Shown piece by piece: positions 1 through 64,000 of a DNA stretch of 64,000 bases. The DNA is from a virus (Duplodnaviria > Caudoviricetes), in the IMG/VR virus record IMGVR_UViG_3300020190_000004; one strand, 5' to 3'. Under the pieces are notes generated by a model. It saw nothing but the letters and a program-made list of their open reading frames with translations. It was not told where the DNA came from and searched no databases. How positions within the stretch are numbered: position 1 is the stretch's first letter; each line of letters starts with the position of its first letter. The position numbers were made by a program, and so were the translations under genes.

Positions 1-1096
1 GCCCCGTTTTTGGTTCTACGACAAATGCGCCTTCGTACTTTTCTCTTTTCTTAGTCTGTTTTTCCATTTTAGGAAAAACTCGTCCTCTTGTTTGAAACTC
101 ACGAGCCATGGCTGCTTCTGCCATCCATATTGGACTGTATGCGCGGTTTGCTTCAACGCGTGTTATGTTACCCAGTGTTAAGAAAGTTTGAAGAGTATTG
201 AGCTTTTTGTCTATCATTTCAACCAGTTTAGTGTCAACTGCGTTGTAGAATATATAAGACTCAAAGTCATTTTCATAAAGGTCTTGAAGAGTCCCGTTGT
301 ATTTTACTTTAGGTATTCCTAAAGCAGTCTTTCCTACGAAATCAAGCGTGTTGTTTTCTTTGATGTCAATGACACGGTCCCATTTCTTATATACATCAAG
401 GTAGTCAACAACAAGACGATGCTGTGGTAGTTTCATGTCGCCGCTAAGTTTGTGTGATGGCGAGCAGGGGGATGGATCTATATTAAGACGTTTACATCTG
501 TTCATTAAGTATAGCCAGTCGAAGGCTATGAAGTTCCAGCCTGTAAGAAGAGGCATTTTCTGAACTGCTTTGTAAAAGAAACTTACAAGCATATCGTATT
601 CACTCTTAAAGTAAAGATAGTTATACTCAACATCTTCTTTTAGGTGTTCAGTAATTCTTTTCTTAATGTTTAAGATTTGCGCAGATGTTAGAGGACGCGT
701 GCCCATTGATATTAAACGATTCCCATTACAGAAAGTTATTGCAGTAACTGGAAACTTTGCTGTTTCAGGTTTAGGCCACTCGTCGCCAACTTCGGTTTCA
801 ATATCAAGAAAGAATTTTTTAGGAACATTTGATGAATATATGTTTCGGGTTCTCTCTTCAGGTAGGGAATTTAAGTAATCTTCAATTCTCCACTTACTTA
901 GAAATCTTGCTCGTTTTTTGCGAACAGGCTTCCCATCCCAAGAAAACATACCAGGCTCTGCTTTTTCTCCTGGGTTAACGTATTCCCATTCATACATCTG
1001 ATCCGACGGAATATCAAAAGTATCAATGGCAATATCGCCGTTTTCATCAAAATATGAAATTCTTAATCTACCGTCTTGTTGTTCGATGTCTATCAT
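1..1096 (-). CDS. Family B DNA polymerase, N-terminal part with 3'-5' exonuclease domain (runs off the window start; not in ORF track)
   Basis: Manual translation from ATG at 1096 (ATGA overlap with the dUTPase stop) stays open to base 1. It contains ExoI FFLDIETE, ExoII LTGWNFIAFDWLY, ExoIII YNAVD, then KYEGAFVVEPKTG leading into the polymerase domain. Confidence 0.92.
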   Translation of the reverse strand, partial: MIDIEQQDGRLRISYFDENGDIAIDTFDIPSDQMYEWEYVNPGEKAEPGMFSWDGKPVRKKRARFLSKWRIEDYLNSLPEERTRNIYSSNVPKKFFLDIETEVGDEWPKPETAKFPVTAITFCNGNRLISMGTRPLTSAQILNIKKRITEHLKEDVEYNYLYFKSEYDMLVSFFYKAVQKMPLLTGWNFIAFDWLYLMNRCKRLNIDPSPCSPSHKLSGDMKLPQHRLVVDYLDVYKKWDRVIDIKENNTLDFVGKTALGIPKVKYNGTLQDLYENDFESYIFYNAVDTKLVEMIDKKLNTLQTFLTLGNITRVEANRAYSPIWMAEAAMAREFQTRGRVFPKMEKQTKKREKYEGAFVVEPKTG

Positions 1097-1584
1097 ATAA
1101 TTCCTGTTGAACCGAATCCGCCTTCACCGCGTTCCGTAGTATTTGTATACAGTTCTTCAAGTGTAGTTTCCTCTGGGTTTGAATAATTGATTGGAAGTAG
1201 AATAAATTGAACTAATTTATCGCCAGGGTTAATGGTTACATGTCCTGAGTTAGTTGCGTAATGACCGTCCATGTCCCAAACCTCTGACGGGTGATTTGTG
1301 TTAATCATGTTAATGTGAACCTCTCCTTGGTAATCTTCATCAACCACGCAAGCACCGACCATCAATCCTGTTTTGGATGCAATACCGCTTTTGTTAAAAG
1401 CAATAAGTGCATAACCGCTTGGAACGTTAACCTTAATTCCGCTAGGAATAAGTACTCGACCGCCTGGCGGTATTGAGTAAGGTTCTCCGTCATTCCAAGT
1501 ATCAGGAATAAAAAAGTCAATACCCGCAGATTGAGAAGTGCCTCGAGATGGAGACTTAACATCTTTAATTTTTGTGTATTTCAT
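1093..1584 (-). CDS. dut: Trimeric dUTPase
   Basis: All five motifs present: SAGIDF, FNKSG, VVDEDYQGE, GDKLVQF, RGEGGFGSTG. Confidence 0.96.
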   Translation of the reverse strand: MKYTKIKDVKSPSRGTSQSAGIDFFIPDTWNDGEPYSIPPGGRVLIPSGIKVNVPSGYALIAFNKSGIASKTGLMVGACVVDEDYQGEVHINMINTNHPSEVWDMDGHYATNSGHVTINPGDKLVQFILLPINYSNPEETTLEELYTNTTERGEGGFGSTGII

Positions 1585-1707
1585 AATGTAAAGGATATTT
1601 AGTAGTTTTATTCATAAACCTTTATATAGTTTTCTTAGGATTTAAGAACTTTCTAAAAAAACTGAATAAAACTATCAACGGAGTTTGGGTGGGAGTCTAC
1701 CTATATA

Positions 1708-1747
1708 GTTGACAATTTGTCAACAAGATAAGACATCTTGTGACAAA
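1708..1747. promoter_or_regulatory. Overlapping inverted repeats upstream of hsp20 (possible operator)
   Basis: Perfect palindrome GTTGACAA-T-TTGTCAAC (1708-1724), overlapped by TTTGTCAACAAGAT...ATCTTGTGACAAA (1716-1747, one bulge), in the divergent dut/hsp20 intergenic region. Confidence 0.45.
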
Positions 1748-1826
1748 CTTACAGGGTAATACCACATTTTATGATCTGGCATACATTTTGGGTATATTTA
1801 ATTGTAAACTCAAAAACAAATTACAT

Positions 1827-2168
1827 ATGTACAAAACATTTTTAGATGAAGCCTTCGACATTGCGATTGGCAAACACAAACCTCAAAGATGGGGACTTAA
1901 AGAAACTGAAACCGGTTATGACATCAGTGTGTTACTTCCTGGTTTTACGAAAGAAGAAGTAGCTGTCACGGTTGAAAATGATTTCATCAAGGTTAATGCT
2001 GAAACTGATAGAGAACTGCCGGGTTTTATAAGCAAGAAAGAAAATTTAACCTTTAAGGCAACAGATGTTGATTCTGAGAGTATTTCTGCTAAATTAGAAA
2101 ACGGCCTGTTAATTTTATCAGTAGCCAAGAAAGTTGAAAAGCAAAAGAAAACTATCTTAGTTATCTGA
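1827..2168 (+). CDS. Small heat-shock protein Hsp20 (alpha-crystallin domain)
   Basis: LLPGFTKEEVAVTVENDFIKV and ISAKLENGLLILSV motifs. Likely start is MYKTF at 1827 rather than the ORF-track start at 1740. Confidence 0.9.
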   Translation: MYKTFLDEAFDIAIGKHKPQRWGLKETETGYDISVLLPGFTKEEVAVTVENDFIKVNAETDRELPGFISKKENLTFKATDVDSESISAKLENGLLILSVAKKVEKQKKTILVI

Positions 2169-2294
2169 TTCAGAAGGGTTGTTATCATCCTCTTTTTTCT
2201 TATCTCTTCTACTATGAATTTCGTACACTATTACCGGTGATATACCAGTAATAATTAGAATTATTATGAAAATAATTGGAAGATATTCTATCAC
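2157..2294 (-). CDS. Small single-TM membrane protein (45 aa, not in ORF track)
   Basis: GTG start overlaps the upstream stop (GTGA). Translation VIEYLPIIFIIILIITGISPVIVYEIHSRRDKKKEDDNNPSESDN is a hydrophobic helix followed by a charged tail. Confidence 0.55.
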   Translation of the reverse strand: MIEYLPIIFIIILIITGISPVIVYEIHSRRDKKKEDDNNPSESDN

Positions 2295-2533
2295 TTCTTA
2301 TCACCGTACAATTCGTGATAAGATTTTGTATGTTTAGATGCTTTTAGCATTTTCTTACCTTTAGTATCACCAGGCAGCTCTTTGTATGCATCGGGATCGT
2401 CATCGGGCATATCTGCTTGCTTTGCCATTTGAGACTTTTTCTTATCAATGGTACCTTTGCCAATCCCTTTAAAGTAAGGAGCGTCTTTTTCTGCCTCAGT
2501 TAAGAAGGTCTCAAATGTGCTTATGTGTTTCAT
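2291..2533 (-). CDS. Leader-tagged small protein (resembles the N-terminal part of DUF5824-like proteins)
   Basis: Starts (MD)MKHISTFETFLTE; body contains PYFKGIGK..DDDPDAYKELPGD..KASKHTKSYHELYG. Confidence 0.7.
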   Translation of the reverse strand: MKHISTFETFLTEAEKDAPYFKGIGKGTIDKKKSQMAKQADMPDDDPDAYKELPGDTKGKKMLKASKHTKSYHELYGDKK

Positions 2534-2538
2534 ATCCA

Positions 2539-2889
2539 TTATTTCTTTTTAGGATTGAAACCGGCCTTTCGGGCTTCTTTTGCCAAGTCGGTATCAGCTT
2601 TACCCCATGTGCCTTCACCGCCAGTCAAGAAGCTGTTTACGCGAGCATATGCCCATTGCTCTTGGCCTGCACCAGGGCGGTGACCAGACTTCCAAGCAGC
2701 CATGCCTCGACGGAATACTGCACGGATAATTCCTATTGGACAGCCAGACTCTTCTGCCTTGTTCTTAACACCAGTCTCTAATTCTTCGCTGTCAAGTGGG
2801 CCGCGGTCAGTTGATTGCTTGTCATCGTCTTCAGCTTCAAGTAAATAGCTTTCGTATAAGAAGCTTTCAAATGTGTGTATGCGTTTCAT
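2539..2889 (-). CDS. Leader-tagged DUF5824-like protein (C-terminal part)
   Basis: Starts MKRIHTFESFLYESYLLE; body contains VFRRGMAAWKSGHRPGAGQEQWAYARVNSF. Family name is from recall. Confidence 0.7.
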   Translation of the reverse strand: MKRIHTFESFLYESYLLEAEDDDKQSTDRGPLDSEELETGVKNKAEESGCPIGIIRAVFRRGMAAWKSGHRPGAGQEQWAYARVNSFLTGGEGTWGKADTDLAKEARKAGFNPKKK

Positions 2890-2911
2890 ATATTATGTAT
2901 GTTTAATTTCT

Positions 2912-2919
2912 TATATATC
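2912..2919 (-). promoter_or_regulatory. Putative late promoter GATATATA
   Basis: Exact motif 22 nt upstream of the ATG at 2889. Confidence 0.6.
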
Positions 2920-2925
2920 TTTTTT

Positions 2926-3546
2926 TCATGGTTTTGCTATTAAGTACCCTGAAAGTTGATTGGCAAAATCAACGAAATCATTAACTAGGTTTTTGCTTAT
3001 TCTTTCGTCCGAAGTTCCGATGTTATGACAGCTAATAAAACCAATCAGATCTCCCTTAAGACCGCGAATAGGAATTACAACATTTTGAACGATTCCTTGG
3101 TTTATCATTTCACGAGCCATAACAGGATACTCATCACAGCAATGAGCATCAACTATAACCATATCTTCTTCAAAAAGAATGTTAAACAGTTTTGGAAATT
3201 CTGATACGAGCAGATTTTGGTATTCTCTTTTGATGCGAGCAATTCCAGGCGCAGTGGCTTCATATGTCATAGAGAATTTTTTCATACTTCTGCCGTTAAA
3301 GAATTTACCACCATTATGAAATTGTGATATTGCTACACGATCGAACTCATATTCTTCGCGAATCTTTTCAATGAATTCTGCTATATGGACCATTTCACCA
3401 ACGTCCGCGTGCTTGATTGCTTCTTCAGCATGTTGTTTCCTAATAGCTGCACGAGTATCTAGCCAATTCTTAACGACAACTGTTATGATAGCAATCATTA
3501 TCGAGGTAAAACCGGATATCAAAGATATTGTAACTGATTCGCTCAT
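2926..3546 (-). CDS. Membrane-anchored GAF-like protein, probable T4 T-like holin
   Basis: One N-terminal TM helix (ISLISGFTSIMIAIITVVV), then a GAF-like pattern DRVAISQFHNG...IPIRGLKGDLIGFISC. No leader tag. Confidence 0.5.
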   Translation of the reverse strand: MSESVTISLISGFTSIMIAIITVVVKNWLDTRAAIRKQHAEEAIKHADVGEMVHIAEFIEKIREEYEFDRVAISQFHNGGKFFNGRSMKKFSMTYEATAPGIARIKREYQNLLVSEFPKLFNILFEEDMVIVDAHCCDEYPVMAREMINQGIVQNVVIPIRGLKGDLIGFISCHNIGTSDERISKNLVNDFVDFANQLSGYLIAKP

Positions 3547-3686
3547 CTTCCTTGCCCCCTATAAGACTTTTTGTAGTTTTTTGAACTCTTAAGCTTAGAT
3601 GCTCTCTTTTTTGAATGAATTCCTGGTCTTTTTACTTTTTGCCTTTTTACAAAAGACTTTACTTCTGACGTTTTTGATCTTGCCAT
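3543..3686 (-). CDS. Very basic 47-aa protein ending YRGQGR (not in ORF track)
   Basis: MARSKTSEVKSFVKRQKVKRPGIHSKKRASKLKSSKNYKKSYRGQGR, 18 K/R against 1 E. Its stop overlaps the next ATG (ATGA) and it fills an otherwise empty gap. Confidence 0.7.
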   Translation of the reverse strand: MARSKTSEVKSFVKRQKVKRPGIHSKKRASKLKSSKNYKKSYRGQGR

Positions 3687-4228
3687 GTCTTAACCCATTT
3701 TTTGTAATCGTCGAAGCTCATAATTCCAATGCGTGTGTTGACGTCATCTTCGTCATCTTCTCCAAATTTATCACCAGAACCCACGTTTCCGTTAGCTGGT
3801 GGTGAAACATTACCCATGCCAGGTGTGTTAGGAGGTTGCGCAACCCCGGGAGGGACAGTAGCCGCAACTGCTTCATTCTTTTTTTTCTCGTCGTCTTCTT
3901 TCTTATCAGATATAAAGTCAATAAATGATTGAATAAGTGGATCTTGCTTGTCTCTTGTAGCTAATATATGACTAGCTCCAATGTTTGCCGAGTATTTACT
4001 ATATCTTACCAAGGGGCCGGTACTTAGGAATCCGGATATACTCCCTTCCTCTATGTGTTTAGGTAGCCCTTCGTGTTTAGTTTCTGCAAAATCCTTTAGC
4101 TGATCAAGGGTCATGCTGTCAGCTAAATCTTGTACCTCTCTGCTAGCTTTCGTGGGTTTCATATCACCTTTTTTAAGAGCGTATGCCATACCCATTAGCT
4201 TTTGCTGTGCTTGAGATACCGCAGGCAT
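3659..4228 (-). CDS. DUF3008-like N-terminal domain plus low-complexity tail
   Basis: MPAVSQAQQKLMG...ADSMTLDQLKDFAETKHEGLPKH resembles DUF3008 (recall); acidic and Pro/Gly-rich C-terminal half. Confidence 0.6.
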   Translation of the reverse strand: MPAVSQAQQKLMGMAYALKKGDMKPTKASREVQDLADSMTLDQLKDFAETKHEGLPKHIEEGSISGFLSTGPLVRYSKYSANIGASHILATRDKQDPLIQSFIDFISDKKEDDEKKKNEAVAATVPPGVAQPPNTPGMGNVSPPANGNVGSGDKFGEDDEDDVNTRIGIMSFDDYKKWVKTWQDQKRQK

Positions 4229-4230
4229 GA

Positions 4231-4578
4231 TTAAGTAGTTTTTTGTTTCATTATTGCCTCGTGAACTCTTTCTCCCATTTTAGATAAAGTGTAGTACTTG
4301 GTGTTATTCTTTTCAACAACATTAAAGTAACGAGTATTTTTGTTAACCCATTTACGACTAGTGTTTCCGCCAGTTTCTTCGTTAACACTGTTGATGAATT
4401 CCATCAACTGTGTATGAGTCACTTTTTTCTTTTCTTTAACGAAAGATAGGATTCTTTCACGAATAGGAGCATTATCTGAAACCGCAGATTCTGGATGTTT
4501 CTCGGTGTATTTTCTCTTGATAACAACACGCCCTTCATTTATCATGAAGTCAGTAAAGTTATTTACGTATTTGTTCAT
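4231..4578 (-). CDS. Leader-tagged probable winged-helix protein
   Basis: Starts MNKYVNNFTDFMINE; helical core followed by a wing-like YYTLSKMGERV. Confidence 0.55.
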   Translation of the reverse strand: MNKYVNNFTDFMINEGRVVIKRKYTEKHPESAVSDNAPIRERILSFVKEKKKVTHTQLMEFINSVNEETGGNTSRKWVNKNTRYFNVVEKNNTKYYTLSKMGERVHEAIMKQKTT

Positions 4579-4601
4579 TTCCTGTCCTTATTTTAGTTTT
4601 G

Positions 4602-4609
4602 TATATATC
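4602..4609 (-). promoter_or_regulatory. Putative late promoter GATATATA
   Basis: Exact motif 23 nt upstream of the ATG at 4578, abutting the upstream stop codon. Confidence 0.6.
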
Positions 4610-6376
4610 TTATGTAGTGTAAGGTAGACGGATAAAGTCATAATAAACATGCTTGTCATATGCTGACTTTATCTCAGTCCAGAAGCGCTGAACGCACTCC
4701 GGAACTTCCTTACAAAACTCATGATATGAATCTTTCTCAACAGCTTGGATAAACTTCTTAAAAGATTTTGAAGATGCATATGTAATATCAATATCCGGGA
4801 CATCATCACCAAACATTGCTCGCATAGCATTTTGTTCCAACTCAACAAATTTCTTATCTCTCTCAAAGTAAGTAATTGTGCAAGGGTTAAAATCTTGAGA
4901 CAGAACTTTATATATGTTGGATATTAGAGGATGAGTTGATATCTTGTAGCCGATAAATAAGTCGTGATAATCTTCAATAAACTTTGACAAGATCTTGCGA
5001 ATTGTTGGCAATTCCAAAACAAAATCACGATTAGCACTAAATACATCATGTATTAAAAAGCAACGATGTTTGTTAAGTTTCATTAATCTTTCTGCTTCAA
5101 GAATAACCGAGTTATTGAGTTTTGAACAATCAACAACTATAACGTTAACGTCTTCCTTGCCTTTAGGATTTTTCCTCGGGGAACCAAAGAAAGACTGCAG
5201 CAACAGAACTGCTTTTTCATAATCAACTTCCTTCTTGGGTTTTTCACTGTCATCAGCTTCGCGCAAGATAGTGTTAAATTCCAAAAAGCTGTAATCATCA
5301 GATATGATAGAATTAATTTCTTCTATCTTGGAGTTAAACTCATTAACTACCATTTCGCTTAGCAGTCCGCTAGGATACTTTGGTTTCCTGAGATTCGTTA
5401 AAAATACGGTAAACAGATATTCATATTTGCCGTTAGATTCAATGATTGCTCGTGTCTTTGGATTCTTAACCCATTTACCGTTGAACAATCCACTCTTATC
5501 CAGGAATTTAGGTCTCTCTAAGTCAGACTCTAGAAAGTCACGCCCTCTTCTGTCAACAAATTCGTTAAACACCTCAGAAACCAGCTCGATGTATGCTTCA
5601 TCGGGGTGGTGAGCAACCGGCTTGTGTTCATCAAGTCTCATTGAGTTTATGTGCTCGCAGATGTCGAGCAATAAGATGTCAAAAAGATGACTGCGTTTCT
5701 CAACTCGTCTTTCTTCTTCTATAACATCAGCGATCTTAAACAGTTCAGAGCCTGATTCTATTACAAGAGCTTCAATGTTATTGCTTTGTGTATTGAGTTT
5801 ACCGCTTGTGTAAACACTTGATTCATTAAGAGAAACCAATTCATATTCATGCTTAGCCATTCTAACTAAACTATCAATCGTTTCACTATCAAGTCTTCCT
5901 TCAAAGACAGGCATGTTTGACTCAACTCCAAAGATTCCGCCCCAGCGTTCAAAGATCTTGTTGTCTTTAACTTCATTGGTAACATCCCATTGACGATTGC
6001 GAACAGTAATGTCTGTAAGCATTAACCCATTCTTTGGGCGACGATCATACTCGGTGTTAAGAGGTTTTTTATTGGGAAACCAAGAGAAACCAAACCTGTG
6101 GCGAGGTGGTATTGCTTTCTTAATGTCAGCAGGCAGATTCTCAATATAAGAGATTGCTTGCTCGTATAGATCATTGACTGTGCGATCTATTTTTGATAAA
6201 GGTGCTTTGCCGTTCTTACCGTAGAAGTAGATTTTGTAATCATGTGGGTTCTTTTCAAAAGCGAATCGATACGCGTCGAACTTTTCTGTTACTCTAATCT
6301 CTCCTTCCAGTACCTCACGGAGACCTTTTTCTCCGACCTTTTTGTAGAGGTCCCGAATGTTTTTTATTCCGGCCAT
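4610..6376 (-). CDS. Ligase/capping-type nucleotidyltransferase-like protein with a degenerate HIGH-fold C-terminus
   Basis: Motif I-like VTEKFDA, motif IV/V-like IEALVIESGSELFKI. C-terminal Rossmann-like VNVIVVDCSKLN lacks the HxGH motif. Confidence 0.4.
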   Translation of the reverse strand: MAGIKNIRDLYKKVGEKGLREVLEGEIRVTEKFDAYRFAFEKNPHDYKIYFYGKNGKAPLSKIDRTVNDLYEQAISYIENLPADIKKAIPPRHRFGFSWFPNKKPLNTEYDRRPKNGLMLTDITVRNRQWDVTNEVKDNKIFERWGGIFGVESNMPVFEGRLDSETIDSLVRMAKHEYELVSLNESSVYTSGKLNTQSNNIEALVIESGSELFKIADVIEEERRVEKRSHLFDILLLDICEHINSMRLDEHKPVAHHPDEAYIELVSEVFNEFVDRRGRDFLESDLERPKFLDKSGLFNGKWVKNPKTRAIIESNGKYEYLFTVFLTNLRKPKYPSGLLSEMVVNEFNSKIEEINSIISDDYSFLEFNTILREADDSEKPKKEVDYEKAVLLLQSFFGSPRKNPKGKEDVNVIVVDCSKLNNSVILEAERLMKLNKHRCFLIHDVFSANRDFVLELPTIRKILSKFIEDYHDLFIGYKISTHPLISNIYKVLSQDFNPCTITYFERDKKFVELEQNAMRAMFGDDVPDIDITYASSKSFKKFIQAVEKDSYHEFCKEVPECVQRFWTEIKSAYDKHVYYDFIRLPYTT

Positions 6377-6393
6377 TTATGTTTGTTTTATAG

Positions 6394-6765
6394 TTATATT
6401 TTTCCTGTTAAGCGTATTCTTTTTTCGTCATCATCAACTAAATGATGTCCTACAACATCTTCAATTACTTCTGCCATTTTCTTAGTCTTATCACCAGCTG
6501 GTGGTGTCTGAATTTCCACAGAACCGTTATAGTAAGTTGGAAGTTTTTTTGCCTTTGCATCAAATCCTGCAGAGTTCAAGGCTTTTGCTATTTCCTCAGC
6601 TTCGTCAAACATAATTGTTCCTATCTCTAAGTGGTCGCGATAGTTTAACAGAGTTATAGTAGAAACTTCATGACCGTTTACTACTTCTCCGAGTTCAATA
6701 CGACTCATGTCTACAAGCTTCTTGCCTTCATTTAAGAAACTTTCAAATGTGTGTAGATGTTTCAT
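6394..6765 (-). CDS. Leader-tagged hypothetical protein
   Basis: Starts MKHLHTFESFLNE. Confidence 0.8.
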   Translation of the reverse strand: MKHLHTFESFLNEGKKLVDMSRIELGEVVNGHEVSTITLLNYRDHLEIGTIMFDEAEEIAKALNSAGFDAKAKKLPTYYNGSVEIQTPPAGDKTKKMAEVIEDVVGHHLVDDDEKRIRLTGKI

Positions 6766-6777
6766 AGCTTACTTGTT

Positions 6778-7215
6778 TTATTCAACTGCAATCTCAACGC
6801 CACCGCTTCCTGTAGAATAAGCGGTAATGCTTATTCGAGAACCGTCTGATAACATTATTCTTACATAAGAATTTTGTCCATCTTCGTCTTCAAGAATAGC
6901 TTTAATCTTCTTTCCTATATGATCCTTTAATGAAGGGTCGGTAGTTCTTGCATCTTCATTAAGCTCATCTTCGTTCAAGCTCTCTTTTACTAGAACCGAT
7001 TGCATACCAAATCTTTCTTTAGCCAATTGTATAGCCATTCTACTTTTTGGCGTATCGTCTAACTCAAAAACTGTAGGCCTTACCTGGTCATATTGGATCT
7101 TATTGCCATCAAGGTCCTTTTTGAACGATGAAACTGCTTTGGAGGCTAGACTAACTGACAGTTTCTTTCCTGAGTTTTCATTTAAGAAGCTTTCAAATGT
7201 GTGTATGTGTTTCAT
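6778..7215 (-). CDS. Leader-tagged hypothetical protein (two small domains)
   Basis: Starts MKHIHTFESFLNE; internal SLNEDELNE linker. Confidence 0.8.
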   Translation of the reverse strand: MKHIHTFESFLNENSGKKLSVSLASKAVSSFKKDLDGNKIQYDQVRPTVFELDDTPKSRMAIQLAKERFGMQSVLVKESLNEDELNEDARTTDPSLKDHIGKKIKAILEDEDGQNSYVRIMLSDGSRISITAYSTGSGGVEIAVE

Positions 7216-7229
7216 ACTAATTCTATTTT

Positions 7230-7601
7230 TTATTTTTTGCCAAACATATCGGTTTCTCTACTACTTGGTCGTTTTGTTTTGCCAGCTTGTATAATTGATT
7301 CCAATTCATCGTATAGATCTTCGGCTTTTGTTATATCTTTTTTGTCTACTCTAAAGTAACCTTTATTAGTATTCATAAAATAATGGTCATCTTTGTTAGC
7401 AACAAAGAAAGTAGACGCTGGAGAAAAAGCAAAAGCTAAATTGACTGCTCTCACCTGGCCATTAGTAATTTCTATGGTAGAAGAACCACCTTTTAAGAGT
7501 TTTGCAAGTTTATCTAGTATTGCATCACCTGTGTTTTTTGCTCCTTCTAAATAAACAATCTTTTCATTTAAGAAGCTTTCAAATGTGTGTATGTGTTTCA
7601 T
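7230..7601 (-). CDS. Leader-tagged hypothetical protein
   Basis: True start inferred at MKHIHTFESFLNE (7601), not at 7622. Confidence 0.8.
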   Translation of the reverse strand: MKHIHTFESFLNEKIVYLEGAKNTGDAILDKLAKLLKGGSSTIEITNGQVRAVNLAFAFSPASTFFVANKDDHYFMNTNKGYFRVDKKDITKAEDLYDELESIIQAGKTKRPSSRETDMFGKK

Positions 7602-7608
7602 TGTAATA

Positions 7609-7905
7609 CTATATTTTTGCAATTGAAGTTACTTTCTTGCCTTTTTTCTCCGCATCATTAGGGTCTGCGTAGTAGAGAAGGTTGGCCTGAATCAGCCTAT
7701 TGAAAATCTCGTCTTTTACAATCTCAAAGTCAATGCTATCAGAAGAGTTTTCCCATGTTTCAGCAACATACTCTGGGTCAATCCATCCATACCCTGCCTT
7801 AATGTTCTTTACCATGTTGGCAAAGTCCAGCTCAAAAGTTTTAACCGCACCTTCATTAAGAGTGGCTTCATTCAAGAAGCTTTCAAATGTGTGTATGTGT
7901 TTCAT
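7609..7905 (-). CDS. Leader-tagged hypothetical protein
   Basis: Starts MKHIHTFESFLNEATLNE (7905). Confidence 0.8.
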   Translation of the reverse strand: MKHIHTFESFLNEATLNEGAVKTFELDFANMVKNIKAGYGWIDPEYVAETWENSSDSIDFEIVKDEIFNRLIQANLLYYADPNDAEKKGKKVTSIAKI

Positions 7906-8192
7906 TTTAGATTCCATGTTCTTTTGTCATCCATATCAAGTATTTCAATGCCTAATTGCTTAACAGTATTTTCTAAATTAGATTGTTCTTCCTGATCTCC
8001 GCTTTTTATGTATTCAATAACATCTCTGAATGATTGAAAAAAATGCTTTTCTCGCATCTGTGTTTTTATCTTATCCCAATTGTAATAAATTGCATGAAGC
8101 AGACCGCTAACACCAGCGGAAGTTAGCGCTAATTCATTTATTTCTTGTTCATTCAAGAAGTTTTCGAATGTGCTTATGTGTTTCATGTCCAT
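7902..8192 (-). CDS. Leader-tagged hypothetical protein
   Basis: Starts (MD)MKHISTFENFLNEQEINE. Confidence 0.8.
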   Translation of the reverse strand: MDMKHISTFENFLNEQEINELALTSAGVSGLLHAIYYNWDKIKTQMREKHFFQSFRDVIEYIKSGDQEEQSNLENTVKQLGIEILDMDDKRTWNLK

Positions 8193-8196
8193 GTAG

Positions 8197-8206
8197 TATA
8201 TATTTA
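8197..8206 (-). promoter_or_regulatory. Late-promoter variant (TAAATATATA)
   Basis: AT-rich variant at the gene junction just upstream of 8192/8186; resembles both GATATATA and the T4 late promoter TATAAATA. Confidence 0.35.
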
Positions 8207-9091
8207 TGCCAGGTCAGACGGAAAAGGAAGCTTGGCGTCTGTCAGCTTTTGCTTAAACTCCGTCATGATATCTTCCCGCTTATCAGGGAACTTAAAGTCT
8301 CCGCCGTCAATCAGACCACGCAAACTTTCATAGGTCATGATCTCAGAAACCTTGTGACCACCGTTAAAGAGTAGTTCCACTATCTCCTGCGGAACCCGCG
8401 TAATATCTTTGTCAAACGCTCGAAGAAGGTCTGCATTTTTTTTCAGCCCGCGTGCACCTTCAAAGGTTTTGCGTACTTGTACAACTCCCTGATTCATACG
8501 TATCACATATGCCTTGTACTCAGCAGTTTCACCTTTGCCGGTTTGCTTGGTGATCTCGTAAAAGCAATTTCCAATTGCGGCCATCAGCAATATGTTTCTG
8601 TAAGCACCTTTGTACTGTGATTCGCCTGCTCGAAAGTCTGGCGAGTGGTAGATAAACTTACTCCATTCCAGGTCAATCGACATCATTAAATCTACTTGGC
8701 CAATTCCGTTTGCTGAATCCCCGGCAACAGGAACGCCAATGCTTACTTGCTGTAACCCTTTTTGCATTAAGGTGGAATATCCTAAAGACATTAACTTTTC
8801 ATCTAATGCCATCAATGAATTTTCCAAAGAGACTCCTAAGAAACCAGCAATCTTGTCAGCCGAGACCGCGATATCTATATCTCCGGAAGTAGCTTCCGGT
8901 AATTTCTTACCCGCACTTCCAATTACTGCAGCATCATCACCAATTCCTACCAATCCGATTTGAGGAAAAATGTTCTTTACAATCCAATCCACAGTAGGCT
9001 GAACTTGGTTCTGTTGAAAAGGTACAGCATTCTCAATAGAGTTGCCACTTTCAAGAATGAATTGTTCAAACAACTTGACGTACTGCCTCAC
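8204..9091 (-). CDS. Leader-tagged Pol-beta-superfamily nucleotidyltransferase
   Basis: Likely GTG start at 9091 (TAGTG overlap) gives MRQYVKLFEQFILE. Catalytic pattern IGSAG...SGDIDIAV...QVDLM. Confidence 0.65.
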   Translation of the reverse strand: MRQYVKLFEQFILESGNSIENAVPFQQNQVQPTVDWIVKNIFPQIGLVGIGDDAAVIGSAGKKLPEATSGDIDIAVSADKIAGFLGVSLENSLMALDEKLMSLGYSTLMQKGLQQVSIGVPVAGDSANGIGQVDLMMSIDLEWSKFIYHSPDFRAGESQYKGAYRNILLMAAIGNCFYEITKQTGKGETAEYKAYVIRMNQGVVQVRKTFEGARGLKKNADLLRAFDKDITRVPQEIVELLFNGGHKVSEIMTYESLRGLIDGGDFKFPDKREDIMTEFKQKLTDAKLPFPSDLA

Positions 9092-9624
9092 TAGAATCCT
9101 GCCTTTTGTGCCTCTTTGCGGTCTAACCACTTTGCGTTAACTACGTCGTACCAGATGTTTGAATCACTTGACCCAGGAAGAATAAAGTTAGTCCCGTTAG
9201 AACCTCCGCTTGTGTGCGTGTAAGAGTAGTTTAGGTTTGTCCAAATGCATGGTTCAAACTCAAAGTCTGAACCATCTTCAGCGGTAGCTTTTGAAATCTT
9301 TGGAAAGCTTCCGCCGCCAAAGAAGGAAAGATATACCTCTTTGAACCCATACTGCATGATGCCCAATGCATCACCTGTCACAGGCTTAGATACCAATTTG
9401 ATACGGTTACCCGCGTCTTCAATAGCAAAGTCAGTTGGCCAGTCCACGCCTTTATCCTTAAGGAAAGTTGCTAACGCTGGTCCTGCATTTTCCAGGATAT
9501 CAGCCTTAAGCGTAGCCTCGTCTTTGAATTTGTCATCACTAACGTACTTTACGTTTTCGTTAAGGTCAGCAGCTTCATTCACACCTTTGTTGATGTAAGT
9601 TTCAAAAGTTTTTAAGTGTTTCAT
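9091..9624 (-). CDS. Leader-tagged hypothetical protein
   Basis: Starts MKHLKTFETYINKGVNEAADLNE. Confidence 0.8.
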   Translation of the reverse strand: MKHLKTFETYINKGVNEAADLNENVKYVSDDKFKDEATLKADILENAGPALATFLKDKGVDWPTDFAIEDAGNRIKLVSKPVTGDALGIMQYGFKEVYLSFFGGGSFPKISKATAEDGSDFEFEPCIWTNLNYSYTHTSGGSNGTNFILPGSSDSNIWYDVVNAKWLDRKEAQKAGF

Positions 9625-9883
9625 TGTATTTTGTTATTTTGACTATTAAATCAGTGGTGCCGGGTATCACGCGATGGATAACGCCGGCAGGTATTTTAAT
9701 CACTGTATATATCTTTTCTGGTAGTTGGTTATCAAACTGAAATTGCCAATCATTTTCGTTAAGAGGTTCAACGATTCTGTCCTCTTCATCCCAATGCCAT
9801 TTATATTCTGACCAGTCAGTATTTACAAAAAAAGTCCGTATGACTACGGACTCATTGATTTTTTCTTCTTTATAAGGTTTCAT
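9602..9883 (-). CDS. Cupin-like small protein
   Basis: Start MKPYKEEKINE at 9883 (TAATG overlap); KWHWDEEDR...IPAGVIHRVIPG is a cupin-type His pattern. Confidence 0.55.
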   Translation of the reverse strand: MKPYKEEKINESVVIRTFFVNTDWSEYKWHWDEEDRIVEPLNENDWQFQFDNQLPEKIYTVIKIPAGVIHRVIPGTTDLIVKITKYNETLKNF

Positions 9884-10050
9884 TAAGCTTTGTCTACGAT
9901 TGACCAAATTGTACCAGTTAATGTGATAACACCACCGATGATTTCAGTCACAGTTGTTTCGTCAGTTAAGCCTTTCATTACCACGATACCACCTACGAAT
10001 GTAAGAGTATGACGGATGATACCTAGAATCTGTTCTTTTGTTAGTTTCAT
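9883..10050 (-). CDS. Two-TM small membrane protein, holin-like (55 aa, not in ORF track)
   Basis: MKLTKEQILGIIRHTLTFVGGIVVMKGLTDETTVTEIIGGVITLTGTIWSIVDKA; GATATATA motif 22 nt upstream. Confidence 0.7.
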   Translation of the reverse strand: MKLTKEQILGIIRHTLTFVGGIVVMKGLTDETTVTEIIGGVITLTGTIWSIVDKA

Positions 10051-10072
10051 TTTTTCTATTTTATTTTTTTTG

Positions 10073-10080
10073 TATATATC
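10073..10080 (-). promoter_or_regulatory. Putative late promoter GATATATA
   Basis: Exact motif 22 nt upstream of the ATG at 10050, overlapping the upstream TAG. Confidence 0.6.
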
Positions 10081-10619
10081 TACCAGGGTGCATCGGACTG
10101 AAGTCCTAACTGCTTATTAAAGAGCGTGCTGGCGTAACAAGCCCAGAACCCCGCGGTAGTAGGGTCCATCTTTTTTTGTAAATCGCACTGTTGGCGTGCC
10201 CAGAAAGATGCAGAAGCCACAGGATCGTCATTCTTGATGGAAAGACCCGTGGTGTCTCCCCATTGAATTTGCATTGCCAAGATATTTCCATCTTCATCTT
10301 CTTTCCCGCTGTTGTGATACACCGTAAACTTTTTATCTCCACCACGAAATGGTGTGTCGAGTTCTACGTCAATCATTTTGCCGTCAGGTGTTTCAAACTT
10401 TGCCTTTTTACCCACTTCCAGATTCTTGGCCATCCAAGCAGCTTTATCGGAGAGTATGATGTTATCTTCGTCCCAGTATTTCTTTGTCTCTTCAAAAAGA
10501 TCTTTATAGGCTTGACTGCCTAAACGGTAGACAGAATTGGTTATGTCCAACCCATTTTCCATGTGGTAGCGGAATCCTTCGGAGACCTGGAAGTCTTCAA
10601 ATGTCTTTACGTATTTCAT
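10080..10619 (-). CDS. Leader-tagged conserved phage protein
   Basis: Starts MKYVKTFEDFQVSEGF; C-terminal KKFTVY..WGDTTGLSIK..SFWARQQC..AGFWAC Cys-containing module. Confidence 0.75.
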   Translation of the reverse strand: MKYVKTFEDFQVSEGFRYHMENGLDITNSVYRLGSQAYKDLFEETKKYWDEDNIILSDKAAWMAKNLEVGKKAKFETPDGKMIDVELDTPFRGGDKKFTVYHNSGKEDEDGNILAMQIQWGDTTGLSIKNDDPVASASFWARQQCDLQKKMDPTTAGFWACYASTLFNKQLGLQSDAPW

Positions 10620-11320
10620 ATCTTAATGCTAAAATGTTCTTTAACTGCTTCTTCAATTCCTAATGCATAGGACCAGATATCTTCGGAAATCTTTTTTTCG
10701 CCAGCTTTATTGAAAGTAATCAGCGGCCAGTAAATAGTATTTTTTGTGATAGCTGCACTCGGGAAAGTCATTTCATAGTACTGTCCGCCCTTTTCACCAA
10801 ACGCATGAACTACTAAGCACTCTCCATAGTACTTACCTATTTCATCTTTTTGCATACAGATACCACCAATGGCTTTTCCTCCAGTTTCTTCTGACCATCT
10901 TGCTGCATTACCAAAGCACTGATTCCTTGTACCACCTGCTTCAATCCATTCTGCTTCAACACTCTTAACCAGTTCATCTAAAATTGCTACAATTACTGCT
11001 TGAATACTGATGAAATTTGAAGATGATATCTTGCCTTCTGCGTCAACTGTGAAATCTTTGAACCATCCTGGTCTTTTAGCCGGATCTTGAGCATTCCAGT
11101 GATTTGCAGATTCTTCAGCGTTCGTCAGAGCCGTTTTTCCCGCAGCTGTGTTTTTCCACTTGCCTGACTTTAGCATTGAGAGCGTTTTTGATCTTATTGA
11201 TGAATCACCCTTTGATGCATAAAATACATTGCCACCTAAGCCTGTGCTATAGACAGTTTCATTCAGATACTGAAATCCTTCAGAGACTTGAAAGTCTTCA
11301 AATGTTTTGACGTATTTCAT
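10572..11320 (-). repeat. Pair of 48-nt repeats encoding the identical peptide MKYVKTFEDFQVSEGF (10572-10619, 11273-11320)
   Basis: 42 of 48 nt identical; all 6 differences are synonymous. Confidence 0.9.
10616..11320 (-). CDS. Leader-tagged protein with a possible papain/transglutaminase-like C-terminal domain
   Basis: Starts MKYVKTFEDFQVSEGFQYLNE; NQCFGNA...VVHAF...QYYEMT gives Cys-His-Glu spacing. Confidence 0.45.
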   Translation of the reverse strand: MKYVKTFEDFQVSEGFQYLNETVYSTGLGGNVFYASKGDSSIRSKTLSMLKSGKWKNTAAGKTALTNAEESANHWNAQDPAKRPGWFKDFTVDAEGKISSSNFISIQAVIVAILDELVKSVEAEWIEAGGTRNQCFGNAARWSEETGGKAIGGICMQKDEIGKYYGECLVVHAFGEKGGQYYEMTFPSAAITKNTIYWPLITFNKAGEKKISEDIWSYALGIEEAVKEHFSIKI

Positions 11321-11742
11321 TTGAACATACTTTTATTGTAGATAACTAATCCTAAGTAAGGATTGTTATTTTTACCTTCTGTTGGATCATAAACGCCATC
11401 AGCCTTCTTTTCTTTTGCCATTTGCATAATTTTTTGCCCACCATATTTTTGCGCGTCGGGGACTAATAAAATTTTAGCATCATTAGAAAGTTCATATTCA
11501 TCCGAACCAGCATAATAATCATCAGATTCATAATGGGCCGAACTGTCTGCAGTAACTGAAAAGTAGCTTCCTTTCCCTAAGACCGAACCCATAGTATCCA
11601 TATCTTCATCTCCGCTTTCATACTCAAAAAAAGCCTTTTCTAACTTACCAGAATCCGTAGTTAGGTATTTCTTTTTGAATTCAGCACCTGTAATTAGTTC
11701 TGATTCATTCATAAAACTTTCGTATGTCTTTACGTATTTCAT
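11317..11742 (-). CDS. Leader-tagged ADP-ribosyltransferase-like (ART-PolyVal-like) protein
   Basis: Starts MKYVKTYESFMNE; LGKGSYFS..SAHY..YELSNDAKIL..KKADGVY..LVIYN pattern. Confidence 0.4.
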   Translation of the reverse strand: MKYVKTYESFMNESELITGAEFKKKYLTTDSGKLEKAFFEYESGDEDMDTMGSVLGKGSYFSVTADSSAHYESDDYYAGSDEYELSNDAKILLVPDAQKYGGQKIMQMAKEKKADGVYDPTEGKNNNPYLGLVIYNKSMFK

Positions 11743-11748
11743 TCTAAT

Positions 11749-12117
11749 TTATTTATTCATCTCTTGAGTCTTCTTCTTTAACTCTTCGAGAAAGTTTGTC
11801 CATATCACATTAGCAGCTTTCAGGTTTTTCTTCTTTTCCGGGTCCTTGGTCCTTTCAATAGCAACCTTTCCACGCTGCTGCATCACCAAGGCAGCTTGCA
11901 CCTTGTGCGCATGCTCTCGGTCAATGCCTTTAATAATCTCAATGCCTTTTTCCGCCGTCTCAGCGTCTTTGAAGCCCAAGCCATGAATTGTGCCTTCTGG
12001 ATCCTCGTCAGTGTACAAATCCGAGTGCTTGCTTGAACCGGCTGGTTGACCTGGTTTTCTAGGGGTTCTTTTATCAGCTTCCGCAATCCAAGATTCGTAT
12101 GTCTTTACGTATTTCAT
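11749..12117 (-). CDS. Leader-tagged conserved viral protein
   Basis: Starts MKYVKTYESWIAE; body HSDLYTDEDPEGTIHGLGFKD..HAHKVQAALVMQQR. Confidence 0.75.
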   Translation of the reverse strand: MKYVKTYESWIAEADKRTPRKPGQPAGSSKHSDLYTDEDPEGTIHGLGFKDAETAEKGIEIIKGIDREHAHKVQAALVMQQRGKVAIERTKDPEKKKNLKAANVIWTNFLEELKKKTQEMNK

Positions 12118-12154
12118 TTTTGGTTAGCGCGCTTTGTATTTTTTGTCATTCACT

Positions 12155-12658
12155 TTAAGAAAGCAATTTAATAGCTTTCGGTGGTATCTTGCCCAGATAT
12201 ACAATTTCATCCGATTGCTTGTAGTAATCATCTCTTGATATCTTTTTATCAGCTTTTACATCAATCATTAGTTTAGGTGGTATCTCAATTCCTATTGAAA
12301 ATAAATTGGGATCTAGTTGTGTACCGTCTATCTGCAACAATACTCCATCATACTCGTATCTACGCGGTAAGTAATGAAAACTCACAATATCTGATACATT
12401 GTCCAAAGATGACAGCCAAACTCCTTCGAACAATTCACCTTTCAATCCTCCTCCGTGAGTACCAGCTTTTGGGCGAGAGGGTATCAATCCTTCCTTTTCT
12501 ACCTTATCATAGTAAGCTTGACGCATCACTAAATGGTATAAAGGCTGTTTTGTGTTAAAAGGTTCATCAGATTGGATAGATTGCAAATAATCTAACCCAA
12601 CTCGCATATCTTTATTGCCTTCATCCAAGAAGCTCTCGTATGTCTTTACCCACTTCAT
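12155..12658 (-). CDS. Leader-tagged ART-fold (Tpt1/KptA-like NAD-binding) protein
   Basis: Starts MKWVKTYESFLDE; LYHL..EGLIP..GVWLS..VLLQID..DEIVYLGKIPPKAI follows the H-S-E type ART strand order. Confidence 0.55.
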   Translation of the reverse strand: MKWVKTYESFLDEGNKDMRVGLDYLQSIQSDEPFNTKQPLYHLVMRQAYYDKVEKEGLIPSRPKAGTHGGGLKGELFEGVWLSSLDNVSDIVSFHYLPRRYEYDGVLLQIDGTQLDPNLFSIGIEIPPKLMIDVKADKKISRDDYYKQSDEIVYLGKIPPKAIKLLS

Positions 12659-12951
12659 CTCTTGCTGATCTTGTTACTTGAAATGGCTCTTTGCCTGCTA
12701 CACTTAAACCTGGCTATCTCTTCGTCTCTCTTGTGTAGGTGTTTCTGACTTACACCGCTGTTAACACGCTCCCTCCAAAGATTAAAACTTTTTCTCTTTA
12801 ATTCAGCACGCATCAACTTAATAGTTTCAGATTCGCTGAGACCAAACTGAGCCTTGATTGCCTCAAAAGGTGTTCTGTCCTCCCACGCCATTTCTATGAT
12901 GCGATCTACATTCTCACTTGATATGCTCTTGTATGTCTTTACGCATTTCAT
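12655..12951 (-). CDS. DUF2805/TIGR03643-family protein with a degenerate leader
   Basis: VDRIIEMAWEDRTPFEAIKAQFGLSESETIKLMRAELKRKSFNLWRERV is the family signature (recall); starts MKCVKTYKSISSE. Confidence 0.8.
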   Translation of the reverse strand: MKCVKTYKSISSENVDRIIEMAWEDRTPFEAIKAQFGLSESETIKLMRAELKRKSFNLWRERVNSGVSQKHLHKRDEEIARFKCSRQRAISSNKISKR

Positions 12952-13253
12952 TAGTCTTGCTTATCTTGTTGATATTGCCAAAGTTCTTCATAAGAAGTCA
13001 TCCATCCGTTTTCTTTGGCAATTCTTTCAGTATTACTGTTTGCTTGCAATAGAAAAGAAATTACTGCATCAAAAGCTTTTTTGAAGTCAGCTTCTTTAAC
13101 GCGATCCCAATAACCAACACCTATGTAGTCTTTAATCACATAGAATGGATATGCCGGGTCTTTTACGCTTTTGGTTCTGCGAGTTTGCAAATGAACAGAC
13201 TTTGGATCCGCATTTTCATTCAAAAAACTCTCGTATGTCTTTACGTAATTCAT
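12951..13253 (-). CDS. Leader-tagged hypothetical protein
   Basis: Starts MNYVKTYESFLNE. Confidence 0.8.
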   Translation of the reverse strand: MNYVKTYESFLNENADPKSVHLQTRRTKSVKDPAYPFYVIKDYIGVGYWDRVKEADFKKAFDAVISFLLQANSNTERIAKENGWMTSYEELWQYQQDKQD

Positions 13254-13258
13254 ATTTC

Positions 13259-14029
13259 TTAAAATTCATTCCAAAATTTAGCTATACGGTCATACACACG
13301 TTTTTGGTCTTCTTTAGATATCATTTTTAACCATGTCCATTCTTCTGGATAGATTTCATTCAATATAAAGTAAATGAAATCGTTGAGGTTATCAAAATGT
13401 TTTGTAGGGTCGCCGTAATCATTGTAAACTCGATTTAGCGCGGTATTTAGGTGTGTATTGATTTCAGCATTTAGTTGGTGATACTTTTCTTGCGGCAATT
13501 TTCCGTTTTCGTCAGCAAACTTTTTAACAAAATCGTCCAGTTGTCGATTCATAGCCTCGCGGTATTTATCGCCATACTCAGTTGCATCAAATAAGTGATG
13601 TACTTCATGATTGATGGCTCTTACAAATTCTCCGCTCCAGATTCTTTCTGGTGCTTTCATCATAGTCTCAATCAAATCTTGCAATTCCTTTACATAGTCT
13701 TTGTCAAAATCTCCGTCGTTGTAAGCAAGCTCAACAAGATTGTATCGGTACTTTGGTTTTCTAAAGTAATGAGCAAGTCCTAACGTTATGTCCAGTGTAT
13801 CATAATTTATTGATGCCGCGTCATGCCTATCTGGATCTATGGTAACATTAAATTCAACGCCGTCTATCGAAAATATGTAGTCGTCCTCAAATTTAACCAG
13901 CTGTGCTGCAATAGCAGCTGCTTTGCTTTTTAGCGTTGATAAAACTTTGTCAACCATTTTGTTCGCTTTATCAAACCTCTGAACAAAACTTTCATTCAAG
14001 AAGCTCTCGTATGTCTTTACCCACTTCAT
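13259..14029 (-). CDS. Leader-tagged putative zincin metallopeptidase-like protein
   Basis: Starts MKWVKTYESFLNE; contains INHEVHHLFD (HExxH). Confidence 0.5.
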   Translation of the reverse strand: MKWVKTYESFLNESFVQRFDKANKMVDKVLSTLKSKAAAIAAQLVKFEDDYIFSIDGVEFNVTIDPDRHDAASINYDTLDITLGLAHYFRKPKYRYNLVELAYNDGDFDKDYVKELQDLIETMMKAPERIWSGEFVRAINHEVHHLFDATEYGDKYREAMNRQLDDFVKKFADENGKLPQEKYHQLNAEINTHLNTALNRVYNDYGDPTKHFDNLNDFIYFILNEIYPEEWTWLKMISKEDQKRVYDRIAKFWNEF

Positions 14030-14703
14030 AATTGTATAAATCTTCCAGGAGAGTCACTGCTTAACTTTCCGTTCTTTATGACAAACCGGTCTTTTTGTAT
14101 CTCAGCAGTCCAGTCGCCAGGAAGCCTGTGTCCTTGTTTCTTTATATATTCCAGGTAGAGTCTTCCACGCTTTGACTGCGCAACAGGAACTCCTTCTTCA
14201 ATGTCTTCCAATTTAGGTGCTATGTGTATCTCTTCCAGTTTTACCCATTTCCACTCGGATATATCTTTGACCGTGCTGGCAATAATATCTGTCACTGTGG
14301 AAATTACACGAAACTGTTCACCGTAATTAGTAATGGCTTCTCGATCCGTACCAATTTTACTATTTACAGTATCAAAGGCTATACCTATCACCAAGTTGTA
14401 ATCTTGTGGTGTTCGACCGGGACGTTTACCCCCAAAACTAATGTGTATATAGCGTGTAAACTCACCAACGATCTTTACTACGTATGTAGCCTTATCACTC
14501 TTAAACTCATAAGTAATCTCCGGTAGTTTATCCCATTTGCCTGGAACCATTTCACCCTTGTCTAGGTTGGATATCGTAGTCATCCAACCACGATCTACAG
14601 ACACAGAACCAGTGCGTTTCCAAGGAAACGGTGATGTGCCTTCGCCAATCTCGTTAAGCTGCTGTTCCAGTAAAAAGTATTCAAATGTGTTTAAGTGCTT
14701 CAT
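14026..14703 (-). CDS. Leader-tagged hypothetical protein
   Basis: True start inferred at MKHLNTFEYFLLEQQLNE (14703). Confidence 0.75.
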   Translation of the reverse strand: MKHLNTFEYFLLEQQLNEIGEGTSPFPWKRTGSVSVDRGWMTTISNLDKGEMVPGKWDKLPEITYEFKSDKATYVVKIVGEFTRYIHISFGGKRPGRTPQDYNLVIGIAFDTVNSKIGTDREAITNYGEQFRVISTVTDIIASTVKDISEWKWVKLEEIHIAPKLEDIEEGVPVAQSKRGRLYLEYIKKQGHRLPGDWTAEIQKDRFVIKNGKLSSDSPGRFIQL

Positions 14704-14704
14704 C

Positions 14705-15106
14705 TTAATCCATAGAATCCGAAAGTCTCCACAAATCATGTAAGAACAAATCCGCGTCTTTCATGTTTTTAATCTCTGGAAACTCTTGTTTTGCTTTCTT
14801 AATAAATTCTTCCACGGTTTTGGATTCTTGACGAAGAATGTCCAATTCGCTCATGTAACCTTCAAATAAGTAACTTTCAAAAGACTCTGTAATCGCACCA
14901 AATTCGTTGAACATATTCAAGTTAATCATTACAGGACTACCGCTTTTAGGTTTTGCGGTAATCGTAGTCTTATTGTTTGCGGTAACAGTCATTCGTGTGC
15001 CGCGGTATACAATCTCTGAATCTACGGGAATCTTCTCAAAGTCTTCCAGTGTCATCTTTTGTCCATAGTTCTTTATGAATCCTTCAAATGTTTGTAAGTG
15101 TTTCAT
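14705..15106 (-). CDS. Leader-tagged protein with a second, internal leader-like motif
   Basis: Starts MKHLQTFEGFIK; internal ITESFESYLFEG. Confidence 0.75.
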   Translation of the reverse strand: MKHLQTFEGFIKNYGQKMTLEDFEKIPVDSEIVYRGTRMTVTANNKTTITAKPKSGSPVMINLNMFNEFGAITESFESYLFEGYMSELDILRQESKTVEEFIKKAKQEFPEIKNMKDADLFLHDLWRLSDSMD

Positions 15107-15702
15107 TACTTGATGTATTTTGTTAGTTCACTCCAGTATTTCCACAATTCTTTGGGCATCATTTGCTGAAATGCTTTTTCGTCTCCAGCTTTAATAGCCT
15201 CTCGAACTTTAGTACCACTTGCACCGTCAGCATCACGAGCATCAACCATTTTAACAGCAAAAGCAGGATCAACGGCGACGTCGGTTTTAGGACTTGTGAC
15301 GTATGCAACTTGACGAGTATAGTCAGTAAAACGATCACTTCCACAGCCAAGTCCTTGCGGTTCGTATCCTTGTTCTCGTAAGAATTTAACCATTAGTGGA
15401 ATAACCGTCTTGTCTCCTTTTGGGTATATGAAGTAGTCCGCAATAAACGCATTTGCTTTTACTACATCTGCTCCCATCTTTTGCAAAATATCATCAGGAA
15501 ACGGCGATTCTTCGCGAGCAGAAAGTATCTGTAACGGAATTACAGGCAGTCCAAATTCTTTTGAAGCACGCTCAAGTGCCGCTAAATGCCCGTTATGAAA
15601 AGGCTGAAACCTTCCGGGAAAAAAGATTACTTTCTTCCCGTCTGTGATTTCAGATATGATCGCTTCATACAGAAAACTCTCAAATGTTTTTACGTGGTTC
15701 AT
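15106..15702 (-). CDS. Leader-tagged cytidylyltransferase-like (HIGH superfamily) nucleotidyltransferase
   Basis: Starts MNHVKTFESFLYE; FFPGRFQPFHNGH, GCGSDR, ASGTKVR. Confidence 0.85.
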   Translation of the reverse strand: MNHVKTFESFLYEAIISEITDGKKVIFFPGRFQPFHNGHLAALERASKEFGLPVIPLQILSAREESPFPDDILQKMGADVVKANAFIADYFIYPKGDKTVIPLMVKFLREQGYEPQGLGCGSDRFTDYTRQVAYVTSPKTDVAVDPAFAVKMVDARDADGASGTKVREAIKAGDEKAFQQMMPKELWKYWSELTKYIK

Positions 15703-15710
15703 TGTAGCTA

Positions 15711-16229
15711 TTATTGTTCATTCGTTGTTATTTCTCCTTTAGCTTCTAAAAACACACGTCTTACATTGGCGGGTTGTGCAATTTTCCATGCAGTTCTTCG
15801 CGCCTGATAAAGTCGGCTTTTTGCTATTCTTGAAACACTTACAGAATTGTTTTGGTTTCCACCTAATACATGGTAATACTTATCATCTTCACCGACGTAT
15901 ATTCCTACGTGGCCTCCGCCGTTTCTCTTAAAAGTAAGAATATCTCCTAACATCGGAGTTTCTACGAGATTTCCGTACTTAGCCCAGTTTAGAGCCCATA
16001 GTGGTCTTTCAACCACTTGAACATTCGCAACATAGGCGCAATGAGCAATAAAAAGACCGCACCAAGGAATTTCATCTTCGGTATAAACTTTTTGAATACC
16101 AAGTTCTTTTGCCCACCCCAGTATCGTAGGGTTGTGATTCTTTCCGACTATTTCTTTAACACCAAGATTCTTAACAGCTTCTACAAGTATCTTTGGAGAT
16201 TTCTCATTTTGTAACCATTCGTAAGCCAT
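15711..16229 (-). CDS. TIGR02594-like NlpC/P60/CHAP-type cell-wall peptidase
   Basis: DEIPWCGLF, GGGHVGIY, LGGNQNNSV (Cys/His dyad). No leader tag. Confidence 0.8.
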   Translation of the reverse strand: MAYEWLQNEKSPKILVEAVKNLGVKEIVGKNHNPTILGWAKELGIQKVYTEDEIPWCGLFIAHCAYVANVQVVERPLWALNWAKYGNLVETPMLGDILTFKRNGGGHVGIYVGEDDKYYHVLGGNQNNSVSVSRIAKSRLYQARRTAWKIAQPANVRRVFLEAKGEITTNEQ

Positions 16230-16246
16230 AATCTTTTTTATTTAAT

Positions 16247-16858
16247 TTATGTAGTTATATCAGTTGATTCAATTAGTGTGTAGGAAAACGCGTTGCCGTG
16301 TATCTTAGCGGCCTTGCGACAGATTGCCATGAACGCGTCAAAGTCTTTTACTCTCTTAAATACTTGACACCCTTCACTCCAGTTTTCAACCCAAGTTGAA
16401 TCTTGCCCAGCTTTGTGAATGTTGATTCCAAACATTCCTGTGTCAGTTACGCTTTCGTTAAAAGTTAAGTTTTTGTCAGCATCGCGGTAGACGGTTACGT
16501 TTCCGTTTCGCTGACAGAGCGCGCTGTATTTTCCCTGGTGTAAGTCTATCTTCCACACTCCACGGTACTGTCCTGGCACGAGTCGAGCCACGCCCTTCCT
16601 GTTGTGAAACTGCTGAACGCCTTTTTTACCTGGGTCCGTCGTCGCGTTCCAGCAGTAAAACTGCTCAACGCCTTTTTCGTCCTTGTATGAAATTGTTAAG
16701 CAATCATCAAAGACGTTAGTCACTTTGTCTGCGATTGAAGGAGCGTTGTTACGAACTCCTACGATATTGACATCGTAAGTTTTGTTTGCGGTGTCTTCAA
16801 ACCACTTGTAACCTTTAGCTACCACAGCAGTTTTTATTTGTTCTCTTGTGTAGCACAT
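16247..16858 (-). CDS. Putative peptidoglycan hydrolase (YkuD/L,D-transpeptidase-like His...Cys motif)
   Basis: FGINIHKAG..VENWSEGCQVF. No leader tag. Confidence 0.5.
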   Translation of the reverse strand: MCYTREQIKTAVVAKGYKWFEDTANKTYDVNIVGVRNNAPSIADKVTNVFDDCLTISYKDEKGVEQFYCWNATTDPGKKGVQQFHNRKGVARLVPGQYRGVWKIDLHQGKYSALCQRNGNVTVYRDADKNLTFNESVTDTGMFGINIHKAGQDSTWVENWSEGCQVFKRVKDFDAFMAICRKAAKIHGNAFSYTLIESTDITT

Positions 16859-16869
16859 ATTCTTTGTTT

Positions 16870-18177
16870 TTATTTTTTGTATGCAAGTATTGAACGGATC
16901 TGATGTAGAGGGGCAAAGATTCCTGTGTACTTGTAGAGCTTTCCTTTGAAAACAAATGTAATACCTTCAGTAGGAACAATGCTTTCTAAACCACCAGCAG
17001 CTGCAACCCGGTTAAGTTCCACCTCCAATTTAGCAACATCTTTTTCGTCGCCGTTTGTTTTAACGGATGCAATTGTGCTGTCTATTTCTCGTCGCATTGC
17101 TGCGGCAGCATCAGTTGGATTAGCGCTTAAGAATGCACTAATGTTTTTCATCATTTCTGTACCAATCTCCAAGAATAGACTTTCAAGCGGAGCATAAACA
17201 GCTCTCTTTAATTCTTTTTCTTTTGACTTTTCTAAATCAGTATACCATGTAACAACTTCTGGCGCAAGATCCTTCTTCATCATTGCAGCGGTGTATGATT
17301 TATCAATACCAGCAATTCGTCGAGCAAGACCGTCTAAAAACTGCGGGGGTATAGCAATACCTGCAGATTTTGCTTCTTCTTCTAATATCTTCTTACCCAT
17401 CCCCAAAGCATAATCTCCAACCGTAGAAGACGGTGTTGATCCGCTTTCTTTCATGATAGTATCAAGCTTGCCGTTGTAGTAAGAAGCGCGCGCTTTGGTA
17501 TTTGGAAATGGCACCGATGCAATATCTTGTGGGCCACGAACGTAGAATTTCTTTTGAGCGGCAGCGTTTGCGTCAGCAATAAGTTTTCCTAAATCACGGC
17601 CAGCTTGTTTATCTTCACCTACTGCATTTCCACCTTCATCATGTTCAACTACTCCGTGAAAGACAAGCATGTCTTGACCGTAAGGAACGGTGTTTTGTGT
17701 AATAGGTGTAATCACTTCTACGCTAGCAAACTTCTTGCCTTCGTCAAAGAATTTCTTTTTGTCTGCATCGCTAAGAGCACCGATAGCACCAGAGAGATCC
17801 GCCATTGCAGCGTTGTACGCAGTTTCTATATCACCGCGGCCAGCAAAAAGAGCAGCAAGACCCGCAGAATCTAGAGCAGCTTCACCAGCGTTCTTTAAAT
17901 GAATCTTGTTTCTTGCGGCAATAAGTTTACCGTTTTTCCAGGAAATCATAATGTTTTGTCCGTCAGTCTTCTCCTGAACAAAGTTGTCAGGCGTAAAAGC
18001 ACCTTCAACGGTTGCATTAATCATTTCTCGCAGATCTCCCATCGTTAAACCCACGTCTTCAAATGGATGGCTAATGTGTCCATACGCGCCTCCTTCATTA
18101 AGAACACTCTCTAACACCCAAGAAGTGTTAAACGTGCGTTCCTCGTTTAGAAATTGTGTATATGACTTTAGACTCAT
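16870..18177 (-). CDS. Leader-tagged ligase/capping-type nucleotidyltransferase-like protein
   Basis: Starts MSLKSYTQFLNE...VLESVLNE; motif I VQEKTDGQN and motif IV/V PTEGITFVFKGKLYK. Confidence 0.55.
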   Translation of the reverse strand: MSLKSYTQFLNEERTFNTSWVLESVLNEGGAYGHISHPFEDVGLTMGDLREMINATVEGAFTPDNFVQEKTDGQNIMISWKNGKLIAARNKIHLKNAGEAALDSAGLAALFAGRGDIETAYNAAMADLSGAIGALSDADKKKFFDEGKKFASVEVITPITQNTVPYGQDMLVFHGVVEHDEGGNAVGEDKQAGRDLGKLIADANAAAQKKFYVRGPQDIASVPFPNTKARASYYNGKLDTIMKESGSTPSSTVGDYALGMGKKILEEEAKSAGIAIPPQFLDGLARRIAGIDKSYTAAMMKKDLAPEVVTWYTDLEKSKEKELKRAVYAPLESLFLEIGTEMMKNISAFLSANPTDAAAAMRREIDSTIASVKTNGDEKDVAKLEVELNRVAAAGGLESIVPTEGITFVFKGKLYKYTGIFAPLHQIRSILAYKK

Positions 18178-18178
18178 T

Positions 18179-18622
18179 TTAATAATCGCTATTTCCTAGA
18201 TACATAAACTCTTTTTCAAAATCACTGGAACTACGATACCCTCGATATTCACTAAGTTTTCTATCTATTAGTGACATAGGTTGTCCTACTAATTGTTCTA
18301 AAGCCCGAACCCAATGTCCACCTGGATAGCTAGAATCATCGGTGTTATCATTGGCAGACTCAGCATTTGCTGCTAGTGCAATACGTAAAAGTTCTTCTGT
18401 GTCAAGATTTTCTAATTCTTCTGCTATTGTTTTTTCAACTTTCTTAACATTAGCATCGGAAGATATCTTTCTGATATTGACACCGCTTTGTGAGTAACTT
18501 AAATCAGCAATTTCACTTAGAGTAAATTCCATCCAAGCAAAAGCTAAAATTGCTGCGTCTCCTCCTTCTGAGTAATCTGATAACTCGTTTAGGAAACTTT
18601 CAAATGTTTTTACGTGTTTCAT
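18179..18622 (-). CDS. Leader-tagged hypothetical protein
   Basis: True start inferred at MKHVKTFESFLNE (18622). Confidence 0.75.
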   Translation of the reverse strand: MKHVKTFESFLNELSDYSEGGDAAILAFAWMEFTLSEIADLSYSQSGVNIRKISSDANVKKVEKTIAEELENLDTEELLRIALAANAESANDNTDDSSYPGGHWVRALEQLVGQPMSLIDRKLSEYRGYRSSSDFEKEFMYLGNSDY

Positions 18623-18659
18623 AGTATTATAGTTCTTTAACTTCATTATGCTAAGATTT

Positions 18660-18881
18660 TTACTTTGAATCCAGTAGTGGTTTCACTGTGTTAACGAATG
18701 TTCTCAATGCAGACTGTGCAAGACGGTCATTGTAAATGAGTTTACCCAACTCAGTGTTTTTCATACCTGCCCACTCAGCAATTCCTGAAACAATAGAGTC
18801 TTCAATACCTTCTGGTGTATGGTCCAACTTACTGCCTTCGTTAGCGTTGGAAAAACTTTCAAATGAATGTATCGGTTTCAT
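18660..18881 (-). CDS. Leader-tagged hypothetical protein
   Basis: Starts MKPIHSFESFSNANE. Confidence 0.75.
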   Translation of the reverse strand: MKPIHSFESFSNANEGSKLDHTPEGIEDSIVSGIAEWAGMKNTELGKLIYNDRLAQSALRTFVNTVKPLLDSK

Positions 18882-18888
18882 ATTACTG

Positions 18889-19173
18889 TTATTTTTCTAC
18901 CATTGGTGTGCCATCGGGTTTTTTCCCAGTCATTAAGGCGTAAGCAATGATGTCGTAAGTTTCAAAACCCGGTCTTGGAGCTACTCCACCGTTATAGTCT
19001 TTTTCCCACTGCGCAAGAGATGTTTTATTCTCTGGATCAAATTTACCTTCTTCGTAATCTTTGATAGCATTCATAGCAAACATTGTATCCCAAGACTTGG
19101 GCTTTTGCATTTCATTTATAGGTCTGTCAACTTTTTGATTAGAAAAGCTTTCGAATGTGTGTAAGTGTTTCAT
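18889..19173 (-). CDS. Leader-tagged hypothetical protein
   Basis: Starts MKHLHTFESFSNQKVDRPINE. Confidence 0.75.
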   Translation of the reverse strand: MKHLHTFESFSNQKVDRPINEMQKPKSWDTMFAMNAIKDYEEGKFDPENKTSLAQWEKDYNGGVAPRPGFETYDIIAYALMTGKKPDGTPMVEK

Positions 19174-19176
19174 TTG

Positions 19177-19389
19177 TTAAAATGTATTTTCCATTATGAT
19201 AGTCTGAACAGCATCTTTAATTGCATTAATGTTGGCACCAGGTTTTAACATTCCTGAAGATTCCAACTTGTCAACAATTACCATTGCAAGTATCTTTGCG
19301 CCTGATGGTTTTTTATCGCCAGCAACTTGCACCATTGCTTCTTCAACTTTCTCGTTAGAGAAGTCTTCAAATGTTTTGATGCTTTTCAT
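19177..19389 (-). CDS. Leader-tagged hypothetical protein
   Basis: Starts MKSIKTFEDFSNEKVEE. Confidence 0.75.
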   Translation of the reverse strand: MKSIKTFEDFSNEKVEEAMVQVAGDKKPSGAKILAMVIVDKLESSGMLKPGANINAIKDAVQTIIMENTF

Positions 19390-19390
19390 A

Positions 19391-19723
19391 TTACTTAGTA
19401 AGATCTTTCATCTTGTCAGCAGCAGATCCGTCTAGATCAGCTACATCTTTAGAAGGCTCTTCCTTCTCTTTTTCTTCAGCTTTCTTTTCTTCTGCTTCTA
19501 CTTCTTTTTTAACAGAATCTTTCACGCCTTTTCCCTTCTCCCACTCCTTGGTGATTTCATTAAAGAATTCTTTCTTCTTTTCATCATCAAGTTCAGCAGG
19601 TGACTCAACACCAAACTTAGAAAGTTTTGCTTTAAAGTAATCTTGATAAGATTTTTGAAGCTCTGATGCTTCATTCATTTGAGCTTGACGTACTGCGTCT
19701 ACCCATTCGTTGAACTTTTTCAT
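19391..19723 (-). CDS. Charged small protein with a short leader variant (possible prohead core component)
   Basis: Starts MKKFNEW..QMNE; YQDYFKAKLSKFGVESPAELDDEKKKEFFN followed by an E/K-rich tail. Confidence 0.6.
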   Translation of the reverse strand: MKKFNEWVDAVRQAQMNEASELQKSYQDYFKAKLSKFGVESPAELDDEKKKEFFNEITKEWEKGKGVKDSVKKEVEAEEKKAEEKEKEEPSKDVADLDGSAADKMKDLTK

Positions 19724-19738
19724 TTTTTCTTATTTATT

Positions 19739-20122
19739 TTAAGTCATTCCATAGTGGTTCATCTGACCTCCGTAAAAATCATCGGTCATCTTGGTAATAT
19801 CTTTAACTATTTTGCTCTTGTCTTCACCAACTTCTTTAGCAAGTAGCTCAATAATATCACCGTCAATTCGCAATTTCTTATCAAGACAGTACACATATGT
19901 AGATATTGCCTTGTTAATGTTTGCGCGTTTTTCTCCGTCTTCTGAATCAACCGACTTGTAATACTTGTCAAGAAGTTGTCTTCTTAAAGTCTCAAGAGTT
20001 TCATCAGCAAAGTTTATAGTCGTCTTAATGATATGCTTGTTATCTGAACGAATGACTGTTCCAGCGTTAGTCAATCCTTTCTTTCCCTCAACAAGAAATT
20101 CAGAAAAAGTCAATATCCTCAT
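19739..20122 (-). CDS. Leader-tagged hypothetical protein (first gene of the array)
   Basis: Starts MRILTFSEFLVE. Confidence 0.75.
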   Translation of the reverse strand: MRILTFSEFLVEGKKGLTNAGTVIRSDNKHIIKTTINFADETLETLRRQLLDKYYKSVDSEDGEKRANINKAISTYVYCLDKKLRIDGDIIELLAKEVGEDKSKIVKDITKMTDDFYGGQMNHYGMT

Positions 20123-20145
20123 TTGTATACTTAAACTATTTGGTG

Positions 20146-20153
20146 TATATATC
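20146..20153 (-). promoter_or_regulatory. Putative late promoter GATATATA heading the leader-tagged array
   Basis: Exact motif 23 nt upstream of the ATG at 20122. Confidence 0.6.
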
Positions 20154-20170
20154 CTTTTCTGTTAGGCCGG

Positions 20171-21730
20171 TTAGAACTTAACCATGTACTTCTTATGAGG
20201 GAATCCTTGCTCGCGATAAATCCTTGCTCGTTCTTCACCGTGCTTTAATAAGTAGTTCTTGCTAGCCTTGGTTAAAGAAAAGTCATCAACGAAGTCAATG
20301 ATATTTACTCGGTCTTTACCATATTTAAGACGCATACCTCGTCCTATAGATTGACGAACAATCTTTTCACTCTTGTATGATTCTACAAAGAATACATTAT
20401 GAATGTTGTTTATGGAAATACCAGTGGAGAAAGTACCAAAAGATGCTACAAGTATCTTGTCTTCACCTTCCTCCATTCTTGCAATGTAATCTTCTCGTTG
20501 ATCAGGGGAGGTACTTCCGTCTACATAAAAGACGACTTTATCTTGTGTCTTTTCTCGTATGTAGTCGTATATTCTACGGCCGTAACCGTCCTTAACATTC
20601 TGAAAGAGAACAAGTGAGTTTTTAGTTGTCTTACAGATAAAATCGCAAACGAATAAGAATCTTGAACGATTCTCTACAACGATTCTCTTTTCGAGGTCAA
20701 GTAATTTGCCTCCGTCTATTTCAGATTTTCTACATCGGAGTTCTTCAAGCTTCTCACGAGCCTCTTCCTCAAGATAACTCATGCTTACGATCTTAACAAA
20801 GATCGGAGTTGCATAATTGTTAGAAGTTAAAAAGTTAGCACTAATGTTATTCACAAGAGGGCCTAGATAAGCTTGTATGGTTAAAGCTTCGGTACTACCA
20901 TTTTGCATAAGAGTACCAGATACGCCAAAAGCGTATCTTGCATTCATACAGTTTACAAGTATCTTTTTGATTGACGAGGCTTGCGTACCATGAGCTTCAT
21001 CAACGGCAACTACATCAATATCATCAAAGTACCCTTCTTCTCTCTTGACAAGAGTCTGATACGTGCCTATGCAGAAATCAACGTTTTGTTTGGTCTTATC
21101 AGTGCCGCCGTGAAGCATTTGTGTAAGATATCTCAACTTTTCGTTATTGTAAGTTTCAAAATCTTCAATGGTTTGAATGATTAAGTTTGTGTTAGGCACA
21201 ATCATCAAGAACTTTCCACTCTTCTTACGATCATACATATATGCAAATACCATAAAAATAATGAGTGTCTTGCCGGCTGATGTTGCAATTTCACTAATGC
21301 TTCTTCTGTACTTTAAGATAGGAATACATGCGTCAATTTGATAGTCACGTGGTTTAATCTTTGGGTGATCACTAAAGAAGTTATCTACCCACTCACGAAA
21401 ATCTTCTTCATCAAATTCATAATCAATTACTCGGTCCATGCCTTCAACGTTTAACTTAAAGCCGTACTTTTGGCAAGTTTCGTTGAGCTCATTCCATAAA
21501 CCTACTGGTATTCTTTGGTATTTATCAATAAACGAGATGTAACCATCCCATATTCGCTTTTTGACTAGCGGATGAAATCTCCAGTTAGATATTCTTTTCT
21601 TAAATGAGAATCTTATTTGATCCAGTTCAAGCTCGGAGTATTCTACTAACTGTAAGAAACGGTTGTCAGGTGTTATTCTTGCCTTCACTTCCATCGACAG
21701 TATTTTTAATGCTGCTATGGTATTTCTCAA
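20171..21730 (-). CDS. uvsW: UvsW-like SF2 DNA helicase
   Basis: PRDYQ, IATSAGKT (Walker A), VDEAH, QSIGRGMR. True start possibly 21694 (MEVKAR). Confidence 0.9.
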   Translation of the reverse strand: MRNTIAALKILSMEVKARITPDNRFLQLVEYSELELDQIRFSFKKRISNWRFHPLVKKRIWDGYISFIDKYQRIPVGLWNELNETCQKYGFKLNVEGMDRVIDYEFDEEDFREWVDNFFSDHPKIKPRDYQIDACIPILKYRRSISEIATSAGKTLIIFMVFAYMYDRKKSGKFLMIVPNTNLIIQTIEDFETYNNEKLRYLTQMLHGGTDKTKQNVDFCIGTYQTLVKREEGYFDDIDVVAVDEAHGTQASSIKKILVNCMNARYAFGVSGTLMQNGSTEALTIQAYLGPLVNNISANFLTSNNYATPIFVKIVSMSYLEEEAREKLEELRCRKSEIDGGKLLDLEKRIVVENRSRFLFVCDFICKTTKNSLVLFQNVKDGYGRRIYDYIREKTQDKVVFYVDGSTSPDQREDYIARMEEGEDKILVASFGTFSTGISINNIHNVFFVESYKSEKIVRQSIGRGMRLKYGKDRVNIIDFVDDFSLTKASKNYLLKHGEERARIYREQGFPHKKYMVKF

Positions 21731-22484
21731 TGATTTGTTTAACGTCCCATTTTCTATGAAAGTCGCTTAATATGTCAAGAAATTCTTCTTTCTTTTTAAT
21801 CATTTCATCTTTTTCTAATAGTACTTCTTGTACTCCAAGAGGGTGAGATATCCACAATTCAGCGTGATGCACCTTTTTCTTATATATTTCTTCAAAACTG
21901 ATAGTGTACGCGGCTAACTGCAACAAGTACTTATGAACAGTCTCATCATCTTTAATTGCGTTAGCACTCTTAAAGTCTGTAATAGTTAATAAGTTTGACA
22001 GGTTCAGAAAACCAAAGTCGGTTGTTCCTGCGAATTTATTCTTAAGAGAATATAAAAACTGTTCAGTAAACAGGACTCTTCTTACGCGGCTAAGATACCC
22101 TTCATACAATAAGTTATAGAACAAGTCTCGCCCTTGCTTGATGCTGTCTTCGGACAAACCTTGGCGCATCAAGTCAATTGGCGTTTTCTTTTGAGTATAC
22201 AACAAGCAATCATCTGGAGTTTTACCTTGCTTCATGCAGATAAAATAATTCTCTAGAAACTGGTGCATAGCAGTTCCACGTCTTGCCGCCTTTTCTCCAA
22301 TCTTAGCAAGTTCTTCTTTTCCAATTTCTCCTTCAAGTTTCTTTAGTTTCGCTGAACCTACTGAACCCAAAACAGTTGTGACAGAAGGCATCAAAACAAA
22401 TCCCCCTTTTTGAAAAGTTGCGTTCTTATCATATGTGTATATGTAAAAACGACCATCCGGTGTATCAAGTCTGCTTAAACTCAT
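21666..22484 (-). CDS. PD-(D/E)XK phage exonuclease
   Basis: PSVTTVLG, RGTAMH, FAGTTD, ITDFKSA, LQLAAY. Confidence 0.85.
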   Translation of the reverse strand: MSLSRLDTPDGRFYIYTYDKNATFQKGGFVLMPSVTTVLGSVGSAKLKKLEGEIGKEELAKIGEKAARRGTAMHQFLENYFICMKQGKTPDDCLLYTQKKTPIDLMRQGLSEDSIKQGRDLFYNLLYEGYLSRVRRVLFTEQFLYSLKNKFAGTTDFGFLNLSNLLTITDFKSANAIKDDETVHKYLLQLAAYTISFEEIYKKKVHHAELWISHPLGVQEVLLEKDEMIKKKEEFLDILSDFHRKWDVKQIIEKYHSSIKNTVDGSEGKNNT

Positions 22485-22948
22485 CCTCTTCTGTATTCTT
22501 CAAGACTCATTCGATGTTTTATACCAAAGCATAAAGTATCTATGGTTCTTACGGTTTCTCTAAAATAATCTAGGTGATTTTGCAATAGCTCTCGTCTTTC
22601 AACGATATCAGCTAGATCAACGTTTATTAAATCATTCTTAGGATCTTTGTCCAAACGAATGTCATGGTGCCGCGTGTAGTGATCATACCGTTCAACGCGA
22701 CGTTCACGGTAGATTCTATTTATCTTTGTAAGATGTGTCATCAAAGTGTGCGTGTATTCTACGGCAATTTGACGGCTGGAATAAATTTCAGTCATAAGAT
22801 CGCTTAAGTGATGTATGTCTTTCATACGATTTGACATATCAGTAACTCTGTCCATCCAGTCTTCACGTTCTTTGCGAAATCTTGCAACGATAACTTCGTT
22901 GCTGTTAGAAGAGCTTTGCTGTGCCGGTATTTCCACGCTGTTTTCCAT
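22481..22948 (-). CDS. UvsY-like recombination mediator
   Basis: Helical 155-aa protein next to UvsW; C-terminal LDYFRETVRTIDTLCFGIKHRMSLEEY pattern. Confidence 0.55.
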   Translation of the reverse strand: MENSVEIPAQQSSSNSNEVIVARFRKEREDWMDRVTDMSNRMKDIHHLSDLMTEIYSSRQIAVEYTHTLMTHLTKINRIYRERRVERYDHYTRHHDIRLDKDPKNDLINVDLADIVERRELLQNHLDYFRETVRTIDTLCFGIKHRMSLEEYRRG

Positions 22949-23090
22949 TTCTTACGATAGTTTCAAGTTTCTTTTTTCTAAGAGGAGTCCCAATCTCTAT
23001 AGTTACATTTGGTATTTCCTGTTTTATATCAAATCTAATTAACCCTCTTAGTTTTTCAAATTCACAAAGACCTATTTCATCAGATGTCAT
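22905..23090 (-). CDS. Possible small hypothetical protein
   Basis: Fills the primase-uvsY gap but overlaps both neighbours; no recognisable motifs. Confidence 0.25.
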   Translation of the reverse strand: MTSDEIGLCEFEKLRGLIRFDIKQEIPNVTIEIGTPLRKKKLETIVRNGKQRGNTGTAKLF

Positions 23091-24198
23091 AAATATCATA
23101 GCGATTATTTGAAAAGTAATTTCCCAATCTGGGCGGTCTTATACCTTTTCTCTTGCAGTAAACCAAGAAATCGGTTAAGTCCATTTTATTTATAGTTTGT
23201 ATACCTGTGTCAGTAAGTAGTTTTCTCCATAAGAAAACGGGAGTACCTTTTTGTAATTTTTCCATAGCAGCTGTCTTACCAGCTTTATCACAGTCATACA
23301 TATATCGCAAAGTCCCAAGCTCGATAGGGAAATCTATGTTTGATGAACAAGTTGCTGCAGCGTTCTTAAACAAGAATGAATCTAGCGGACCTTCGAAGAC
23401 AGTGACTGGTTTTGAAAAATCTAATGTTAAGATTCCAAATACCGTCGATATGTCGTCGATCTCATGAACTTCTTCAGGGACTTCTAAATTAAAGTCTTCA
23501 TATATCTTAGAGAGTTTCCAAGTCATATACTTGGGTTGATACTTAAAGTTTCTTATTTGATATCCTAACACTTTTGTTGTATTAGGAATTAAATGAAATA
23601 TGTAGAGCTGTTGTTTTTCTTCGCACCAAGAAAACTTAGTCATATCAGGTTGTAACCTCTTTTGCAGATATATGTATATCTTACTGCGGTCAAGTGGGAC
23701 TAACTTATACTTTTTCTCGATATCTTCTCTTTCAATAGCATACTTAACAAGATTTGTGTGGTCAAGAAATACCATTGGGTCTACGTTGCGAATCATTGCC
23801 GGTGCGTTCTTTTGTAATTCCTTAGCTAGAACTATCTCATCAGCTGAAACTTCAACCTTAAAGTCTCTTAAGAAGCCCAAGATACTGCGATACTTACCAC
23901 AGTTATAGCACTTAAAGTAAAACCCTTTATCTGTATAGATGTTTCCGCGTTTCTTATGAACGTCATGATAAGAATCTCCACAATAAGGGCAAGCAAAATT
24001 TAATCGCCCGTGTTTAGGGTCGATAGTCCGCTTTTCATAATGGTCAAAACGGTTGTTTAAGATGTTCTGTAGAGACATCTTGACTTTCTGCCCAAGCTCA
24101 TCAGTCGTAACTGTTTTGCTTTTATCAGAAAAAGAAAACGAGAGGTTATCCCTCTCGTTTTCATTAGTGCCCGTATTAGAGGGATGCGTATAACTCAT
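23080..24198 (-). CDS. DNA primase (T4 gp61-like: Zn-binding plus TOPRIM)
   Basis: FACPYCGDS..FKCYNCG zinc ribbon; VFEGPLDS and YMYDCDKAG TOPRIM motifs. Start uncertain. Confidence 0.88.
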   Translation of the reverse strand: MSYTHPSNTGTNENERDNLSFSFSDKSKTVTTDELGQKVKMSLQNILNNRFDHYEKRTIDPKHGRLNFACPYCGDSYHDVHKKRGNIYTDKGFYFKCYNCGKYRSILGFLRDFKVEVSADEIVLAKELQKNAPAMIRNVDPMVFLDHTNLVKYAIEREDIEKKYKLVPLDRSKIYIYLQKRLQPDMTKFSWCEEKQQLYIFHLIPNTTKVLGYQIRNFKYQPKYMTWKLSKIYEDFNLEVPEEVHEIDDISTVFGILTLDFSKPVTVFEGPLDSFLFKNAAATCSSNIDFPIELGTLRYMYDCDKAGKTAAMEKLQKGTPVFLWRKLLTDTGIQTINKMDLTDFLVYCKRKGIRPPRLGNYFSNNRYDIYDI

Positions 24199-25114
24199 CG
24201 TCAAAGCTTGAATCATTAAAGTCATCCATGTTTAACCCACCAATTTCTGATGATAGGTCAGGGAGAGGAGATTCAGCTTTCTGTGGAGCAACTGCAGTTT
24301 CTTCAGTTACGGAAGAAACCGGAGCAGGAGCTGCCTTACGGTTAGTCTCTTCGATTTTTCCTACCATTCTTCCACCAGGGACAGTATTGGTAATTACACC
24401 GTTGACGAAGTCTTGCGTAAGTTGATCCCATTCTTGGTAGTCATAAGAGTCAAGATTAGGAGAAGTCTCCAAGAAAGCTTTAATTTTTGTTAAATCTTCT
24501 GGAGTTTTTTGCATTTGATCTCCGTCGATTGTGATTGGAAGTTTTTCATCCAAGAAACGGCAGTTATCATAGTTATTAAAGCCTGCTACCATTGTGACAT
24601 GAACAAAGAATGGCTTTCCTTCGAACAAGTCAAAGGGAATATGTGGCTTTCCAAATTCAGGTTTCATTTCAGCCTGCAGCTTGTTATAGATTTTTGTGCC
24701 AAAAGGCCATGCCATGATTTTTCCTACATTTTCAGGTGCGTTATCGTCCTTGATGATTTGCACAAGAGAGGCAAAACGTTGACGACGGGAAAAGTTTTCG
24801 GATAGTTTCTGTTCAGCAACGCTGTCAGATTTCTTAAACTTCCAAAATAAATCTTGTAGGACAGATTTTTGGCCGATTGTTGATGGGCAGTCAACCATCT
24901 TTGATTCGTTAGTGGCAGTGTTTGTTAACCAGCAAGACCACTTTTTCATTACAGACTTTTTAACGTCTTTGTGCCAAGGTAAGAAGCGCACAACTGCTTT
25001 ATAGATACCATCTTTACCGGACTTAGCCTCTGGTTTAAAGATGTTGCTTGATTTTTTCTCCGGTTCTTTAAAGTCATCGAGAGAAAGATTGAAGATGTCA
25101 TTTAGATTTTCCAT
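24176..25114 (-). CDS. Single-stranded DNA-binding protein (T4 gp32-like)
   Basis: AVVRFLPW, GKIMAWPFGTKIY, FNNYDNCRF; acidic tail DDFNDSSFDDELYASL; adjacent to the primase. Confidence 0.85.
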   Translation of the reverse strand: MENLNDIFNLSLDDFKEPEKKSSNIFKPEAKSGKDGIYKAVVRFLPWHKDVKKSVMKKWSCWLTNTATNESKMVDCPSTIGQKSVLQDLFWKFKKSDSVAEQKLSENFSRRQRFASLVQIIKDDNAPENVGKIMAWPFGTKIYNKLQAEMKPEFGKPHIPFDLFEGKPFFVHVTMVAGFNNYDNCRFLDEKLPITIDGDQMQKTPEDLTKIKAFLETSPNLDSYDYQEWDQLTQDFVNGVITNTVPGGRMVGKIEETNRKAAPAPVSSVTEETAVAPQKAESPLPDLSSEIGGLNMDDFNDSSFDDELYASL

Positions 25115-25338
25115 TTTTCTTTTAGGTTTTTAAGTTATTCTTTAATTATATGAGGTACTTTAACTGAGTTATGACTTTGTAAAAACGATCTTTAGTTTAA
25201 CATTAGTTCTTTTCAGCTTTACTTTGTGTTAACTTGTACCAAAGTTTACACTTATCTTTAGGTTCTGTTAGTATTATTAGTATCAGTATATTTATTCATT
25301 AACCATTAAATAGTTCTTGCATATTCTTATACATTTTT

Positions 25339-26166
25339 CTAGAAATGTATATTTTCTCTTTCTCTAAACCACAGGTTAATTGCATATTTTTGTCCCTTTT
25401 TAACGGGAAGACCAGCGTGCAGTGTTTGTGGGTTTGTTTGATTGCTGTTCTTTAAGCAATTTCCGAAAACAAGAAGTTTACCCGTCTCGGGCGTGATTGT
25501 TAAGTTAAGCAACTTAAAGTGAGTTTCTCCGCCTTCTTCTACATCATTAAGATATACCATTGTAGTAAAGATTCTTTGGCCACCGTCTTGTAAGTTAATA
25601 GCATCTAAGGAAAAAGAATCTGTGTGATAATTAAAGTACTCTTCTTCATCATACAGAATTACTTGAAGCTTTTCTGCTGTATTTGATGAAGCATTTACTA
25701 TTTGAGAAATCCTTTTAACTATATTGGCAACAACTTCATCATGATTGTGTAAAAAGTAACAAGCCTTGCATTTACGATGATTACTAACTTCATTTGTTTG
25801 ATTACTCTCGTTGTATATAGTGGCTGCTTGTAGATGTTCTTGTGATATTTCTATTATGTGATCGCACTCTTCTTTACTTAAAAAATTATCTTTTGAAAAA
25901 ATAATTGGGTAGTTGCTATGTATGTAAAAGTCTTCTTCTGGGGAATTTTCTATTTCAGATTCTACATTTTGCATAAAGTTTTCAAAGTCCTTTAGTAAAT
26001 TACTAAAGGACTCTTCGGCGTCTTTTCTTTTTTCATCTAACAATCCTATATCAGTTTCTATATCAGTTAAAGACTCATATATCACTTTTAGCAATTCTTC
26101 TTTGGGTGTGTCTTCTATAACAGCTTTTTGAATTGCATCCCAGTGATGTTTGACGCATTCTTTCAT
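25339..26166 (-). CDS. Prolyl-4-hydroxylase-like 2OG-Fe(II) oxygenase with an N-terminal coiled coil
   Basis: YHTDSF (HxD), QRIFTTMVYLNDVEEGGETHF, TLHAGLPVKKGQKYAINLWFR. Confidence 0.9.
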   Translation of the reverse strand: MKECVKHHWDAIQKAVIEDTPKEELLKVIYESLTDIETDIGLLDEKRKDAEESFSNLLKDFENFMQNVESEIENSPEEDFYIHSNYPIIFSKDNFLSKEECDHIIEISQEHLQAATIYNESNQTNEVSNHRKCKACYFLHNHDEVVANIVKRISQIVNASSNTAEKLQVILYDEEEYFNYHTDSFSLDAINLQDGGQRIFTTMVYLNDVEEGGETHFKLLNLTITPETGKLLVFGNCLKNSNQTNPQTLHAGLPVKKGQKYAINLWFRERENIHF

Positions 26167-26447
26167 ATTTCGCCGTTTAAGATTTTATTGGCCGCGAAAT
26201 TTTGTAAAGTTTTTATATCGCGGTCATACTTAATCGCCATTTCCTCAAAAAGCGTCGTTTCTTCAGCTTTAACTTTTTCAGCTTCAGCTATCACCCGCGC
26301 AAGTTCTTTTTCAGCGATCTCGATTGATTTTTGTACACTGATCGCTTCTTTGCTGATTCTTTGATAGTCAAGAGTTAAAGACTTAATCTTGTCGGTTTCT
26401 TCTACAGAAAAGTTTATTTCTGCATTTTGGGTTTCATTTAATGACAT
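26163..26447 (-). CDS. Coiled-coil hypothetical protein
   Basis: 94-aa ORF with heptad-like charged helix. Confidence 0.65.
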   Translation of the reverse strand: MSLNETQNAEINFSVEETDKIKSLTLDYQRISKEAISVQKSIEIAEKELARVIAEAEKVKAEETTLFEEMAIKYDRDIKTLQNFAANKILNGEI

Positions 26448-26508
26448 TAGATGAACTTTTTAATTTGTAATATAGTTATCCTTATTACTTATATACAACA
26501 TACATCTA

Positions 26509-27168
26509 TTAGTTTTGGGTTGTATTCATATGTCTCTCAAGAGTTCTTAGAATCCAGTAACTATCGATGAGGTCATCTATAGGTTTTAACCAAGAACCTT
26601 TCTTGTTTTGAAAAGCAGTAGGATTAGATGTAAGATTTTTCCAGAAAAGGTGATCGCGCAAGTCTGAATCTTCTTCGGCTAAAAAAGCATCTATCATTTG
26701 TTCTTTCTTGAAGTTTCCTTTACCTGCGGTTGCTTTAACCGTCATTGGAGCAAACACCCACATATCATCTGCATTCAGCCCAAAGGTCAATGATAGGTCG
26801 TGACGAAGCAACCACTGATAACCACTTAACTGCGCTAGTCGGTTTCCCGTTGAGCCGAAAGAAAAACCTTCTATTCCCCAAGATTCAATACATTCATCTT
26901 TACAACTCTTAATCGCCTTTGTGATTGCTGACACCTCCATCCAGCTGTCGTTTAGTGATGATCTCTCACGTTCAGTTAAGATTGCTGTTTTAGGGACGGA
27001 CGGTTCTTTTTGTAATTTTGTGACAAGAACTTTGCACGATTTTAAAGTGATCTCCAAGTCTTCTTTAATTACATCAGTCCGTGGGAAAGATAAAAATTCA
27101 AGAGACCCGTCTGTATATCTTATACAAACAGCCGGAGACTTAATTGAAAAGTCTACTCCAAATATCAT
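26509..27168 (-). CDS. RuvC-like Holliday junction resolvase
   Basis: IFGVDFS, GIEGFSFGS, APMTVKATAGKGNFKKEQM, DDLIDSY. Confidence 0.8.
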   Translation of the reverse strand: MIFGVDFSIKSPAVCIRYTDGSLEFLSFPRTDVIKEDLEITLKSCKVLVTKLQKEPSVPKTAILTERERSSLNDSWMEVSAITKAIKSCKDECIESWGIEGFSFGSTGNRLAQLSGYQWLLRHDLSLTFGLNADDMWVFAPMTVKATAGKGNFKKEQMIDAFLAEEDSDLRDHLFWKNLTSNPTAFQNKKGSWLKPIDDLIDSYWILRTLERHMNTTQN

Positions 27169-27497
27169 TATGTTAGGTTTCGCGCGATGCTTGCACCAAG
27201 AGCAGCTGATACCAATCTTGATGTAAACATATCATAGAGAATTCCGCGTTCCACACCCAAAGCATTTGCGATGATTTTACCAACAGCTGGCCCAATCACA
27301 AATCCTGCTAAACCACCAACGATAGTACCAAGAAGCCCTTCATCAATTCCTTCAAAGCCATGTTTCTTGATGTGTTCAGACAATTCTTTGTAAACTCGCT
27401 CTGCTTCTTTAACCTCTGATTCTGTGAGATGCTCTATTTCATAGCTCTCAAAGATAGGCTTGAGAGATGGGTCCTTAAATTCTCTAAATGATTGCAT
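27168..27497 (-). CDS. Glycine-zipper hydrophobic protein with a short leader-like N-terminus
   Basis: Starts MQSFREF..IFES; GLLGTIVGGLAGFVIGPAVG; GATATATA motif 18 nt upstream. Confidence 0.6.
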   Translation of the reverse strand: MQSFREFKDPSLKPIFESYEIEHLTESEVKEAERVYKELSEHIKKHGFEGIDEGLLGTIVGGLAGFVIGPAVGKIIANALGVERGILYDMFTSRLVSAALGASIARNLT

Positions 27498-27515
27498 TGT
27501 TAAAAATTATTTTTC

Positions 27516-27523
27516 TATATATC
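27516..27523 (-). promoter_or_regulatory. Putative late promoter GATATATA
   Basis: Exact motif 18 nt upstream of the ATG at 27497. Confidence 0.55.
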
Positions 27524-27524
27524 A

Positions 27525-28070
27525 CTACTGCAACCTCTTTGCAATCTTGATGTAGTTAAACTTAAAGTTCATGTTAAAGTTTTTGAACTCAGCAGTATTA
27601 GAGGAATAGTTAAGTTCAAGCTCTGATATTGATGTCATTAGGATTTGATGTAATTCAACAGCTATAAATTCAAAGCCAGTTTGGTCAAGAAATGATATTG
27701 TCACGTCGGGTAAAAACTTTTCTTTGTTATCTAAGTCATAAAATGCTCTAAACATATCAAACATAACCCAATAATTAATGTAACCTTCATACAACTTAAA
27801 TGTCAAGTTAAACTCACGTGTTAAGTAACGTTCAAGTCTTAAGCCTCCTTTAGAAGTATAGTTATCCTCATAAAGAATCTGTTCAACAGATTCGGCCGCA
27901 AGCGCCGGAAAGGTACACGCTTGTATGCTTGCTGTCATATAATCGTGTAGATTCTGGTAAGGTATAGGTAATCTTTTAAGATACGTCTCATACCTCTCTA
28001 CTATTGAAGGGTAGAAGAACCCACGATTAAATCTTACTATAAAGTTATTGCTCTTAGAAGTAAGAATCAT
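27525..28070 (-). CDS. Tail tube-like / baseplate tube initiator protein
   Basis: 181 aa, beta-rich; FNLTFKLYEGYINYW and ISELELNYSS..FNMNFKF; located in the structural block. Confidence 0.45.
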   Translation of the reverse strand: MILTSKSNNFIVRFNRGFFYPSIVERYETYLKRLPIPYQNLHDYMTASIQACTFPALAAESVEQILYEDNYTSKGGLRLERYLTREFNLTFKLYEGYINYWVMFDMFRAFYDLDNKEKFLPDVTISFLDQTGFEFIAVELHQILMTSISELELNYSSNTAEFKNFNMNFKFNYIKIAKRLQ

Positions 28071-30202
28071 AGTTTAAGATCAATTTTTTCTAAAGCAGAA
28101 GAAGATATACTTTGCGCTGTAACTTCTGTACTGGGTTCTGATGGCTTAACTACATTAGGAGTAATTGCATTGTTAATGTTACTGCTTAAGTTTTGCATAA
28201 CACCAGGTATGTCCACCAGATTAAGATCTCTGCCACCATTAGCACTTGATGCTGCTTGATTAAGTGCACTAGTAACACCGGCAGAAGACGAAGAAGCGTA
28301 CGTTAGACCTTGCTGTGCTTGGGATATTTGGCTTGCTTGTGAAGATGCAAGAGTTTCATTTGCCACGGTGCCTTGTGTTGTAGCAGCTGCTGCAGCAGAA
28401 ACCGTGCTAACCAATGTATTGCTTGTGTTAGAAAGAGAATTTACTTGCTGCTGCATTGAAGATAGCATAGAAGATGTTTGGTCTCTAGTTATCATATCTC
28501 TATCTGCTTGGTTAGCAAATTTACCTGAATATATCAAAACTTCATCACCTTTATCATTCTTATTTATTATGTAGTATTCTCTTTGGGTGCCATTCAAAAG
28601 CTTTGTTGAAATGCTATCATCAATCCTAAACATTACTTCACCTGCTCCTGCATCGACAGCTTGTGGTTCTTGCGATGGGTCAATGTAAATCTTGCTGTTG
28701 TCGTCTAGTATAAACGCAAGCTTAACATTCATACCGTTTGAAGACAAGTTAAGTGAAACGGTTTGTTTCTTGTCCGGAGACAAAGTGTAAATCTTAAACT
28801 TTACGTAATTGTCAAATTTGTTTATGAAAATGATATTTTTGCCTTGAGGAAAGATTCTTTGCCCACCCCCGCCCGGTATACTGCCAATATCAGTGGTACT
28901 ATCAACACTTATGAAATTTACATCATAGTATGAATTAACATATACATTTTGAGTCATGATTGTTGGAGTGCCAATATATTGAACACTCGTTTCAACATCC
29001 GCTTCAGAAATTTTAACAATCTTGTTGTAAACTTTAACAGGTCTGAACCCTTCAAGAACGTTTATCTTTTGAATTTGAGCACCATATTTTTTAGGCTCAT
29101 TTGAAGTGAATGTAGCTTTTCTAACGATTTCCTGTCCGTTTGCTTTGTTTAACAGGCGCATTGTGTACTCAACGGTAAATGTAATTGCAAGAGAAGCATT
29201 ACGTATGATTGGCCTAAAAGCTACCGGTACATTAAGCGCAGTAGTCTGAAGTGAAGTCATGCTGAATGTATTCAGGAACGCAGGTCCTAATTGTTCATAC
29301 ACTTCTATCTGATTCACAACGGCCCAATCACCCCCAGATTCATTTAACAAGTTTATGTAATCTTCCATAAATTCTCCATTCCAGGTAGGAAAGTATTCTA
29401 TGTAATCATACTCAGGATTTTCTCTAACCACCGCAGATATGTAAGAATACACATCAGCCTGATTAAAAGAAGATTCATAATAGTTCCCGGTTATAAAGTA
29501 TCGGTTGCCTTTTTCTACTTGTGTAGTGGTAATTTCATATAAGCAAACATTAATCTGTCCTCCTTGTAAGAACCCGGTATAGTCAAATGTATATTGGTAG
29601 CCAAAGGTATTTGGTGCAACCGGTGAATTCCAAAAATCAAAGTTAACTTCTGCTAAAGAAGGTATCTTAAACTCAATGTATCTGTCGTATAAACGATCAC
29701 CCAAGAAAAACGGAACAAGACTAAGTTTTACTTGTGGGTCTCCTTTGAGATATGTTTGTGCAGCTGCTGTAAACGGAGTTCCTGCGGCTCCACTTGGTGT
29801 CCATTGATTCCACTTAAGTGCTAAGATAACGCCGTCAATCCCTTGAAAATCATAGCCCGATAAAAAGTGAAGCTTTACTTTATCATATTTAAGATTGGGA
29901 ACTAGACTCGTTGTTATGTCAGAAACTGTAATGTTTGGGTCTATAGAAATGATAGGACTTACGCTGTCAACATCAAGATAACCCCATTTGTTGCTCTCTT
30001 TGCTGACCATCACAGCACTATAGTCAAGGACGTTTCCTGTTAATGCTGTAGCTTGCGCGTTATTCAAAAACTGATACTCGCGAGTATAGTTATTGTACAG
30101 CCTTAACGCTTTTGCCTGCGTTGTGCTGATTGTCTCTGATGAGTATGTGTACTCAAGGAGTGCATATTCCGATACCTGAATATATGTTGAAGTTCCTGGC
30201 AT
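28067..30202 (-). CDS. Virion structural protein (711 aa)
   Basis: Long beta-rich ORF in the structural block with an S/A/Q-rich C-terminus. Confidence 0.55.
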   Translation of the reverse strand: MPGTSTYIQVSEYALLEYTYSSETISTTQAKALRLYNNYTREYQFLNNAQATALTGNVLDYSAVMVSKESNKWGYLDVDSVSPIISIDPNITVSDITTSLVPNLKYDKVKLHFLSGYDFQGIDGVILALKWNQWTPSGAAGTPFTAAAQTYLKGDPQVKLSLVPFFLGDRLYDRYIEFKIPSLAEVNFDFWNSPVAPNTFGYQYTFDYTGFLQGGQINVCLYEITTTQVEKGNRYFITGNYYESSFNQADVYSYISAVVRENPEYDYIEYFPTWNGEFMEDYINLLNESGGDWAVVNQIEVYEQLGPAFLNTFSMTSLQTTALNVPVAFRPIIRNASLAITFTVEYTMRLLNKANGQEIVRKATFTSNEPKKYGAQIQKINVLEGFRPVKVYNKIVKISEADVETSVQYIGTPTIMTQNVYVNSYYDVNFISVDSTTDIGSIPGGGGQRIFPQGKNIIFINKFDNYVKFKIYTLSPDKKQTVSLNLSSNGMNVKLAFILDDNSKIYIDPSQEPQAVDAGAGEVMFRIDDSISTKLLNGTQREYYIINKNDKGDEVLIYSGKFANQADRDMITRDQTSSMLSSMQQQVNSLSNTSNTLVSTVSAAAAATTQGTVANETLASSQASQISQAQQGLTYASSSSAGVTSALNQAASSANGGRDLNLVDIPGVMQNLSSNINNAITPNVVKPSEPSTEVTAQSISSSALEKIDLKL

Positions 30203-30212
30203 TTTAGGATTC

Positions 30213-30707
30213 TTATTTGAATATCAACGCAATGATTAAACCAATTACACCCACAGAAGATATACTTCCGCCGAGTATTGAGTTAAGTTTAACTCTTTTA
30301 ATTTCGTCTTTGTGTAATCTTATTTCTTCATCTTTCTTTTTAAGCTCACGCTCAAAAGATTCACCCTTTTCTTCTTTAAGAGTAATCTCTCTTTGTAGTT
30401 TAACAATCTGCTCATCTTTGTTGTTTAAAGACTCGCGAAGTTTTTTGATCTCAAGATCTTGTACGGCAATTACTGCGTCTTTTTGCCCGATAACTCTTAG
30501 ACACACTTCATCATATTTGCCAAGCTCTCCATCAAGTTTTTCAAATAACAAAAGCAGGTCTGTGTTGTTGTCAAGTTCCTGCGCTTGTTCAACTGTCATA
30601 ATAACTATTGCTTGTCCCAGAGAATCTACCTCCAATCTTGGGTATTCTATTTGAGCTGATATGGCACAAGATAGAAACATAAAAAATGCTAGTAAGTATG
30701 TTTTCAT
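30213..30707 (-). CDS. Spanin-like protein (signal peptide, coiled coil, C-terminal TM)
   Basis: MKTYLLAFFMFLSCAISA|Q signal, long coiled coil, C-terminal hydrophobic VGVIGLIIALIFK. Confidence 0.45.
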   Translation of the reverse strand: MKTYLLAFFMFLSCAISAQIEYPRLEVDSLGQAIVIMTVEQAQELDNNTDLLLLFEKLDGELGKYDEVCLRVIGQKDAVIAVQDLEIKKLRESLNNKDEQIVKLQREITLKEEKGESFERELKKKDEEIRLHKDEIKRVKLNSILGGSISSVGVIGLIIALIFK

Positions 30708-31120
30708 TGTGTTTTAAGTTTAAGTGACTTTAATAAATCATTCCCTTTTCTGTTTGGCGGTTGATTCTTTAATTGTTGTATCTTTTTACGAGTTTCGGAT
30801 AAAGCCGTTCTTGTAGTATTGAGCTCTTCTTGTGAACGATTAGCTTCTTCTTTTGCTAAAAGAACTTCGCTCTCAAGACGAGCAACTTCATTTGCCAATT
30901 CTTCTTCTCGAACTTTTAAAGTAGCAAGTTCAATTTGTATTTTTGAAATTGCCAGGTCAAGCGAGTCTCGTAATGCGTGTTCTCTGTCATATTCTTGCTG
31001 CAGCTGTTCTAACTTATACTTGTAAAGGCTGTCTTTCTTAAAGAAAGTTGTAGCACCAAAGATCAGTACAAGTACGACTAATACAAGAATTGCGATATTT
31101 TTAGGGTCTCTATATTTCAT
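30704..31120 (-). CDS. i-spanin-like protein (N-terminal TM plus coiled coil)
   Basis: Likely start MKYRDPK at 31120; IAILVLVVLVLIFGA TM helix followed by about 90 aa of coiled coil. Confidence 0.45.
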   Translation of the reverse strand: MKYRDPKNIAILVLVVLVLIFGATTFFKKDSLYKYKLEQLQQEYDREHALRDSLDLAISKIQIELATLKVREEELANEVARLESEVLLAKEEANRSQEELNTTRTALSETRKKIQQLKNQPPNRKGNDLLKSLKLKTQ

Positions 31121-31121
31121 A

Positions 31122-34100
31122 TTATTTTTTGGTATAGTCGGTTTCTCCATACTGAATTATTCCTTGACCGCTTAGTGTCAGATATTTGTATGGGTTTGTA
31201 ACACCAAAGTTTTTGCTATCAAATTTATGTGAAACGTGCATAATTGGTTCGTTAAACATAATCTCTAGTTCAAAGGCGTTGTTTGTGAGATTGCCCGCCG
31301 AAGCAGTGGTTTCTTGCCATCTTGTGGGGCGCATTCTCCATGAAAAATTCTTAGTTCTGCTCATCGTTTGAACACCCCATGCACCAACATAAGCTGGTAA
31401 GTGATACATAAATCCCAAAGCAGCAGCACCAGTAGCCCCTGTTGAAATTAGGCCAAACAGATCTTTACTTATCTTTGCATTAATTACATTTCTGTTTGAG
31501 CCGTGGTGTATAAAACTTTGCGCTGGTGCAGGTGTTACACCAAACTCATCTATGTTTGTGAATGCATAGTTTGAACTTGAATAAAATTCAGAAGATGTGC
31601 CGTTTGGGCTCCAGTCAAAAGTTGCTGCTCCTAATATGTTTCCGCTCCATGAAAAAGGATTAGCTCTAAAGGATGGCGCATCTATTGCGCTGTCTCCAGG
31701 TAGCCCTGGAACTGATGTGCTAGTATTTAGCGTATCTTCATTTATGTCGCCGCCCACAACAGCAGATCCTGGAAGCCAGTTCCTGTATCCGCTCCACATA
31801 TGAAACCAAGGTCCGTTCCCATATTCATCTTGAGTAAAATCGTTTCGTGATTCATCAAAGTCTGGGTTGTATATAAAACTTAGTGATTGCGTCATTCTTG
31901 GTACTCCAAAATCTAGGTATGCATCTAGGTCAGAAAATCTTATATATGCTCCACTTGGACTATCAAATTGCGGATTGTCTACCTCAACAGTTATATTAAA
32001 GTCAACGAATGCAAATTCGCTGTTTATTCTTTTAAAGCGAATTTCAGTTGCCTTTGATTGCCAGCCTATGGCTGATGTTTCATCAGCATAATCTGCTTTA
32101 GTTCCCTGAAAAATTCTATAGAAGTGATCTATGTTTCTTCTTGCAGCTGCTCTTCTATATGTAGTATTTACATTTGTGCCTGTTCCTTCAAAAGATGTAA
32201 ATGACCCGGTTGCGCCTAAAGCAGCAAAGTCCGACTCATAGTTACTTATTGGAAGTACTTGTGCATATTGCGCAGATGTAAAAGCTGCAGTAAGTCCGGA
32301 AGCTGGATTTCCTATAGCTCCTCTATTTTTTTGATATTTGTTATAGTATAAGACATAATTTAGAGCTTTAGGGTTATCTTCGCTCACTTCACCTCCCGAT
32401 AAACCAGCTGTAACACCCGCAAGACTTGTGATATATGGCGATGATGCACCTGTTCTACCGTAAACCATTTCAGCAGTAACCACCTGAGTTAGGATTAGTT
32501 TTTCTATATTTCCAGTTGCGGTATTTCCACCGGTTGTTCCTCCTCCGCCGTTTCCTCCTGTGTAACCGGTCCCGCTTGTTAGTTGTCTATCTATGCCATC
32601 TTCATGTTCTTTGCTACCCATATGATCGGTAAACACCATGAATGTTCCGCCGGTGTTATCGCTCTTAGGTATGAAGTACTCGCGAAGAGGTGATTCATTT
32701 TGGGCAGATTGCACAACTGTATTTACCTTTTTGTACGGTTCTGTTAATGACCCGGGTCTGCTAGAATCAGGATTCTTTTCTAGGAAAGTAAAGATTAACT
32801 TAGGAGATTTTTGTCTATGCTCTTTAACTTTTTCATAAGAATAGTTTCCAAGACCGCCCGGTAAAGCACCACCTGTTGCGCCTTGGCCTGAAATCCCAAA
32901 GCCTTCTCCATAAACAAAGTTATTTAATCTTAAGTTGGCGTCTCCACGTTCATCTGCTGTATTAATTAAGATAGCAATAGTAGCCCCTAAAACCATAGTA
33001 ATGCCTTTAACCGATCCGCTATCTCTATTCATTCCGCTCCACTCTGCAGCAAGAGCGCCAGCTGGGGCAGTATAGCCTGGGTATGTCTGAGGGCCACCGT
33101 TATTGAACTCGGTTGGGTGAGGGTACACAATTACCGCAAAATTGGTGGATGTTACAGTCCCAGACTTTGTAAAAGTTATTCTTGAATCAACTATTCGCCC
33201 TTCATCATCTGTTGTTAATTGCCATGAAGTTATTCCTGTTATTGGTGCAGTAAACTTAATGTAGTTTATTGGCGTTGCTACTAATAGAGTTGCGTTAGGC
33301 GGATATCCGTATCCATTTTGAGCAATAGAACGGCCATTTCTACTCCAAGCCTTTTCAGCAGCAACTTCCAATCTTATGTATTCTTTTTCCGTTGCATTTG
33401 CGTTTATCTTAGCAGCTGGAGAGTCGGCTGGAGTTTCGGGGTAAGATACCCCATAGTCAATTAAGCCATAAGCACCAGTTCCGCTGTAGTACGCGTATGC
33501 ATAAGATGTACCAGCGCCCGCGGTAGTACCTGGGTTGGTTTCTTTTGAAGTTGCTGGGGTGTATCGCAAGTAACCGGTGTCAGTGAATCTGTCTAATGAT
33601 GGGTACGCGTCAAGATCCCATCCTGCAGCGTTACCAACGGCAATGTTACCGTTTCTATCAAAAACAATTTTCATTTGGTTAAGAACATCTCGTGTTCCTA
33701 GTCCGCGTTGCTCCCACTGTTCATAAGCATAACCACCGTCGCGCCCTCTTGGAATCGTAACCAAACCAATTTCTCCGTACGGTGAAGATATGATTGCAGC
33801 AGCACCGTTATTTCCGCGTTCATAATCGTTATCGCCGTCAGTTCCTAAAACCCAGCGAGTTGTGTCACGATTATCTCCGTTATTGTTTCCGTCTGCTGCA
33901 GAAACGTCTCTGAAAATGTTAAACCCAATGTAAGAAGCCGCTTCCCACCAAGCATTAGCTGTTCCTCCGTGTCTGTAAGCACCGTTTACCGTGACAGCAG
34001 GATTGGTTGATGGCCAAGCTTCATTTGATGCTGCTCCTGCTGGCCAAGGAGCAAATGTACGTGTCGGGGAAAGAGATTCTCTTGTAGGATATACCGCAGC

Positions 34101-36899
34101 ATTGGGTGAAATAGAAACGAGAGAAGAACTTGATGTACTTGCTGTTAAACCAATAGTAAAGTATTGGTAATCGTATATTCCCACTGGGTATCTGTAAGTA
34201 TCTCCTATGTAATCAATAGCTACTTGGCTGGTTGATGGAGAATTTTGTGCAGTACTTCCATAGAAGGGGTATGTTCCAGAAATACCAGTTGCGCTTCCGC
34301 CAGCTATAGTATAGCCAGGCGTCCATAGTTCTTCACCAAATTCTGCTTCATTATATGCATTTTTACCGTATATGTGTAAACGAGTTCTAGGATATAAGTT
34401 ATGAATACCTACACCACTAATCGAACGGTTAGAATCTTCTAGTTCAGTAGAAGTGCTGTCAGTTGTGAGAGGGTGTATAGTTAATTGGAACTCATTTTTG
34501 TATGATCCCAAACTATTTTTACCGATAGGATTCTTTACTGGATCTGCGCCAGTGTAAATCACACCAGGTTGCGCACCAAATCTCAAAGTATTTACATATG
34601 TATCGCTGCCTCTCCAAGATTCTGTACGAATCGCGTTTCTTAAAAAGTTATACCCTGTCGATCCGGCTTGCTCTTGCATGTGGTTAACTACATCACCTGA
34701 TGCATAAGAAGTAGCAGGGTTGACATATTCTACGCTTTGTGATCTTAGATTACCTATCAGGATGTCTGTGTTATATTGATTATTTGAAGCCCCAAAGTCT
34801 CCACTAAATGCTGCAACTGTAAAAGTTTCGTTAGGCAAGTATGAGCTTAAACCTGTACCTACACCTAAATCATTCCAGGTAAAAGTTGGATCGTTTTCTC
34901 TTAAGTTTTCTTTAGCGTGTACATGTAGTCGCGCAGCAGGTTCAAGCGGGCCTAAGTCATTAACAGCGTCAGCGTCTCCTACGAAAGTACCTATACCGAT
35001 GTTGCGATAAGGTGATACATATAGAGAGGGTAAACTTTTGTGAGCATTTATAGTTGGGTCAACTTGTGAGTTTGTTAAACCTGCTTCATACTCTAAATCG
35101 ATAGTAGGGGTTCTGAATTGAGAAGTGTAGAATATAAGTTCAGATAAGAAATGAGTTTTATCTTCTTCATCTTTAAATCTTCTCCCACGTTCCATCATAC
35201 CAGCGACCCTGATTAAGTTATATTGATCGATAGCAGCTTGTGTGTTTGTCCAATCGCTCGGATCACTATCCAAAACCGAAGATCCGTACCAAGATTTACG
35301 AGTACTCATACCAGCAGTACCTGAAGCTGCATCGTGTATACCTCCTGTGTAACCACCAGCTCCACCGGGCACACCATCACCTAAACCATATTCCCAATAT
35401 GCTGCGTATTGTCCTTCGCCCGTTAACGTCTTTCCGTTAATTGAACTTATGTAGCCTTGGTATGTTCTGTATGCAAAATCTAAGTTATCTACATTATCGC
35501 TATTACTTTCATCATATGTAGAATTACCAGAATAGTCACCAATGTAATCGCTTGATAGACGTAGGTCCGCTGGAACAGAACATACGTATTGGTTTGATGC
35601 AGTTATTCTTCTAAAATCAAGCATAAGCTCTCCCCAGTTTTCAGTATCAACAGAATCCAATGGTGGTGTGAATAGCGGATCGTACATCTGTGTTGGGTCT
35701 GGAGAATAGCGAGTTGAGAACAAGAATATGCTCTTGTTCTGGTTGTCTTCGGCGCCTTCCCCCACTGCGGTAAACATATAGATCCCCAGCGAACTGAATT
35801 TTATATCTGGGTCTGCATCCTCAAGCCTTCTTTCTGATAAAAAGAGCAAGGGTGTGTATTTTTCAAAAGATACGTCATATGCAGGATTTGCCCAGTAAGA
35901 TGCACCCAGCATCTGAGTACCACTATCGTCCGGGTAAATACTGTTTGGCTGCATTGGGAACGGGTTGCCTGCATCAGGACCAATAACTCCAGTATATCCT
36001 CTTGCGGTTATATTTGACAGGTAAGGAAGGCCGTCCAACGACATCTTGAAAAGCAAGCGATCAATACCGCTATTTACTCTTCCTGGGTTAGGATAAAGTA
36101 AACCAGCGGGATCATGCCCCCACTCTCCAATAGTTGGTGTATTTAAGTCGCTATCTTCATAAGAAGCGGGGTTGTTTTCATCACTACCGCTACTTACCCA
36201 AATAGTTCCGTATTTTGACAGGAGCCTTGCATTTTTAACAGTTAGCGGTGAAGTATTTGTATCTTCATAAGGCCCTTGTGCATAAGGCCCCGTTGGAGAT
36301 GTTGCTAAATAGGTTGTGTTATCGCTGATCCAAACCGTAGAGGAATCCACGCTTTCTGGGACTGGGTAAAAATACCAACCAGCACCTGCCCATCCTCCTG
36401 TAGAACCCAAGTAAGGGTATGCTGCGCCAGTTCCTTGATAAGAATAGTAACCGCCTGATGTATAACCACCGGCTCCGTCACACGCACCTTGCACATCTGG
36501 TGCATTTAAGTACTGCCAGTAACCGTCGTTGGCGTGATCTATAAAAATATCTCCTTGAGCTCCTGTAACATGATAGTATTGTAACCACTGCCATGAAGAT
36601 TGAGGCCAAGGACCAACGGTTCCGTATGGAGTAACGATTGTACCGGAAGGCCCAATAGCAGTAGGTCCTGTACCAGGTATACAAGCAAAAGGAATGATCC
36701 CCAAGATAGTTCCTGTTGGGCCGGTAGCACCAGTCGGTCCTGTTGGTCCAAGTTTTCCAGGCAATCCTGGGATTCCTTGCGCGCCGCGAATACCTTGCGG
36801 TCCGCCATTTGATGCGGCTATCGTTTGGAAATTTGCGTTTAGTTTTGCTACAAGTGACGAAATACTATCGCTTTCTAATATCTGTTGGATTGTTAACAT
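31122..36899 (-). CDS. Tail fibre-like protein (1925 aa) with a collagen-like segment
   Basis: N-terminal LVAKLNANF anchor motif, then about ten G-X-Y repeats (GPQGIRGAQGIPGLPGKLGPTGPTGATGPTG); G/T/S-rich body. Confidence 0.6.
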   Translation of the reverse strand: MLTIQQILESDSISSLVAKLNANFQTIAASNGGPQGIRGAQGIPGLPGKLGPTGPTGATGPTGTILGIIPFACIPGTGPTAIGPSGTIVTPYGTVGPWPQSSWQWLQYYHVTGAQGDIFIDHANDGYWQYLNAPDVQGACDGAGGYTSGGYYSYQGTGAAYPYLGSTGGWAGAGWYFYPVPESVDSSTVWISDNTTYLATSPTGPYAQGPYEDTNTSPLTVKNARLLSKYGTIWVSSGSDENNPASYEDSDLNTPTIGEWGHDPAGLLYPNPGRVNSGIDRLLFKMSLDGLPYLSNITARGYTGVIGPDAGNPFPMQPNSIYPDDSGTQMLGASYWANPAYDVSFEKYTPLLFLSERRLEDADPDIKFSSLGIYMFTAVGEGAEDNQNKSIFLFSTRYSPDPTQMYDPLFTPPLDSVDTENWGELMLDFRRITASNQYVCSVPADLRLSSDYIGDYSGNSTYDESNSDNVDNLDFAYRTYQGYISSINGKTLTGEGQYAAYWEYGLGDGVPGGAGGYTGGIHDAASGTAGMSTRKSWYGSSVLDSDPSDWTNTQAAIDQYNLIRVAGMMERGRRFKDEEDKTHFLSELIFYTSQFRTPTIDLEYEAGLTNSQVDPTINAHKSLPSLYVSPYRNIGIGTFVGDADAVNDLGPLEPAARLHVHAKENLRENDPTFTWNDLGVGTGLSSYLPNETFTVAAFSGDFGASNNQYNTDILIGNLRSQSVEYVNPATSYASGDVVNHMQEQAGSTGYNFLRNAIRTESWRGSDTYVNTLRFGAQPGVIYTGADPVKNPIGKNSLGSYKNEFQLTIHPLTTDSTSTELEDSNRSISGVGIHNLYPRTRLHIYGKNAYNEAEFGEELWTPGYTIAGGSATGISGTYPFYGSTAQNSPSTSQVAIDYIGDTYRYPVGIYDYQYFTIGLTASTSSSSLVSISPNAAVYPTRESLSPTRTFAPWPAGAASNEAWPSTNPAVTVNGAYRHGGTANAWWEAASYIGFNIFRDVSAADGNNNGDNRDTTRWVLGTDGDNDYERGNNGAAAIISSPYGEIGLVTIPRGRDGGYAYEQWEQRGLGTRDVLNQMKIVFDRNGNIAVGNAAGWDLDAYPSLDRFTDTGYLRYTPATSKETNPGTTAGAGTSYAYAYYSGTGAYGLIDYGVSYPETPADSPAAKINANATEKEYIRLEVAAEKAWSRNGRSIAQNGYGYPPNATLLVATPINYIKFTAPITGITSWQLTTDDEGRIVDSRITFTKSGTVTSTNFAVIVYPHPTEFNNGGPQTYPGYTAPAGALAAEWSGMNRDSGSVKGITMVLGATIAILINTADERGDANLRLNNFVYGEGFGISGQGATGGALPGGLGNYSYEKVKEHRQKSPKLIFTFLEKNPDSSRPGSLTEPYKKVNTVVQSAQNESPLREYFIPKSDNTGGTFMVFTDHMGSKEHEDGIDRQLTSGTGYTGGNGGGGTTGGNTATGNIEKLILTQVVTAEMVYGRTGASSPYITSLAGVTAGLSGGEVSEDNPKALNYVLYYNKYQKNRGAIGNPASGLTAAFTSAQYAQVLPISNYESDFAALGATGSFTSFEGTGTNVNTTYRRAAARRNIDHFYRIFQGTKADYADETSAIGWQSKATEIRFKRINSEFAFVDFNITVEVDNPQFDSPSGAYIRFSDLDAYLDFGVPRMTQSLSFIYNPDFDESRNDFTQDEYGNGPWFHMWSGYRNWLPGSAVVGGDINEDTLNTSTSVPGLPGDSAIDAPSFRANPFSWSGNILGAATFDWSPNGTSSEFYSSSNYAFTNIDEFGVTPAPAQSFIHHGSNRNVINAKISKDLFGLISTGATGAAALGFMYHLPAYVGAWGVQTMSRTKNFSWRMRPTRWQETTASAGNLTNNAFELEIMFNEPIMHVSHKFDSKNFGVTNPYKYLTLSGQGIIQYGETDYTKK

Positions 36900-36924
36900 T
36901 CCTGCTTAGTTTTTATTCTTTATG

Positions 36925-36932
36925 TATATATC
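36925..36932 (-). promoter_or_regulatory. Putative late promoter GATATATA
   Basis: Exact motif 25 nt upstream of the ATG at 36899. Confidence 0.6.
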
Positions 36933-36933
36933 A

Positions 36934-39900
36934 TCATATTCTTTTAACAGTTGCCGAGAAGGTGAATCCTACTGGCACCGCAGGATTCAATGTCTTGGTT
37001 AACTGGAATTTAAAGTCGGATAACTTAGTCACAACACAATCTTTGTCTACTCTATAGCCGTTTCTAAATTTTTCTACTTCTGTAAGATCGCCATTCACAA
37101 GTTCTACTCCTTGCTGTTGCAAAGAATACAAAGTTACGTCGGTAACTTGGTAGATGTTGATTATATTCTTATTGATGTACTGAGTTTTAAGATTAAGTAA
37201 TTCCTCGGTTGATAATGATGTTAATTCACTGATTCCTAAAGTGGTCAATCTTGTGAATTCATCTACATTGTTAGGGTTGTCGATACCTGCAAGTAATTCT
37301 CTTCTTAACTTTTCTTCTATGTTAACTGTTATTATTACCTTAGGCCTGTTTGAATACGGCATTCCTTGCTGAACTGCAGAGTTATTAGAAGAAAGAGCGT
37401 CTACTCCAATAGCAGCTGCTGGTTGAACAAGTTCGAAGGTATACTCTACACCATCTATGTACTCGTGCAAGTCGAATTTTTTTGGCACGTTCATGGCTTT
37501 AGATGCTAAGAATGCTTTTGTCTCTTGCATTTCAGCAATCCCATAAACTTCCGTAAAGTCATTGGTAGTTTGATAGTTTCTGTAAAAATCTTTGTCCCAA
37601 GAACTTGTAAAAGCATTAAAATCCTTGTTAGTAACAGAGACTTCTCCCACCAGTGGATATAAGCTCTTGTAAGAAGAACCTGTACTTATTACCATTACCT
37701 CTCCACCGGTAGAAACTTTGTTGATGCCGTAGTTTCTCACAAGACCTGACAAAGATGACTTTGCATTTATGTGAGTATTCGATAATAAAAAGTCAAGCTC
37801 AAAGTGACTGGAGAAACTATCATCTTCTCTAACCCAGAATGACAGTATGTCTCGTGTCTTTGGTTCATAATACCCGCGGTGACGTGTGATAAATTCTTGT
37901 CCGTTAGTATCTACGATGTTATAGCCTATTATGCTGGTTGATTGATATTCTATCGGCTTGTCTTCATCTGTTGCAGTGTTTAGAACATTTGTTTTAACCA
38001 GCGTGTCCGGGTTAATTATGTTTAATCGATAGTCATAGGCAAGTACCTTGCCGCTGTCTGTAACGTTATAGTATTCGATAAGAGTGCTATCGGTGTTTAT
38101 TAATGACTGTATGTTTCCAAAGGTTATGTAGTTTTTAATAGACTGAAAACCGTCAGTTCCACCGTTCACAAAGTATGTTTCGTTTACTTCTGAATTAGAC
38201 GGAACACTACCAGGTATGGTTGTAGGAGCAGGGCTCGCAAGCGCTGATTGAAGCAGAACACCTGTGGAAGTAATGTTTGTTCTAAATCTGCTATACTTTT
38301 TAGCACTTCCGATAGAGATACTGCTAAGTGTAAGAATGTCTACCCTGTCTTGGCTATCTAAGAAATTCCAAAATGTATAGATTTCACTGCTAGAATTCTG
38401 TTTATACAAAACTGAGTGTATGTTAAATTCATACCCATCATACCCAAATTCTTTTGCCCAGATGGAACCGGTAAGAGATGTGTCCTGTATAAAAGGGTAA
38501 GGAGAATCAGGTACTCGGTAATCATTATTTATAGTGGTAATTTCATTTAATAGACTAAATTGGTATGTCACAGGATCAACACTATTAAAGTTCATAAACA
38601 ACTGAGCCTTTGTGTTTTGCCCTGGAGGGATAGGTGCATTCCACTCAGGTGAAACGGTGGGAGTGTAATCAACTAAACCGCCAATTTTTTTGTCACCCAG
38701 TTGAATATAGCCTCCGCCTAAAAACCCTTGTCTTGGCCTCATTACCGCATTAGGGGTGTAAGGATTTAGGTAAGTGGTATACGTACCATCATAAGGCAAA
38801 AAGTTTCTTAACATAGAGCTAGATAGCGTCCCAACCGCTAAATCATACTTTAATTGATTTTGATTTGAATTTTTAAGAACATCGTTCGCAAAATACTGTA
38901 GCGCATAATCTATGTGCCCACTTTGTGTTCTATAATCTTTTACTTTAATTGAAAAGATCATTGTGATAGTCTTAAACTTATCATTTTTTAGAACTTCAAT
39001 ATCAACCGGCTTCTCAATCGTAAAAGGTTCATACGGTAAGAATCTAGCAATAGCTGAAAACTTATATCCTTCAAAATCTGTGCTATTCGGTATAGGTGTA
39101 GAAAGTGAGGTAGTTATGTTAGGTCCAGCTTCATACTGAGTTATTTCAATCTTTGCACCTCTAAACAAAGTTTGCGACTTTCCTGTTCCGGTGTTGTAAA
39201 TAAAGAAAGTATATCTTTCATCGCGTGATTTTGGTATCTTATTTCCACCAAAAAATGCTTCAGATGGGTATCCCAAGGAAAAGTATTTGGAGAACCAATC
39301 ATTTTCAACGTTACTTGTAATTAAGTCATACCAGGTTCTACCTCTCCAGACAGTAGTGTCTAGTTTTTCAAAGAAGTAAGATCTAGAAGATTCGAGACTT
39401 TCTTTTGGGTAATCTTGTGGTATTGCATCAAGATATGGAAATTCATGCGTTAGTACAGAAGGTTCAGCAAAATCTACAACAGAACTTGGTGAAAGATTGC
39501 TTAAACCAAAGCCTAAAGATGTATCTAGTCTATAGTAATTATCTCGTGCATCAGTCCCTTCTTGCACCCACTTGTTAATGTATGGCACAGTTTTTGACCT
39601 AACAGCCCAATCTTTGGTAAAGTTCTCTCTTAATCGATCATATTCTGATAGCAATAGCTGATAAGTAAGCGCTTCTATAAACTGCCCGTTTTGCTTTAAG
39701 TTTTCAATAGTCTGCGCGTCATTTAGACTTGTTATGTCTTGTATACCCGCAAAGCCATTGAACAGCTTAACGTCTTTATCGTTTTCATAGTTATAGTTGG
39801 TGATAACTATTTTTTCTGCTGTTGATACACCTGTTTGTCTATATTTAACACGAAACTTTTCGGGATAAAACACAACTGACTCATTAGTGTCTGGGTCAAG

Positions 39901-42900
39901 TTTTACCAGGTATCTTCTATCAAAATTTCTAAAACCAGCTGCTCTAGATTGGACTTCCAGTGAAGTGTTGGCGTTAGTCGGATCCGGAGCCAAGTAAGGA
40001 TAGCCATCGGGTTGGCCTGACACCATGTCATAGTCATATAAAGGATAAAATGTGTTAAACAAAAATTCCGAACTACCGGATACGTTTTGTAAAGACTCCA
40101 CCATTGTCCATATATCAGTTTCTACATCGTATGCCTCAACATCTAAATCAAAAGAAGAAGTATCCGCAGATCCGGCGCCGTTAAACTGTTCTACTTTGTA
40201 GTTATTAAAGAGGTCAAGTTCTATGTATTCGTTATCAAGAGCTTCTTCACTAAAGAAGTATTTCAGTATCTCCAAAGTTGGTGTATAAGAATACTCAGAA
40301 AATAAAAAGTCAAAGTCAAATTCTTTGATTGGAAAGATTGAGAAGATTCCAAAAGTTGGTCTATAAACTTTGTAAGCAACTATTCTATTATCATTTGAAT
40401 AATAAAACTCTTGGTCATACTTGTCTAGCTGAATAATTGAATAGTCCTTATAGTTCTTAAAACCTGACAAATAATTTTCTGCATCATATGTAGGTTGGTC
40501 AAGATATGGTAAAGAATAAACATACTTGCCCTGAACCTCCCACCCTTTCATTCTGCTGAAAACGCTTTTTAGCGATTGGTACCACTGTTGGTTAATTTTG
40601 TTATCATTTAGAATACTTAGTTCCCCGGCTGTAATTTTTACGCCTGACGCTGTTTCGGTCGAGTTCACGTTCATCACGACACTTCCAACGTTAACATCAA
40701 TAATTTTTGCGCCGTTAGGTATACCACTACCAATGATTGGATTCCCTACATATAAACCAGTCGAGTCTATAGTAACTATTGGCGAACCACTGGTTGTGTT
40801 TCCTTTTCTGATTACTTTTTTGTTTTGGTAGTAATTTTGTCCGTTTAGAAATTCAATTCTGGCGCGGTTTCTTAAACGTTTTTGCCCTCCTACAAAGTAT
40901 TGCTGAACCTCTGATGAAGAAGTTTGTGTATAAATAAACTGACCTGTTGTTCCTATAGGTATTTTCTTAAGATTAAATGTAATTGGTATAGAATTGTCAA
41001 CAAAGAACTCGTCTTTAGTAGGAATGTTAAAAATGAATGGCGTACCGGTTGATGTTGCAAGAGCCCACGTACTAGCATTTATGCCTAAGCGAATAAGAAT
41101 GTTAGTAGAGAAGTTATCGCGCGTTACTTGCACAAAATATGACGTGTTGGTTATTTGGTCAGGTTCTTGCAGTACTTTTGCTTCAATATCATAGGTATCC
41201 GAAGTTGTTGTAGGAGTAATTTGTAAGGTTTGTACTTTTAATTCATTCCCTCTATCAACGTTTCCTACTTCATAAAAACCAACATTTGCATAGTAGCTAT
41301 TACCTTGCAATACTCGCTTAAACTGAATAGAGTTGCCTTCTTCGTGCAAAAGATTGGATCTCATGTATACTTCAGTTCCGTCTGACCATGCTTGTACTGG
41401 TAAATTCCCGAATGAATTTACACACTTTACTATTGCTTTTGCTACCTGGTCAAGTCTTCCTTCGTTACTAAAATTGGAAACATAATCAACTCCATTTGGG
41501 TCAAGTAAAGGATAGTCCCAAGCATCACCCGGCTGAAGTCCTAAACCGTTTGCTTGCAGCCTCCAACGAAACTGCTGATACTGGGGTGTGTATTCTGCGT
41601 CCACTTCGTTAGTGCCGTTTAAGATAAATTTTTGAATACTCGGGGCATCTAATTCAATGCGCCAAGCATCGTAAAGTGAGTATCCTGTGGAAAAATCTAC
41701 AAGATTAAGTTTCACATAGTTGTCGATTGATAGGTATGTATCAAGAGGGTTTAAGTTGTATGTTGCGATACCACCCAGCGCGCTTCCGGTCAATTTACCA
41801 GCTACTATAACTGTAGCTGGTGCGGCATTTCCAGGATTCCCTAAATTCTTAATTGTGACGGTGGAAGCAGTCGGAATTGCCGTTACTGAATAATAACCGC
41901 CTTGTACTATGTAAAGACTTTGACCTACAACCAGATTAGCCGTAGTAGTTACTGATATCGTTACGTCCAAACCTGGTGCCAATTGGGTAAAAGGCGCAGT
42001 TGTCTGAATCACGTTCTGATCTATGAAATACGCTAAAGTTAAAGAAGTCCCTGCTACAAAGTTTGTGACTTGTGTATAATAAGTATATGAGCTGTCCGGG
42101 TTGTTGTAATTCTTAACTTCAAAGATTAGTTCTTCGTCGTTAGCTATACATCCTGTACCAAATTGATCTAGTAAATGCAATCTTAGTTGCGCATGCCCGC
42201 TATCAAGAAGGGTTGCGGGAAATTGTGAAACAATGTCTGCAACTCCACCATAAGAGCTTATATTTTCTTGTGTGTCAAACAATTCAAGCTGAGTTGCTCT
42301 AACATAATCTGGAGACAGCGGACTACCGTAATCGACCTCTGTGAGTTTTCTTACTTTCTTAAATATGTTATCTCGGTCTCTTACATAAAATAGTCTAAGA
42401 GGATCATCCACCATTGCAGGAAGAGGAAACTTGCCAAGCACCTCCCCTTGATAAGAAGGGACTATCGAGGTGTTATTCACAAATGCTGTATTGTGATAGT
42501 AATGAACAGGTATTTGAATACCGTTTGCGTTTGTTTGTACAAAAGGTTTAATGCTATAAGGCTGCCCGTCTACCTCAGGTTTTGGAAGTGGCGTCTGACC
42601 GCTAATCTTTCCAAGAACTGTGGGTTCAATTTCGAATTCCGCCAATTGATTTTCTGTTACATAAAAACCAATGTAACGATTAATGCTGTATAGCGGTGCT
42701 TCTTCATCATCAAACAAAAACTCCAAGTTGAGCAAGTTTGTACTAATGATATTATTTCTTTGAAAACCTCCTGTTACGAAGTCTTCAAATTCTTTAATTA
42801 ACCTGTCTTGTTCTATGTAGTCATGTATAAGTTCTCCTTTTGCTGAAAGTGTACCCTCTGTGTAAACCGCACCAGACCAATATGTGGGAGTACTAGAGTC

Positions 42901-44523
42901 CCAGCTAAATTCGAGCGGTCTTTCTTTCCAACGAGGATCGTTTACCAAGTTACGAATGTAAGTACCTATTTTAGAAGAAGAGCGCAAATCAAAAGTTTTT
43001 ACGATTCTTGCTCCACTCATATAATCTTTTATAGTAGTCTCTAAATTAACCCACGGGATATAAGTATCAGGGTTAATTGGGTGATCAACTCTTAAAATTA
43101 CAAAATAGTCTGGTAGATTCTTTCTTAACCAGATAGGTGCTAAGAAGGTAAAGTTTTCATCGTAAAACTTGCTCTTAAGTTGCTCTACACCGTAATTGTA
43201 AAAGTTATCAAACTGCTGTGAATATGATTGTTTTGTGTTTAAGTACTGGTCATCGTATTCATGTAGGTCAAAAACAATGTCTGCGGGAGTTTGTCCTTTC
43301 TTAAAGAAATCGTACAAACTCTTTTGGTATGTGGAGTTAGGGTTAACCGCAAACTTTTTATAAGAAGCTTCTGATAGCTCTTGGTTTGCATCAAAAGAGT
43401 TTAACCAAATATCACCTTTTGAGTCAACTGTAAGTTTTACGTTTCCCGAAAGCTTAGGATTGGTCTTAAGTAAACCATAAGAAGATCTATCATCGTATAA
43501 CGGGTCAAGTATAGGGTAATCTATCGCAGCGTTATCTCTGCTAGGTCTAGCATAATCGTCCGGATAACCAAAGATATGAATCTCCTGGTAATCAGCATCA
43601 GTACTGTACGGAACAGAGGCGCTGACGTCGCCTGACTTAAAACCAAACGGCGGGGTTGATAAAAATGCATTTTGAGGATAGTTAACCGGATCATACGGAG
43701 CGGATTCGGGAGGTGGAGTAGCGTCAGACTTAAATATCAAAAAATTAATCTTTAAGTGAGCGTCATTTGCACCGTCATAGTCTATTCGAAAAGTAGCACC
43801 GTTAGTTTCTTCGTTTCCGTTTGTGGGTGTAATGCCTTGATGTTCTACTTTAGTCCAAAATGCTTTCTTTCTTGTTATGAATCCCGTTTCATCTCCATAG
43901 TTACCAGACCAGGTAGTTCCATCGAATGGGTTTGGATAAGTTATCTGGTATGTGTAAAGAACGTTGGCGTCAGTAGCTGAGTAGTCAGCTCTTGCTAAGT
44001 CGTCAGCCGGTGCTGCATTTATCTTAAAGTTTTGTCCGTCTTGCTCTACAAACACACCTAACTTTAAAACAGTGGAAACTGGGACAGGCGCCGAAAAAAG
44101 CGTTCCTGATGACGTCTCAACTACTATTACACCGGGTGCATATGAAATTACTTTAACAGGAGCGTCTGCGACGGTTAAGGACGGATCTAGGTCCCACCAG
44201 TTTCTAACAACAAGTTCTTCCGATACGCGATTAAATGAAGGCGTTTGATTATTTAGTGGAGATACATCAGAAAATGAAATGGTTTGCGTCAAAGCTGGAA
44301 AAACCAAAGGCGCAGTGCTGTCTACAACGATCTCAGCTCTTTGCTCAAATGTATACGCCTGGGGAAAACCTATTATGTATAAGTCTTCATTTGGTAATAT
44401 AGGACCAAACAGGGTAGCATCATTCCTAATTATTGATATGAATGTAGTAGTCTTACCTTGTAAAACTACCTCCCTCTCTACATCTATCTTATAGAAAGAT
44501 GGTATATTTGGTGTTATTGGCAT
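36934..44523 (-). CDS. Very large virion structural protein (2529 aa)
   Basis: Uninterrupted ORF, beta-rich; contains the GSGIPNGAKII module also seen in the baseplate protein. Confidence 0.6.
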   Translation of the reverse strand: MPITPNIPSFYKIDVEREVVLQGKTTTFISIIRNDATLFGPILPNEDLYIIGFPQAYTFEQRAEIVVDSTAPLVFPALTQTISFSDVSPLNNQTPSFNRVSEELVVRNWWDLDPSLTVADAPVKVISYAPGVIVVETSSGTLFSAPVPVSTVLKLGVFVEQDGQNFKINAAPADDLARADYSATDANVLYTYQITYPNPFDGTTWSGNYGDETGFITRKKAFWTKVEHQGITPTNGNEETNGATFRIDYDGANDAHLKINFLIFKSDATPPPESAPYDPVNYPQNAFLSTPPFGFKSGDVSASVPYSTDADYQEIHIFGYPDDYARPSRDNAAIDYPILDPLYDDRSSYGLLKTNPKLSGNVKLTVDSKGDIWLNSFDANQELSEASYKKFAVNPNSTYQKSLYDFFKKGQTPADIVFDLHEYDDQYLNTKQSYSQQFDNFYNYGVEQLKSKFYDENFTFLAPIWLRKNLPDYFVILRVDHPINPDTYIPWVNLETTIKDYMSGARIVKTFDLRSSSKIGTYIRNLVNDPRWKERPLEFSWDSSTPTYWSGAVYTEGTLSAKGELIHDYIEQDRLIKEFEDFVTGGFQRNNIISTNLLNLEFLFDDEEAPLYSINRYIGFYVTENQLAEFEIEPTVLGKISGQTPLPKPEVDGQPYSIKPFVQTNANGIQIPVHYYHNTAFVNNTSIVPSYQGEVLGKFPLPAMVDDPLRLFYVRDRDNIFKKVRKLTEVDYGSPLSPDYVRATQLELFDTQENISSYGGVADIVSQFPATLLDSGHAQLRLHLLDQFGTGCIANDEELIFEVKNYNNPDSSYTYYTQVTNFVAGTSLTLAYFIDQNVIQTTAPFTQLAPGLDVTISVTTTANLVVGQSLYIVQGGYYSVTAIPTASTVTIKNLGNPGNAAPATVIVAGKLTGSALGGIATYNLNPLDTYLSIDNYVKLNLVDFSTGYSLYDAWRIELDAPSIQKFILNGTNEVDAEYTPQYQQFRWRLQANGLGLQPGDAWDYPLLDPNGVDYVSNFSNEGRLDQVAKAIVKCVNSFGNLPVQAWSDGTEVYMRSNLLHEEGNSIQFKRVLQGNSYYANVGFYEVGNVDRGNELKVQTLQITPTTTSDTYDIEAKVLQEPDQITNTSYFVQVTRDNFSTNILIRLGINASTWALATSTGTPFIFNIPTKDEFFVDNSIPITFNLKKIPIGTTGQFIYTQTSSSEVQQYFVGGQKRLRNRARIEFLNGQNYYQNKKVIRKGNTTSGSPIVTIDSTGLYVGNPIIGSGIPNGAKIIDVNVGSVVMNVNSTETASGVKITAGELSILNDNKINQQWYQSLKSVFSRMKGWEVQGKYVYSLPYLDQPTYDAENYLSGFKNYKDYSIIQLDKYDQEFYYSNDNRIVAYKVYRPTFGIFSIFPIKEFDFDFLFSEYSYTPTLEILKYFFSEEALDNEYIELDLFNNYKVEQFNGAGSADTSSFDLDVEAYDVETDIWTMVESLQNVSGSSEFLFNTFYPLYDYDMVSGQPDGYPYLAPDPTNANTSLEVQSRAAGFRNFDRRYLVKLDPDTNESVVFYPEKFRVKYRQTGVSTAEKIVITNYNYENDKDVKLFNGFAGIQDITSLNDAQTIENLKQNGQFIEALTYQLLLSEYDRLRENFTKDWAVRSKTVPYINKWVQEGTDARDNYYRLDTSLGFGLSNLSPSSVVDFAEPSVLTHEFPYLDAIPQDYPKESLESSRSYFFEKLDTTVWRGRTWYDLITSNVENDWFSKYFSLGYPSEAFFGGNKIPKSRDERYTFFIYNTGTGKSQTLFRGAKIEITQYEAGPNITTSLSTPIPNSTDFEGYKFSAIARFLPYEPFTIEKPVDIEVLKNDKFKTITMIFSIKVKDYRTQSGHIDYALQYFANDVLKNSNQNQLKYDLAVGTLSSSMLRNFLPYDGTYTTYLNPYTPNAVMRPRQGFLGGGYIQLGDKKIGGLVDYTPTVSPEWNAPIPPGQNTKAQLFMNFNSVDPVTYQFSLLNEITTINNDYRVPDSPYPFIQDTSLTGSIWAKEFGYDGYEFNIHSVLYKQNSSSEIYTFWNFLDSQDRVDILTLSSISIGSAKKYSRFRTNITSTGVLLQSALASPAPTTIPGSVPSNSEVNETYFVNGGTDGFQSIKNYITFGNIQSLINTDSTLIEYYNVTDSGKVLAYDYRLNIINPDTLVKTNVLNTATDEDKPIEYQSTSIIGYNIVDTNGQEFITRHRGYYEPKTRDILSFWVREDDSFSSHFELDFLLSNTHINAKSSLSGLVRNYGINKVSTGGEVMVISTGSSYKSLYPLVGEVSVTNKDFNAFTSSWDKDFYRNYQTTNDFTEVYGIAEMQETKAFLASKAMNVPKKFDLHEYIDGVEYTFELVQPAAAIGVDALSSNNSAVQQGMPYSNRPKVIITVNIEEKLRRELLAGIDNPNNVDEFTRLTTLGISELTSLSTEELLNLKTQYINKNIINIYQVTDVTLYSLQQQGVELVNGDLTEVEKFRNGYRVDKDCVVTKLSDFKFQLTKTLNPAVPVGFTFSATVKRI

Positions 44524-47500
44524 TACGACTGAAGAGTTTTAATAGTTTCTTTTGTATAGACAATGTTTTGTAATTGTTTGTTAACCGTTGGGGTAGCAGT
44601 AGCAATCACTTGACTTAAAGAAGATTTCTTATAGACAGCCGATACTTGAATGTCAAAAGAAAATGCTGGTTCGTCTTGTGCGTATATGTCAACGCCGATT
44701 CTTCTAATATATGTTAAGTTTTTAGGTGGTACAGTAACCGATGGGTTAAACCCACCAACTATGCCGGCACCAGCGCCACCCGAAGTTCCATAGTAATCTT
44801 CCATTCTGTACTGAAAGACAACAGGTATGATGATTGCGTTTTCATCTCCAATTTCAACAGTTTTCGTCGAACGAGCATCAATACCTTTTACGTTTAATTG
44901 ATTAAACACACTTGGGCCAAGAAATAAATAAGAGCCTACGGTGTTAGATCCTATCAAGAATCTGTCATTAGATAAGAATCCAAACTTGTCAGGAAGCTCA
45001 GAAGGGTTTGTGACAGCATAAGACGTAGTAAAAGGAGCAGGCCCAACATTTTGTAAAAAAGATTGCCTATAGCTTAATTGTGCAGAAGGCACACCATTGC
45101 TTGCCATTGAATTTACCAAAGCCGCATGCCTGAATGCACCAACTGCTTCGGGCGCAACAGCATACCCGGTAGAAGGATCTATGCTGACTGTAGGTAATTG
45201 TAAGTTAGCCGCTTGAAATGTAATGCCAAGAGAGGTTGTTGACGGGTACAAGTCAGGGTGATCCGTATGAAAGCAGAATACAGTTTCGCTACCTGGTCCT
45301 AGCGGTATCCCGCCCGGCAAAATGGGTTGCCCGTCCCATATCCACGCTTGAGTGGTACCAGGTGTAAAGTCGGGTAAAAGGGTTCTCGTAGGAGCTTCTT
45401 TGTATAAAGACTTAACTAATCCTACGTCAGTATACCTTGACCATACATACTGCCCCGTTGACTGTCCGCTTTGGTAATACGCAGTAGCAAATTTGTTTGA
45501 GTTATTTGTGTCTTCTGCATTTATAGAAGTTTGAACTATTGGGACCTGGTCATATTTTCTAAATACGGTGAAATCGCTGTCATTGACCGTTGGAAACAAG
45601 ATGTTAGGGTCATATGGTGAGTTAGGAAGAAAGGACGGTACTGTAGTCAAAGATGTCGGTAAAGAGCCGCCTATCCCACCTGGGAATCTTGAAACTAATT
45701 GTAGCGGCGTTGCTTCGCTATTCTGTATTGCGATCTGATATACTCTATTCACAATTGCTCCACGTCTCTCGTTAGGAGGCAACAATGTTACGTAGTCTAA
45801 GTAGTAACCGGCAAAAAGATCGATTACTGTTGAGTTACTTACAGCTATTTTGCTGTTATTGCTTGGGTCGATTATGTAGACCATAAGTGTCCCAGCCACT
45901 TTATCGAGGCGATCTTCTAATGAAGCGATACGTTTTTGAAGTTCTTGGAGTTTTTCATACAGAGATATTACTTTCCCTTCTTGTGTATAAAAATTAGAGG
46001 CTACCACATCCGCGTCGTGTGCGTAGTACTTTTCTAGCGAATTAAAAGAAGATGATAAATGGATATCTAATCCTTTAGCTGCTAAGTTATTCTCAAGCTC
46101 TACATTCACGATCTCCTTGCTTGCTTGTGATAGAGCAAGACTTGCCTCATCTTCTGTAAATAAATCGATAGGAAATTCTATCGTAATCGTAGCCGATGGT
46201 TCTGATAGTAGTGGGTTTTCTGGCCAACCAGCTTCTGACACACTCTTAACAAATAATTCTACCTTTTCGCCTTTGCTGATAGGAATGTCAACCTGATTTA
46301 TGTTTACTGAGTCAGCGTTTTCTACGTTTTCAGAGGCCCACTCATATTTACCAGTTGCGATGTTGTATACTTTTTTTCGTATTTCACTTTTAGATTCTAC
46401 AAGATTGGAATATGTACCTCTCTTCGTTTGACCATTTTGGTCAGTAAAGTCGAATTGTTTAACATCTCCTTGACTACCGTCTGGGCGAACATAACGGTAA
46501 TATGTTATGAATTGTATCACTTCTTGGTTACCGGTTTTAGGAGAACGCTTGGGGTTAGGTACGCCAAAGAATCCGCGTATTCTATACTTAGGACCGTCTA
46601 GTGCAGCTGGTTTTGCCTGTGCAATAACTGCAAGTTCTTGGACGATTGATGCATAGAGAGAAGATTTGATAGTTCTTTCTCTAATTAAACTGTCTAGTTC
46701 GTTCTTAACAGCTCGTCTTTCTGTTGGGCTATTGAATTGTTTAGAGTTCAGTTCCTCCTTTTTGACATTAATCGATTTTTCCAATTCTTTAATCTCTGAT
46801 TGAAGAGTTACTTTATCAGCTTGTTTTTTACGAATGCTCTCAACTTCTGATTGGTCAAGTTTATGATCATTGACCATAACTACTTTAAAGTTAGAATCAT
46901 TTAGGGTAGGTGCGTCAGGAGTGATGCCGTCGACTGCTGAAATTTTGCCCTCTTTAGCAGCAGATAGCAATATGTTACCAAAGTCAAGAACGTTTTCTTG
47001 GTAAAACTGAGTCATGGTAACATTACCTATACTAGTATCTGTAGATAAGTCATTAGTATAAAATGCAACGCCTGGAGAATAATCAATAGATATTATGTTT
47101 TTCTCGTCGTTAACAGTTCTAAAGAAAACAATGTTATATTCGTCAAAACCAATTCCAACGTTTACTAGTTTTGGGGAGAAGGTTTCAGAATAAACCGAGA
47201 CGGATTCTCCAACAACTAGCGGATCGAAGCCGTTAAGCCTTTTTAGACGAATGCATTTTGTGGAATTGTCGATCTCAATAACTTCGTATAGAGTTTCTCC
47301 CTTTAAGATACGATCTCCTGTTCTAAGAGTTTCAGTATCCTTTGTTAAGGACAGGTTATCTGTGTATGTAAGTTTGTCAAGTAAGAACCATCTCTTGGTT
47401 GAACTTGTGCCGTCAGCAAATGTTACTTTGCGATCTTCAAAGTTTACCAAAGTAAAGTTACCTGTGTAACGGACGATGCTAAGAGGCATATCGTTTACAC

Positions 47501-48095
47501 TTTCGTCTATGAAGAATGCAATGTTTTGTGTTTGCATATCTATCATAAAACTAACATAGTCAATGTCACTTTTACCTTTTAAGTTATTGTTAAAGTATTG
47601 CAGCTTTGCTTCGGTGTCAAGTTTAAGAATGTGACGTTTAACAAAGATTTTCGACTCTTGTTGTGGAACGTAAGGCGTAATATCAAAAGTAACTTTAAGA
47701 GCTGGTGTCATCATGCTCTCAAAGAACCAGTTATTTTCGGCAATGAACTTTGAAGGTGTAACCAGATTAGTAACAGGATTTGGGTTTCTTAGTGCAACCG
47801 ATTGGTAAATTCTCTTAAATGTGCCGTCGGGCATTCTAATAAATGCTTCACTTCCGTCAAAACCAAGCAGCTTTGATATAGTAGCATCTATCCTGTCAAT
47901 GCTACTTTTAAGATAGCCAAAAGAAGGGACAGAATATGTGGTCGTAGTCCCGTCAGTGTTATTCACATCGACTGTTACGGTATCGCTATTAGATATCGTT
48001 GCTTTTTGTATTGTTTGCAAAGTATCCAGCGAATTGTTATACACTTTTATGAAGTTCGCCAGAATCGTAGAAAAACTATTCTGTGTAGTTGCCAT
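44523..48095 (-). CDS. Large virion structural protein (1190 aa)
   Basis: Beta-rich regions plus two coiled-coil segments; 1-nt overlap with the next gene. Confidence 0.55.
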   Translation of the reverse strand: MATTQNSFSTILANFIKVYNNSLDTLQTIQKATISNSDTVTVDVNNTDGTTTTYSVPSFGYLKSSIDRIDATISKLLGFDGSEAFIRMPDGTFKRIYQSVALRNPNPVTNLVTPSKFIAENNWFFESMMTPALKVTFDITPYVPQQESKIFVKRHILKLDTEAKLQYFNNNLKGKSDIDYVSFMIDMQTQNIAFFIDESVNDMPLSIVRYTGNFTLVNFEDRKVTFADGTSSTKRWFLLDKLTYTDNLSLTKDTETLRTGDRILKGETLYEVIEIDNSTKCIRLKRLNGFDPLVVGESVSVYSETFSPKLVNVGIGFDEYNIVFFRTVNDEKNIISIDYSPGVAFYTNDLSTDTSIGNVTMTQFYQENVLDFGNILLSAAKEGKISAVDGITPDAPTLNDSNFKVVMVNDHKLDQSEVESIRKKQADKVTLQSEIKELEKSINVKKEELNSKQFNSPTERRAVKNELDSLIRERTIKSSLYASIVQELAVIAQAKPAALDGPKYRIRGFFGVPNPKRSPKTGNQEVIQFITYYRYVRPDGSQGDVKQFDFTDQNGQTKRGTYSNLVESKSEIRKKVYNIATGKYEWASENVENADSVNINQVDIPISKGEKVELFVKSVSEAGWPENPLLSEPSATITIEFPIDLFTEDEASLALSQASKEIVNVELENNLAAKGLDIHLSSSFNSLEKYYAHDADVVASNFYTQEGKVISLYEKLQELQKRIASLEDRLDKVAGTLMVYIIDPSNNSKIAVSNSTVIDLFAGYYLDYVTLLPPNERRGAIVNRVYQIAIQNSEATPLQLVSRFPGGIGGSLPTSLTTVPSFLPNSPYDPNILFPTVNDSDFTVFRKYDQVPIVQTSINAEDTNNSNKFATAYYQSGQSTGQYVWSRYTDVGLVKSLYKEAPTRTLLPDFTPGTTQAWIWDGQPILPGGIPLGPGSETVFCFHTDHPDLYPSTTSLGITFQAANLQLPTVSIDPSTGYAVAPEAVGAFRHAALVNSMASNGVPSAQLSYRQSFLQNVGPAPFTTSYAVTNPSELPDKFGFLSNDRFLIGSNTVGSYLFLGPSVFNQLNVKGIDARSTKTVEIGDENAIIIPVVFQYRMEDYYGTSGGAGAGIVGGFNPSVTVPPKNLTYIRRIGVDIYAQDEPAFSFDIQVSAVYKKSSLSQVIATATPTVNKQLQNIVYTKETIKTLQS

Positions 48096-48109
48096 GCGTT
48101 ATTCCTATT

Positions 48110-50263
48110 TTAGAATATGTCAACAGCAAATTGGTATGTATCAGGATTTATGCAGACCAATTCGATTGTTGGAACATTATTTTTCGTTTCAAAGTCAAGA
48201 TAAGTTAAGAACCCAATCTGTGCTGAATACGGAAAACCTGTGTTTAACCTGTCAGCAGCGTCAGAGTATATGATAAAGTTGAATTGTCCGTTGGTATTGT
48301 CAAGATCTAGACCATTCAAGAATGATATTCTCATAGTCTGGCCTTTTTGCCATCTCTTAGTTGTATCGTCAACATATACGATAACATCTCTGTCTACGAT
48401 GTACGCTGCGCCGGGACTACCGTCCGTCATCTTTAGATAGTTTGAGAAGTCTTCTAATTTATGAACATATGAGTAATTAGTAGGGTTTGCTAAGAAATAA
48501 CCCGATATGTCTACAAGAGGGTTTGGGCCGATGTTAAATGTTTGATTGGTATTTACTATCGATAAAGATCCTGCTTGTGATTGATCAATAAAAATACCCT
48601 GTCCAGCATTTATGACACCTAAGTTATATGACATTTGAACAGAGGTTTGTCCAGTGTAAATGTTTTGTATCTCTTGGTAGTTTTGCTGAATAAGGTTTAA
48701 CAAGTTGGATGTATTAGCAAAGATCGTTGCATTATCACCTACGCTATCTTCAAGTTCTGCTAGTTTCAATTTAATTTGTTCTGCGTCCTCATTTGTAAGA
48801 ATAAAGTTTTGCAGATCCAAAAACTTTGCATTAAGAATGTTTATCTGCTCGTTGTTAGAGAGCAAGATGCCAACTGCACTGTTCATTTCGTTCAGCGCTT
48901 CCATGTATAGTTGAAGTGAGAACGGGTTATAGTCATTTATACTTGTCTCGACTGCGGTATCCTGTGTGTTAACATCAAACTTAAGATTGATTCTAAAAGC
49001 ATAGGAGTTACCATTTTCTCCTGTTAGAGAATTTGGTTTATACTTAGTTAATCTTGGTATGTATCCCCCTCCCGTTGATATAAGATCAACGTTGTCAAGA
49101 AATAGTACCCCAAATAAGTTGGTTGTACTGTTGCTTGGGTTAGCAGGATCATACAGATCGTAATAAACTAATACTGCGTTGAAGTCAAAAGTTTGAGCAG
49201 CGGCCGTTTCGTTAAAAGGACCAAAGTCAGTTAACCCAGCAGCAGCATTTTGAATACCTGCGTATACAGCGGGATCCATTTCAAGTGATATACCATCTAA
49301 ACGACTTCTCTTATATTCAACAGACTTGTTGATACTTTCAATCTTAAACTTATCATTAGTTGCATCACCGAAAGATGCGGCCTCTGTATAGTAAGAATTT
49401 GCTATCGGGTTAGAAAACCACCATTGAAACCCTGGGTTGCCTTGTTGAATATAAGAACCCGATATTGGCTCATAATAGTAATAATCTGCGGTTGCACCAA
49501 ATGGGTCAGACACGGTAAAAGTGTTTGTGTCACTGTCATAAAAGGCAAAGGTGCTCAAGCCAGCTGGCTGAACAGAAGTAGCATCGCGTCCGTATAAGTA
49601 TTCAGCAGCAAGAGGGTTGATGGGATCATTTGTAAAGATTCTGTTTGGTCCATAGTTTGCATCGCTTATTGCATTGTATAAAACTGTTGGTGTATTACCG
49701 TGTGATGTTGGTATGTATATGTAAACTTCGCTGAACGCGTTGAAGTTATTGCGAACGCTATTAAGAATGTTAATGTCTCCAATGTATCTTACAACTTTCT
49801 TGTAAGAATTACTATCGTCTTCTTCGACCCATCTTACACCGTAGATAGCAGAACTTGTTTCCCCGGCAACCGCTTCACGAAAACGAATGGCTCCAATTTC
49901 TTTTAGCCACTTAAAGAAAACCCTTTCTGAAATCGTTCTGTCTACCGTTGGGTCATAGTTAGGATCCGAACTCATGATTGCTTCCAAGTTTAGGCAGTAG
50001 TTTTGGAAAGACTCTCCAAAGTAATCGTTAAGAGATTTAGACCCGTCTATTTCAGTAAACGCACCTGGCGTATTTGACAGACCAATCGTATTTTCTCCGT
50101 TTTGCGGATTGTTGATATTAGGAATGTTTAATAGAGCAAATTTAGAGAACTTAAACTTTTTCTCTGAGCTATTAAACGTCATCCCAAGATCTTCAGACGC
50201 TGAAGAAAATGTATAGAATGTACCACCTTGTAGGCGGATAGGCTTTATTAGTGGCGCTATCAT
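48110..50263 (-). CDS. Virion structural protein (717 aa)
   Basis: Long ORF in the structural operon with a coiled coil near the C-terminus. Confidence 0.55.
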   Translation of the reverse strand: MIAPLIKPIRLQGGTFYTFSSASEDLGMTFNSSEKKFKFSKFALLNIPNINNPQNGENTIGLSNTPGAFTEIDGSKSLNDYFGESFQNYCLNLEAIMSSDPNYDPTVDRTISERVFFKWLKEIGAIRFREAVAGETSSAIYGVRWVEEDDSNSYKKVVRYIGDINILNSVRNNFNAFSEVYIYIPTSHGNTPTVLYNAISDANYGPNRIFTNDPINPLAAEYLYGRDATSVQPAGLSTFAFYDSDTNTFTVSDPFGATADYYYYEPISGSYIQQGNPGFQWWFSNPIANSYYTEAASFGDATNDKFKIESINKSVEYKRSRLDGISLEMDPAVYAGIQNAAAGLTDFGPFNETAAAQTFDFNAVLVYYDLYDPANPSNSTTNLFGVLFLDNVDLISTGGGYIPRLTKYKPNSLTGENGNSYAFRINLKFDVNTQDTAVETSINDYNPFSLQLYMEALNEMNSAVGILLSNNEQINILNAKFLDLQNFILTNEDAEQIKLKLAELEDSVGDNATIFANTSNLLNLIQQNYQEIQNIYTGQTSVQMSYNLGVINAGQGIFIDQSQAGSLSIVNTNQTFNIGPNPLVDISGYFLANPTNYSYVHKLEDFSNYLKMTDGSPGAAYIVDRDVIVYVDDTTKRWQKGQTMRISFLNGLDLDNTNGQFNFIIYSDAADRLNTGFPYSAQIGFLTYLDFETKNNVPTIELVCINPDTYQFAVDIF

Positions 50264-50278
50264 TTAGGGCTTTGTTTT

Positions 50279-51115
50279 TTAGTAAGTTACGTCAGGTGTA
50301 GCACCTACGTTTGGCTGAGCAATGTTAAGAACTCTCCAGCCAGCGGCGTCAGCAAAAAGTGTAACAGCAACTTTCTTAATTCTTGCATCATCAGTTCCAA
50401 AAAGGTTGACACCAATTGCGATAGGTAATGTATATCCTGGATCAAAGTTTGTATTTGATATTTTGAAACCGCCTCCAATAGCAGCAGGAGAAACCTGGTC
50501 GATGATAATTGTGATTACTTGACCAAGTGTTGCACCTACACCTACTGCAGGCAAACTAATCTCTTCGCAGTTATCTGAAGTTGCAGAGTTATATGTGCTC
50601 AAGTCAAGACGTAATACGCTGTATCCTACTAAAGAAGCGGTCAAGGGTCTTGAAGTAGCGCCAGCTGGAGTGAGCGTCTGCGGGTTAAGAGTAGGAGCTG
50701 CGGCTGTTTGAGCGCCTAACTGCGTTATAGCAAATCCTTTTCTAAATTCTGAGAAGATAGATGACAAGAAAGTACCAGATCCGGAAGAACCTGTAAAGTT
50801 AACATTTCTTCCAGCTGTGATATCAAGTCCTGCACTTATGCTTTGTGTAACACTTGCATCAAGAAGAACGTTTAAGTTTCCTTGAAATTGCCCGGTAGCT
50901 TCGCAGTCAAAGATCTGCGCCGATGTCGGGTTTGTGTATTTTTTAATAAGAGCGTTACCAACGTTTAAAGAACCGCCTGGTACGAAAGATGTGTCAAGTC
51001 TTGTTTCAAGCGTATTGATTGCGTTAGTAATTTTCTTAAAATTGTCATTAATTGTGATTCTTGAGCCAGCAAGATTGTCGCCGCCTAAGATTTCTGTAAC
51101 CGTAATTACTGCCAT
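50279..51115 (-). CDS. Fibre/baseplate-associated structural protein
   Basis: N-terminal EILGGDNLAGSRITINDNF anchor-type motif, similar to the N-terminus of 31122..36899. Confidence 0.5.
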   Translation of the reverse strand: MAVITVTEILGGDNLAGSRITINDNFKKITNAINTLETRLDTSFVPGGSLNVGNALIKKYTNPTSAQIFDCEATGQFQGNLNVLLDASVTQSISAGLDITAGRNVNFTGSSGSGTFLSSIFSEFRKGFAITQLGAQTAAAPTLNPQTLTPAGATSRPLTASLVGYSVLRLDLSTYNSATSDNCEEISLPAVGVGATLGQVITIIIDQVSPAAIGGGFKISNTNFDPGYTLPIAIGVNLFGTDDARIKKVAVTLFADAAGWRVLNIAQPNVGATPDVTY

Positions 51116-51142
51116 TGTATTAGTCTATTTTTTCCGTTGTTG

Positions 51143-51150
51143 TATATATC
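51143..51150 (-). promoter_or_regulatory. Putative late promoter GATATATA heading the structural block
   Basis: Exact motif 27 nt upstream of the ATG at 51115. Confidence 0.6.
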
Positions 51151-51159
51151 ACTCTACAT

Positions 51160-51996
51160 TTACCGTGTTAAGTGTTCGCTATTCTCCCACTTTGGGTCAT
51201 ACCAAAACCTTCTACCGTTCTTGTCCATTCTTGAAGCTAGTTTTCCATAGCAGCGAACCCATTCATCAAAGTTAGCGGCATCTACTCCCGCTGGGTTTTT
51301 CCAATCTCTTAGTTGCCCACCTCCTAGTACATAAGCTTCTTTTACACACGTATGAGTCGTTGCTATAAGTTCATGTAGCATGTTAAGAGAAATGATGTTC
51401 ATAGGCTGAAACGGATCAATGTCTAACCTATAAAGGATTTCTGCCCGTAAGTAATTGCCCACACCGTTAAAGTATCCTTGGTCCATCAGGATTTCGTAAA
51501 GAGGCTTGTTAAGCTTCTTACTATTTTGCCAATCACTTAGTATCTTGTACTGAAACTCGTTAAACTCACTAAAAGGGCAAGGACCGCGACCACCGCCCCA
51601 ACCGTCGCTCCATTTCCACTTTGCAAAACGGCGTATATCATACATGATTAGCCAGTTTCCTGTAGTAGTCTTAAATCTCAAGTGACCGTGCTTAAGAGCT
51701 TTTTCCAGGTTTGGGCTATCTCCTCGCATATATATCCAAGAACCACTCATTCCCATAGTCATAAGTAGATTTTTTGTAACAGCGCCTTCAAGCCCTCCTC
51801 CAACCATTTCCATGTGAAGCATCAGTTCTTTACCTCGTGATTTTGCACGAATAGTAAATACACCTCCAGCGAAAGGGTTATCTTCTGTCTTAACTTTTGA
51901 AACCGGCGACTTTTCCATAGACTCAAAGAAAGTATCTTGCGACACAACCTGATTAATGAAGTCGGACATTATTTTTATCTCTGCTAATTCTGGCAT
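51160..51996 (-). CDS. Fpg/Nei-family DNA glycosylase/lyase, NEIL1-like
   Basis: Catalytic N-terminus MPE, RGKEL, GMSG, DIRRF, H2TH FNGVGNYLRAEILY, and a zincless-finger-like DKNGRRFWYD. Confidence 0.9.
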   Translation of the reverse strand: MPELAEIKIMSDFINQVVSQDTFFESMEKSPVSKVKTEDNPFAGGVFTIRAKSRGKELMLHMEMVGGGLEGAVTKNLLMTMGMSGSWIYMRGDSPNLEKALKHGHLRFKTTTGNWLIMYDIRRFAKWKWSDGWGGGRGPCPFSEFNEFQYKILSDWQNSKKLNKPLYEILMDQGYFNGVGNYLRAEILYRLDIDPFQPMNIISLNMLHELIATTHTCVKEAYVLGGGQLRDWKNPAGVDAANFDEWVRCYGKLASRMDKNGRRFWYDPKWENSEHLTR

Positions 51997-52712
51997 TATA
52001 CTAATACTGTGGGTGAATAAATGTTGTATAACTTTTCACACATAAGAATCATTGTCTTAACATCCTTTTCACAATATGTTTTAATTCTTTCAGTATTGCC
52101 TTTCCAGTATTCTTTATGTACTTGACTTCCGTCAATATCGTCCTTAGGAGAAGGAACACCCATTCCGTAAGCAGCTTCTTCAAAAGTAACATCTAGATTT
52201 GAAAATGATTTCCACATTTCTTTTAGATCCATGATATTTACTTCCCAGGGTTTTTTCTCATACGTGGATATTGCTTGTGGGATTGTAATTCCGTGCATTA
52301 AGAGCTTTCTTTGCACCCAAGGAACATCAAAGTTTTTGATATTCCAACCTGTTGGAATAAGCCCGCTTGCACCAGCTTTATGAAACAAGTTGGCGATAAG
52401 TTTCATCATTTTATCTTCGTCTTCTTCCATGATAGTGCTAACAGCCATTTCTCCGTTTTTCCAAACTCCATATGATAAGCAAACTATTCGCCCGAACTCT
52501 GGGAAAAGAGATACTTTATCTTGCCAACCTTGCGCCGGATCTCCGTAATTTAATCTGCTACACTTCTTCTCCCAAATGTGAGCACCTTCATGGTCTCTAT
52601 CTAACAGGTTATTGAAGTTCTCATACTTACCGCATGTTTCAATGTCAAAGAATAGCATTGAACTTAATTTTTGCTTGCTGTACATATTTTTTTCATTTGT
52701 TTTTATATTCAT
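51996..52712 (-). CDS. DnaQ-like 3'-5' exonuclease (PolB-related stand-alone type)
   Basis: FFDIETC, GWNIKNFDVP, YCEKDV (DEDD motifs). Confidence 0.85.
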   Translation of the reverse strand: MNIKTNEKNMYSKQKLSSMLFFDIETCGKYENFNNLLDRDHEGAHIWEKKCSRLNYGDPAQGWQDKVSLFPEFGRIVCLSYGVWKNGEMAVSTIMEEDEDKMMKLIANLFHKAGASGLIPTGWNIKNFDVPWVQRKLLMHGITIPQAISTYEKKPWEVNIMDLKEMWKSFSNLDVTFEEAAYGMGVPSPKDDIDGSQVHKEYWKGNTERIKTYCEKDVKTMILMCEKLYNIYSPTVLV

Positions 52713-52816
52713 TAGAAAAAATTAGTTCCAGGGCAAGAACTATATTTCAAATCTGAATAAAACTAATAAGGAAAATTCCCAAAAGGATAAGTATATAGAC
52801 GATTTAAGATAACACT

Positions 52817-53080
52817 ATGAATTTAAACACAAACCAAGAAGACCCAGGTCTTCACATCAATCCCAAAGACTTACCATGGGTAGGTTGCTCAAAAGGAATA
52901 CGAGCATATGAACAAGCTTTTCTTTTTAAGAGATTATCTCCACTATTAAGTCCAACTGGCAAAGAAGAGATGGTACCAGCCGAGATAGTTCTTTGCAAAA
53001 CCTGTGGAAAAGCTCCAAAGTTTATCTGGAGCAAAATACCTGACTTTCCAGAAGAAATGAAATCTGATTGTGAAAAATAG
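52817..53080 (+). CDS. Small Cys-containing hypothetical protein
   Basis: VGCSKG...LCKTCG; first gene of a plus-strand island. Confidence 0.6.
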   Translation: MNLNTNQEDPGLHINPKDLPWVGCSKGIRAYEQAFLFKRLSPLLSPTGKEEMVPAEIVLCKTCGKAPKFIWSKIPDFPEEMKSDCEK

Positions 53081-53498
53081 TCCTTTCATAGATAAGAGGC
53101 TGGAGCTACGTCAAATACCAGAGATTAATGGTTGGGGTGTATTTACCACTGACCTAATTAAAGAAGGAGAATTGATAGAAATATCTCCCGTGATTCTTAT
53201 ACCTAAAAAATTGATTGATATAGCGATATGGGCATGTCAAGCAGACGGTATACCCAACAAGGATTTGATGCTAGATCAATACACATTACGATGGGGAGAT
53301 AATCTTGCTTGCCCTCTTGGATGGGTTGGCTTATACAATCACAGCGATAACAATAACGCAATGTTTGTTGGGGAACATGAAAAGAATCTAATAGGTATAG
53401 TGACAATTAAAGATATAAACCCTGGTCAGCAAGTTCTTGTCTATTATTCAGACGTTTGGTTTGCGGAAAAAGGGTATATCACAAAGGTAAACCTTTAA
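53070..53498 (+). CDS. SET-domain protein (lysine methyltransferase-like), copy 1
   Basis: GWGVFTTDLIKEGELIE, LYNHSDNNN, KDINPGQQVLVYY. Confidence 0.9.
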   Translation: MKNSPFIDKRLELRQIPEINGWGVFTTDLIKEGELIEISPVILIPKKLIDIAIWACQADGIPNKDLMLDQYTLRWGDNLACPLGWVGLYNHSDNNNAMFVGEHEKNLIGIVTIKDINPGQQVLVYYSDVWFAEKGYITKVNL

Positions 53499-53920
53499 TG
53501 AAACCTTTTATTGATAGCAGGTTAGAAACTAAATACATGCCCGAGATTAATGGGTGGGGCGTATTCGCAAATAACAACATTGAAGCAAATGTGCTTATCG
53601 AAGTTGCACCTGTTATAGTTTATCCTAGCAGTCCGGTAAATCTTGCATTTTCTATTTGTCAAGCACAAGGAATTTCTATAGAGAATTTTCAAATAGATCA
53701 ATACGTATTAGAGTGGCAAGGCAACTTTGGCTTAATGTTAGGGTGGACTGCTGTATACAATCATAGCGATAACAATAACGTAAGGTTTCTTGCTGACTTT
53801 AAAAATTCTTTTATGACTATTGAAACTTTGCGAGAAATTAACGCAGGTGAACAAGTATTAGTTAGCTATGGAGAAGACTGGTGGAAAAAGAAACCTTACG
53901 TTAAGAAAGTAAATTATTGA
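53498..53920 (+). CDS. SET-domain protein, copy 2
   Basis: Start MKPFIDSRLE at 53498 (TAATG overlap); GWGVFANNNI, VYNHSDNNN, REINAGEQVLVSYG. Confidence 0.9.
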   Translation: MKPFIDSRLETKYMPEINGWGVFANNNIEANVLIEVAPVIVYPSSPVNLAFSICQAQGISIENFQIDQYVLEWQGNFGLMLGWTAVYNHSDNNNVRFLADFKNSFMTIETLREINAGEQVLVSYGEDWWKKKPYVKKVNY

Positions 53921-54642
53921 TTTCCTTTTTCTTCTTCTTCGTCGAATATCTCGTCTATTTTAATAATAAGAGGGTTTCTTACGATATCAGCTCTTTCGAA
54001 TTCTACTACTCCGATATCATAAACATTAACAAACATTTTAACGATTCTAGCTAACGAGCTGGAACTTTTCTTGTTTAAGTCAATCTGCTTGGTGTCGCCC
54101 ATGATTATCATTTTGGAGCGATCACCAATTCTTGTCATAGTGGATCGCATGTTTTTCATGGTAATGTTTTGTGCTTCATCAACAATAATAAATGTATCAT
54201 CAATAGAACGACCGCGTATATAAGCAAGTGGGGTGATCTCTATTAGTTCATGATGTATAAGTTCATCGGTAAGAGGCTTTCCTATGATCTTGTAAAAGTT
54301 ATCCATAAATGATATCATAATGGGTTCCATTTTTTCTTTAAGAGTACCTTTTAAGAAACCGATGTCTTCTCCTTCAAGAACGGTAACACTTTTAGCAACA
54401 ATGATTTTCTTAAATTCACCTTTTGCTAATAGGCGAAGAGATTCTGCACAAGCAACGTATGTTTTTCCCGTTCCCGCTGGGCCAGCGCATATAATGATCT
54501 GATTATGATTTATCTGTTTAGCAAATTTCTTTTGATTCTCGGTCTTACATCTTAAAGAGATATCCAAACGAGTAAGTAACCTCTGTTGTGGAGTTAACGA
54601 ATCATATATTTCGTTGTTTGATGTTGATCTCCTTTTAGCCAT
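53914..54642 (-). CDS. phoH: PhoH-family ATPase
   Basis: AGPAGTGKT, YIRGRS, IIVDEAQN, GDTKQID. Confidence 0.95.
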   Translation of the reverse strand: MAKRRSTSNNEIYDSLTPQQRLLTRLDISLRCKTENQKKFAKQINHNQIIICAGPAGTGKTYVACAESLRLLAKGEFKKIIVAKSVTVLEGEDIGFLKGTLKEKMEPIMISFMDNFYKIIGKPLTDELIHHELIEITPLAYIRGRSIDDTFIIVDEAQNITMKNMRSTMTRIGDRSKMIIMGDTKQIDLNKKSSSSLARIVKMFVNVYDIGVVEFERADIVRNPLIIKIDEIFDEEEEKGNQ

Positions 54643-54654
54643 ATAATTTGTTTT

Positions 54655-54909
54655 TTACCACTTTTCTCCTGGGCATCTACATTCTACACACAGCACCTTT
54701 TTGTCGATTTGACATCCGCAACCATTGAAGAAATCTCCATTAGGTTTAATACCGTGTTTTTCTGTGGAACATATTAAACCTTGCCGAAGTGGGCAAGTTG
54801 CGCAGATTGACATTCTAGATTCTCCAAGCACTTTAATCTCGGGATCTAATAAATTTACTGCATTAAGAAAGCTGTTGAACCAACCTTCTGCTATGTGTTT
54901 AAGAGCCAT
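54655..54909 (-). CDS. Cys-rich small protein
   Basis: CATCP..C..GCGC..CVECRCPGEKW. Confidence 0.65.
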   Translation of the reverse strand: MALKHIAEGWFNSFLNAVNLLDPEIKVLGESRMSICATCPLRQGLICSTEKHGIKPNGDFFNGCGCQIDKKVLCVECRCPGEKW

Positions 54910-54912
54910 GTG

Positions 54913-55497
54913 TTATACTTTAACTGTTTGTACTTTAACATCTTTTTCCGTTTCAATCTCCTTAGCAAGAGCTAAGTTATCGTCATTATCATCAAAGAAT
55001 ATGAAATCATTATATCCTTCTTCTACAAAGCGATGAATAGCTTCTTTCTTCTTTTCCGCGATATTTCCCTTAAAGCCATACTTAGGATCATTTACAGCAA
55101 TAACTAAATCGGTGTGAATGTCGATGCCATTCTCCAGGAAAAAATTGCGAATTAGAGAAGAGCTTGACCTTGCGGTAACTATTGATACATGTATGCCGCT
55201 GTTGTAAAATTTTAGAAGTTCGTCCATGACGTGAGTAATGAAAGTACTCTTTCTAAGGATATCAGCATCTTCAAACTCTTCAAAAGATAGCGTTTGCTTT
55301 GGGTTTGTATGAACAAAGTGATTAAACTCAGCGGGTGTCATTTCCTTTAGAACTCGACCTTTTTTAGGGTCAAGAACTTTAATCTTTGCCGCTGAAATTA
55401 TGAGGGTGTCATCAAGGTCAAAAATCGCTAACTTCTCTGCACGACTACCTTTAATCGTTGCCTCTTTTAGAACTTTACGTATTCTTCTGTTGACCAT
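54913..55497 (-). CDS. HAD-superfamily phosphatase
   Basis: IFDLDDTL (DxD), IVTARS, FFDDNDDN. Confidence 0.8.
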   Translation of the reverse strand: MVNRRIRKVLKEATIKGSRAEKLAIFDLDDTLIISAAKIKVLDPKKGRVLKEMTPAEFNHFVHTNPKQTLSFEEFEDADILRKSTFITHVMDELLKFYNSGIHVSIVTARSSSSLIRNFFLENGIDIHTDLVIAVNDPKYGFKGNIAEKKKEAIHRFVEEGYNDFIFFDDNDDNLALAKEIETEKDVKVQTVKV

Positions 55498-56831
55498 TCT
55501 GTGTATAGTTTATTTATCTCGTCGTAAATTGCGGATACTGAAAAGGCCCAAGTAGTACCTGACGAGAATGAACCCCAATAATTTGGGTCTGCATAAAAAC
55601 GAGCTCTTTCTTGTGTCTTTTTAGGAAAAGCAATTACTTTACCTGTATAAGAACCACCACTTGACTTAAGAATACCATCGTGTGTTTTAATCTTAGTATT
55701 AAGAATAGAACTTCTCCATGCAGGTGTTATGTTAATTAAACCACCGTCAGCTCTTCTTACGTCTAACCTAAGATAACGACCATTACCAGGAACAGGAAAT
55801 GTTTTATTGTCTACATAAAAATCGCTGGTACCTAAAAGAACGGGCAGTCCGTCAATGTAAGAAAACAAATACGGAGCAGGCCACGTCGGATTTCCGTTAG
55901 GATATTGAGCTATTGTTTTTTGTGAATAAACATATATTTGATTAGTACCTACTGTTGCATCATAAACTGTAAATTCATTAATAGTTAAATTGCCATCAAT
56001 GTCGGGTATCATAGACGCTAATCCACCAGTTCCTGTTCCTTTTATGTCAAGCAGTTTTGGGCCGGCTATATTGCCTGCTGTTCTATTTATCTTAATTGTT
56101 GTGATTCCACCACCACCAACAAAAGGTGTTAAAGAAATATCAGGGTTCTGATCTAAACCCGTCACATTATACACAAAGTAATTGGTTGGGTCAGAAACAT
56201 CTCTGGCCATGATTCTATACTTTCGGCTCTCCTGATTAACGTCATCCCAGTAAAAATATAAGTCACCTGTATTTCTGTCGTGCGAAACGCTTAGGTTAAT
56301 TGGTGGAACAGCATTATTAAAAGTGCTTAGGTCTTGGAACAGTCGCCGGTTCCAAGCAAACACATCTCCTGATTCCATATCTAAAGGCTGACCTTGCGTA
56401 ATTACACAAGTTAATGTATATGTGTAGCTATAAGTACTGCCAGCGATTGTAAATGATATGTCAGTAACTTTTGCGATATATCCTCTAACCCAATCGTGTG
56501 TAGAACTCTTAACTACAAAAGTATCACCGTCTTTAATTATGTTTGATCCGTAAAGTCCAGGATTCGTAGCTGAAGTTTCTAGCGTGGCATCATACTCAAC
56601 GATAAAAGTAAAAGTACTTAATTCGCCAGTTACACTTATTTGAGAAGTTGGTGCTGTAAGAAGAGAAGCTTCATACGAAACGCTATAGTCATCTGCGCTT
56701 GTGAGTTCAGATGTAAAAATCTTTCCTTGCAATTCTCCGCTAGGAACGTTACCATCTTCTATAGACGGAGATCTTAAGACCTGGTCTTGAAAGTTTGAGT
56801 AAATCTCGGGTGCATTATTACGAATTCTCAT
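55467..56831 (-). CDS. Virion structural protein with an apparently discontinuous FN3-like domain
   Basis: PPINLSV..LYFYWDD..KYRIMAR, and about 170 aa later TTWAFSVSAIY..TEWSTEEYVKF. Confidence 0.5.
   Translation of the reverse strand: MRIRNNAPEIYSNFQDQVLRSPSIEDGNVPSGELQGKIFTSELTSADDYSVSYEASLLTAPTSQISVTGELSTFTFIVEYDATLETSATNPGLYGSNIIKDGDTFVVKSSTHDWVRGYIAKVTDISFTIAGSTYSYTYTLTCVITQGQPLDMESGDVFAWNRRLFQDLSTFNNAVPPINLSVSHDRNTGDLYFYWDDVNQESRKYRIMARDVSDPTNYFVYNVTGLDQNPDISLTPFVGGGGITTIKINRTAGNIAGPKLLDIKGTGTGGLASMIPDIDGNLTINEFTVYDATVGTNQIYVYSQKTIAQYPNGNPTWPAPYLFSYIDGLPVLLGTSDFYVDNKTFPVPGNGRYLRLDVRRADGGLINITPAWRSSILNTKIKTHDGILKSSGGSYTGKVIAFPKKTQERARFYADPNYWGSFSSGTTWAFSVSAIYDEINKLYTEWSTEEYVKF
55511..55518 (-). 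promoter_or_regulatory. Late-promoter variant GATAAATA
   Basis: One substitution from both GATATATA and T4 TATAAATA; 13 nt upstream of the ATG at 55497. Confidence 0.3.
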
Positions 56832-59800
56832 AGATGGTTAAAAAGTCATTTCTTGTGTAATTCTTCTTATTGCCATTGGTATCAGTAATTTCTAATTCTA
56901 ACGTAAATTTGCCAGGACGATCAAATGTAAACATCATTTCAGAATCAGTCAATTCTACCAAGGTACTATTTTCATTGGAAAGTTTCCAATAGAAACTAGT
57001 TTTTCCAGCAATTCTACTAGCATCAGAAGAAAAATAAACTGTAGTCCCGGAGGGTAATTTAACTGGTTCAATTCCAATGTAGGTATCCTCCCATCGCCAA
57101 GCACCTCCTATCGCAGATTCATACGGCAAACGATTTGATTGAGCTTCTGCTACTAAATCATTGTCCCAAACAGGCAACGCCGGCGGTGGCGGATTCATAG
57201 TAAAACTGTATTGAAGTGGTAAGTCAGCAGCAGGATACCAGCCTCCTGGCAAGGAAAGAGGGTTAAGACCTTCATGTTGATAAATTTGATAGTATCTGCT
57301 TGTCATTAAGAATTCTTTTAGTCCTCCTTCAAACGCGCCTACAAGCCCTGGTCCGTAACCAAAGTGTTTTGCCACATTTTTTAGAGGGTATGTGTGACAA
57401 ATCGGAGTGTTTACGAGGTTAAGCGGGTCTTCAAAACTAATACCGTTTTGACCTATTAACCAGCCTAAATGGTCAGTAGAAGGAGTTGCTGCAACCGCGT
57501 GTATTTTTAAGTTAGTGGCATTTTGGAAAACTAATGTAAAGTCAACTTGTTCATTTGAAAACCACTCCACATCAAATGAACAATTAACCTGAGTTACAGT
57601 TGAAGCAATGTCAAGTTTAAGAGTATTAACACTGCCTTGATAAGAATTGATTTCAACGATTCTTGCGGGAAAAGCTGGCGAAGTAGGCAACCCCGGTCCA
57701 GATATTATCTCTCCTACGTATATTTCATTTTCGTTAAGGCCAGTAATCTTGGATATTATAGCTGACCCGTTTTTAAGATTGCCTACAAAACTAAGTTTCT
57801 TAGGTAACGGGTTAACCATTTTAATATCATTGGGTGTAACACCTATAAAAGGATATGTTTGAATTTCAGCAGCAGGGCCAGTAAATTCGGAGATGATCAC
57901 ATCTCCCGCAGAAGGTGAGGTTACTACTGTAGGTTGAATAATTAAATCAGGGTGATCATATGTGTTTAAGGTTCCAGTAATTTTTTCTTTGTCTACATTT
58001 TCTTCACCGAGCAATTCATATTCGAATCTAGATAACCCAGGGTTGTCTGTTGCTCGTAATTCATAAAGAGCTTGAGAAAATTTTTCTCCATTAGACATAC
58101 CACCAACTATGCCCTGAAAATAAAACGTAGGATCATTATTAAATTGGATGTTTCCATTTTGGTCAACACCCGTGATTGTAAAATCACATGCAATTCTTTC
58201 TTGAAAGTCTAAAGTATCCCATGTATGATAGTAAGATTCTTTCCATGTAACAGATCTGTAATTTTGCCATTGTTGAACAAGCGTCCCAATTCTTCTTTCA
58301 GCAAAGTCTTCATCAAACTTTCTTTGCATTACATAGAAAGAAGAAGAACTTCTTAATAGCTCGGATTCTTCATCGTCAAGGGTGAGTATTGTGCCAAGTC
58401 CGTTTCTCCAGTAACCTGTATTAGTTACAAGAAGGCTGTAATCGCCAGAAACAATACCGTGATCGTAATACCAACCTTCGCCAGTTGTGGTGACAGCAAA
58501 TTCTGCCGCAAGGGCGCTATTAAAGTCTCCACTTGACGGGTACATGTTAAAGTCCATAAAAATTTCAGCGTTAGGGCCAGAATTCTGAAAAAGATAAGAT
58601 CTAGTTGGAAACTCGTTATACTCATACTCTAACCAAATACTTGAACCAGCGGCTTGTGTAGCTGCTAGATGTGCTGTGAGTCCGTTGATGCTCCCTCCAT
58701 CAAGAGCAACAAAATCGATTACGTGTACTCCGTCATATCCAGGAGGTAAACCGCCCCAAATATCGAAAGGGTGACCTGTGTTGCTTGTGTCAAAGAATAC
58801 ATGTGTCGTTCTTAACCGCTGTTCATATGAATTACCGCTAACAGGGTCTATCAGGTAGATTGATATGACAGAAAAACCGGGAGTAAGTTCTCCAGTTGGA
58901 TTGGCTGGCAAACAACCCGGAACACCTGGACCTGCTGTTGCGCTTAATATGTAAAGTTTTCCAATATGATCGTTTACGAGAGGGTCGTTTGATACACTTG
59001 GTTCTATAACCCAAGTAGAATTTACAGGGTTAGTGTCCCAATTTAGATTACCGTTTGCTACATCAGTGCCTCTATACTGGTATATCATTCCTAACTCACC
59101 GCCCTTGGAATAAACTGGATCTGAAGCACCACCGTCAATGGTGATACTATTAGGCTGACCTGGTAAAGGAAGCGTGTCTTTGTTTATGATCTGCTTACGG
59201 AATCTTACAGGTATCTCATCATGACCAAAAAGTCTAATATAATCACCAATAACTATTCCAGTGGGGTTTGTAACAGCATTATAGATTTGATTGCCATCAA
59301 GAACAATGGTTCCTCCAATTTCTCTTAACACTTGCCATGTAGTAGGGCTGTTGGTAAAAGCAGATGGAGGCGTACTTGTAAGTTCAATTTCAGTTTGACC
59401 TGGTGTTGCATAATTTGCATTCAGGACTTCTAGCTGATATGTAACATCATCACGTCTAATGAATACCCAATCATTAGGGTTAATTGCAGGTTCTATTTCC
59501 GGGTAAGGTCTTTGACCGGAAACGATTATTGTTGGGTTAAGCGTAGAAGGAGTAGTAGTAGAATCAGTATAAGAAATAACTGCACCTTCGACATTATCTT
59601 CAGGCGAAACCTGAATAACTTCGATAGGTAACTTTATAGGGTAGTTATATTTGTTTACACCATCTAAGTTTCCAGTCTCTAAACTATCCCATCTTACTTG
59701 AGAAGAATCCCACGTCGTCATGGTGAATATGGGATTCACCCAGCGCCCAAATGCGTTTTCCCATGTGTAGCGAATATCATCCGGTATAACAGGCTGAAGA

Positions 59801-62800
59801 TCAACAGGATTAGGTTCGAACTCCGGTATAGGTGCCTGGTAATAACCCTCCCAGCTATCTTCATAGCCATTAGCGTATTTTGCTACATAAGCATAAGTAG
59901 CTTCTGGGAGTATTACGTCGATAAAGTTATTCTTTATCTCATTTATGAAGTTGTTATCTGTATCATAAGCAATCATTTCAACTGTGTACTTACCTACATA
60001 TGGAAGTATAAGTTGGTGATTGATTAAATCGTCTATAGGTTTAATTCCTGAGACATAATTGAACTGATGAATAGGATTTTCTGGTGCAGTCAGAGTAACT
60101 TTCCATTCCATCTGATAGAAATCACCTCTACCTAATTCATCCCATGTATATAAGTTTCCAACATGCCCACCTTTAGGTGAAATAGTTGGTACTGAAGTAT
60201 AACCAATGCCTGGGTTAGTAACACTTACACCTTCGTGAATTTCAATTTCATCACCAGCAACAGTAGTAATCACAACCGGAGAACCATCGAACTTAGAAAG
60301 AACAACTTGTGAAAAAGGTTGGATCACGCCACTTACAATCGTGCCTTCAGGAATGCCTGGACCTTTTATTATTCTGTTTGGGCTAACAGCGTTGCTACCA
60401 ACAACAGGCAACAATGGAGTCAAGTCTAAAACGTTTCCTGCAACAGCAGTTACGGTAAAGTTGAGAATTTTTAGTTGTCCGTTTCTTAATTCAGCGGGCG
60501 CAGATAAACCGCAGACTTCGCCGCCAGTTCCGTCTCCACCTCCTACAACAAAAGTTGGGGCATATCTATAAACGTTGCCAGGACTAACTATTTCAACGGC
60601 CAGCAACTGTCCAGAACCTAAAGGCAATTCACTCACATATCCTTTAAGTACTGCATCGCTTCCTCCACCAAGTGAGTTCCATGTGTATGGGACTTCGTTC
60701 CATGTAATGTCAAACTGAGTTTTTAAGTCAAGAGGTGCACCCACAGGTGAACCTGCAACATTAATAAAGCCAAAGATTGGTGCGTTATCATTAAGATAGC
60801 CAATCGGCGAATTATTCACTGTTACCAGGTCTAAGTTGATAGAAGAACCTATATTTGGTAAAATGTCAACAGTTGGTATGTTGCTATACTTTAAGCCTTT
60901 TGTAGTAAAACCAATGCTTTCGATTTCGAAAGGAATGTCTGTTGATAAGCAATTAAAACCTTGAGCTGATGCAGTTACGTACTGTGTTCCTGAGATTCTA
61001 AAAACGCTTGCCTGAAAAAACCCTGCTGTAGGTAAGGCGGAATAATTAGAACCTTGGTGCAATCCTGCTTGAATCGCAAAGTTGGTCACTTCTCCGTTAG
61101 GGCCTACAACATTAACCGTGATTCTTATCGGCACTTCATATACACCACCGCTTAACGTAATGACATCTCCAGGCTGATAACCCGTACCACTTGGTGTAAG
61201 TGGAGCAATGATTCCTAAAGAATATGCACGCATCTTTGCGTACCCGGTTGCTTGCTGGTATGCTTGTCCGGGAAAAGATACTTGAGGTATTTCACCCCAG
61301 TAAGGTCCACCTGAAGTTGCAATAAGCGCACCGTTTATGTTATACTTATTTGTATATTCTTCTAATAAATCAAAGTATGGCGGCGAAGGCAGAGTTTCAT
61401 CTGAATCAAAAGAAATAGTACTTTCTATTTCAATCGATTTCTTTTCAGCATCAAAGTCGATCTGACGAGTAAGATCTACATTAAAGTAATTACTTGGATC
61501 ATTCCAAGAATTTATTGAGTATCTATCATAATAAACACCTTCACCTGTAATATCAACTATTTTTGAGTTAAGAGGCAAGAATTTTTCTTTTAAGTATCTC
61601 TTTAATGCAAATAGTTTAACTAAGACTTCTTCGTTAGTATAATCAAAAGCATCTTGCGTAAGAGGCACGCCAAATGTATCAAATACACCTTTATCTTTTA
61701 TGATGTCATAAAATAAACCAAATCTACTAGTTTTCTTATAGTGTTTACTAGGTACTAAAGAAATTTCTTTCTTGGTGTCGCCTTTTGTGTCTAGTTGAAA
61801 AGGAATTTGTACTTGCCTGTACTTACCAAAATACTCGTCATCTTGGTTAACATTTAAGAAGTATTCTTTAACACGAATGTCATAATAACCAAACCAGTTA
61901 AGTATGTTAACCAATCCTTTATAAGATCCTACATAGGGCCAGATATTGTTGCCTTCAAGCAACATTTCTTTTCTCTTGGCGTTAAGAAGCAAGTTATCTG
62001 TTAAATCTTCGTTTATATCAGATTTTCTGAGTATGAGCTCTTGTTCGTAATCAACATCACGACCAAAGTTTTGTAGAAGCAAGCCTAATCTTTCATCTTC
62101 TGCGACGGTTTCTCCTTCATATAGACCAAGAAAGATTCTTATAGGTGTTTCATAAGTAACATCATCAATGTTAATCTGCGCCGCGTAAACACCTTCAATA
62201 TCAGATCTTAAACCAATGTTAAGAGCAAAGGCTTCTTGTGGAATTCTTTGATGAACAGTTCTTTGATAAGTAGAATTCCCTATTGGAAATGTATCAGGCG
62301 CCGCACTTTCTTGTGGGTCATTAAACTCAAAGAAAAAATCATTTATTTTTTCTACTGTTGGGTAATCTTCATTGTAGACTACGTCAAACAAGAAAAATTC
62401 TTTATCACTATTCTCTTCTATGTATGCACGATATATTGGAATAACTCCAAATTTCATTGTACCCGTTGAAGTAGTAGGAATAATCTGAGCAGATTCAAAG
62501 GTAAGTTCGGTTGGAGAAACTTTTACCAAATCATGTCTTCCGTCTAATGAAGTAGATCCAAACGTATCAAAAATGCGTATAGTATTACCTACGCGTAGAT
62601 TATGAGGCTTAAAAAACTCTAATGTTACATTACCAGCTGATAAATCCGTACTGATAGTTACTGTGTTGTACGTTGTGTCTATTTCTGTTATAAAAGAGGG
62701 TTGGGTCAAGACTCCACCAGTTACAAACATTCCAATCTCAAGAGTAGATATTATTCCAGGAGGGATTCCCCATATTTTACTGAGTTTTGAGGCCAAAACA

Positions 62801-63357
62801 TTGCCCGTCACAGTAATAGTAGCAATCTTTATAGAAGCACTTGTACCATTGGCTGAATAACTCACAACATCAATAGGGCTGTATTCATCTGATCTTGGAT
62901 ATGTATATGAATCGTTTCCATTGGAGTCATATACATTTTCAACAATGAATAATTGATCGGTTGATACTAAACCCGTTGAAATCGGCTCAAGAAAATGGTT
63001 GGTAAATAAGAAAGATGAAATGTATGAAAACCCTTTGTTTTCTAATGGATAAGTTACATTAAAACTTGTAATTTCTCCACTAACTGAAAGAGTTAGATCA
63101 ATAGGATCAGTATTCCATATCGCTTCAGTTTGTGCATCTTCAAATCTTAAGTAACTTCCGGGATTGTATCCTTGCCCACCGGCCAAAATCTCTACATAAA
63201 TAATTCTGCCTTCAAAATCGGTATACGCATTAATAAGTGCGCCGTTTCCCTTTATGTCTCCGGGATCGACAACCGTAACAACAATCGACTTTGACTCTGT
63301 TGGAGATAAGCTGTTACCCTTCTTATCAAATAGTCTTAATTTGTTTACTAACAGCAT
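56818..63357 (-). CDS. Baseplate wedge-like giant protein (2179 aa) with a C-terminal PKD-like domain
   Basis: YVGSYKGLVNILNWFGY (gp7/gpI-like), repeated VxxxGxGYxxxP modules, C-terminal FTFDRPGKFTLELEITD. Confidence 0.6.
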   Translation of the reverse strand: MLLVNKLRLFDKKGNSLSPTESKSIVVTVVDPGDIKGNGALINAYTDFEGRIIYVEILAGGQGYNPGSYLRFEDAQTEAIWNTDPIDLTLSVSGEITSFNVTYPLENKGFSYISSFLFTNHFLEPISTGLVSTDQLFIVENVYDSNGNDSYTYPRSDEYSPIDVVSYSANGTSASIKIATITVTGNVLASKLSKIWGIPPGIISTLEIGMFVTGGVLTQPSFITEIDTTYNTVTISTDLSAGNVTLEFFKPHNLRVGNTIRIFDTFGSTSLDGRHDLVKVSPTELTFESAQIIPTTSTGTMKFGVIPIYRAYIEENSDKEFFLFDVVYNEDYPTVEKINDFFFEFNDPQESAAPDTFPIGNSTYQRTVHQRIPQEAFALNIGLRSDIEGVYAAQINIDDVTYETPIRIFLGLYEGETVAEDERLGLLLQNFGRDVDYEQELILRKSDINEDLTDNLLLNAKRKEMLLEGNNIWPYVGSYKGLVNILNWFGYYDIRVKEYFLNVNQDDEYFGKYRQVQIPFQLDTKGDTKKEISLVPSKHYKKTSRFGLFYDIIKDKGVFDTFGVPLTQDAFDYTNEEVLVKLFALKRYLKEKFLPLNSKIVDITGEGVYYDRYSINSWNDPSNYFNVDLTRQIDFDAEKKSIEIESTISFDSDETLPSPPYFDLLEEYTNKYNINGALIATSGGPYWGEIPQVSFPGQAYQQATGYAKMRAYSLGIIAPLTPSGTGYQPGDVITLSGGVYEVPIRITVNVVGPNGEVTNFAIQAGLHQGSNYSALPTAGFFQASVFRISGTQYVTASAQGFNCLSTDIPFEIESIGFTTKGLKYSNIPTVDILPNIGSSINLDLVTVNNSPIGYLNDNAPIFGFINVAGSPVGAPLDLKTQFDITWNEVPYTWNSLGGGSDAVLKGYVSELPLGSGQLLAVEIVSPGNVYRYAPTFVVGGGDGTGGEVCGLSAPAELRNGQLKILNFTVTAVAGNVLDLTPLLPVVGSNAVSPNRIIKGPGIPEGTIVSGVIQPFSQVVLSKFDGSPVVITTVAGDEIEIHEGVSVTNPGIGYTSVPTISPKGGHVGNLYTWDELGRGDFYQMEWKVTLTAPENPIHQFNYVSGIKPIDDLINHQLILPYVGKYTVEMIAYDTDNNFINEIKNNFIDVILPEATYAYVAKYANGYEDSWEGYYQAPIPEFEPNPVDLQPVIPDDIRYTWENAFGRWVNPIFTMTTWDSSQVRWDSLETGNLDGVNKYNYPIKLPIEVIQVSPEDNVEGAVISYTDSTTTPSTLNPTIIVSGQRPYPEIEPAINPNDWVFIRRDDVTYQLEVLNANYATPGQTEIELTSTPPSAFTNSPTTWQVLREIGGTIVLDGNQIYNAVTNPTGIVIGDYIRLFGHDEIPVRFRKQIINKDTLPLPGQPNSITIDGGASDPVYSKGGELGMIYQYRGTDVANGNLNWDTNPVNSTWVIEPSVSNDPLVNDHIGKLYILSATAGPGVPGCLPANPTGELTPGFSVISIYLIDPVSGNSYEQRLRTTHVFFDTSNTGHPFDIWGGLPPGYDGVHVIDFVALDGGSINGLTAHLAATQAAGSSIWLEYEYNEFPTRSYLFQNSGPNAEIFMDFNMYPSSGDFNSALAAEFAVTTTGEGWYYDHGIVSGDYSLLVTNTGYWRNGLGTILTLDDEESELLRSSSSFYVMQRKFDEDFAERRIGTLVQQWQNYRSVTWKESYYHTWDTLDFQERIACDFTITGVDQNGNIQFNNDPTFYFQGIVGGMSNGEKFSQALYELRATDNPGLSRFEYELLGEENVDKEKITGTLNTYDHPDLIIQPTVVTSPSAGDVIISEFTGPAAEIQTYPFIGVTPNDIKMVNPLPKKLSFVGNLKNGSAIISKITGLNENEIYVGEIISGPGLPTSPAFPARIVEINSYQGSVNTLKLDIASTVTQVNCSFDVEWFSNEQVDFTLVFQNATNLKIHAVAATPSTDHLGWLIGQNGISFEDPLNLVNTPICHTYPLKNVAKHFGYGPGLVGAFEGGLKEFLMTSRYYQIYQHEGLNPLSLPGGWYPAADLPLQYSFTMNPPPPALPVWDNDLVAEAQSNRLPYESAIGGAWRWEDTYIGIEPVKLPSGTTVYFSSDASRIAGKTSFYWKLSNENSTLVELTDSEMMFTFDRPGKFTLELEITDTNGNKKNYTRNDFLTIYENS

Positions 63358-63629
63358 TAATTTAAGTACTTATAGTTCTTATCTACGGTGTAATTAAAGG
63401 ATTTCTTTATGTTACTTGCGTAGTCCATAATATACGCAATGAATTTTTGTAATTCAACGATGATTGCCTCTCTCTTGGGATCACTAAGAAGGTAGAATGA
63501 AACAGATCTTTTGATAGAATTATTTCTCCAATCATAGCCAGTGTGCTTAAGATCATCATACTGATGATAAGTGTATTGATAGTAGCTCTGTCTTGTTAAG
63601 TATGCACCCCTTCGCGGTTTATTTTCCAT
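63357..63629 (-). CDS. Small baseplate-region hypothetical protein
   Basis: 90-aa ORF overlapping both neighbours closely. Confidence 0.55.
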   Translation of the reverse strand: MENKPRRGAYLTRQSYYQYTYHQYDDLKHTGYDWRNNSIKRSVSFYLLSDPKREAIIVELQKFIAYIMDYASNIKKSFNYTVDKNYKYLN

Positions 63630-63630
63630 C

Positions 63631-64000
63631 TTACGTATACTTTATATTTTCAATGTTAATTCTGTGAATGTCCATGTTAAGAGATTTAGAAGTACTTTTT
63701 CCGTAAGCAATGTTGATACTACCAGGTTTAGATTGATCAGATGTGTCATGATAGAAATATCCATTCCTTGCCTCCCAACCACCGCGAATAAGAGCGTATT
63801 CTCCTCTGCCTATCACCACATCCCCAAAAGAATCTATACCGATGTCCGGTTTATTTATGTTAGCAGGATCGCTCTTATAAACTTCATTTTCTTCAGAAAC
63901 AAACCAAAGATTAACTGAATCTACTCCTGGGACATTTTCAATAATTGAAATTAAGTCAGACTTAGGTATCTTATCGCGCCTGCGATTATTTAAGAAGTAC
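63631..64000 (-). CDS. Baseplate wedge (gp6/J-like) protein, C-terminal fragment (starts beyond the window)
   Basis: The frame of ORF 63631..63819 stays open to the window end; contains KSDLISIIENVPGVDSV. Confidence 0.6.
   Translation of the reverse strand, partial: YFLNNRRRDKIPKSDLISIIENVPGVDSVNLWFVSEENEVYKSDPANINKPDIGIDSFGDVVIGRGEYALIRGGWEARNGYFYHDTSDQSKPGSINIAYGKSTSKSLNMDIHRINIENIKYT

Follow-up and report, generated by a model that had tools for sequence, protein, structure and literature searches.

An array of unrelated phage genes shares an N-terminal leader resembling the T4 capsid-targeting sequence

The capsid-targeting sequence (CTS) carried by internal proteins of T4 was reportedly treated by Mullaney and Black in 1996. 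This short N-terminal tag is found on IPII and IPIII (MKTYQEFIAE), IPI (MKTFKEF...) and Alt, and is removed by the prohead protease gp21 (PMC9026906, PMC5694885), which cleaves after L/I-x-E; residues 4 and 7 of the tag are needed for targeting, residues 8 and 10 for processing (PMC9026906). The ip loci of T-even phages are described as polymorphic and harbor alternative genes that bear a CTS (Repoila et al, 1994, as cited in PMC9026906). In phiKZ, 201phi2-1 and SPN3US, head and ejection proteins are processed by a gp21 homolog at S/A-x-E (PMC9026906, PMC5694885).

The window analyzed here comprises 64,000 nucleotides from an uncultured freshwater (Lake Tanganyika) giant phage, T4-related and with T4-type structural genes. 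A strict 13-residue leader, M-K-H-[IVL]-K-T-[FY]-E-S-F-L-N-E, heads 23 minus-strand genes between 2291 and 19389 (consensus MKHxKTFESFLNE; M1 invariant; K2, T6 and E8 at 90% or more). The preliminary description had listed 28 gene starts with a common leader, and all 28 coordinates are indeed minus-strand ORF starts, the remaining five being looser versions: the register of the leader core is shifted in genes 4578, 18177 and 20122 (named by start coordinate), gene 9091 starts at GTG or at a more upstream codon (its ortholog in G033, a close relative with 76% helicase identity, starts a few codons further upstream), and gene 19723 scarcely fits the pattern. Across six frames of the 64 kb, a position matrix reached 12 bits or more only at the 23 strict sites, all of them ATG starts and none beyond 19389, a scan that is partly circular because the same sites trained the matrix; an independent pattern, [FYW]-[EQD]-x-[FWY]-[LIMV]-x-[ED], gives 15 matches in array genes within residues 1-30 and a single one elsewhere in the window's proteins. 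A pattern search of all window proteins found the motif in none of the replication genes, at whose starts an equal frequency of it had been named as evidence against a capsid role.

Read in the direction of transcription, the array opens with a loosely tagged gene of 127 aa (19739..20122, MRILTFSEFLVE), with the promoter-like motif GATATATAC 22 nt upstream, and a doubtful member of 110 aa (19391..19723, MKKFNEWVDAVRQAQMNE). Tagged genes of 70 aa (19177..19389, MKSIKTFEDFSNE), 94 aa (18889..19173, MKHLHTFESFSNQ, with PINE later), 73 aa (18660..18881, MKPIHSFESFSNA, lacking L-x-E at the usual place) and 147 aa (18179..18622, MKHVKTFESFLNE) follow, and then a loosely tagged gene of 435 aa (16870..18177, MSLKSYTQFLNE...SVLNE) with KxDG (EKTDG) nucleotidyltransferase-like motifs in its body. 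The next protein, of 198 aa (15106..15702, MNHVKTFESFLYE), has a cytidylyl/adenylyltransferase (HxGH) body from residue 27, and its 133-aa neighbor (14705..15106, MKHLQTFEGFIKN) has another copy of the core internally, at residue 75. Beyond these lie genes of 225 aa (14026..14703, MKHLNTFEYFLLE plus QQLNE), 256 aa (13259..14029, MKWVKTYESFLNE), 100 aa (12951..13253, MNYVKTYESFLNE), 98 aa (12655..12951, degenerate leader MKCVKTYKSISSE, DUF2805 body from residue 16) and 167 aa (12155..12658, MKWVKTYESFLDE). The leader closest to T4 MKTYQEFIAE, and the one in which an exact IAE had been noted and is present, belongs to a 122-aa protein (11749..12117, MKYVKTYESWIAE); it is followed by genes of 141 aa (11317..11742, MKYVKTYESFMNE), 234 aa (10616..11320, MKYVKTFEDFQVSE plus QYLNE), 179 aa (10080..10619, MKYVKTFEDFQVSE) and 177 aa (9091..9624, MKHLKTFETYINK, the first L-x-E further on in ADLNE), and by the loosely tagged 295 aa read from GTG (8204..9091, (V)RQYVKLFEQFILE). 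The distal part comprises genes of 94 aa (7902..8186, MKHISTFENFLNE, second site QEINE), 98 aa (7609..7905, MKHIHTFESFLNE, second site ATLNE), 123 aa (7230..7601, MKHIHTFESFLNE, its 39-nt leader the same as that of gene 7215), 145 aa (6778..7215, MKHIHTFESFLNE) and 123 aa (6394..6765, MKHLHTFESFLNE), a loosely tagged gene of 115 aa (4231..4578, MNKYVNNFTDFMINE, shifted register, GATATATAC 22 nt upstream), and genes of 116 aa (2539..2889, MKRIHTFESFLYE, body DUF5824) and 80 aa (2291..2533, MKHISTFETFLTE). All of these lie on the minus strand, and each second site previously claimed (ATLNE, QEINE, ADLNE, QYLNE, QQLNE, SVLNE) was found.

Behind this common start the bodies are unrelated to one another, as had been proposed: past residue 16, a BLASTP comparison of the 28 proteins yields one weak pair (E = 2e-4). 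The tag is an add-on: Pfam domains of tagged proteins begin after residue 15 and the nucleotidyltransferase body of gene 15702 has tagless homologs in cultured Xanthomonas and Stenotrophomonas phages. Within the same stretch, the untagged genes include those of two membrane proteins (2926-3546, and one of 55 aa at 9883-10050) and a CHAP/NlpC-P60 lysin (15711-16229), in keeping with the earlier account.

The leader shares with the T4 CTS its nature as a short N-terminal tag on unrelated proteins and a core, K-T-[YF]-x-[ES]-F-[IL]-x-E, in which the two positions for targeting are aromatic and those for processing form [LI]-x-E. Scored against leader positions 5-13, the T4 core reaches 9.4 bits, as do 3.5e-5 of random 9-mers. 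The T4 targeting residues 4 and 7 align with leader positions 7 (F/Y in 23/23) and 10 (aromatic in 22/23), and the processing residues 8 and 10 with positions 11 (L/I/M in 17/23) and 13 (E in 17/23); leader conservation is highest at these four positions, which experiments tied to targeting or cleavage in T4. Searched against the T4 genome, the leader profile retrieved a spurious antisense match and none of the T4 internal proteins. L-x-E is absent from the usual place in 6 of the 23 leaders, and S, A or G follows L-N-E in 61% of 135 tagged proteins. Internal [FY]ESFL-x-E copies sit between the modules of some multi-module proteins, as would be expected of a processing site. L-x-E is in itself a low-information motif.

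The protease and capsid genes that the preliminary description had proposed to look for were located in the same phage population, on a contig (L149) that shares JGI samples with the window's contigs; its tie to the window's genome is indirect, through these samples and synteny with G033. In a 619-aa protein encoded there, a Peptidase_S77 (gp21-type) protease (43.3 bits against a cut-off of 27) is joined to a scaffold, and the protease N-terminus, LMILE-R, matches the LIE-9 site of T4 gp21. The adjoining gene is for a Gp23 capsid protein (145.8 bits), with MQLLNE-A at its start and HSLNE-G near residue 44. Tagged neighbors in this head cluster include a SET protein (MIKTYYEYLTE-A), MKTFGEFIGK and MHNIKNYTQWLNE. 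A tagged protein of 112-115 aa recurs between the Portal_T4 and protease-scaffold genes, with Gp23 next, in the place of the T4 prohead core genes 67 and 68. In G033 the leader core lies within the first 22 residues of 28 of 308 ORFs, one of them directly upstream of the protease.

Among 1.84 billion representative proteins, a profile search returned 442 at E <= 0.001, with the match running from residue 1 in 144 of the 150 best. The leader DNA pattern recovered at least 117 loci in IMG/VR, giving 172 ORFs, and the tagged set there holds at least 135 unique complete proteins in at least 84 body families, on contigs that are nearly all T4-like. Among the 37 records with the leader that are at least 50 kb long, Peptidase_S77 is present in 20, and in 9 of the 10 that are at least 50% complete. 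We found no publication describing such a tag array.

Taken with the CTS determinants, the L-x-E end, the head-cluster genes and the near-restriction to T4-like phages, these sequence comparisons make it rather likely that the leader is a tag of the T4 type, which targets proteins to the capsid and is cleaved by a protease, employed far more extensively than in T4. Because the leader matches the T4 load-and-cut signal, the head of this phage probably contains a set of packaged proteins that is unusually large and exchangeable. The earlier proposal of a T4-type leader cut by a gp21-type protease agreed with every sequence test run, whereas its figure of about 28 packaged species is better read as a prediction. 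A tagged-gene number of this order is without precedent for packaged proteins, which counts against the packaging reading, as does the mostly acidic cargo.

As in T4, there are genes for a protease of the Peptidase_S77 family and for the Gp23 capsid protein, and the cargo genes are located apart from the head cluster, like ipI-III. The differences are of length (13 residues here, with an extra MKH[IVL] in front), number (about 25 genes of one array and about 9% of the close relative's ORFs, against 3-4 in T4), cargo (here mostly acidic, median pI 5.5, and including enzymes; T4 internal proteins are basic) and protease (here fused to a scaffold with 14-residue repeats). T-even ip loci, as far as the cited account describes them, likewise join a common leader to exchangeable bodies, which suggests cassette swapping from an arms race with host defences; in those close T4 relatives each phage has a single such gene or a few, whereas the arrays here run to dozens and belong to giant phages, distant and uncultured, of freshwater and marine habitats. 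The phiKZ-like giant phages, which are not close relatives, likewise process many head-internal proteins with a prohead protease of T4 type that cleaves after Glu, with redundant cleavage sites within propeptides (PMC9026906, PMC5694885), but these propeptides mostly exceed 100 residues and share no single short tag.

The leader would then be a T4-type CTS extended by four residues (MKH[IVL], then K-T-[FY]-E-S-F-[LI]-N-E, versus M-K-T-Y-Q-E-F-I-A-E). Promoters of the GATATATAC type would drive tagged genes together with head and tail genes, and the amphipathic tag would dock each new protein onto the prohead scaffolding core, which in this phage would be made by the protease-scaffold fusion. 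After shell closure, the Peptidase_S77 would cleave behind Glu 13, which closes the [LIM]-x-E motif, and in many cargo proteins again at an x-L-N-E site a few residues on; the mature protein would stay in the head and exit with the DNA at infection. Docking, cleavage, virion retention and injection are the steps that we infer. GATATATAC occurs six times (0.46 expected), on the coding strand every time, including minus-strand copies at 20145..20153, at the head of the array in a 48-nt gap after the helicase gene; at 10072..10080, upstream of the 55-aa membrane-protein gene; at 9705..9713, 80 nt upstream of gene 9624; and at 4601..4609, upstream of gene 4578. The same 9-mer precedes the head protease, its nested scaffold start and an 801-aa head-cluster gene, as well as a baseplate-J-like gene and giant structural genes. 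The array sits among replication genes, and read-through from the helicase gene is possible, so that its expression may not be late only.

It is conceivable, if improbable, that the tag sends proteins to the prohead core for cutting but that they are assembly or core fillers, comparable to T4 gp67/gp68 and scaffold, and are degraded or expelled rather than delivered. The tagged protein in the exact place of genes 67 and 68, the small, acidic nature of many cargo proteins and their additional L-x-E sites fit such a role; folded enzyme domains (HxGH nucleotidyltransferase, SET methyltransferase, DUF2805, KxDG-type), which there is no obvious reason to carry into a head for destruction, and at least 84 unrelated body families, resembling a variable payload and not a conserved assembly set, speak for delivered cargo. 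We give an equally small chance to a leader that serves as an N-terminal handle for a head-unrelated cytoplasmic partner (be it a chaperone, modifying enzyme or host target, or a protease for timed destruction). Any shared partner could bind a short conserved amphipathic N-terminus, and the array's location in the replication region would suit one, but the tag has the determinants mapped in the T4 CTS (PMC9026906), stands on genes within head clusters and tracks genomes with a T4-type protease, and no alternative partner gene was seen as its consistent neighbor.

Conservation might instead lie in the nucleic acid, as a translation-start enhancer or recombination cassette with the peptide as by-product. 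Codon identity among leaders does exceed that predicted from codon usage (0.66 vs 0.49), neighboring leaders are closer in DNA than distant ones (0.77 vs 0.68), and the 39-nt leaders of three adjacent genes are near-identical; neighboring leaders have common DNA ancestry. Yet invariant residues use mixed codons (GAA/GAG; TTA/TTG/CTA/CTG; AGC/AGT/TCT, so that serine switches between AGY and TCN), and because synonymous codons vary, selection acts on the leader peptide. That peptide is retained in phages with helicases only 44% identical, the 40 nt upstream of leaders show no conservation, there are internal leader copies that lack a start codon, and highly expressed structural genes lack the element, which leaves this explanation very improbable. 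A single old paralogous family recognizable only at its N-terminus, with no modular tag, would suit the tandem gene order and the clustering of leader subtypes by position but is scarcely credible for bodies of 70 to 435 aa that carry different known domains, lack pairwise similarity and in one case have leaderless homologs elsewhere. Alongside its favored role in encoding a capsid-targeting peptide, the shared 39-nt leader DNA is probably a recombination handle as well, likely as a secondary effect, by which cargo genes would be gained or swapped as cassettes.

Each of the 28 starts named in the preliminary description proved to be the start of a minus-strand open reading frame, and 23 of these carry a strict 13-residue leader (consensus from their alignment MKHxKTFESFLNE; the leader sequence taken as counterpart of the T4 capsid targeting sequence, CTS, is MKHIKTFESFLNE), the other five fitting only a looser form. 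Three of these five minus-strand genes (4578, 18177 and 20122, array genes being named by start coordinate) carry the core in a displaced register; 9091 begins at GTG or at a more upstream codon, and the fit of 19723 is marginal. A matrix scan across all six frames of the window at ≥12 bits returned just the 23 leaders from which the matrix was built, every one at an ATG start and none past 19389. The independent pattern [FYW]-[EQD]-x-[FWY]-[LIMV]-x-[ED] occurs 15 times within the first 30 residues of the array genes and once in the remaining ~20,000 residues of window proteins. The shared element is thus a short peptide at the extreme N-terminus of unrelated proteins; by pattern search it is absent, as had been claimed, from the membrane proteins and the CHAP/NlpC-P60 lysin of the stretch, and also from all replication genes of the window. 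The "IAE" leader and six second sites quoted earlier were all located in the reading frames. At 14705–15106 (−), a Pfam DUF5891 match covers residues 2–35 alone, which is the leader region, and the tag may have been built into the model of at least this one existing family.

The T4 internal proteins IPII and IPIII begin MKTYQEFIAE, and IPI begins MKTFKEF. Scored against leader positions 5–13, the T4 core attains 9.4 bits; among random 9-mers, a fraction of 3.5e-5 score as high. A 15-column leader profile run against the T4 genome gave as its sole match a spurious antisense one inside gene 27, and the likeness to T4 rests on this purpose-made matrix scoring of the CTS core. In T4 the main determinants of targeting are CTS residues 4 and 7, and those of processing are residues 8 and 10; the prohead protease gp21 cuts after L/I-x-E, and an Asp at position 10 blocks cutting while targeting is kept (PMC9026906). 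All T4 internal head proteins enter the core via a CTS (PMC5694885). Leader positions 7, 10, 11 and 13, the counterparts of T4 CTS residues 4, 7, 8 and 10, rank with the best conserved of the leader: position 7 is Phe or Tyr in 23/23, position 10 is aromatic in 22/23, and [LIM]-x-E occupies positions 11–13 in 16 of the 23 (manual count of the alignment), the remaining leaders having a later L/I/V-x-E or none. We regard the leader as probably a capsid-targeting tag of the T4 type, removed by a protease and employed far more extensively than in T4, and infer that the tagged proteins are packaged, cleaved and injected.

The array is flanked by DNA polymerase and dUTPase genes (1–1584) and by genes for a helicase, exonuclease, primase and gp32-type SSB (20171–25114), and, like the T4 ip genes, it lies outside the head cluster. 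Very large genes (711, 1925, 2529, 1190, 717 and 2179 aa) follow at 28067–63357 (−); these giant genes of the 28–63 kb region gave no functional PHROG annotation and are probably structural, tail-fibre or baseplate proteins. Among the smaller products of this region, a 164-aa protein (30213–30707, −) has a signal peptide ending ...FLSCAISAQ, of a kind common in Bacteroidota proteins, which is a weak hint of a Bacteroidota host. The closest records in GenBank belong to huge uncultured phages, LR756500.1 (462 kb; its helicase 44% identical) and the Lak phages; a megablast of the array against GenBank phages gave no match, nor did a search of IMG/VR with an exact 35-mer. The window's proteins also occur on metagenome contigs from Lake Tanganyika, one of which (L009) is 99.9% identical to the window across 10.3 kb and extends further to genes for a neck protein like T4 gp13 and a baseplate-J-like protein, another tagged gene (MKHIKTFENFLNE) sitting immediately before gp13.

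The preliminary description had proposed a search for a prohead protease and a capsid gene elsewhere in the genome. Both are present on L149, a contig from the same lake samples that was reached via homologs of a relative's protease, and we infer that L149 is the head cluster of the window's phage from the shared samples, the gene lengths and offsets, and synteny with G033 (a 238-kb relative, 76% helicase identity). Its products include a 619-aa fusion of Peptidase_S77 to a scaffold (L149:6485–8344, 1860 nt; 43.3 bits, where the cut-off is 27) and a capsid protein matching Gp23 at 145.8 bits, together with an 801-aa head-cluster protein and a 300-aa SET-domain protein (L149:12818–13720, 903 nt). 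The corresponding database protein, P0165 (619 aa), shares its JGI samples with the window's genes and, like them, is found on three contigs of 0.2–1 Mb. Another protease, P0113, was considered as this phage's own and rejected, as it belongs to another phage; at its locus, tagged genes lie between the protease and capsid genes. The L149 protease begins ..LMILE-R, resembling the LIE-9 site of T4 gp21 (PMC9026906), and the capsid protein begins MQLLNE-A with HSLNE-G at about residue 44, alignment with T4 gp23 leaving its maturation site unfixed. Three further L149 products bear tags or tag-like starts: the SET protein begins MIKTYYEYLTE-A, the most T4-like tag of all, a 94-aa protein begins MKTFGEFIGK, and a 248-aa LicD-like protein begins MHNIKNYTQWLNE. 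At least three SET-domain (lysine methyltransferase) genes were seen, at 53498–53920 (+) in the window, in the next gene on L009, and at L149:12818–13720.

The center of the fusion's scaffold part consists of about nine exact-period 14-residue repeats containing I-x-Y-[AS]-E-Y-[LV]-A-E-K. In the protease–scaffold, [LIV]-x-E is found at 5.3 per 100 residues, versus 1.5 in the window proteome, and the motif aromatic-x-x-aromatic-aliphatic-x-E is ~180 times commoner in the scaffold repeats than in window proteins, using a pattern widened after the repeats had been seen. With the leader matrix applied to the scaffold, one repeat alone ranks high; a matrix made from the scaffold repeats failed to place the leaders first. 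Read in the proper register, typical leaders come within the top ~3% of positions, and the T4 CTS and the SET-protein leader within the top 0.006%. As the typical-leader profile tests are weak in both directions, docking of the tag on a scaffold repeat is offered as a hypothesis; literature searches on the T4 CTS found no paper naming its docking partner. A protease fused to scaffold is also present in G033, LR756500.1 and two further contigs (L134 and L045), and more than 5,000 such fusion proteins were found in a public collection.

Beyond the window, a degenerate leader DNA pattern identified at least 117 IMG/VR loci with at least 172 open reading frames, giving at least 135 unique complete proteins in at least 84 body families. 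Among the matches listed, the residue after Glu13 is Ser, Ala or Gly in 61% of 135 tagged proteins, and Peptidase_S77 is present in 20/37 leader-bearing records of ≥50 kb and in 9/10 of those ≥50% complete (one below the Pfam cut-off). A profile of 61 leader N-termini drew 442 representatives at E ≤ 0.001 from 1.84 billion proteins, the match starting at residue 1 in 144 of the best 150. In G033, the core lies within the first 22 residues of 28 of its 308 open reading frames, one of these tagged genes sitting just upstream of the protease, and elsewhere in its 66,357 residues it occurs 26 times, about ten of these in the scaffold. Some proteins have internal [FY]ESFL-x-E copies between modules with no Met ahead, as expected of processing sites; five database proteins (P0241, P0242, P0243, P0249 and P0250), with two or three cores placed N-terminally and between modules, look from their sequences like tagged cargo genes fused into small polyproteins.

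One rival reading is that the tagged proteins are core components of the prohead and are not delivered. A recurrent tagged protein of 112–115 aa (MKIIKTFEDFISE...) is encoded between the Portal_T4 and protease–scaffold genes, with Gp23 following, which is the position of the T4 prohead core genes 67 and 68; this 112-aa head-cluster family had no match among GenBank phages. The tagged proteins of the array present a different picture from T4 IPI–III, which are small, basic and DNA-associated: they are small (median 125 aa) but have a median pI of 5.5, with a pI above 8.5 in 7/28, and stand nearer to Alt-type enzyme cargo. All but one are hydrophilic (the exception being the 70-aa product of 19389, GRAVY +0.15). 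Known domains among them are DUF5824, DUF2805 and an HxGH cytidylyl/adenylyltransferase, and a 435-aa tagged protein (16870–18177, −) has the motifs EKTDG (KxDG), SVEVI and EGITFVFKGKLYK, which resemble those of the covalent nucleotidyltransferase (ligase/capping) superfamily. This protein had no Pfam or PHROG match, the protein atlas giving viral DUF6267 alone, and PHROGs recognized none of ten cargo proteins tested. The HxGH nucleotidyltransferase body has untagged counterparts in cultured Xanthomonas and Stenotrophomonas phages. A second rival takes the tag as a handle for a cytoplasmic partner; bearing on it are the Peptidase_S77 genes that accompany the leader.

A third rival holds that the leader is an element acting at the level of nucleic acid. 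Invariant leader residues are spelled by several synonymous codons (GAA/GAG, TTT/TTC, AAT/AAC, four different ones for Leu, and AGC/AGT/TCT for Ser), so that selection acts on the leader peptide, and the stretch of 40 nt ahead of the leaders shows no conservation. The leader DNA is nonetheless more alike than codon usage would predict (codon identity 0.66 versus 0.49), with a likeness of 0.77 between neighbors versus 0.68 between distant copies, and leader subtypes group by position (MKHIHTFESFLNE at 6765–8186, MKYVKT[FY]E at 10619–14029); local gene-to-gene copying has therefore spread the tag, and these sequence patterns suggest a second role of the leader DNA as a recombination handle. Two known element types were rejected: a PeSL-type mobile regulatory cassette of T4 hyperplastic regions (a conserved non-coding promoter and stem-loop) is at odds with the unconserved 40 nt upstream and with intergenic gaps that mostly span −35 to +37 nt, and a Sec/Tat/lipoprotein signal peptide with the lack of a hydrophobic run and five charged or polar residues among the 13. 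The last rival, a single diverged paralogous family, sits poorly with bodies that, as had been described, are unrelated (one weak BLASTP pair past residue 16 among the 28 proteins).

The capsid-targeting reading of the leader can be extended, tentatively and at appreciably lower confidence than the tag itself, to a "plug-and-pack" arrangement in a large lineage of uncultured freshwater and marine T4-related phages. A tag resembling one scaffold repeat unit would let any protein join the prohead core; the protease fused to the scaffold would then free the tagged cargo; dozens of different effectors per phage, enzymes included, would be delivered with the DNA; and the shared 39-nt leader DNA would serve as a recombination handle shuffling cargo genes between phages. 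The CTS principle and the polymorphic ip loci of T-even phages are already known. Literature searches turned up the work on the T4 CTS and no account of an expanded use of CTS-like tags by environmental phages; neither a set of this size nor cargo that includes enzymes, nor the lineage, nor the combination with a protease–scaffold fusion was found there. T4, the model for injected proteins, delivers just three or four. If the tagged proteins are packed and injected, giant environmental phages bring dozens of pre-made protein species, enzymes among them, at infection. The tag would then offer an easy signature by which to search metagenomes for candidate first-minute effectors, which could serve anti-defence, host takeover, or nucleotide and RNA handling, and hundreds of such families are at present without known function. 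The tagged set would likewise supply T4-style protein delivery with a natural collection of tags for capsid loading, and the tag, scaffold repeat and fused protease together offer a concrete way to study CTS docking.

Six copies of a promoter-like 9-mer, GATATATAC, lie in the window where 0.46 would be expected, all of them on the coding strand (4601–4609, 9705–9713, 10072–10080, 20145–20153, 36924–36932 and 51142–51150, all −). Five copies precede a start codon by 21–26 nt, those of genes 4578, 10050, 20122, 36899 (1925 aa) and 51115, and the sixth is 80 nt upstream of 9624. A candidate early-promoter box had no exact copy in the 64-kb window. Since the array genes are closely spaced and GATATATAC stands ahead of the first of them, co-expression with the structural genes is plausible; read-through from the helicase gene is possible. 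Copies on L009 (4087 and 8248) include one ahead of the baseplate-J-like gene, and those on L149 (4996, 6445, 7072 and 10377) precede the protease, a nested start at the protease–scaffold junction, the 801-aa gene and the tagged 248-aa gene, making GATATATAC a candidate late-promoter element of this phage group. Located at the domain junction, the copy inside the protease–scaffold gene suggests a nested product made of scaffold alone.

Follow-up and report, generated by a model that had tools for sequence, protein, structure and literature searches.

Probable Shuffling of Cargo Genes at a Repeated N-Terminal Tag Sequence in a 236-kb Lake Phage

Tag Genes and Their Common Leader

About 25 tightly packed genes of a 236-kb lake phage begin with a 13-residue N-terminal tag, MKxxxT(F/Y)ExF(L/I)xE, encoded by 39 nt, and this tag DNA is the only sequence common to these otherwise unrelated genes. 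We consider it fairly probable that the tag-coding DNA is a dispersed direct repeat used by the T4-type homologous recombination of the phage for cargo shuffling. The features found in the analyzed stretch of 64,000 nucleotides, herein referred to as the window, are listed in Table 1.

Table 1. Tag genes, tag copies, and related features of the window.
Feature	Coordinates	Strand	Remarks
g2889 and g2533	2291..2889	-	Two tag genes: g2889 (116 aa, DUF5824, MKRIHTFESFLYE), then g2533 (80-82 aa, MDMKHISTFETFLTE)
g4578	4231..4578	-	Conserved backbone gene; tag out of register, MNKYVNNFTDFMINE
HIHTFESFLNE block	6394..8192	-	g8186, g7905, g7601, g7215, g6765; behind GATATATAC-like box
g7215 tag DNA	7177..7215	-	39/39 identical to 7563-7601
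g7601 tag DNA	7563..7601	-	39/39 identical to 7177-7215
g9091	8204..9091	-	295 aa, tag VRQYVKLFEQFILE; GTG start overlaps g9624 stop
g10619 48-nt tag	10572..10619	-	MKYVKTFEDFQVSEGF; hallmark form of the family throughout the relatives
g11320 48-nt tag	11273..11320	-	g10619 type; 6 synonymous, 0 non-synonymous differences
xVKTYES block	11317..14029	-	Six tag genes: g14029, g13253, g12951, g12658, g12117, g11742
g12658 tag DNA	12620..12658	-	38/39 identical to 13991-14029
g12951	12655..12951	-	DUF2805 domain (residues 16-87) behind half tag
g14029 tag DNA	13991..14029	-	38/39 identical to 12620-12658
g14703	14026..14703	-	Backbone tag gene, MKHLNTFEYFLLE
g15702	15106..15702	-	Cytidylyltransferase-like enzyme with tag
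FE(S/D)FSN block	18660..19389	-	g19389, g19173, g18881
g20122	19739..20122	-	First tag gene after helicase, short form MRILTFSEFLVE
GATATATAC box	20145..20153	-	31 nt upstream of g20122
gp32-type single-strand DNA-binding protein	24176..25114	-	PF08804, E = 4e-13

The tag genes and all the noted leader features are located on the minus strand. Spacers between the tag genes are 0-40 nt long and unrelated to each other. The identity of the tag copies begins at the ATG, and the DNA upstream is not conserved. For the pair of copies at 7177-7215 and 7563-7601, identity extends from the ATG to 2 nt past codon 13, and the upstream DNA is unrelated. The bodies downstream of the tags are unrelated in all-against-all BLASTP, as the first-pass annotation of the window had stated. 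All the coordinates and identities given there were correct, namely those of the HIHTFESF cluster with its two identical copies, the pair of copies differing at one of 39 positions, the 48-nt pair of genes starting at 10619 and 11320 with only synonymous differences and 16 identical residues, the six xVKTY(E/K)S leaders between 11742 and 14029, the FE(S/D)FSN leaders at 18881, 19173, and 19389, and the MDMKHISTFE form at 2539 and 8192.

Purifying selection on the tag peptide, also claimed in that annotation, is supported by a pN/pS of 0.2-0.45 overall across the tag copies and by nearly invariant residues at codons 2, 6, 7, 8, and 10. The motif (L/I/M)-x-E ends 18 of the 23 in-register tags. 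The capsid targeting sequence of phage T4 is MKTYQEFIAE (PMC8442874, PMC9026906), and its part KTYQEFIAE aligns with KT(F/Y)ExF(L/I)xE of the tag, the L/I-x-E processing site included. By analogy, the peptide probably works like the T4 sequence and is removed after L/I-x-E, which would give the tag a role in capsid loading. In contrast to the T4 sequence, the tag has 3-4 additional N-terminal residues and is carried by far more proteins, enzymes among them, for which loading and cleavage are predictions. No match to the profile of gp21-type prohead proteases (PF03420) was found in three fragmentary relatives, where the control gave no match either.

Positional Clustering of Tag Subtypes

Leader similarity had been claimed to follow genomic proximity; this holds for near neighbors and is not significant for the window as a whole. 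Tags no more than three genes apart have a nucleotide identity of 0.713 vs. 0.664 in permutations (p = 1e-4) and a peptide identity of 0.626 vs. 0.552 (p = 1e-4). At positions with the same residue, use of the same codon is 0.731 for these near tags vs. 0.633 for far pairs (p = 3e-4), and background codon usage predicts 0.49. The local effect reaches up to four genes, and a Mantel test of tag identity against all distances in the window was not significant (r = 0.02-0.05, p = 0.56-0.66). Clustering of neighbors is also seen when five relatives are pooled (p = 0.0012 for adjacent genes). At least five independent assemblies, all of other samples, have the gene order of the window, and thus the repeats are not an assembly artefact. 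No gene-content variants were seen among near-identical contigs of the same phage, so the turnover of genes is not fast.

The nucleotide identity of tags is 0.755 for orthologues, 0.719 for neighbors, 0.679 for pairs from different genomes, and 0.670 for far pairs from the same genome. Genome-wide concerted evolution of the tags was ruled out, since two distant tags within one genome resemble each other no more than tags of different genomes do. Orthologues retain tags better than neighbors share them; therefore, vertical descent also shapes the subtypes.

The latter observation is in line with an alternative that we regard as rather unlikely: blocks are inherited or imported with their own tag flavor, and turnover proceeds via ordinary recombination within flanking conserved genes or through illegitimate events, of which selection retains those at gene boundaries, with no preference for the tag. 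All three subtype clusters are lineage-specific blocks, and the nearest relative for which a gene map exists lacks them. The HIHTFESFLNE block is missing between the genes for 294-aa and 563-aa proteins in a 143-kb relative and is rearranged in L011; the slot of the xVKTYES block holds 0-3 genes in the relatives; and no orthologues of the FE(S/D)FSN block were found among the sampled relatives. A TYE-rich cluster is located at the same place in the distant relative L026, where g13253 keeps its tag together with its body (79% identity). The first-pass annotation had proposed that the tags were grafted from neighboring genes. For the xVKTYES and FESFSN clusters, which are lineage-specific blocks, block inheritance or import explains the pattern as well as grafting does; for the g10619/g11320 pair, grafting is upheld.

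The 16 tag residues of g11320, of the FEDFQVSEGF type, represent the type found in the family of its downstream neighbor g10619 in all relatives. The family of the g11320 body includes 35 homologues, all starting with LNETVY behind tags of 10-23 residues. Within this family FEDFQVSEGF is restricted to the closest clade, and in all relatives it characterizes the adjacent g10619 family. The more distant homologues of the g11320 body have no g10619-type tag, so the tag of g11320 was copied from its neighbor. In L027, genes of both families are adjacent and their tags differ. The slot upstream of the g10619 family contains four unrelated bodies with YVKTFE, in 4 of 5 lineages vs. 3 of 88 elsewhere (Fisher p = 6e-5), and a fifth unrelated YVKTFE body, a 158-aa gene, is found in this slot in L046. 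Tag type in this slot therefore follows position, not cargo. Both the g10619-type tag on the g11320 body and the occurrence of five unrelated bodies with the neighbor's tag type in one slot argue against inheritance of blocks with ordinary recombination. As for conversion between the tags of the 11320 and 10619 genes after the lineage splits, one shared F-to-Y change was seen, in L042, and the identity matrix gives no clear signal.

Tags of individual genes also vary between relatives. Orthologues of the backbone gene g4578 were found in L001, L005, L006, L008, L009, L003, and L004. Orthologues of g7601 in L008 and L011 have other tag variants, and the orthologue of g14703 in G001 is located elsewhere with the tag MKYVKTYENFLNE. 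The tag of g15702 is kept in relatives and is internal in L040. For the g14029 body, the sole distant homologue (34%) is without a tag. In g12951, the first 27 nt match g12658 at 24 positions and the following 12 nt do not match.

Rearrangements Between Close Relatives

Alignment of the arrays of relatives, as proposed in the first-pass annotation, revealed a syntenic backbone and very different contents of tag genes; the number, order, and identity of the leader-bearing genes vary, and the flanks are conserved. The relatives are metagenome contigs throughout, with some arrangements coming from a single source. A search of viral contigs with the 588-aa protein alone gave no match, and the relatives were found with an alignment query. 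The phage collection contained no near match: the best protein relatives there are megaphages with at most 44% identity, too distant for synteny.

In total, eight rearrangements were found between close relatives (90-99.8% nucleotide identity). The claim that cargo turns over at the leader DNA stands for five of them, with junctions inside the 39-nt tag, and does not extend to the other three, with junctions in the spacer. Because BLAST alignments run on through the conserved tag, the end of homology at the tag 3' end does not by itself place a crossover, and junctions were counted as within-tag only where identity switches inside the tag.

Over 2197 nt beginning inside the tag of a 176-aa gene, L024 and L029 have 99.8% identity; four differences fall within the first 17 nt of this tag, and the genes upstream are unrelated. 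Both arrangements are present in independent contigs, and an assembly chimera behind that of L024 was ruled out by the adjacency of the 120-aa and 176-aa genes in four other contigs. Between G002 and G003 (95-97% identical), a 150-aa body is found in place of a 95-aa body; identity is lost at nt 9-18 of the tag and returns at nt 7-12 of the tag that follows. In the same pair, identity in the tag of a 119-aa gene rises from 83 to 100% near nt 18, beside a 138-aa indel. A 127-aa indel is located between two identical 24-nt tag halves, and in L046 vs. L024 homology stops 24 nt into the tag, before two different cargoes. The three spacer events are a swap of NTase alleles with the junction at the stop codon upstream, an indel of two genes flanked by A-rich repeats in the spacers, and a 164/474-aa replacement.

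The spacer junctions fit block inheritance with ordinary recombination. The identity switches inside tags (L024/L029, both ends of the G002/G003 replacement, and the 119-aa gene) speak against it, since in the absence of homology a junction within a coding tag would not be expected to be in register.

Proposed Mechanism of Tag Exchange

The predicted gp32-type protein is a marker of a T4-type replication and recombination system. Homology of less than 50 bp is enough for such recombination, and shuffling in T4-like phages is driven by repeated cassettes (PMC2839356). For the tag DNA, we infer that tag copies, preferentially nearby ones, recombine through crossovers and short tracts of conversion. 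Such exchange would delete or insert a unit of a body plus one tag, replace the cargo located between two consecutive tags, and copy the tag of one gene onto its neighbor. Free tag positions (3, 4, 5, 9, 11, and 12) drift fast, so that copies exchanged recently or inherited together have a common subtype, which would produce the positional clusters.

It is doubtful that the tag DNA is kept alike in nucleotides beyond the needs of the peptide, as a recombinase-free cassette-exchange site or an "integron without integrase" for virion-delivered proteins. At such a site, a single step would both insert new cargo, host-derived genes included, and equip it with a tag for head loading, and a tag-like ESFLNE linker would be the point where polyproteins split or fuse. 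Of the traits of integron-like arrays, a site-specific integrase and attC-type sites, neither was seen: no integrase family was found in the proteins of the array and its flanks, and no repeat was found besides the tag. That the exchange site is "built-in," i.e., selected for this role, as the first-pass annotation had suggested, may only be presumed.

Very improbable, in our estimation, is the explanation that subtypes differ in function (for example, in cleavage kinetics, copy number, or loading class) and are retained together in operons, with constraint on codons or translation starts, and not shared descent, behind the identity of their DNA. Additional GATATATAC-like boxes end at 10080, 8204, 4609, and 2919, with 11 such boxes on the minus strand vs. 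one on the plus strand. These boxes, probably late promoters, are found at the head of blocks and not of single genes, which agrees with functional subtypes, as do the purifying selection that keeps QVSEGF in two genes and the fixation of some codons beyond the needs of the residue (ACA at codon 6 in 21 of 22 copies and NTA at codon 4). However, orthologous bodies have different subtypes across phages (g2533, g14703, g15702, and the g11320 family), and the subtype-defining positions are almost neutral (pN 0.3-0.44). Moreover, constraint cannot give 39/39 identity, since copies elsewhere with the same residues differ at most synonymous sites.

Comparison with Known Systems

The internal-protein (IP) loci of T-even phages were reportedly studied by Repoila and coauthors in 1994. 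These loci contain unrelated small genes that have only an N-terminal leader into the head in common (PMC2839356, PMC3012670, PMC9026906, PMC12373910). Like the tag arrays, they are hypervariable between related phages in gene number, order, and identity, and a conserved sequence around the genes has been proposed to mediate shuffling. In T-even phages the genes, just a few per locus, occupy two small loci, whereas here about 25 genes are packed into 18 kb, with further ones elsewhere in the genome. The recombination elements proposed for T-even phages are intergenic, consisting of a promoter and a stem-loop (PMC2839356), whereas the junctions found here are inside the coding tag.

Promoter-early stem-loop (PeSL) cassettes are known in T4-like phages (PMC2839356, PMC4122927). 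Similarly to the tag copies, PeSLs are dispersed repeats (about 40-100 bp) that lie on either side of ORFans in hyperplastic regions and bound insertions, deletions, and replacements between close relatives, and the phage's own recombination system is invoked. PeSLs are non-coding and regulatory (promoter plus terminator), whereas the repeat described here is coding and under selection on the peptide. No stem-loop was seen at the tags of this phage, unlike in PeSLs.

In CdiA (VENN motif) and Rhs proteins, variable C-terminal toxin cassettes are located behind a conserved coding motif. The likeness lies in such a motif at the joint where homologous recombination exchanges unrelated modules. In those systems a long conserved N-terminal region precedes a variable toxin tip and an immunity gene, whereas here a 13-residue tag precedes whole proteins that vary. 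Shuffling at the tag DNA would thus be a known kind of phage gene shuffling, as in the T-even IP loci and PeSLs, in a new form.

If the tag is both a capsid address and the homology used for swapping, the set of injected proteins, likely counter-defence factors and enzymes, could be quickly renewed without dedicated recombinases. This would account for the origin of very large cargo sets in jumbo phages and extend the 1994 picture of T-even internal proteins to a distant lineage infecting Bacteroidota. It would also provide a rule by which metagenomes could be mined for new injected proteins, namely any ORF behind the tag, and suggest a simple design of exchangeable cargo cassettes for T4-type vectors.

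Fission and Fusion of Tag Genes

By way of tags and tag-like ES(F)LNE linkers inside multi-module proteins, genes could also be split and fused. In G001 and L013, the bodies of g2533 and g2889 are fused in reversed order, and their joint contains a decayed internal tag. The g7215 body has a modular structure, and in the relatives P0037 and P0052 it is joined to that of g7601. In P0037, the arrangement is tag-g7215-SLDE-g7601; in the window, it is tag-g7601 followed by tag-g7215, with identical tags. Thus, the split genes are in the opposite order to the fused forms. Whole-gene tandem duplication with rapidly diverging bodies and the tag alone conserved, to which this reverse order (some tandem duplication occurred) and the tags shared by neighboring genes would point, was rejected as having hardly any probability, because the bodies of neighbors have no similarity even where tags differ by 0-1 synonymous sites and represent distinct families, each having homologues of its own elsewhere. 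Tag-less relatives of the cargo were also found, in P0055 and for the DUF2805 domain of g12951.

Gene Content of the Array

The window comes from a metagenomic phage contig of 235,949 bp. Twenty-three minus-strand genes at 2.3-20.1 kb start in register with MKxxxT(F/Y)ExF(L/I)xE, the N-terminal tag of 13 residues (39 nt), and out-of-register forms of the tag were found on four further genes: 4578, 9091, 18177, and 20122 (genes are named by their start positions). The tag core, KT(F/Y)ExF(L/I)xE, resembles in sequence MKTYQEFIAE, the capsid targeting sequence of T4 that the prohead protease cuts off after L/I-x-E (PMC8442874, PMC9026906). The majority of the cargo bodies, the remainders of the tagged proteins, are orphans. 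Lysis-type genes without a tag are embedded in the array. In a relative, contig L043, tag-like N-termini (MGRIHTFDRFLNE, MTLKTFSQFLVE) were found on a beta-lactamase-fold protein (341 aa, 2900-3925) and an S41 peptidase (769 aa, 4619-6928); thus, large enzymes are tagged too.

Features of the window and their positions
Feature	Position or gene	Strand	Remark
gp32-type protein	24176-25114		T4-type replication gene
Family-B DNA polymerase and dUTPase	low end of window		T4-type replication genes
SNF2-type helicase	20171-21730		T4-type replication gene; best relatives are megaphages
Cytidylyltransferase-like enzyme	15702	minus	cargo
DUF5824	2889	minus	cargo
DUF2805	12951	minus	cargo
DUF5891	15106	minus	cargo
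Holin family, 55-aa gene	9883-10050		untagged, within array; gene-table assignment
CHAP/NlpC peptidase	15711-16229		untagged, within array
Conserved 203-aa protein	16247-16858		untagged, within array
LNE in body	7905	minus	ATLNEG
LNE in body	14703	minus	QQLNEIGEG
LNE in body	7215	minus	KESLNEDELNED
(A/G)ATATATA(A/C/T) box	20145-20153	minus	
(A/G)ATATATA(A/C/T) box	10072-10080	minus	
(A/G)ATATATA(A/C/T) box	8196-8204	minus	
(A/G)ATATATA(A/C/T) box	4601-4609	minus	
(A/G)ATATATA(A/C/T) box	2911-2919	minus	

Variation among Relatives

Relatives, all of them metagenome contigs, were found in IMG/VR and JGI metagenomes by the tag DNA pattern and by alignment of the 588-aa gene; more were added through identity look-ups of homologues. 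They share a syntenic backbone comprising the polymerase, dUTPase, Hsp20, g4578, the 588-aa gene, g9091, g10619, g15702, g18177, g20122, and the helicase. Between the backbone genes, gene content differs widely. The number of genes between the g14703 and g11320 families is zero in L026, one in L029 and in a 143-kb contig, at least three in L024, and six in the window. The five-gene HIHTFESFLNE block of the window has no counterpart at its own site in the 143-kb relative, and about ten tag genes were found beside Hsp20 in G001 vs. two in the window. Cargo content and order are thus not fixed, in agreement with the cargo exchange proposed in the first-pass annotation.

Junctions of Rearrangements

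Homologous recombination from tag to tag is probably a main driver of rearrangement in these arrays. A BLAST alignment continues through any conserved tag, and its end at the 3' end of a tag does not by itself place a crossover; counted events were limited to close pairs with the identity level changing inside the tag.

Five events have junctions inside the tag. Contigs L024 and L029 are 99.8% identical over 2197 nt, with four differences there; four more lie in tag nt 1-17 of a 176-aa gene. Upstream of this gene they are unrelated, one having a g14703-like gene and the other a 120-aa tag gene, and both arrangements recur in independent assemblies. In G002 and G003 (95-97% identical), a 150-aa body stands in place of an unrelated 95-aa body; the 60 nt upstream and tag nt 1-8 are identical, five differences fall in nt 9-18, and identity is regained in the tag of the next gene, past nt 12. 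This replacement looks like a tag-to-tag double crossover. The flank of a 138-aa indel is 83% identical as far as roughly nt 18 in the tag of a 119-aa gene and 100% identical beyond. A 127-aa gene is present in G002 only, between two tags identical over their first 24 nt, which is the pattern of deletion or insertion between direct repeats. Finally, L046 and L024 are 92% identical up to tag nt 24 and then carry two different cargoes, one of 158 aa and the other of 235 aa.

In three other events the junctions lie in spacers: the nucleotidyltransferase shows an allele swap from the upstream stop codon onward; an indel of two genes lies between A-rich repeats in the spacer, with a downstream gene that has no tag; and in a 164/474-aa replacement one partner lacks a canonical tag. 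For a 150-aa indel, junction placement is ambiguous. The proposal that breakpoints are bounded by the tag therefore holds for the first five events but not for these three. Junctions that stay in register within a coding repeat are the expected outcome of homology-guided recombination, for which T4-type systems need <50 bp of homology, according to the account in PMC2839356 (citing Singer 1982).

Similarity of Tag Copies

All coordinates and counts given earlier for the tag copies were correct, including the 39/39 identity of 7177-7215 and 7563-7601. The copies at 12620-12658 and 13991-14029 match at 38/39 positions, and the six sites that differ between the first 48 nt of 10619 and 11320 are all synonymous. 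Similarity extends from the ATG to within two bases of codon 13; the upstream DNA and the bodies are unrelated.

Positional clustering of the subtypes was confirmed by permutation of gene positions: DNA identity is 0.713 for genes no more than three apart vs. 0.664 in permutations (p = 1e-4). For such genes peptide identity is likewise raised (p = 1e-4), as is the use of one and the same synonymous codon where residues agree (0.731 vs. 0.633 for far pairs, p = 3e-4), and the neighbor effect was seen again for adjacent genes in five pooled relatives (p = 0.0012). A Mantel test of tag likeness against distance over all distances was not significant; likeness thus tracks proximity locally (p = 1e-4). 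The form MDMKHISTFE, with an extra in-frame ATG-GAY, occurs at 2539 and 8192, 5.6 kb apart, and is absent from the g2533 orthologs in four relatives. Tag exchange is thus not confined to adjacent genes.

The suggested selection on the tag peptide is borne out by a pN/pS of 0.2-0.45 over tag pairs. Residues 2, 6, 7, 8, and 10 are almost fixed, and positions 3, 4, 5, 9, 11, and 12 are nearly free; these fast positions define the subtypes, which therefore mark recent common ancestry. Codon sharing among all copies (0.65) exceeds that expected from phage codon usage (0.49), which indicates either common descent of the copies as DNA or a constraint on their nucleotides. Among 22 Thr copies, codon 6 is ACA in 21 (e.g., within 7198-7206) against a background of 0.37; the ending of codon 4 is always TA or similar, with its third base fixed. 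At these two codons pS is 0.09 and 0.21, and at other codons it is 0.4-1.4. There is thus a nucleotide-level constraint at codons 4 and 6 that selection on the peptide does not explain; a constraint at the translation start could account for the fixation of codon 6 and of the last base in codon 4.

Origin of Tags

Grafting of a tag from a neighboring gene was found for g11320. Its body has 35 homologs, all beginning with LNETVY and preceded by tags of 10 to 23 residues and many kinds (e.g., MKYVKTYESFNP, MKKYIKLFEEFE, MKYVKTFESFLNENFLF). Among these, FEDFQVSEGF is restricted to the closest clade (75-82% identity) and the window. The same extension is constant, in every relative, in the family of g10619, the gene immediately downstream; this includes the distant contig L027, in which genes of the two families are already adjacent and have different tags. 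This distribution argues that g11320 acquired a copy of the g10619 tract spanning the tag and some five codons beyond it. Between the two tracts, 7.5 of 9.3 synonymous and 1.5 of 41.7 non-synonymous sites are changed; the copying is thus an old event, and selection acts on both peptides.

In the slot directly upstream of g10619-family genes, a YVKTFE-type tag was found in four of five lineages, on a different body each time (234, 127, 153, and 159 aa); elsewhere this type occurs in 3/88 genes (Fisher p = 6e-5). A fifth such body, of 158 aa, is found in L046. In this slot, tag type tracks position and not cargo. In g12951, the DUF2805 domain starts at residue 16, and the first 27 nt of the tag match neighbors at 24/27 positions while the remainder does not. 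The sole distant homolog of g14029 is untagged and comes from an unrelated, tag-free contig. Both cases are signs of tags as add-ons.

The proposed grafting is less secure for the xVKTYES and FESFSN clusters, which may be inherited or imported blocks and not serial grafts. Both clusters are lineage-specific, L026 has a TYE-rich cluster at the same place, and g13253 travels together with its tag. The gene g13253 (12951-13253) is 79% identical to its L026 ortholog (7069-7371), compared with only 53% and 45% for the flanking families of g11320 and g14703 in these two phages; either cassette transfer between lineages or an unusually conserved protein would produce this.

Tags of orthologs are somewhat more alike (0.755) than those of neighbors (0.719), and within one genome the tags of distant genes resemble each other no more than do tags of different genomes, which together point to vertical descent plus a local effect. 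By the latter comparison, genome-wide tag homogenization was ruled out.

Fusions and Internal Linkers

The g7215 body is modular, with a conserved 65-residue module that is combined with various others in homologs. The linker between these modules, KES(F)LNE, is similar to the 3' half of the tag. Two homologue records have the orders tag-g7215 modules-SLDE-g7601 body (P0037) and tag-module B-SLNE-g7601 body (P0052), and DNA homology to g7601 starts at nt 30 of its tag. The window has the reverse order, tag-g7601 and then tag-g7215, with 39/39 identical tags. The same reversal was found for g2889 and g2533, which are fused as g2533-decayed tag-g2889 in G001 and L013. A fused gene may have been duplicated in tandem, with recombination between tag and internal linker then producing the reversed order; this would also account for the identical tags.

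Further fusions with internal tags were found in L011 and L040. In L040 (400-1380), the nucleotidyltransferase ortholog follows an N-terminal domain of 129 residues in one fused protein, and its tag, RKYVKTFESFIYE, is internal and intact. The LNE motif is some fivefold more frequent in the bodies of tag genes (2.49 per 1000 aa) than in other window proteins (0.47). Most copies form either a second L-x-E 3-8 residues past the tag or a linker that joins modules, which suggests double cleavage sites or polyproteins.

Comparison with Known Systems

The closest precedents are the T-even internal-protein loci and the PeSL cassettes (PMC2839356, PMC4122927). The former are hypervariable, with unrelated genes sharing only the leader, and conserved neighboring sequence was proposed to mediate their shuffling (Repoila 1994, as described in PMC2839356, PMC3012670, PMC9026906, PMC12373910). 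The window phage differs from both in three features: the repeat is the coding tag itself, the arrays comprise dozens of genes, and tag-like linkers also act inside polyprotein-like genes.

Promoter-Like Boxes and Start Codons

The motif (A/G)ATATATA(A/C/T) has 11 copies on the minus strand of the window vs. one on the plus strand. Copies precede the opening gene of every tag-gene block, and also the 55-aa holin gene, by 18-31 nt. The box is a probable late promoter, and the tag-gene blocks would thus be operons. In two tag genes, a GTG start overlaps the stop codon of the upstream gene (window 9089-9093, TAGTG; L029 434-437, CTGTGA), which suggests translational coupling.
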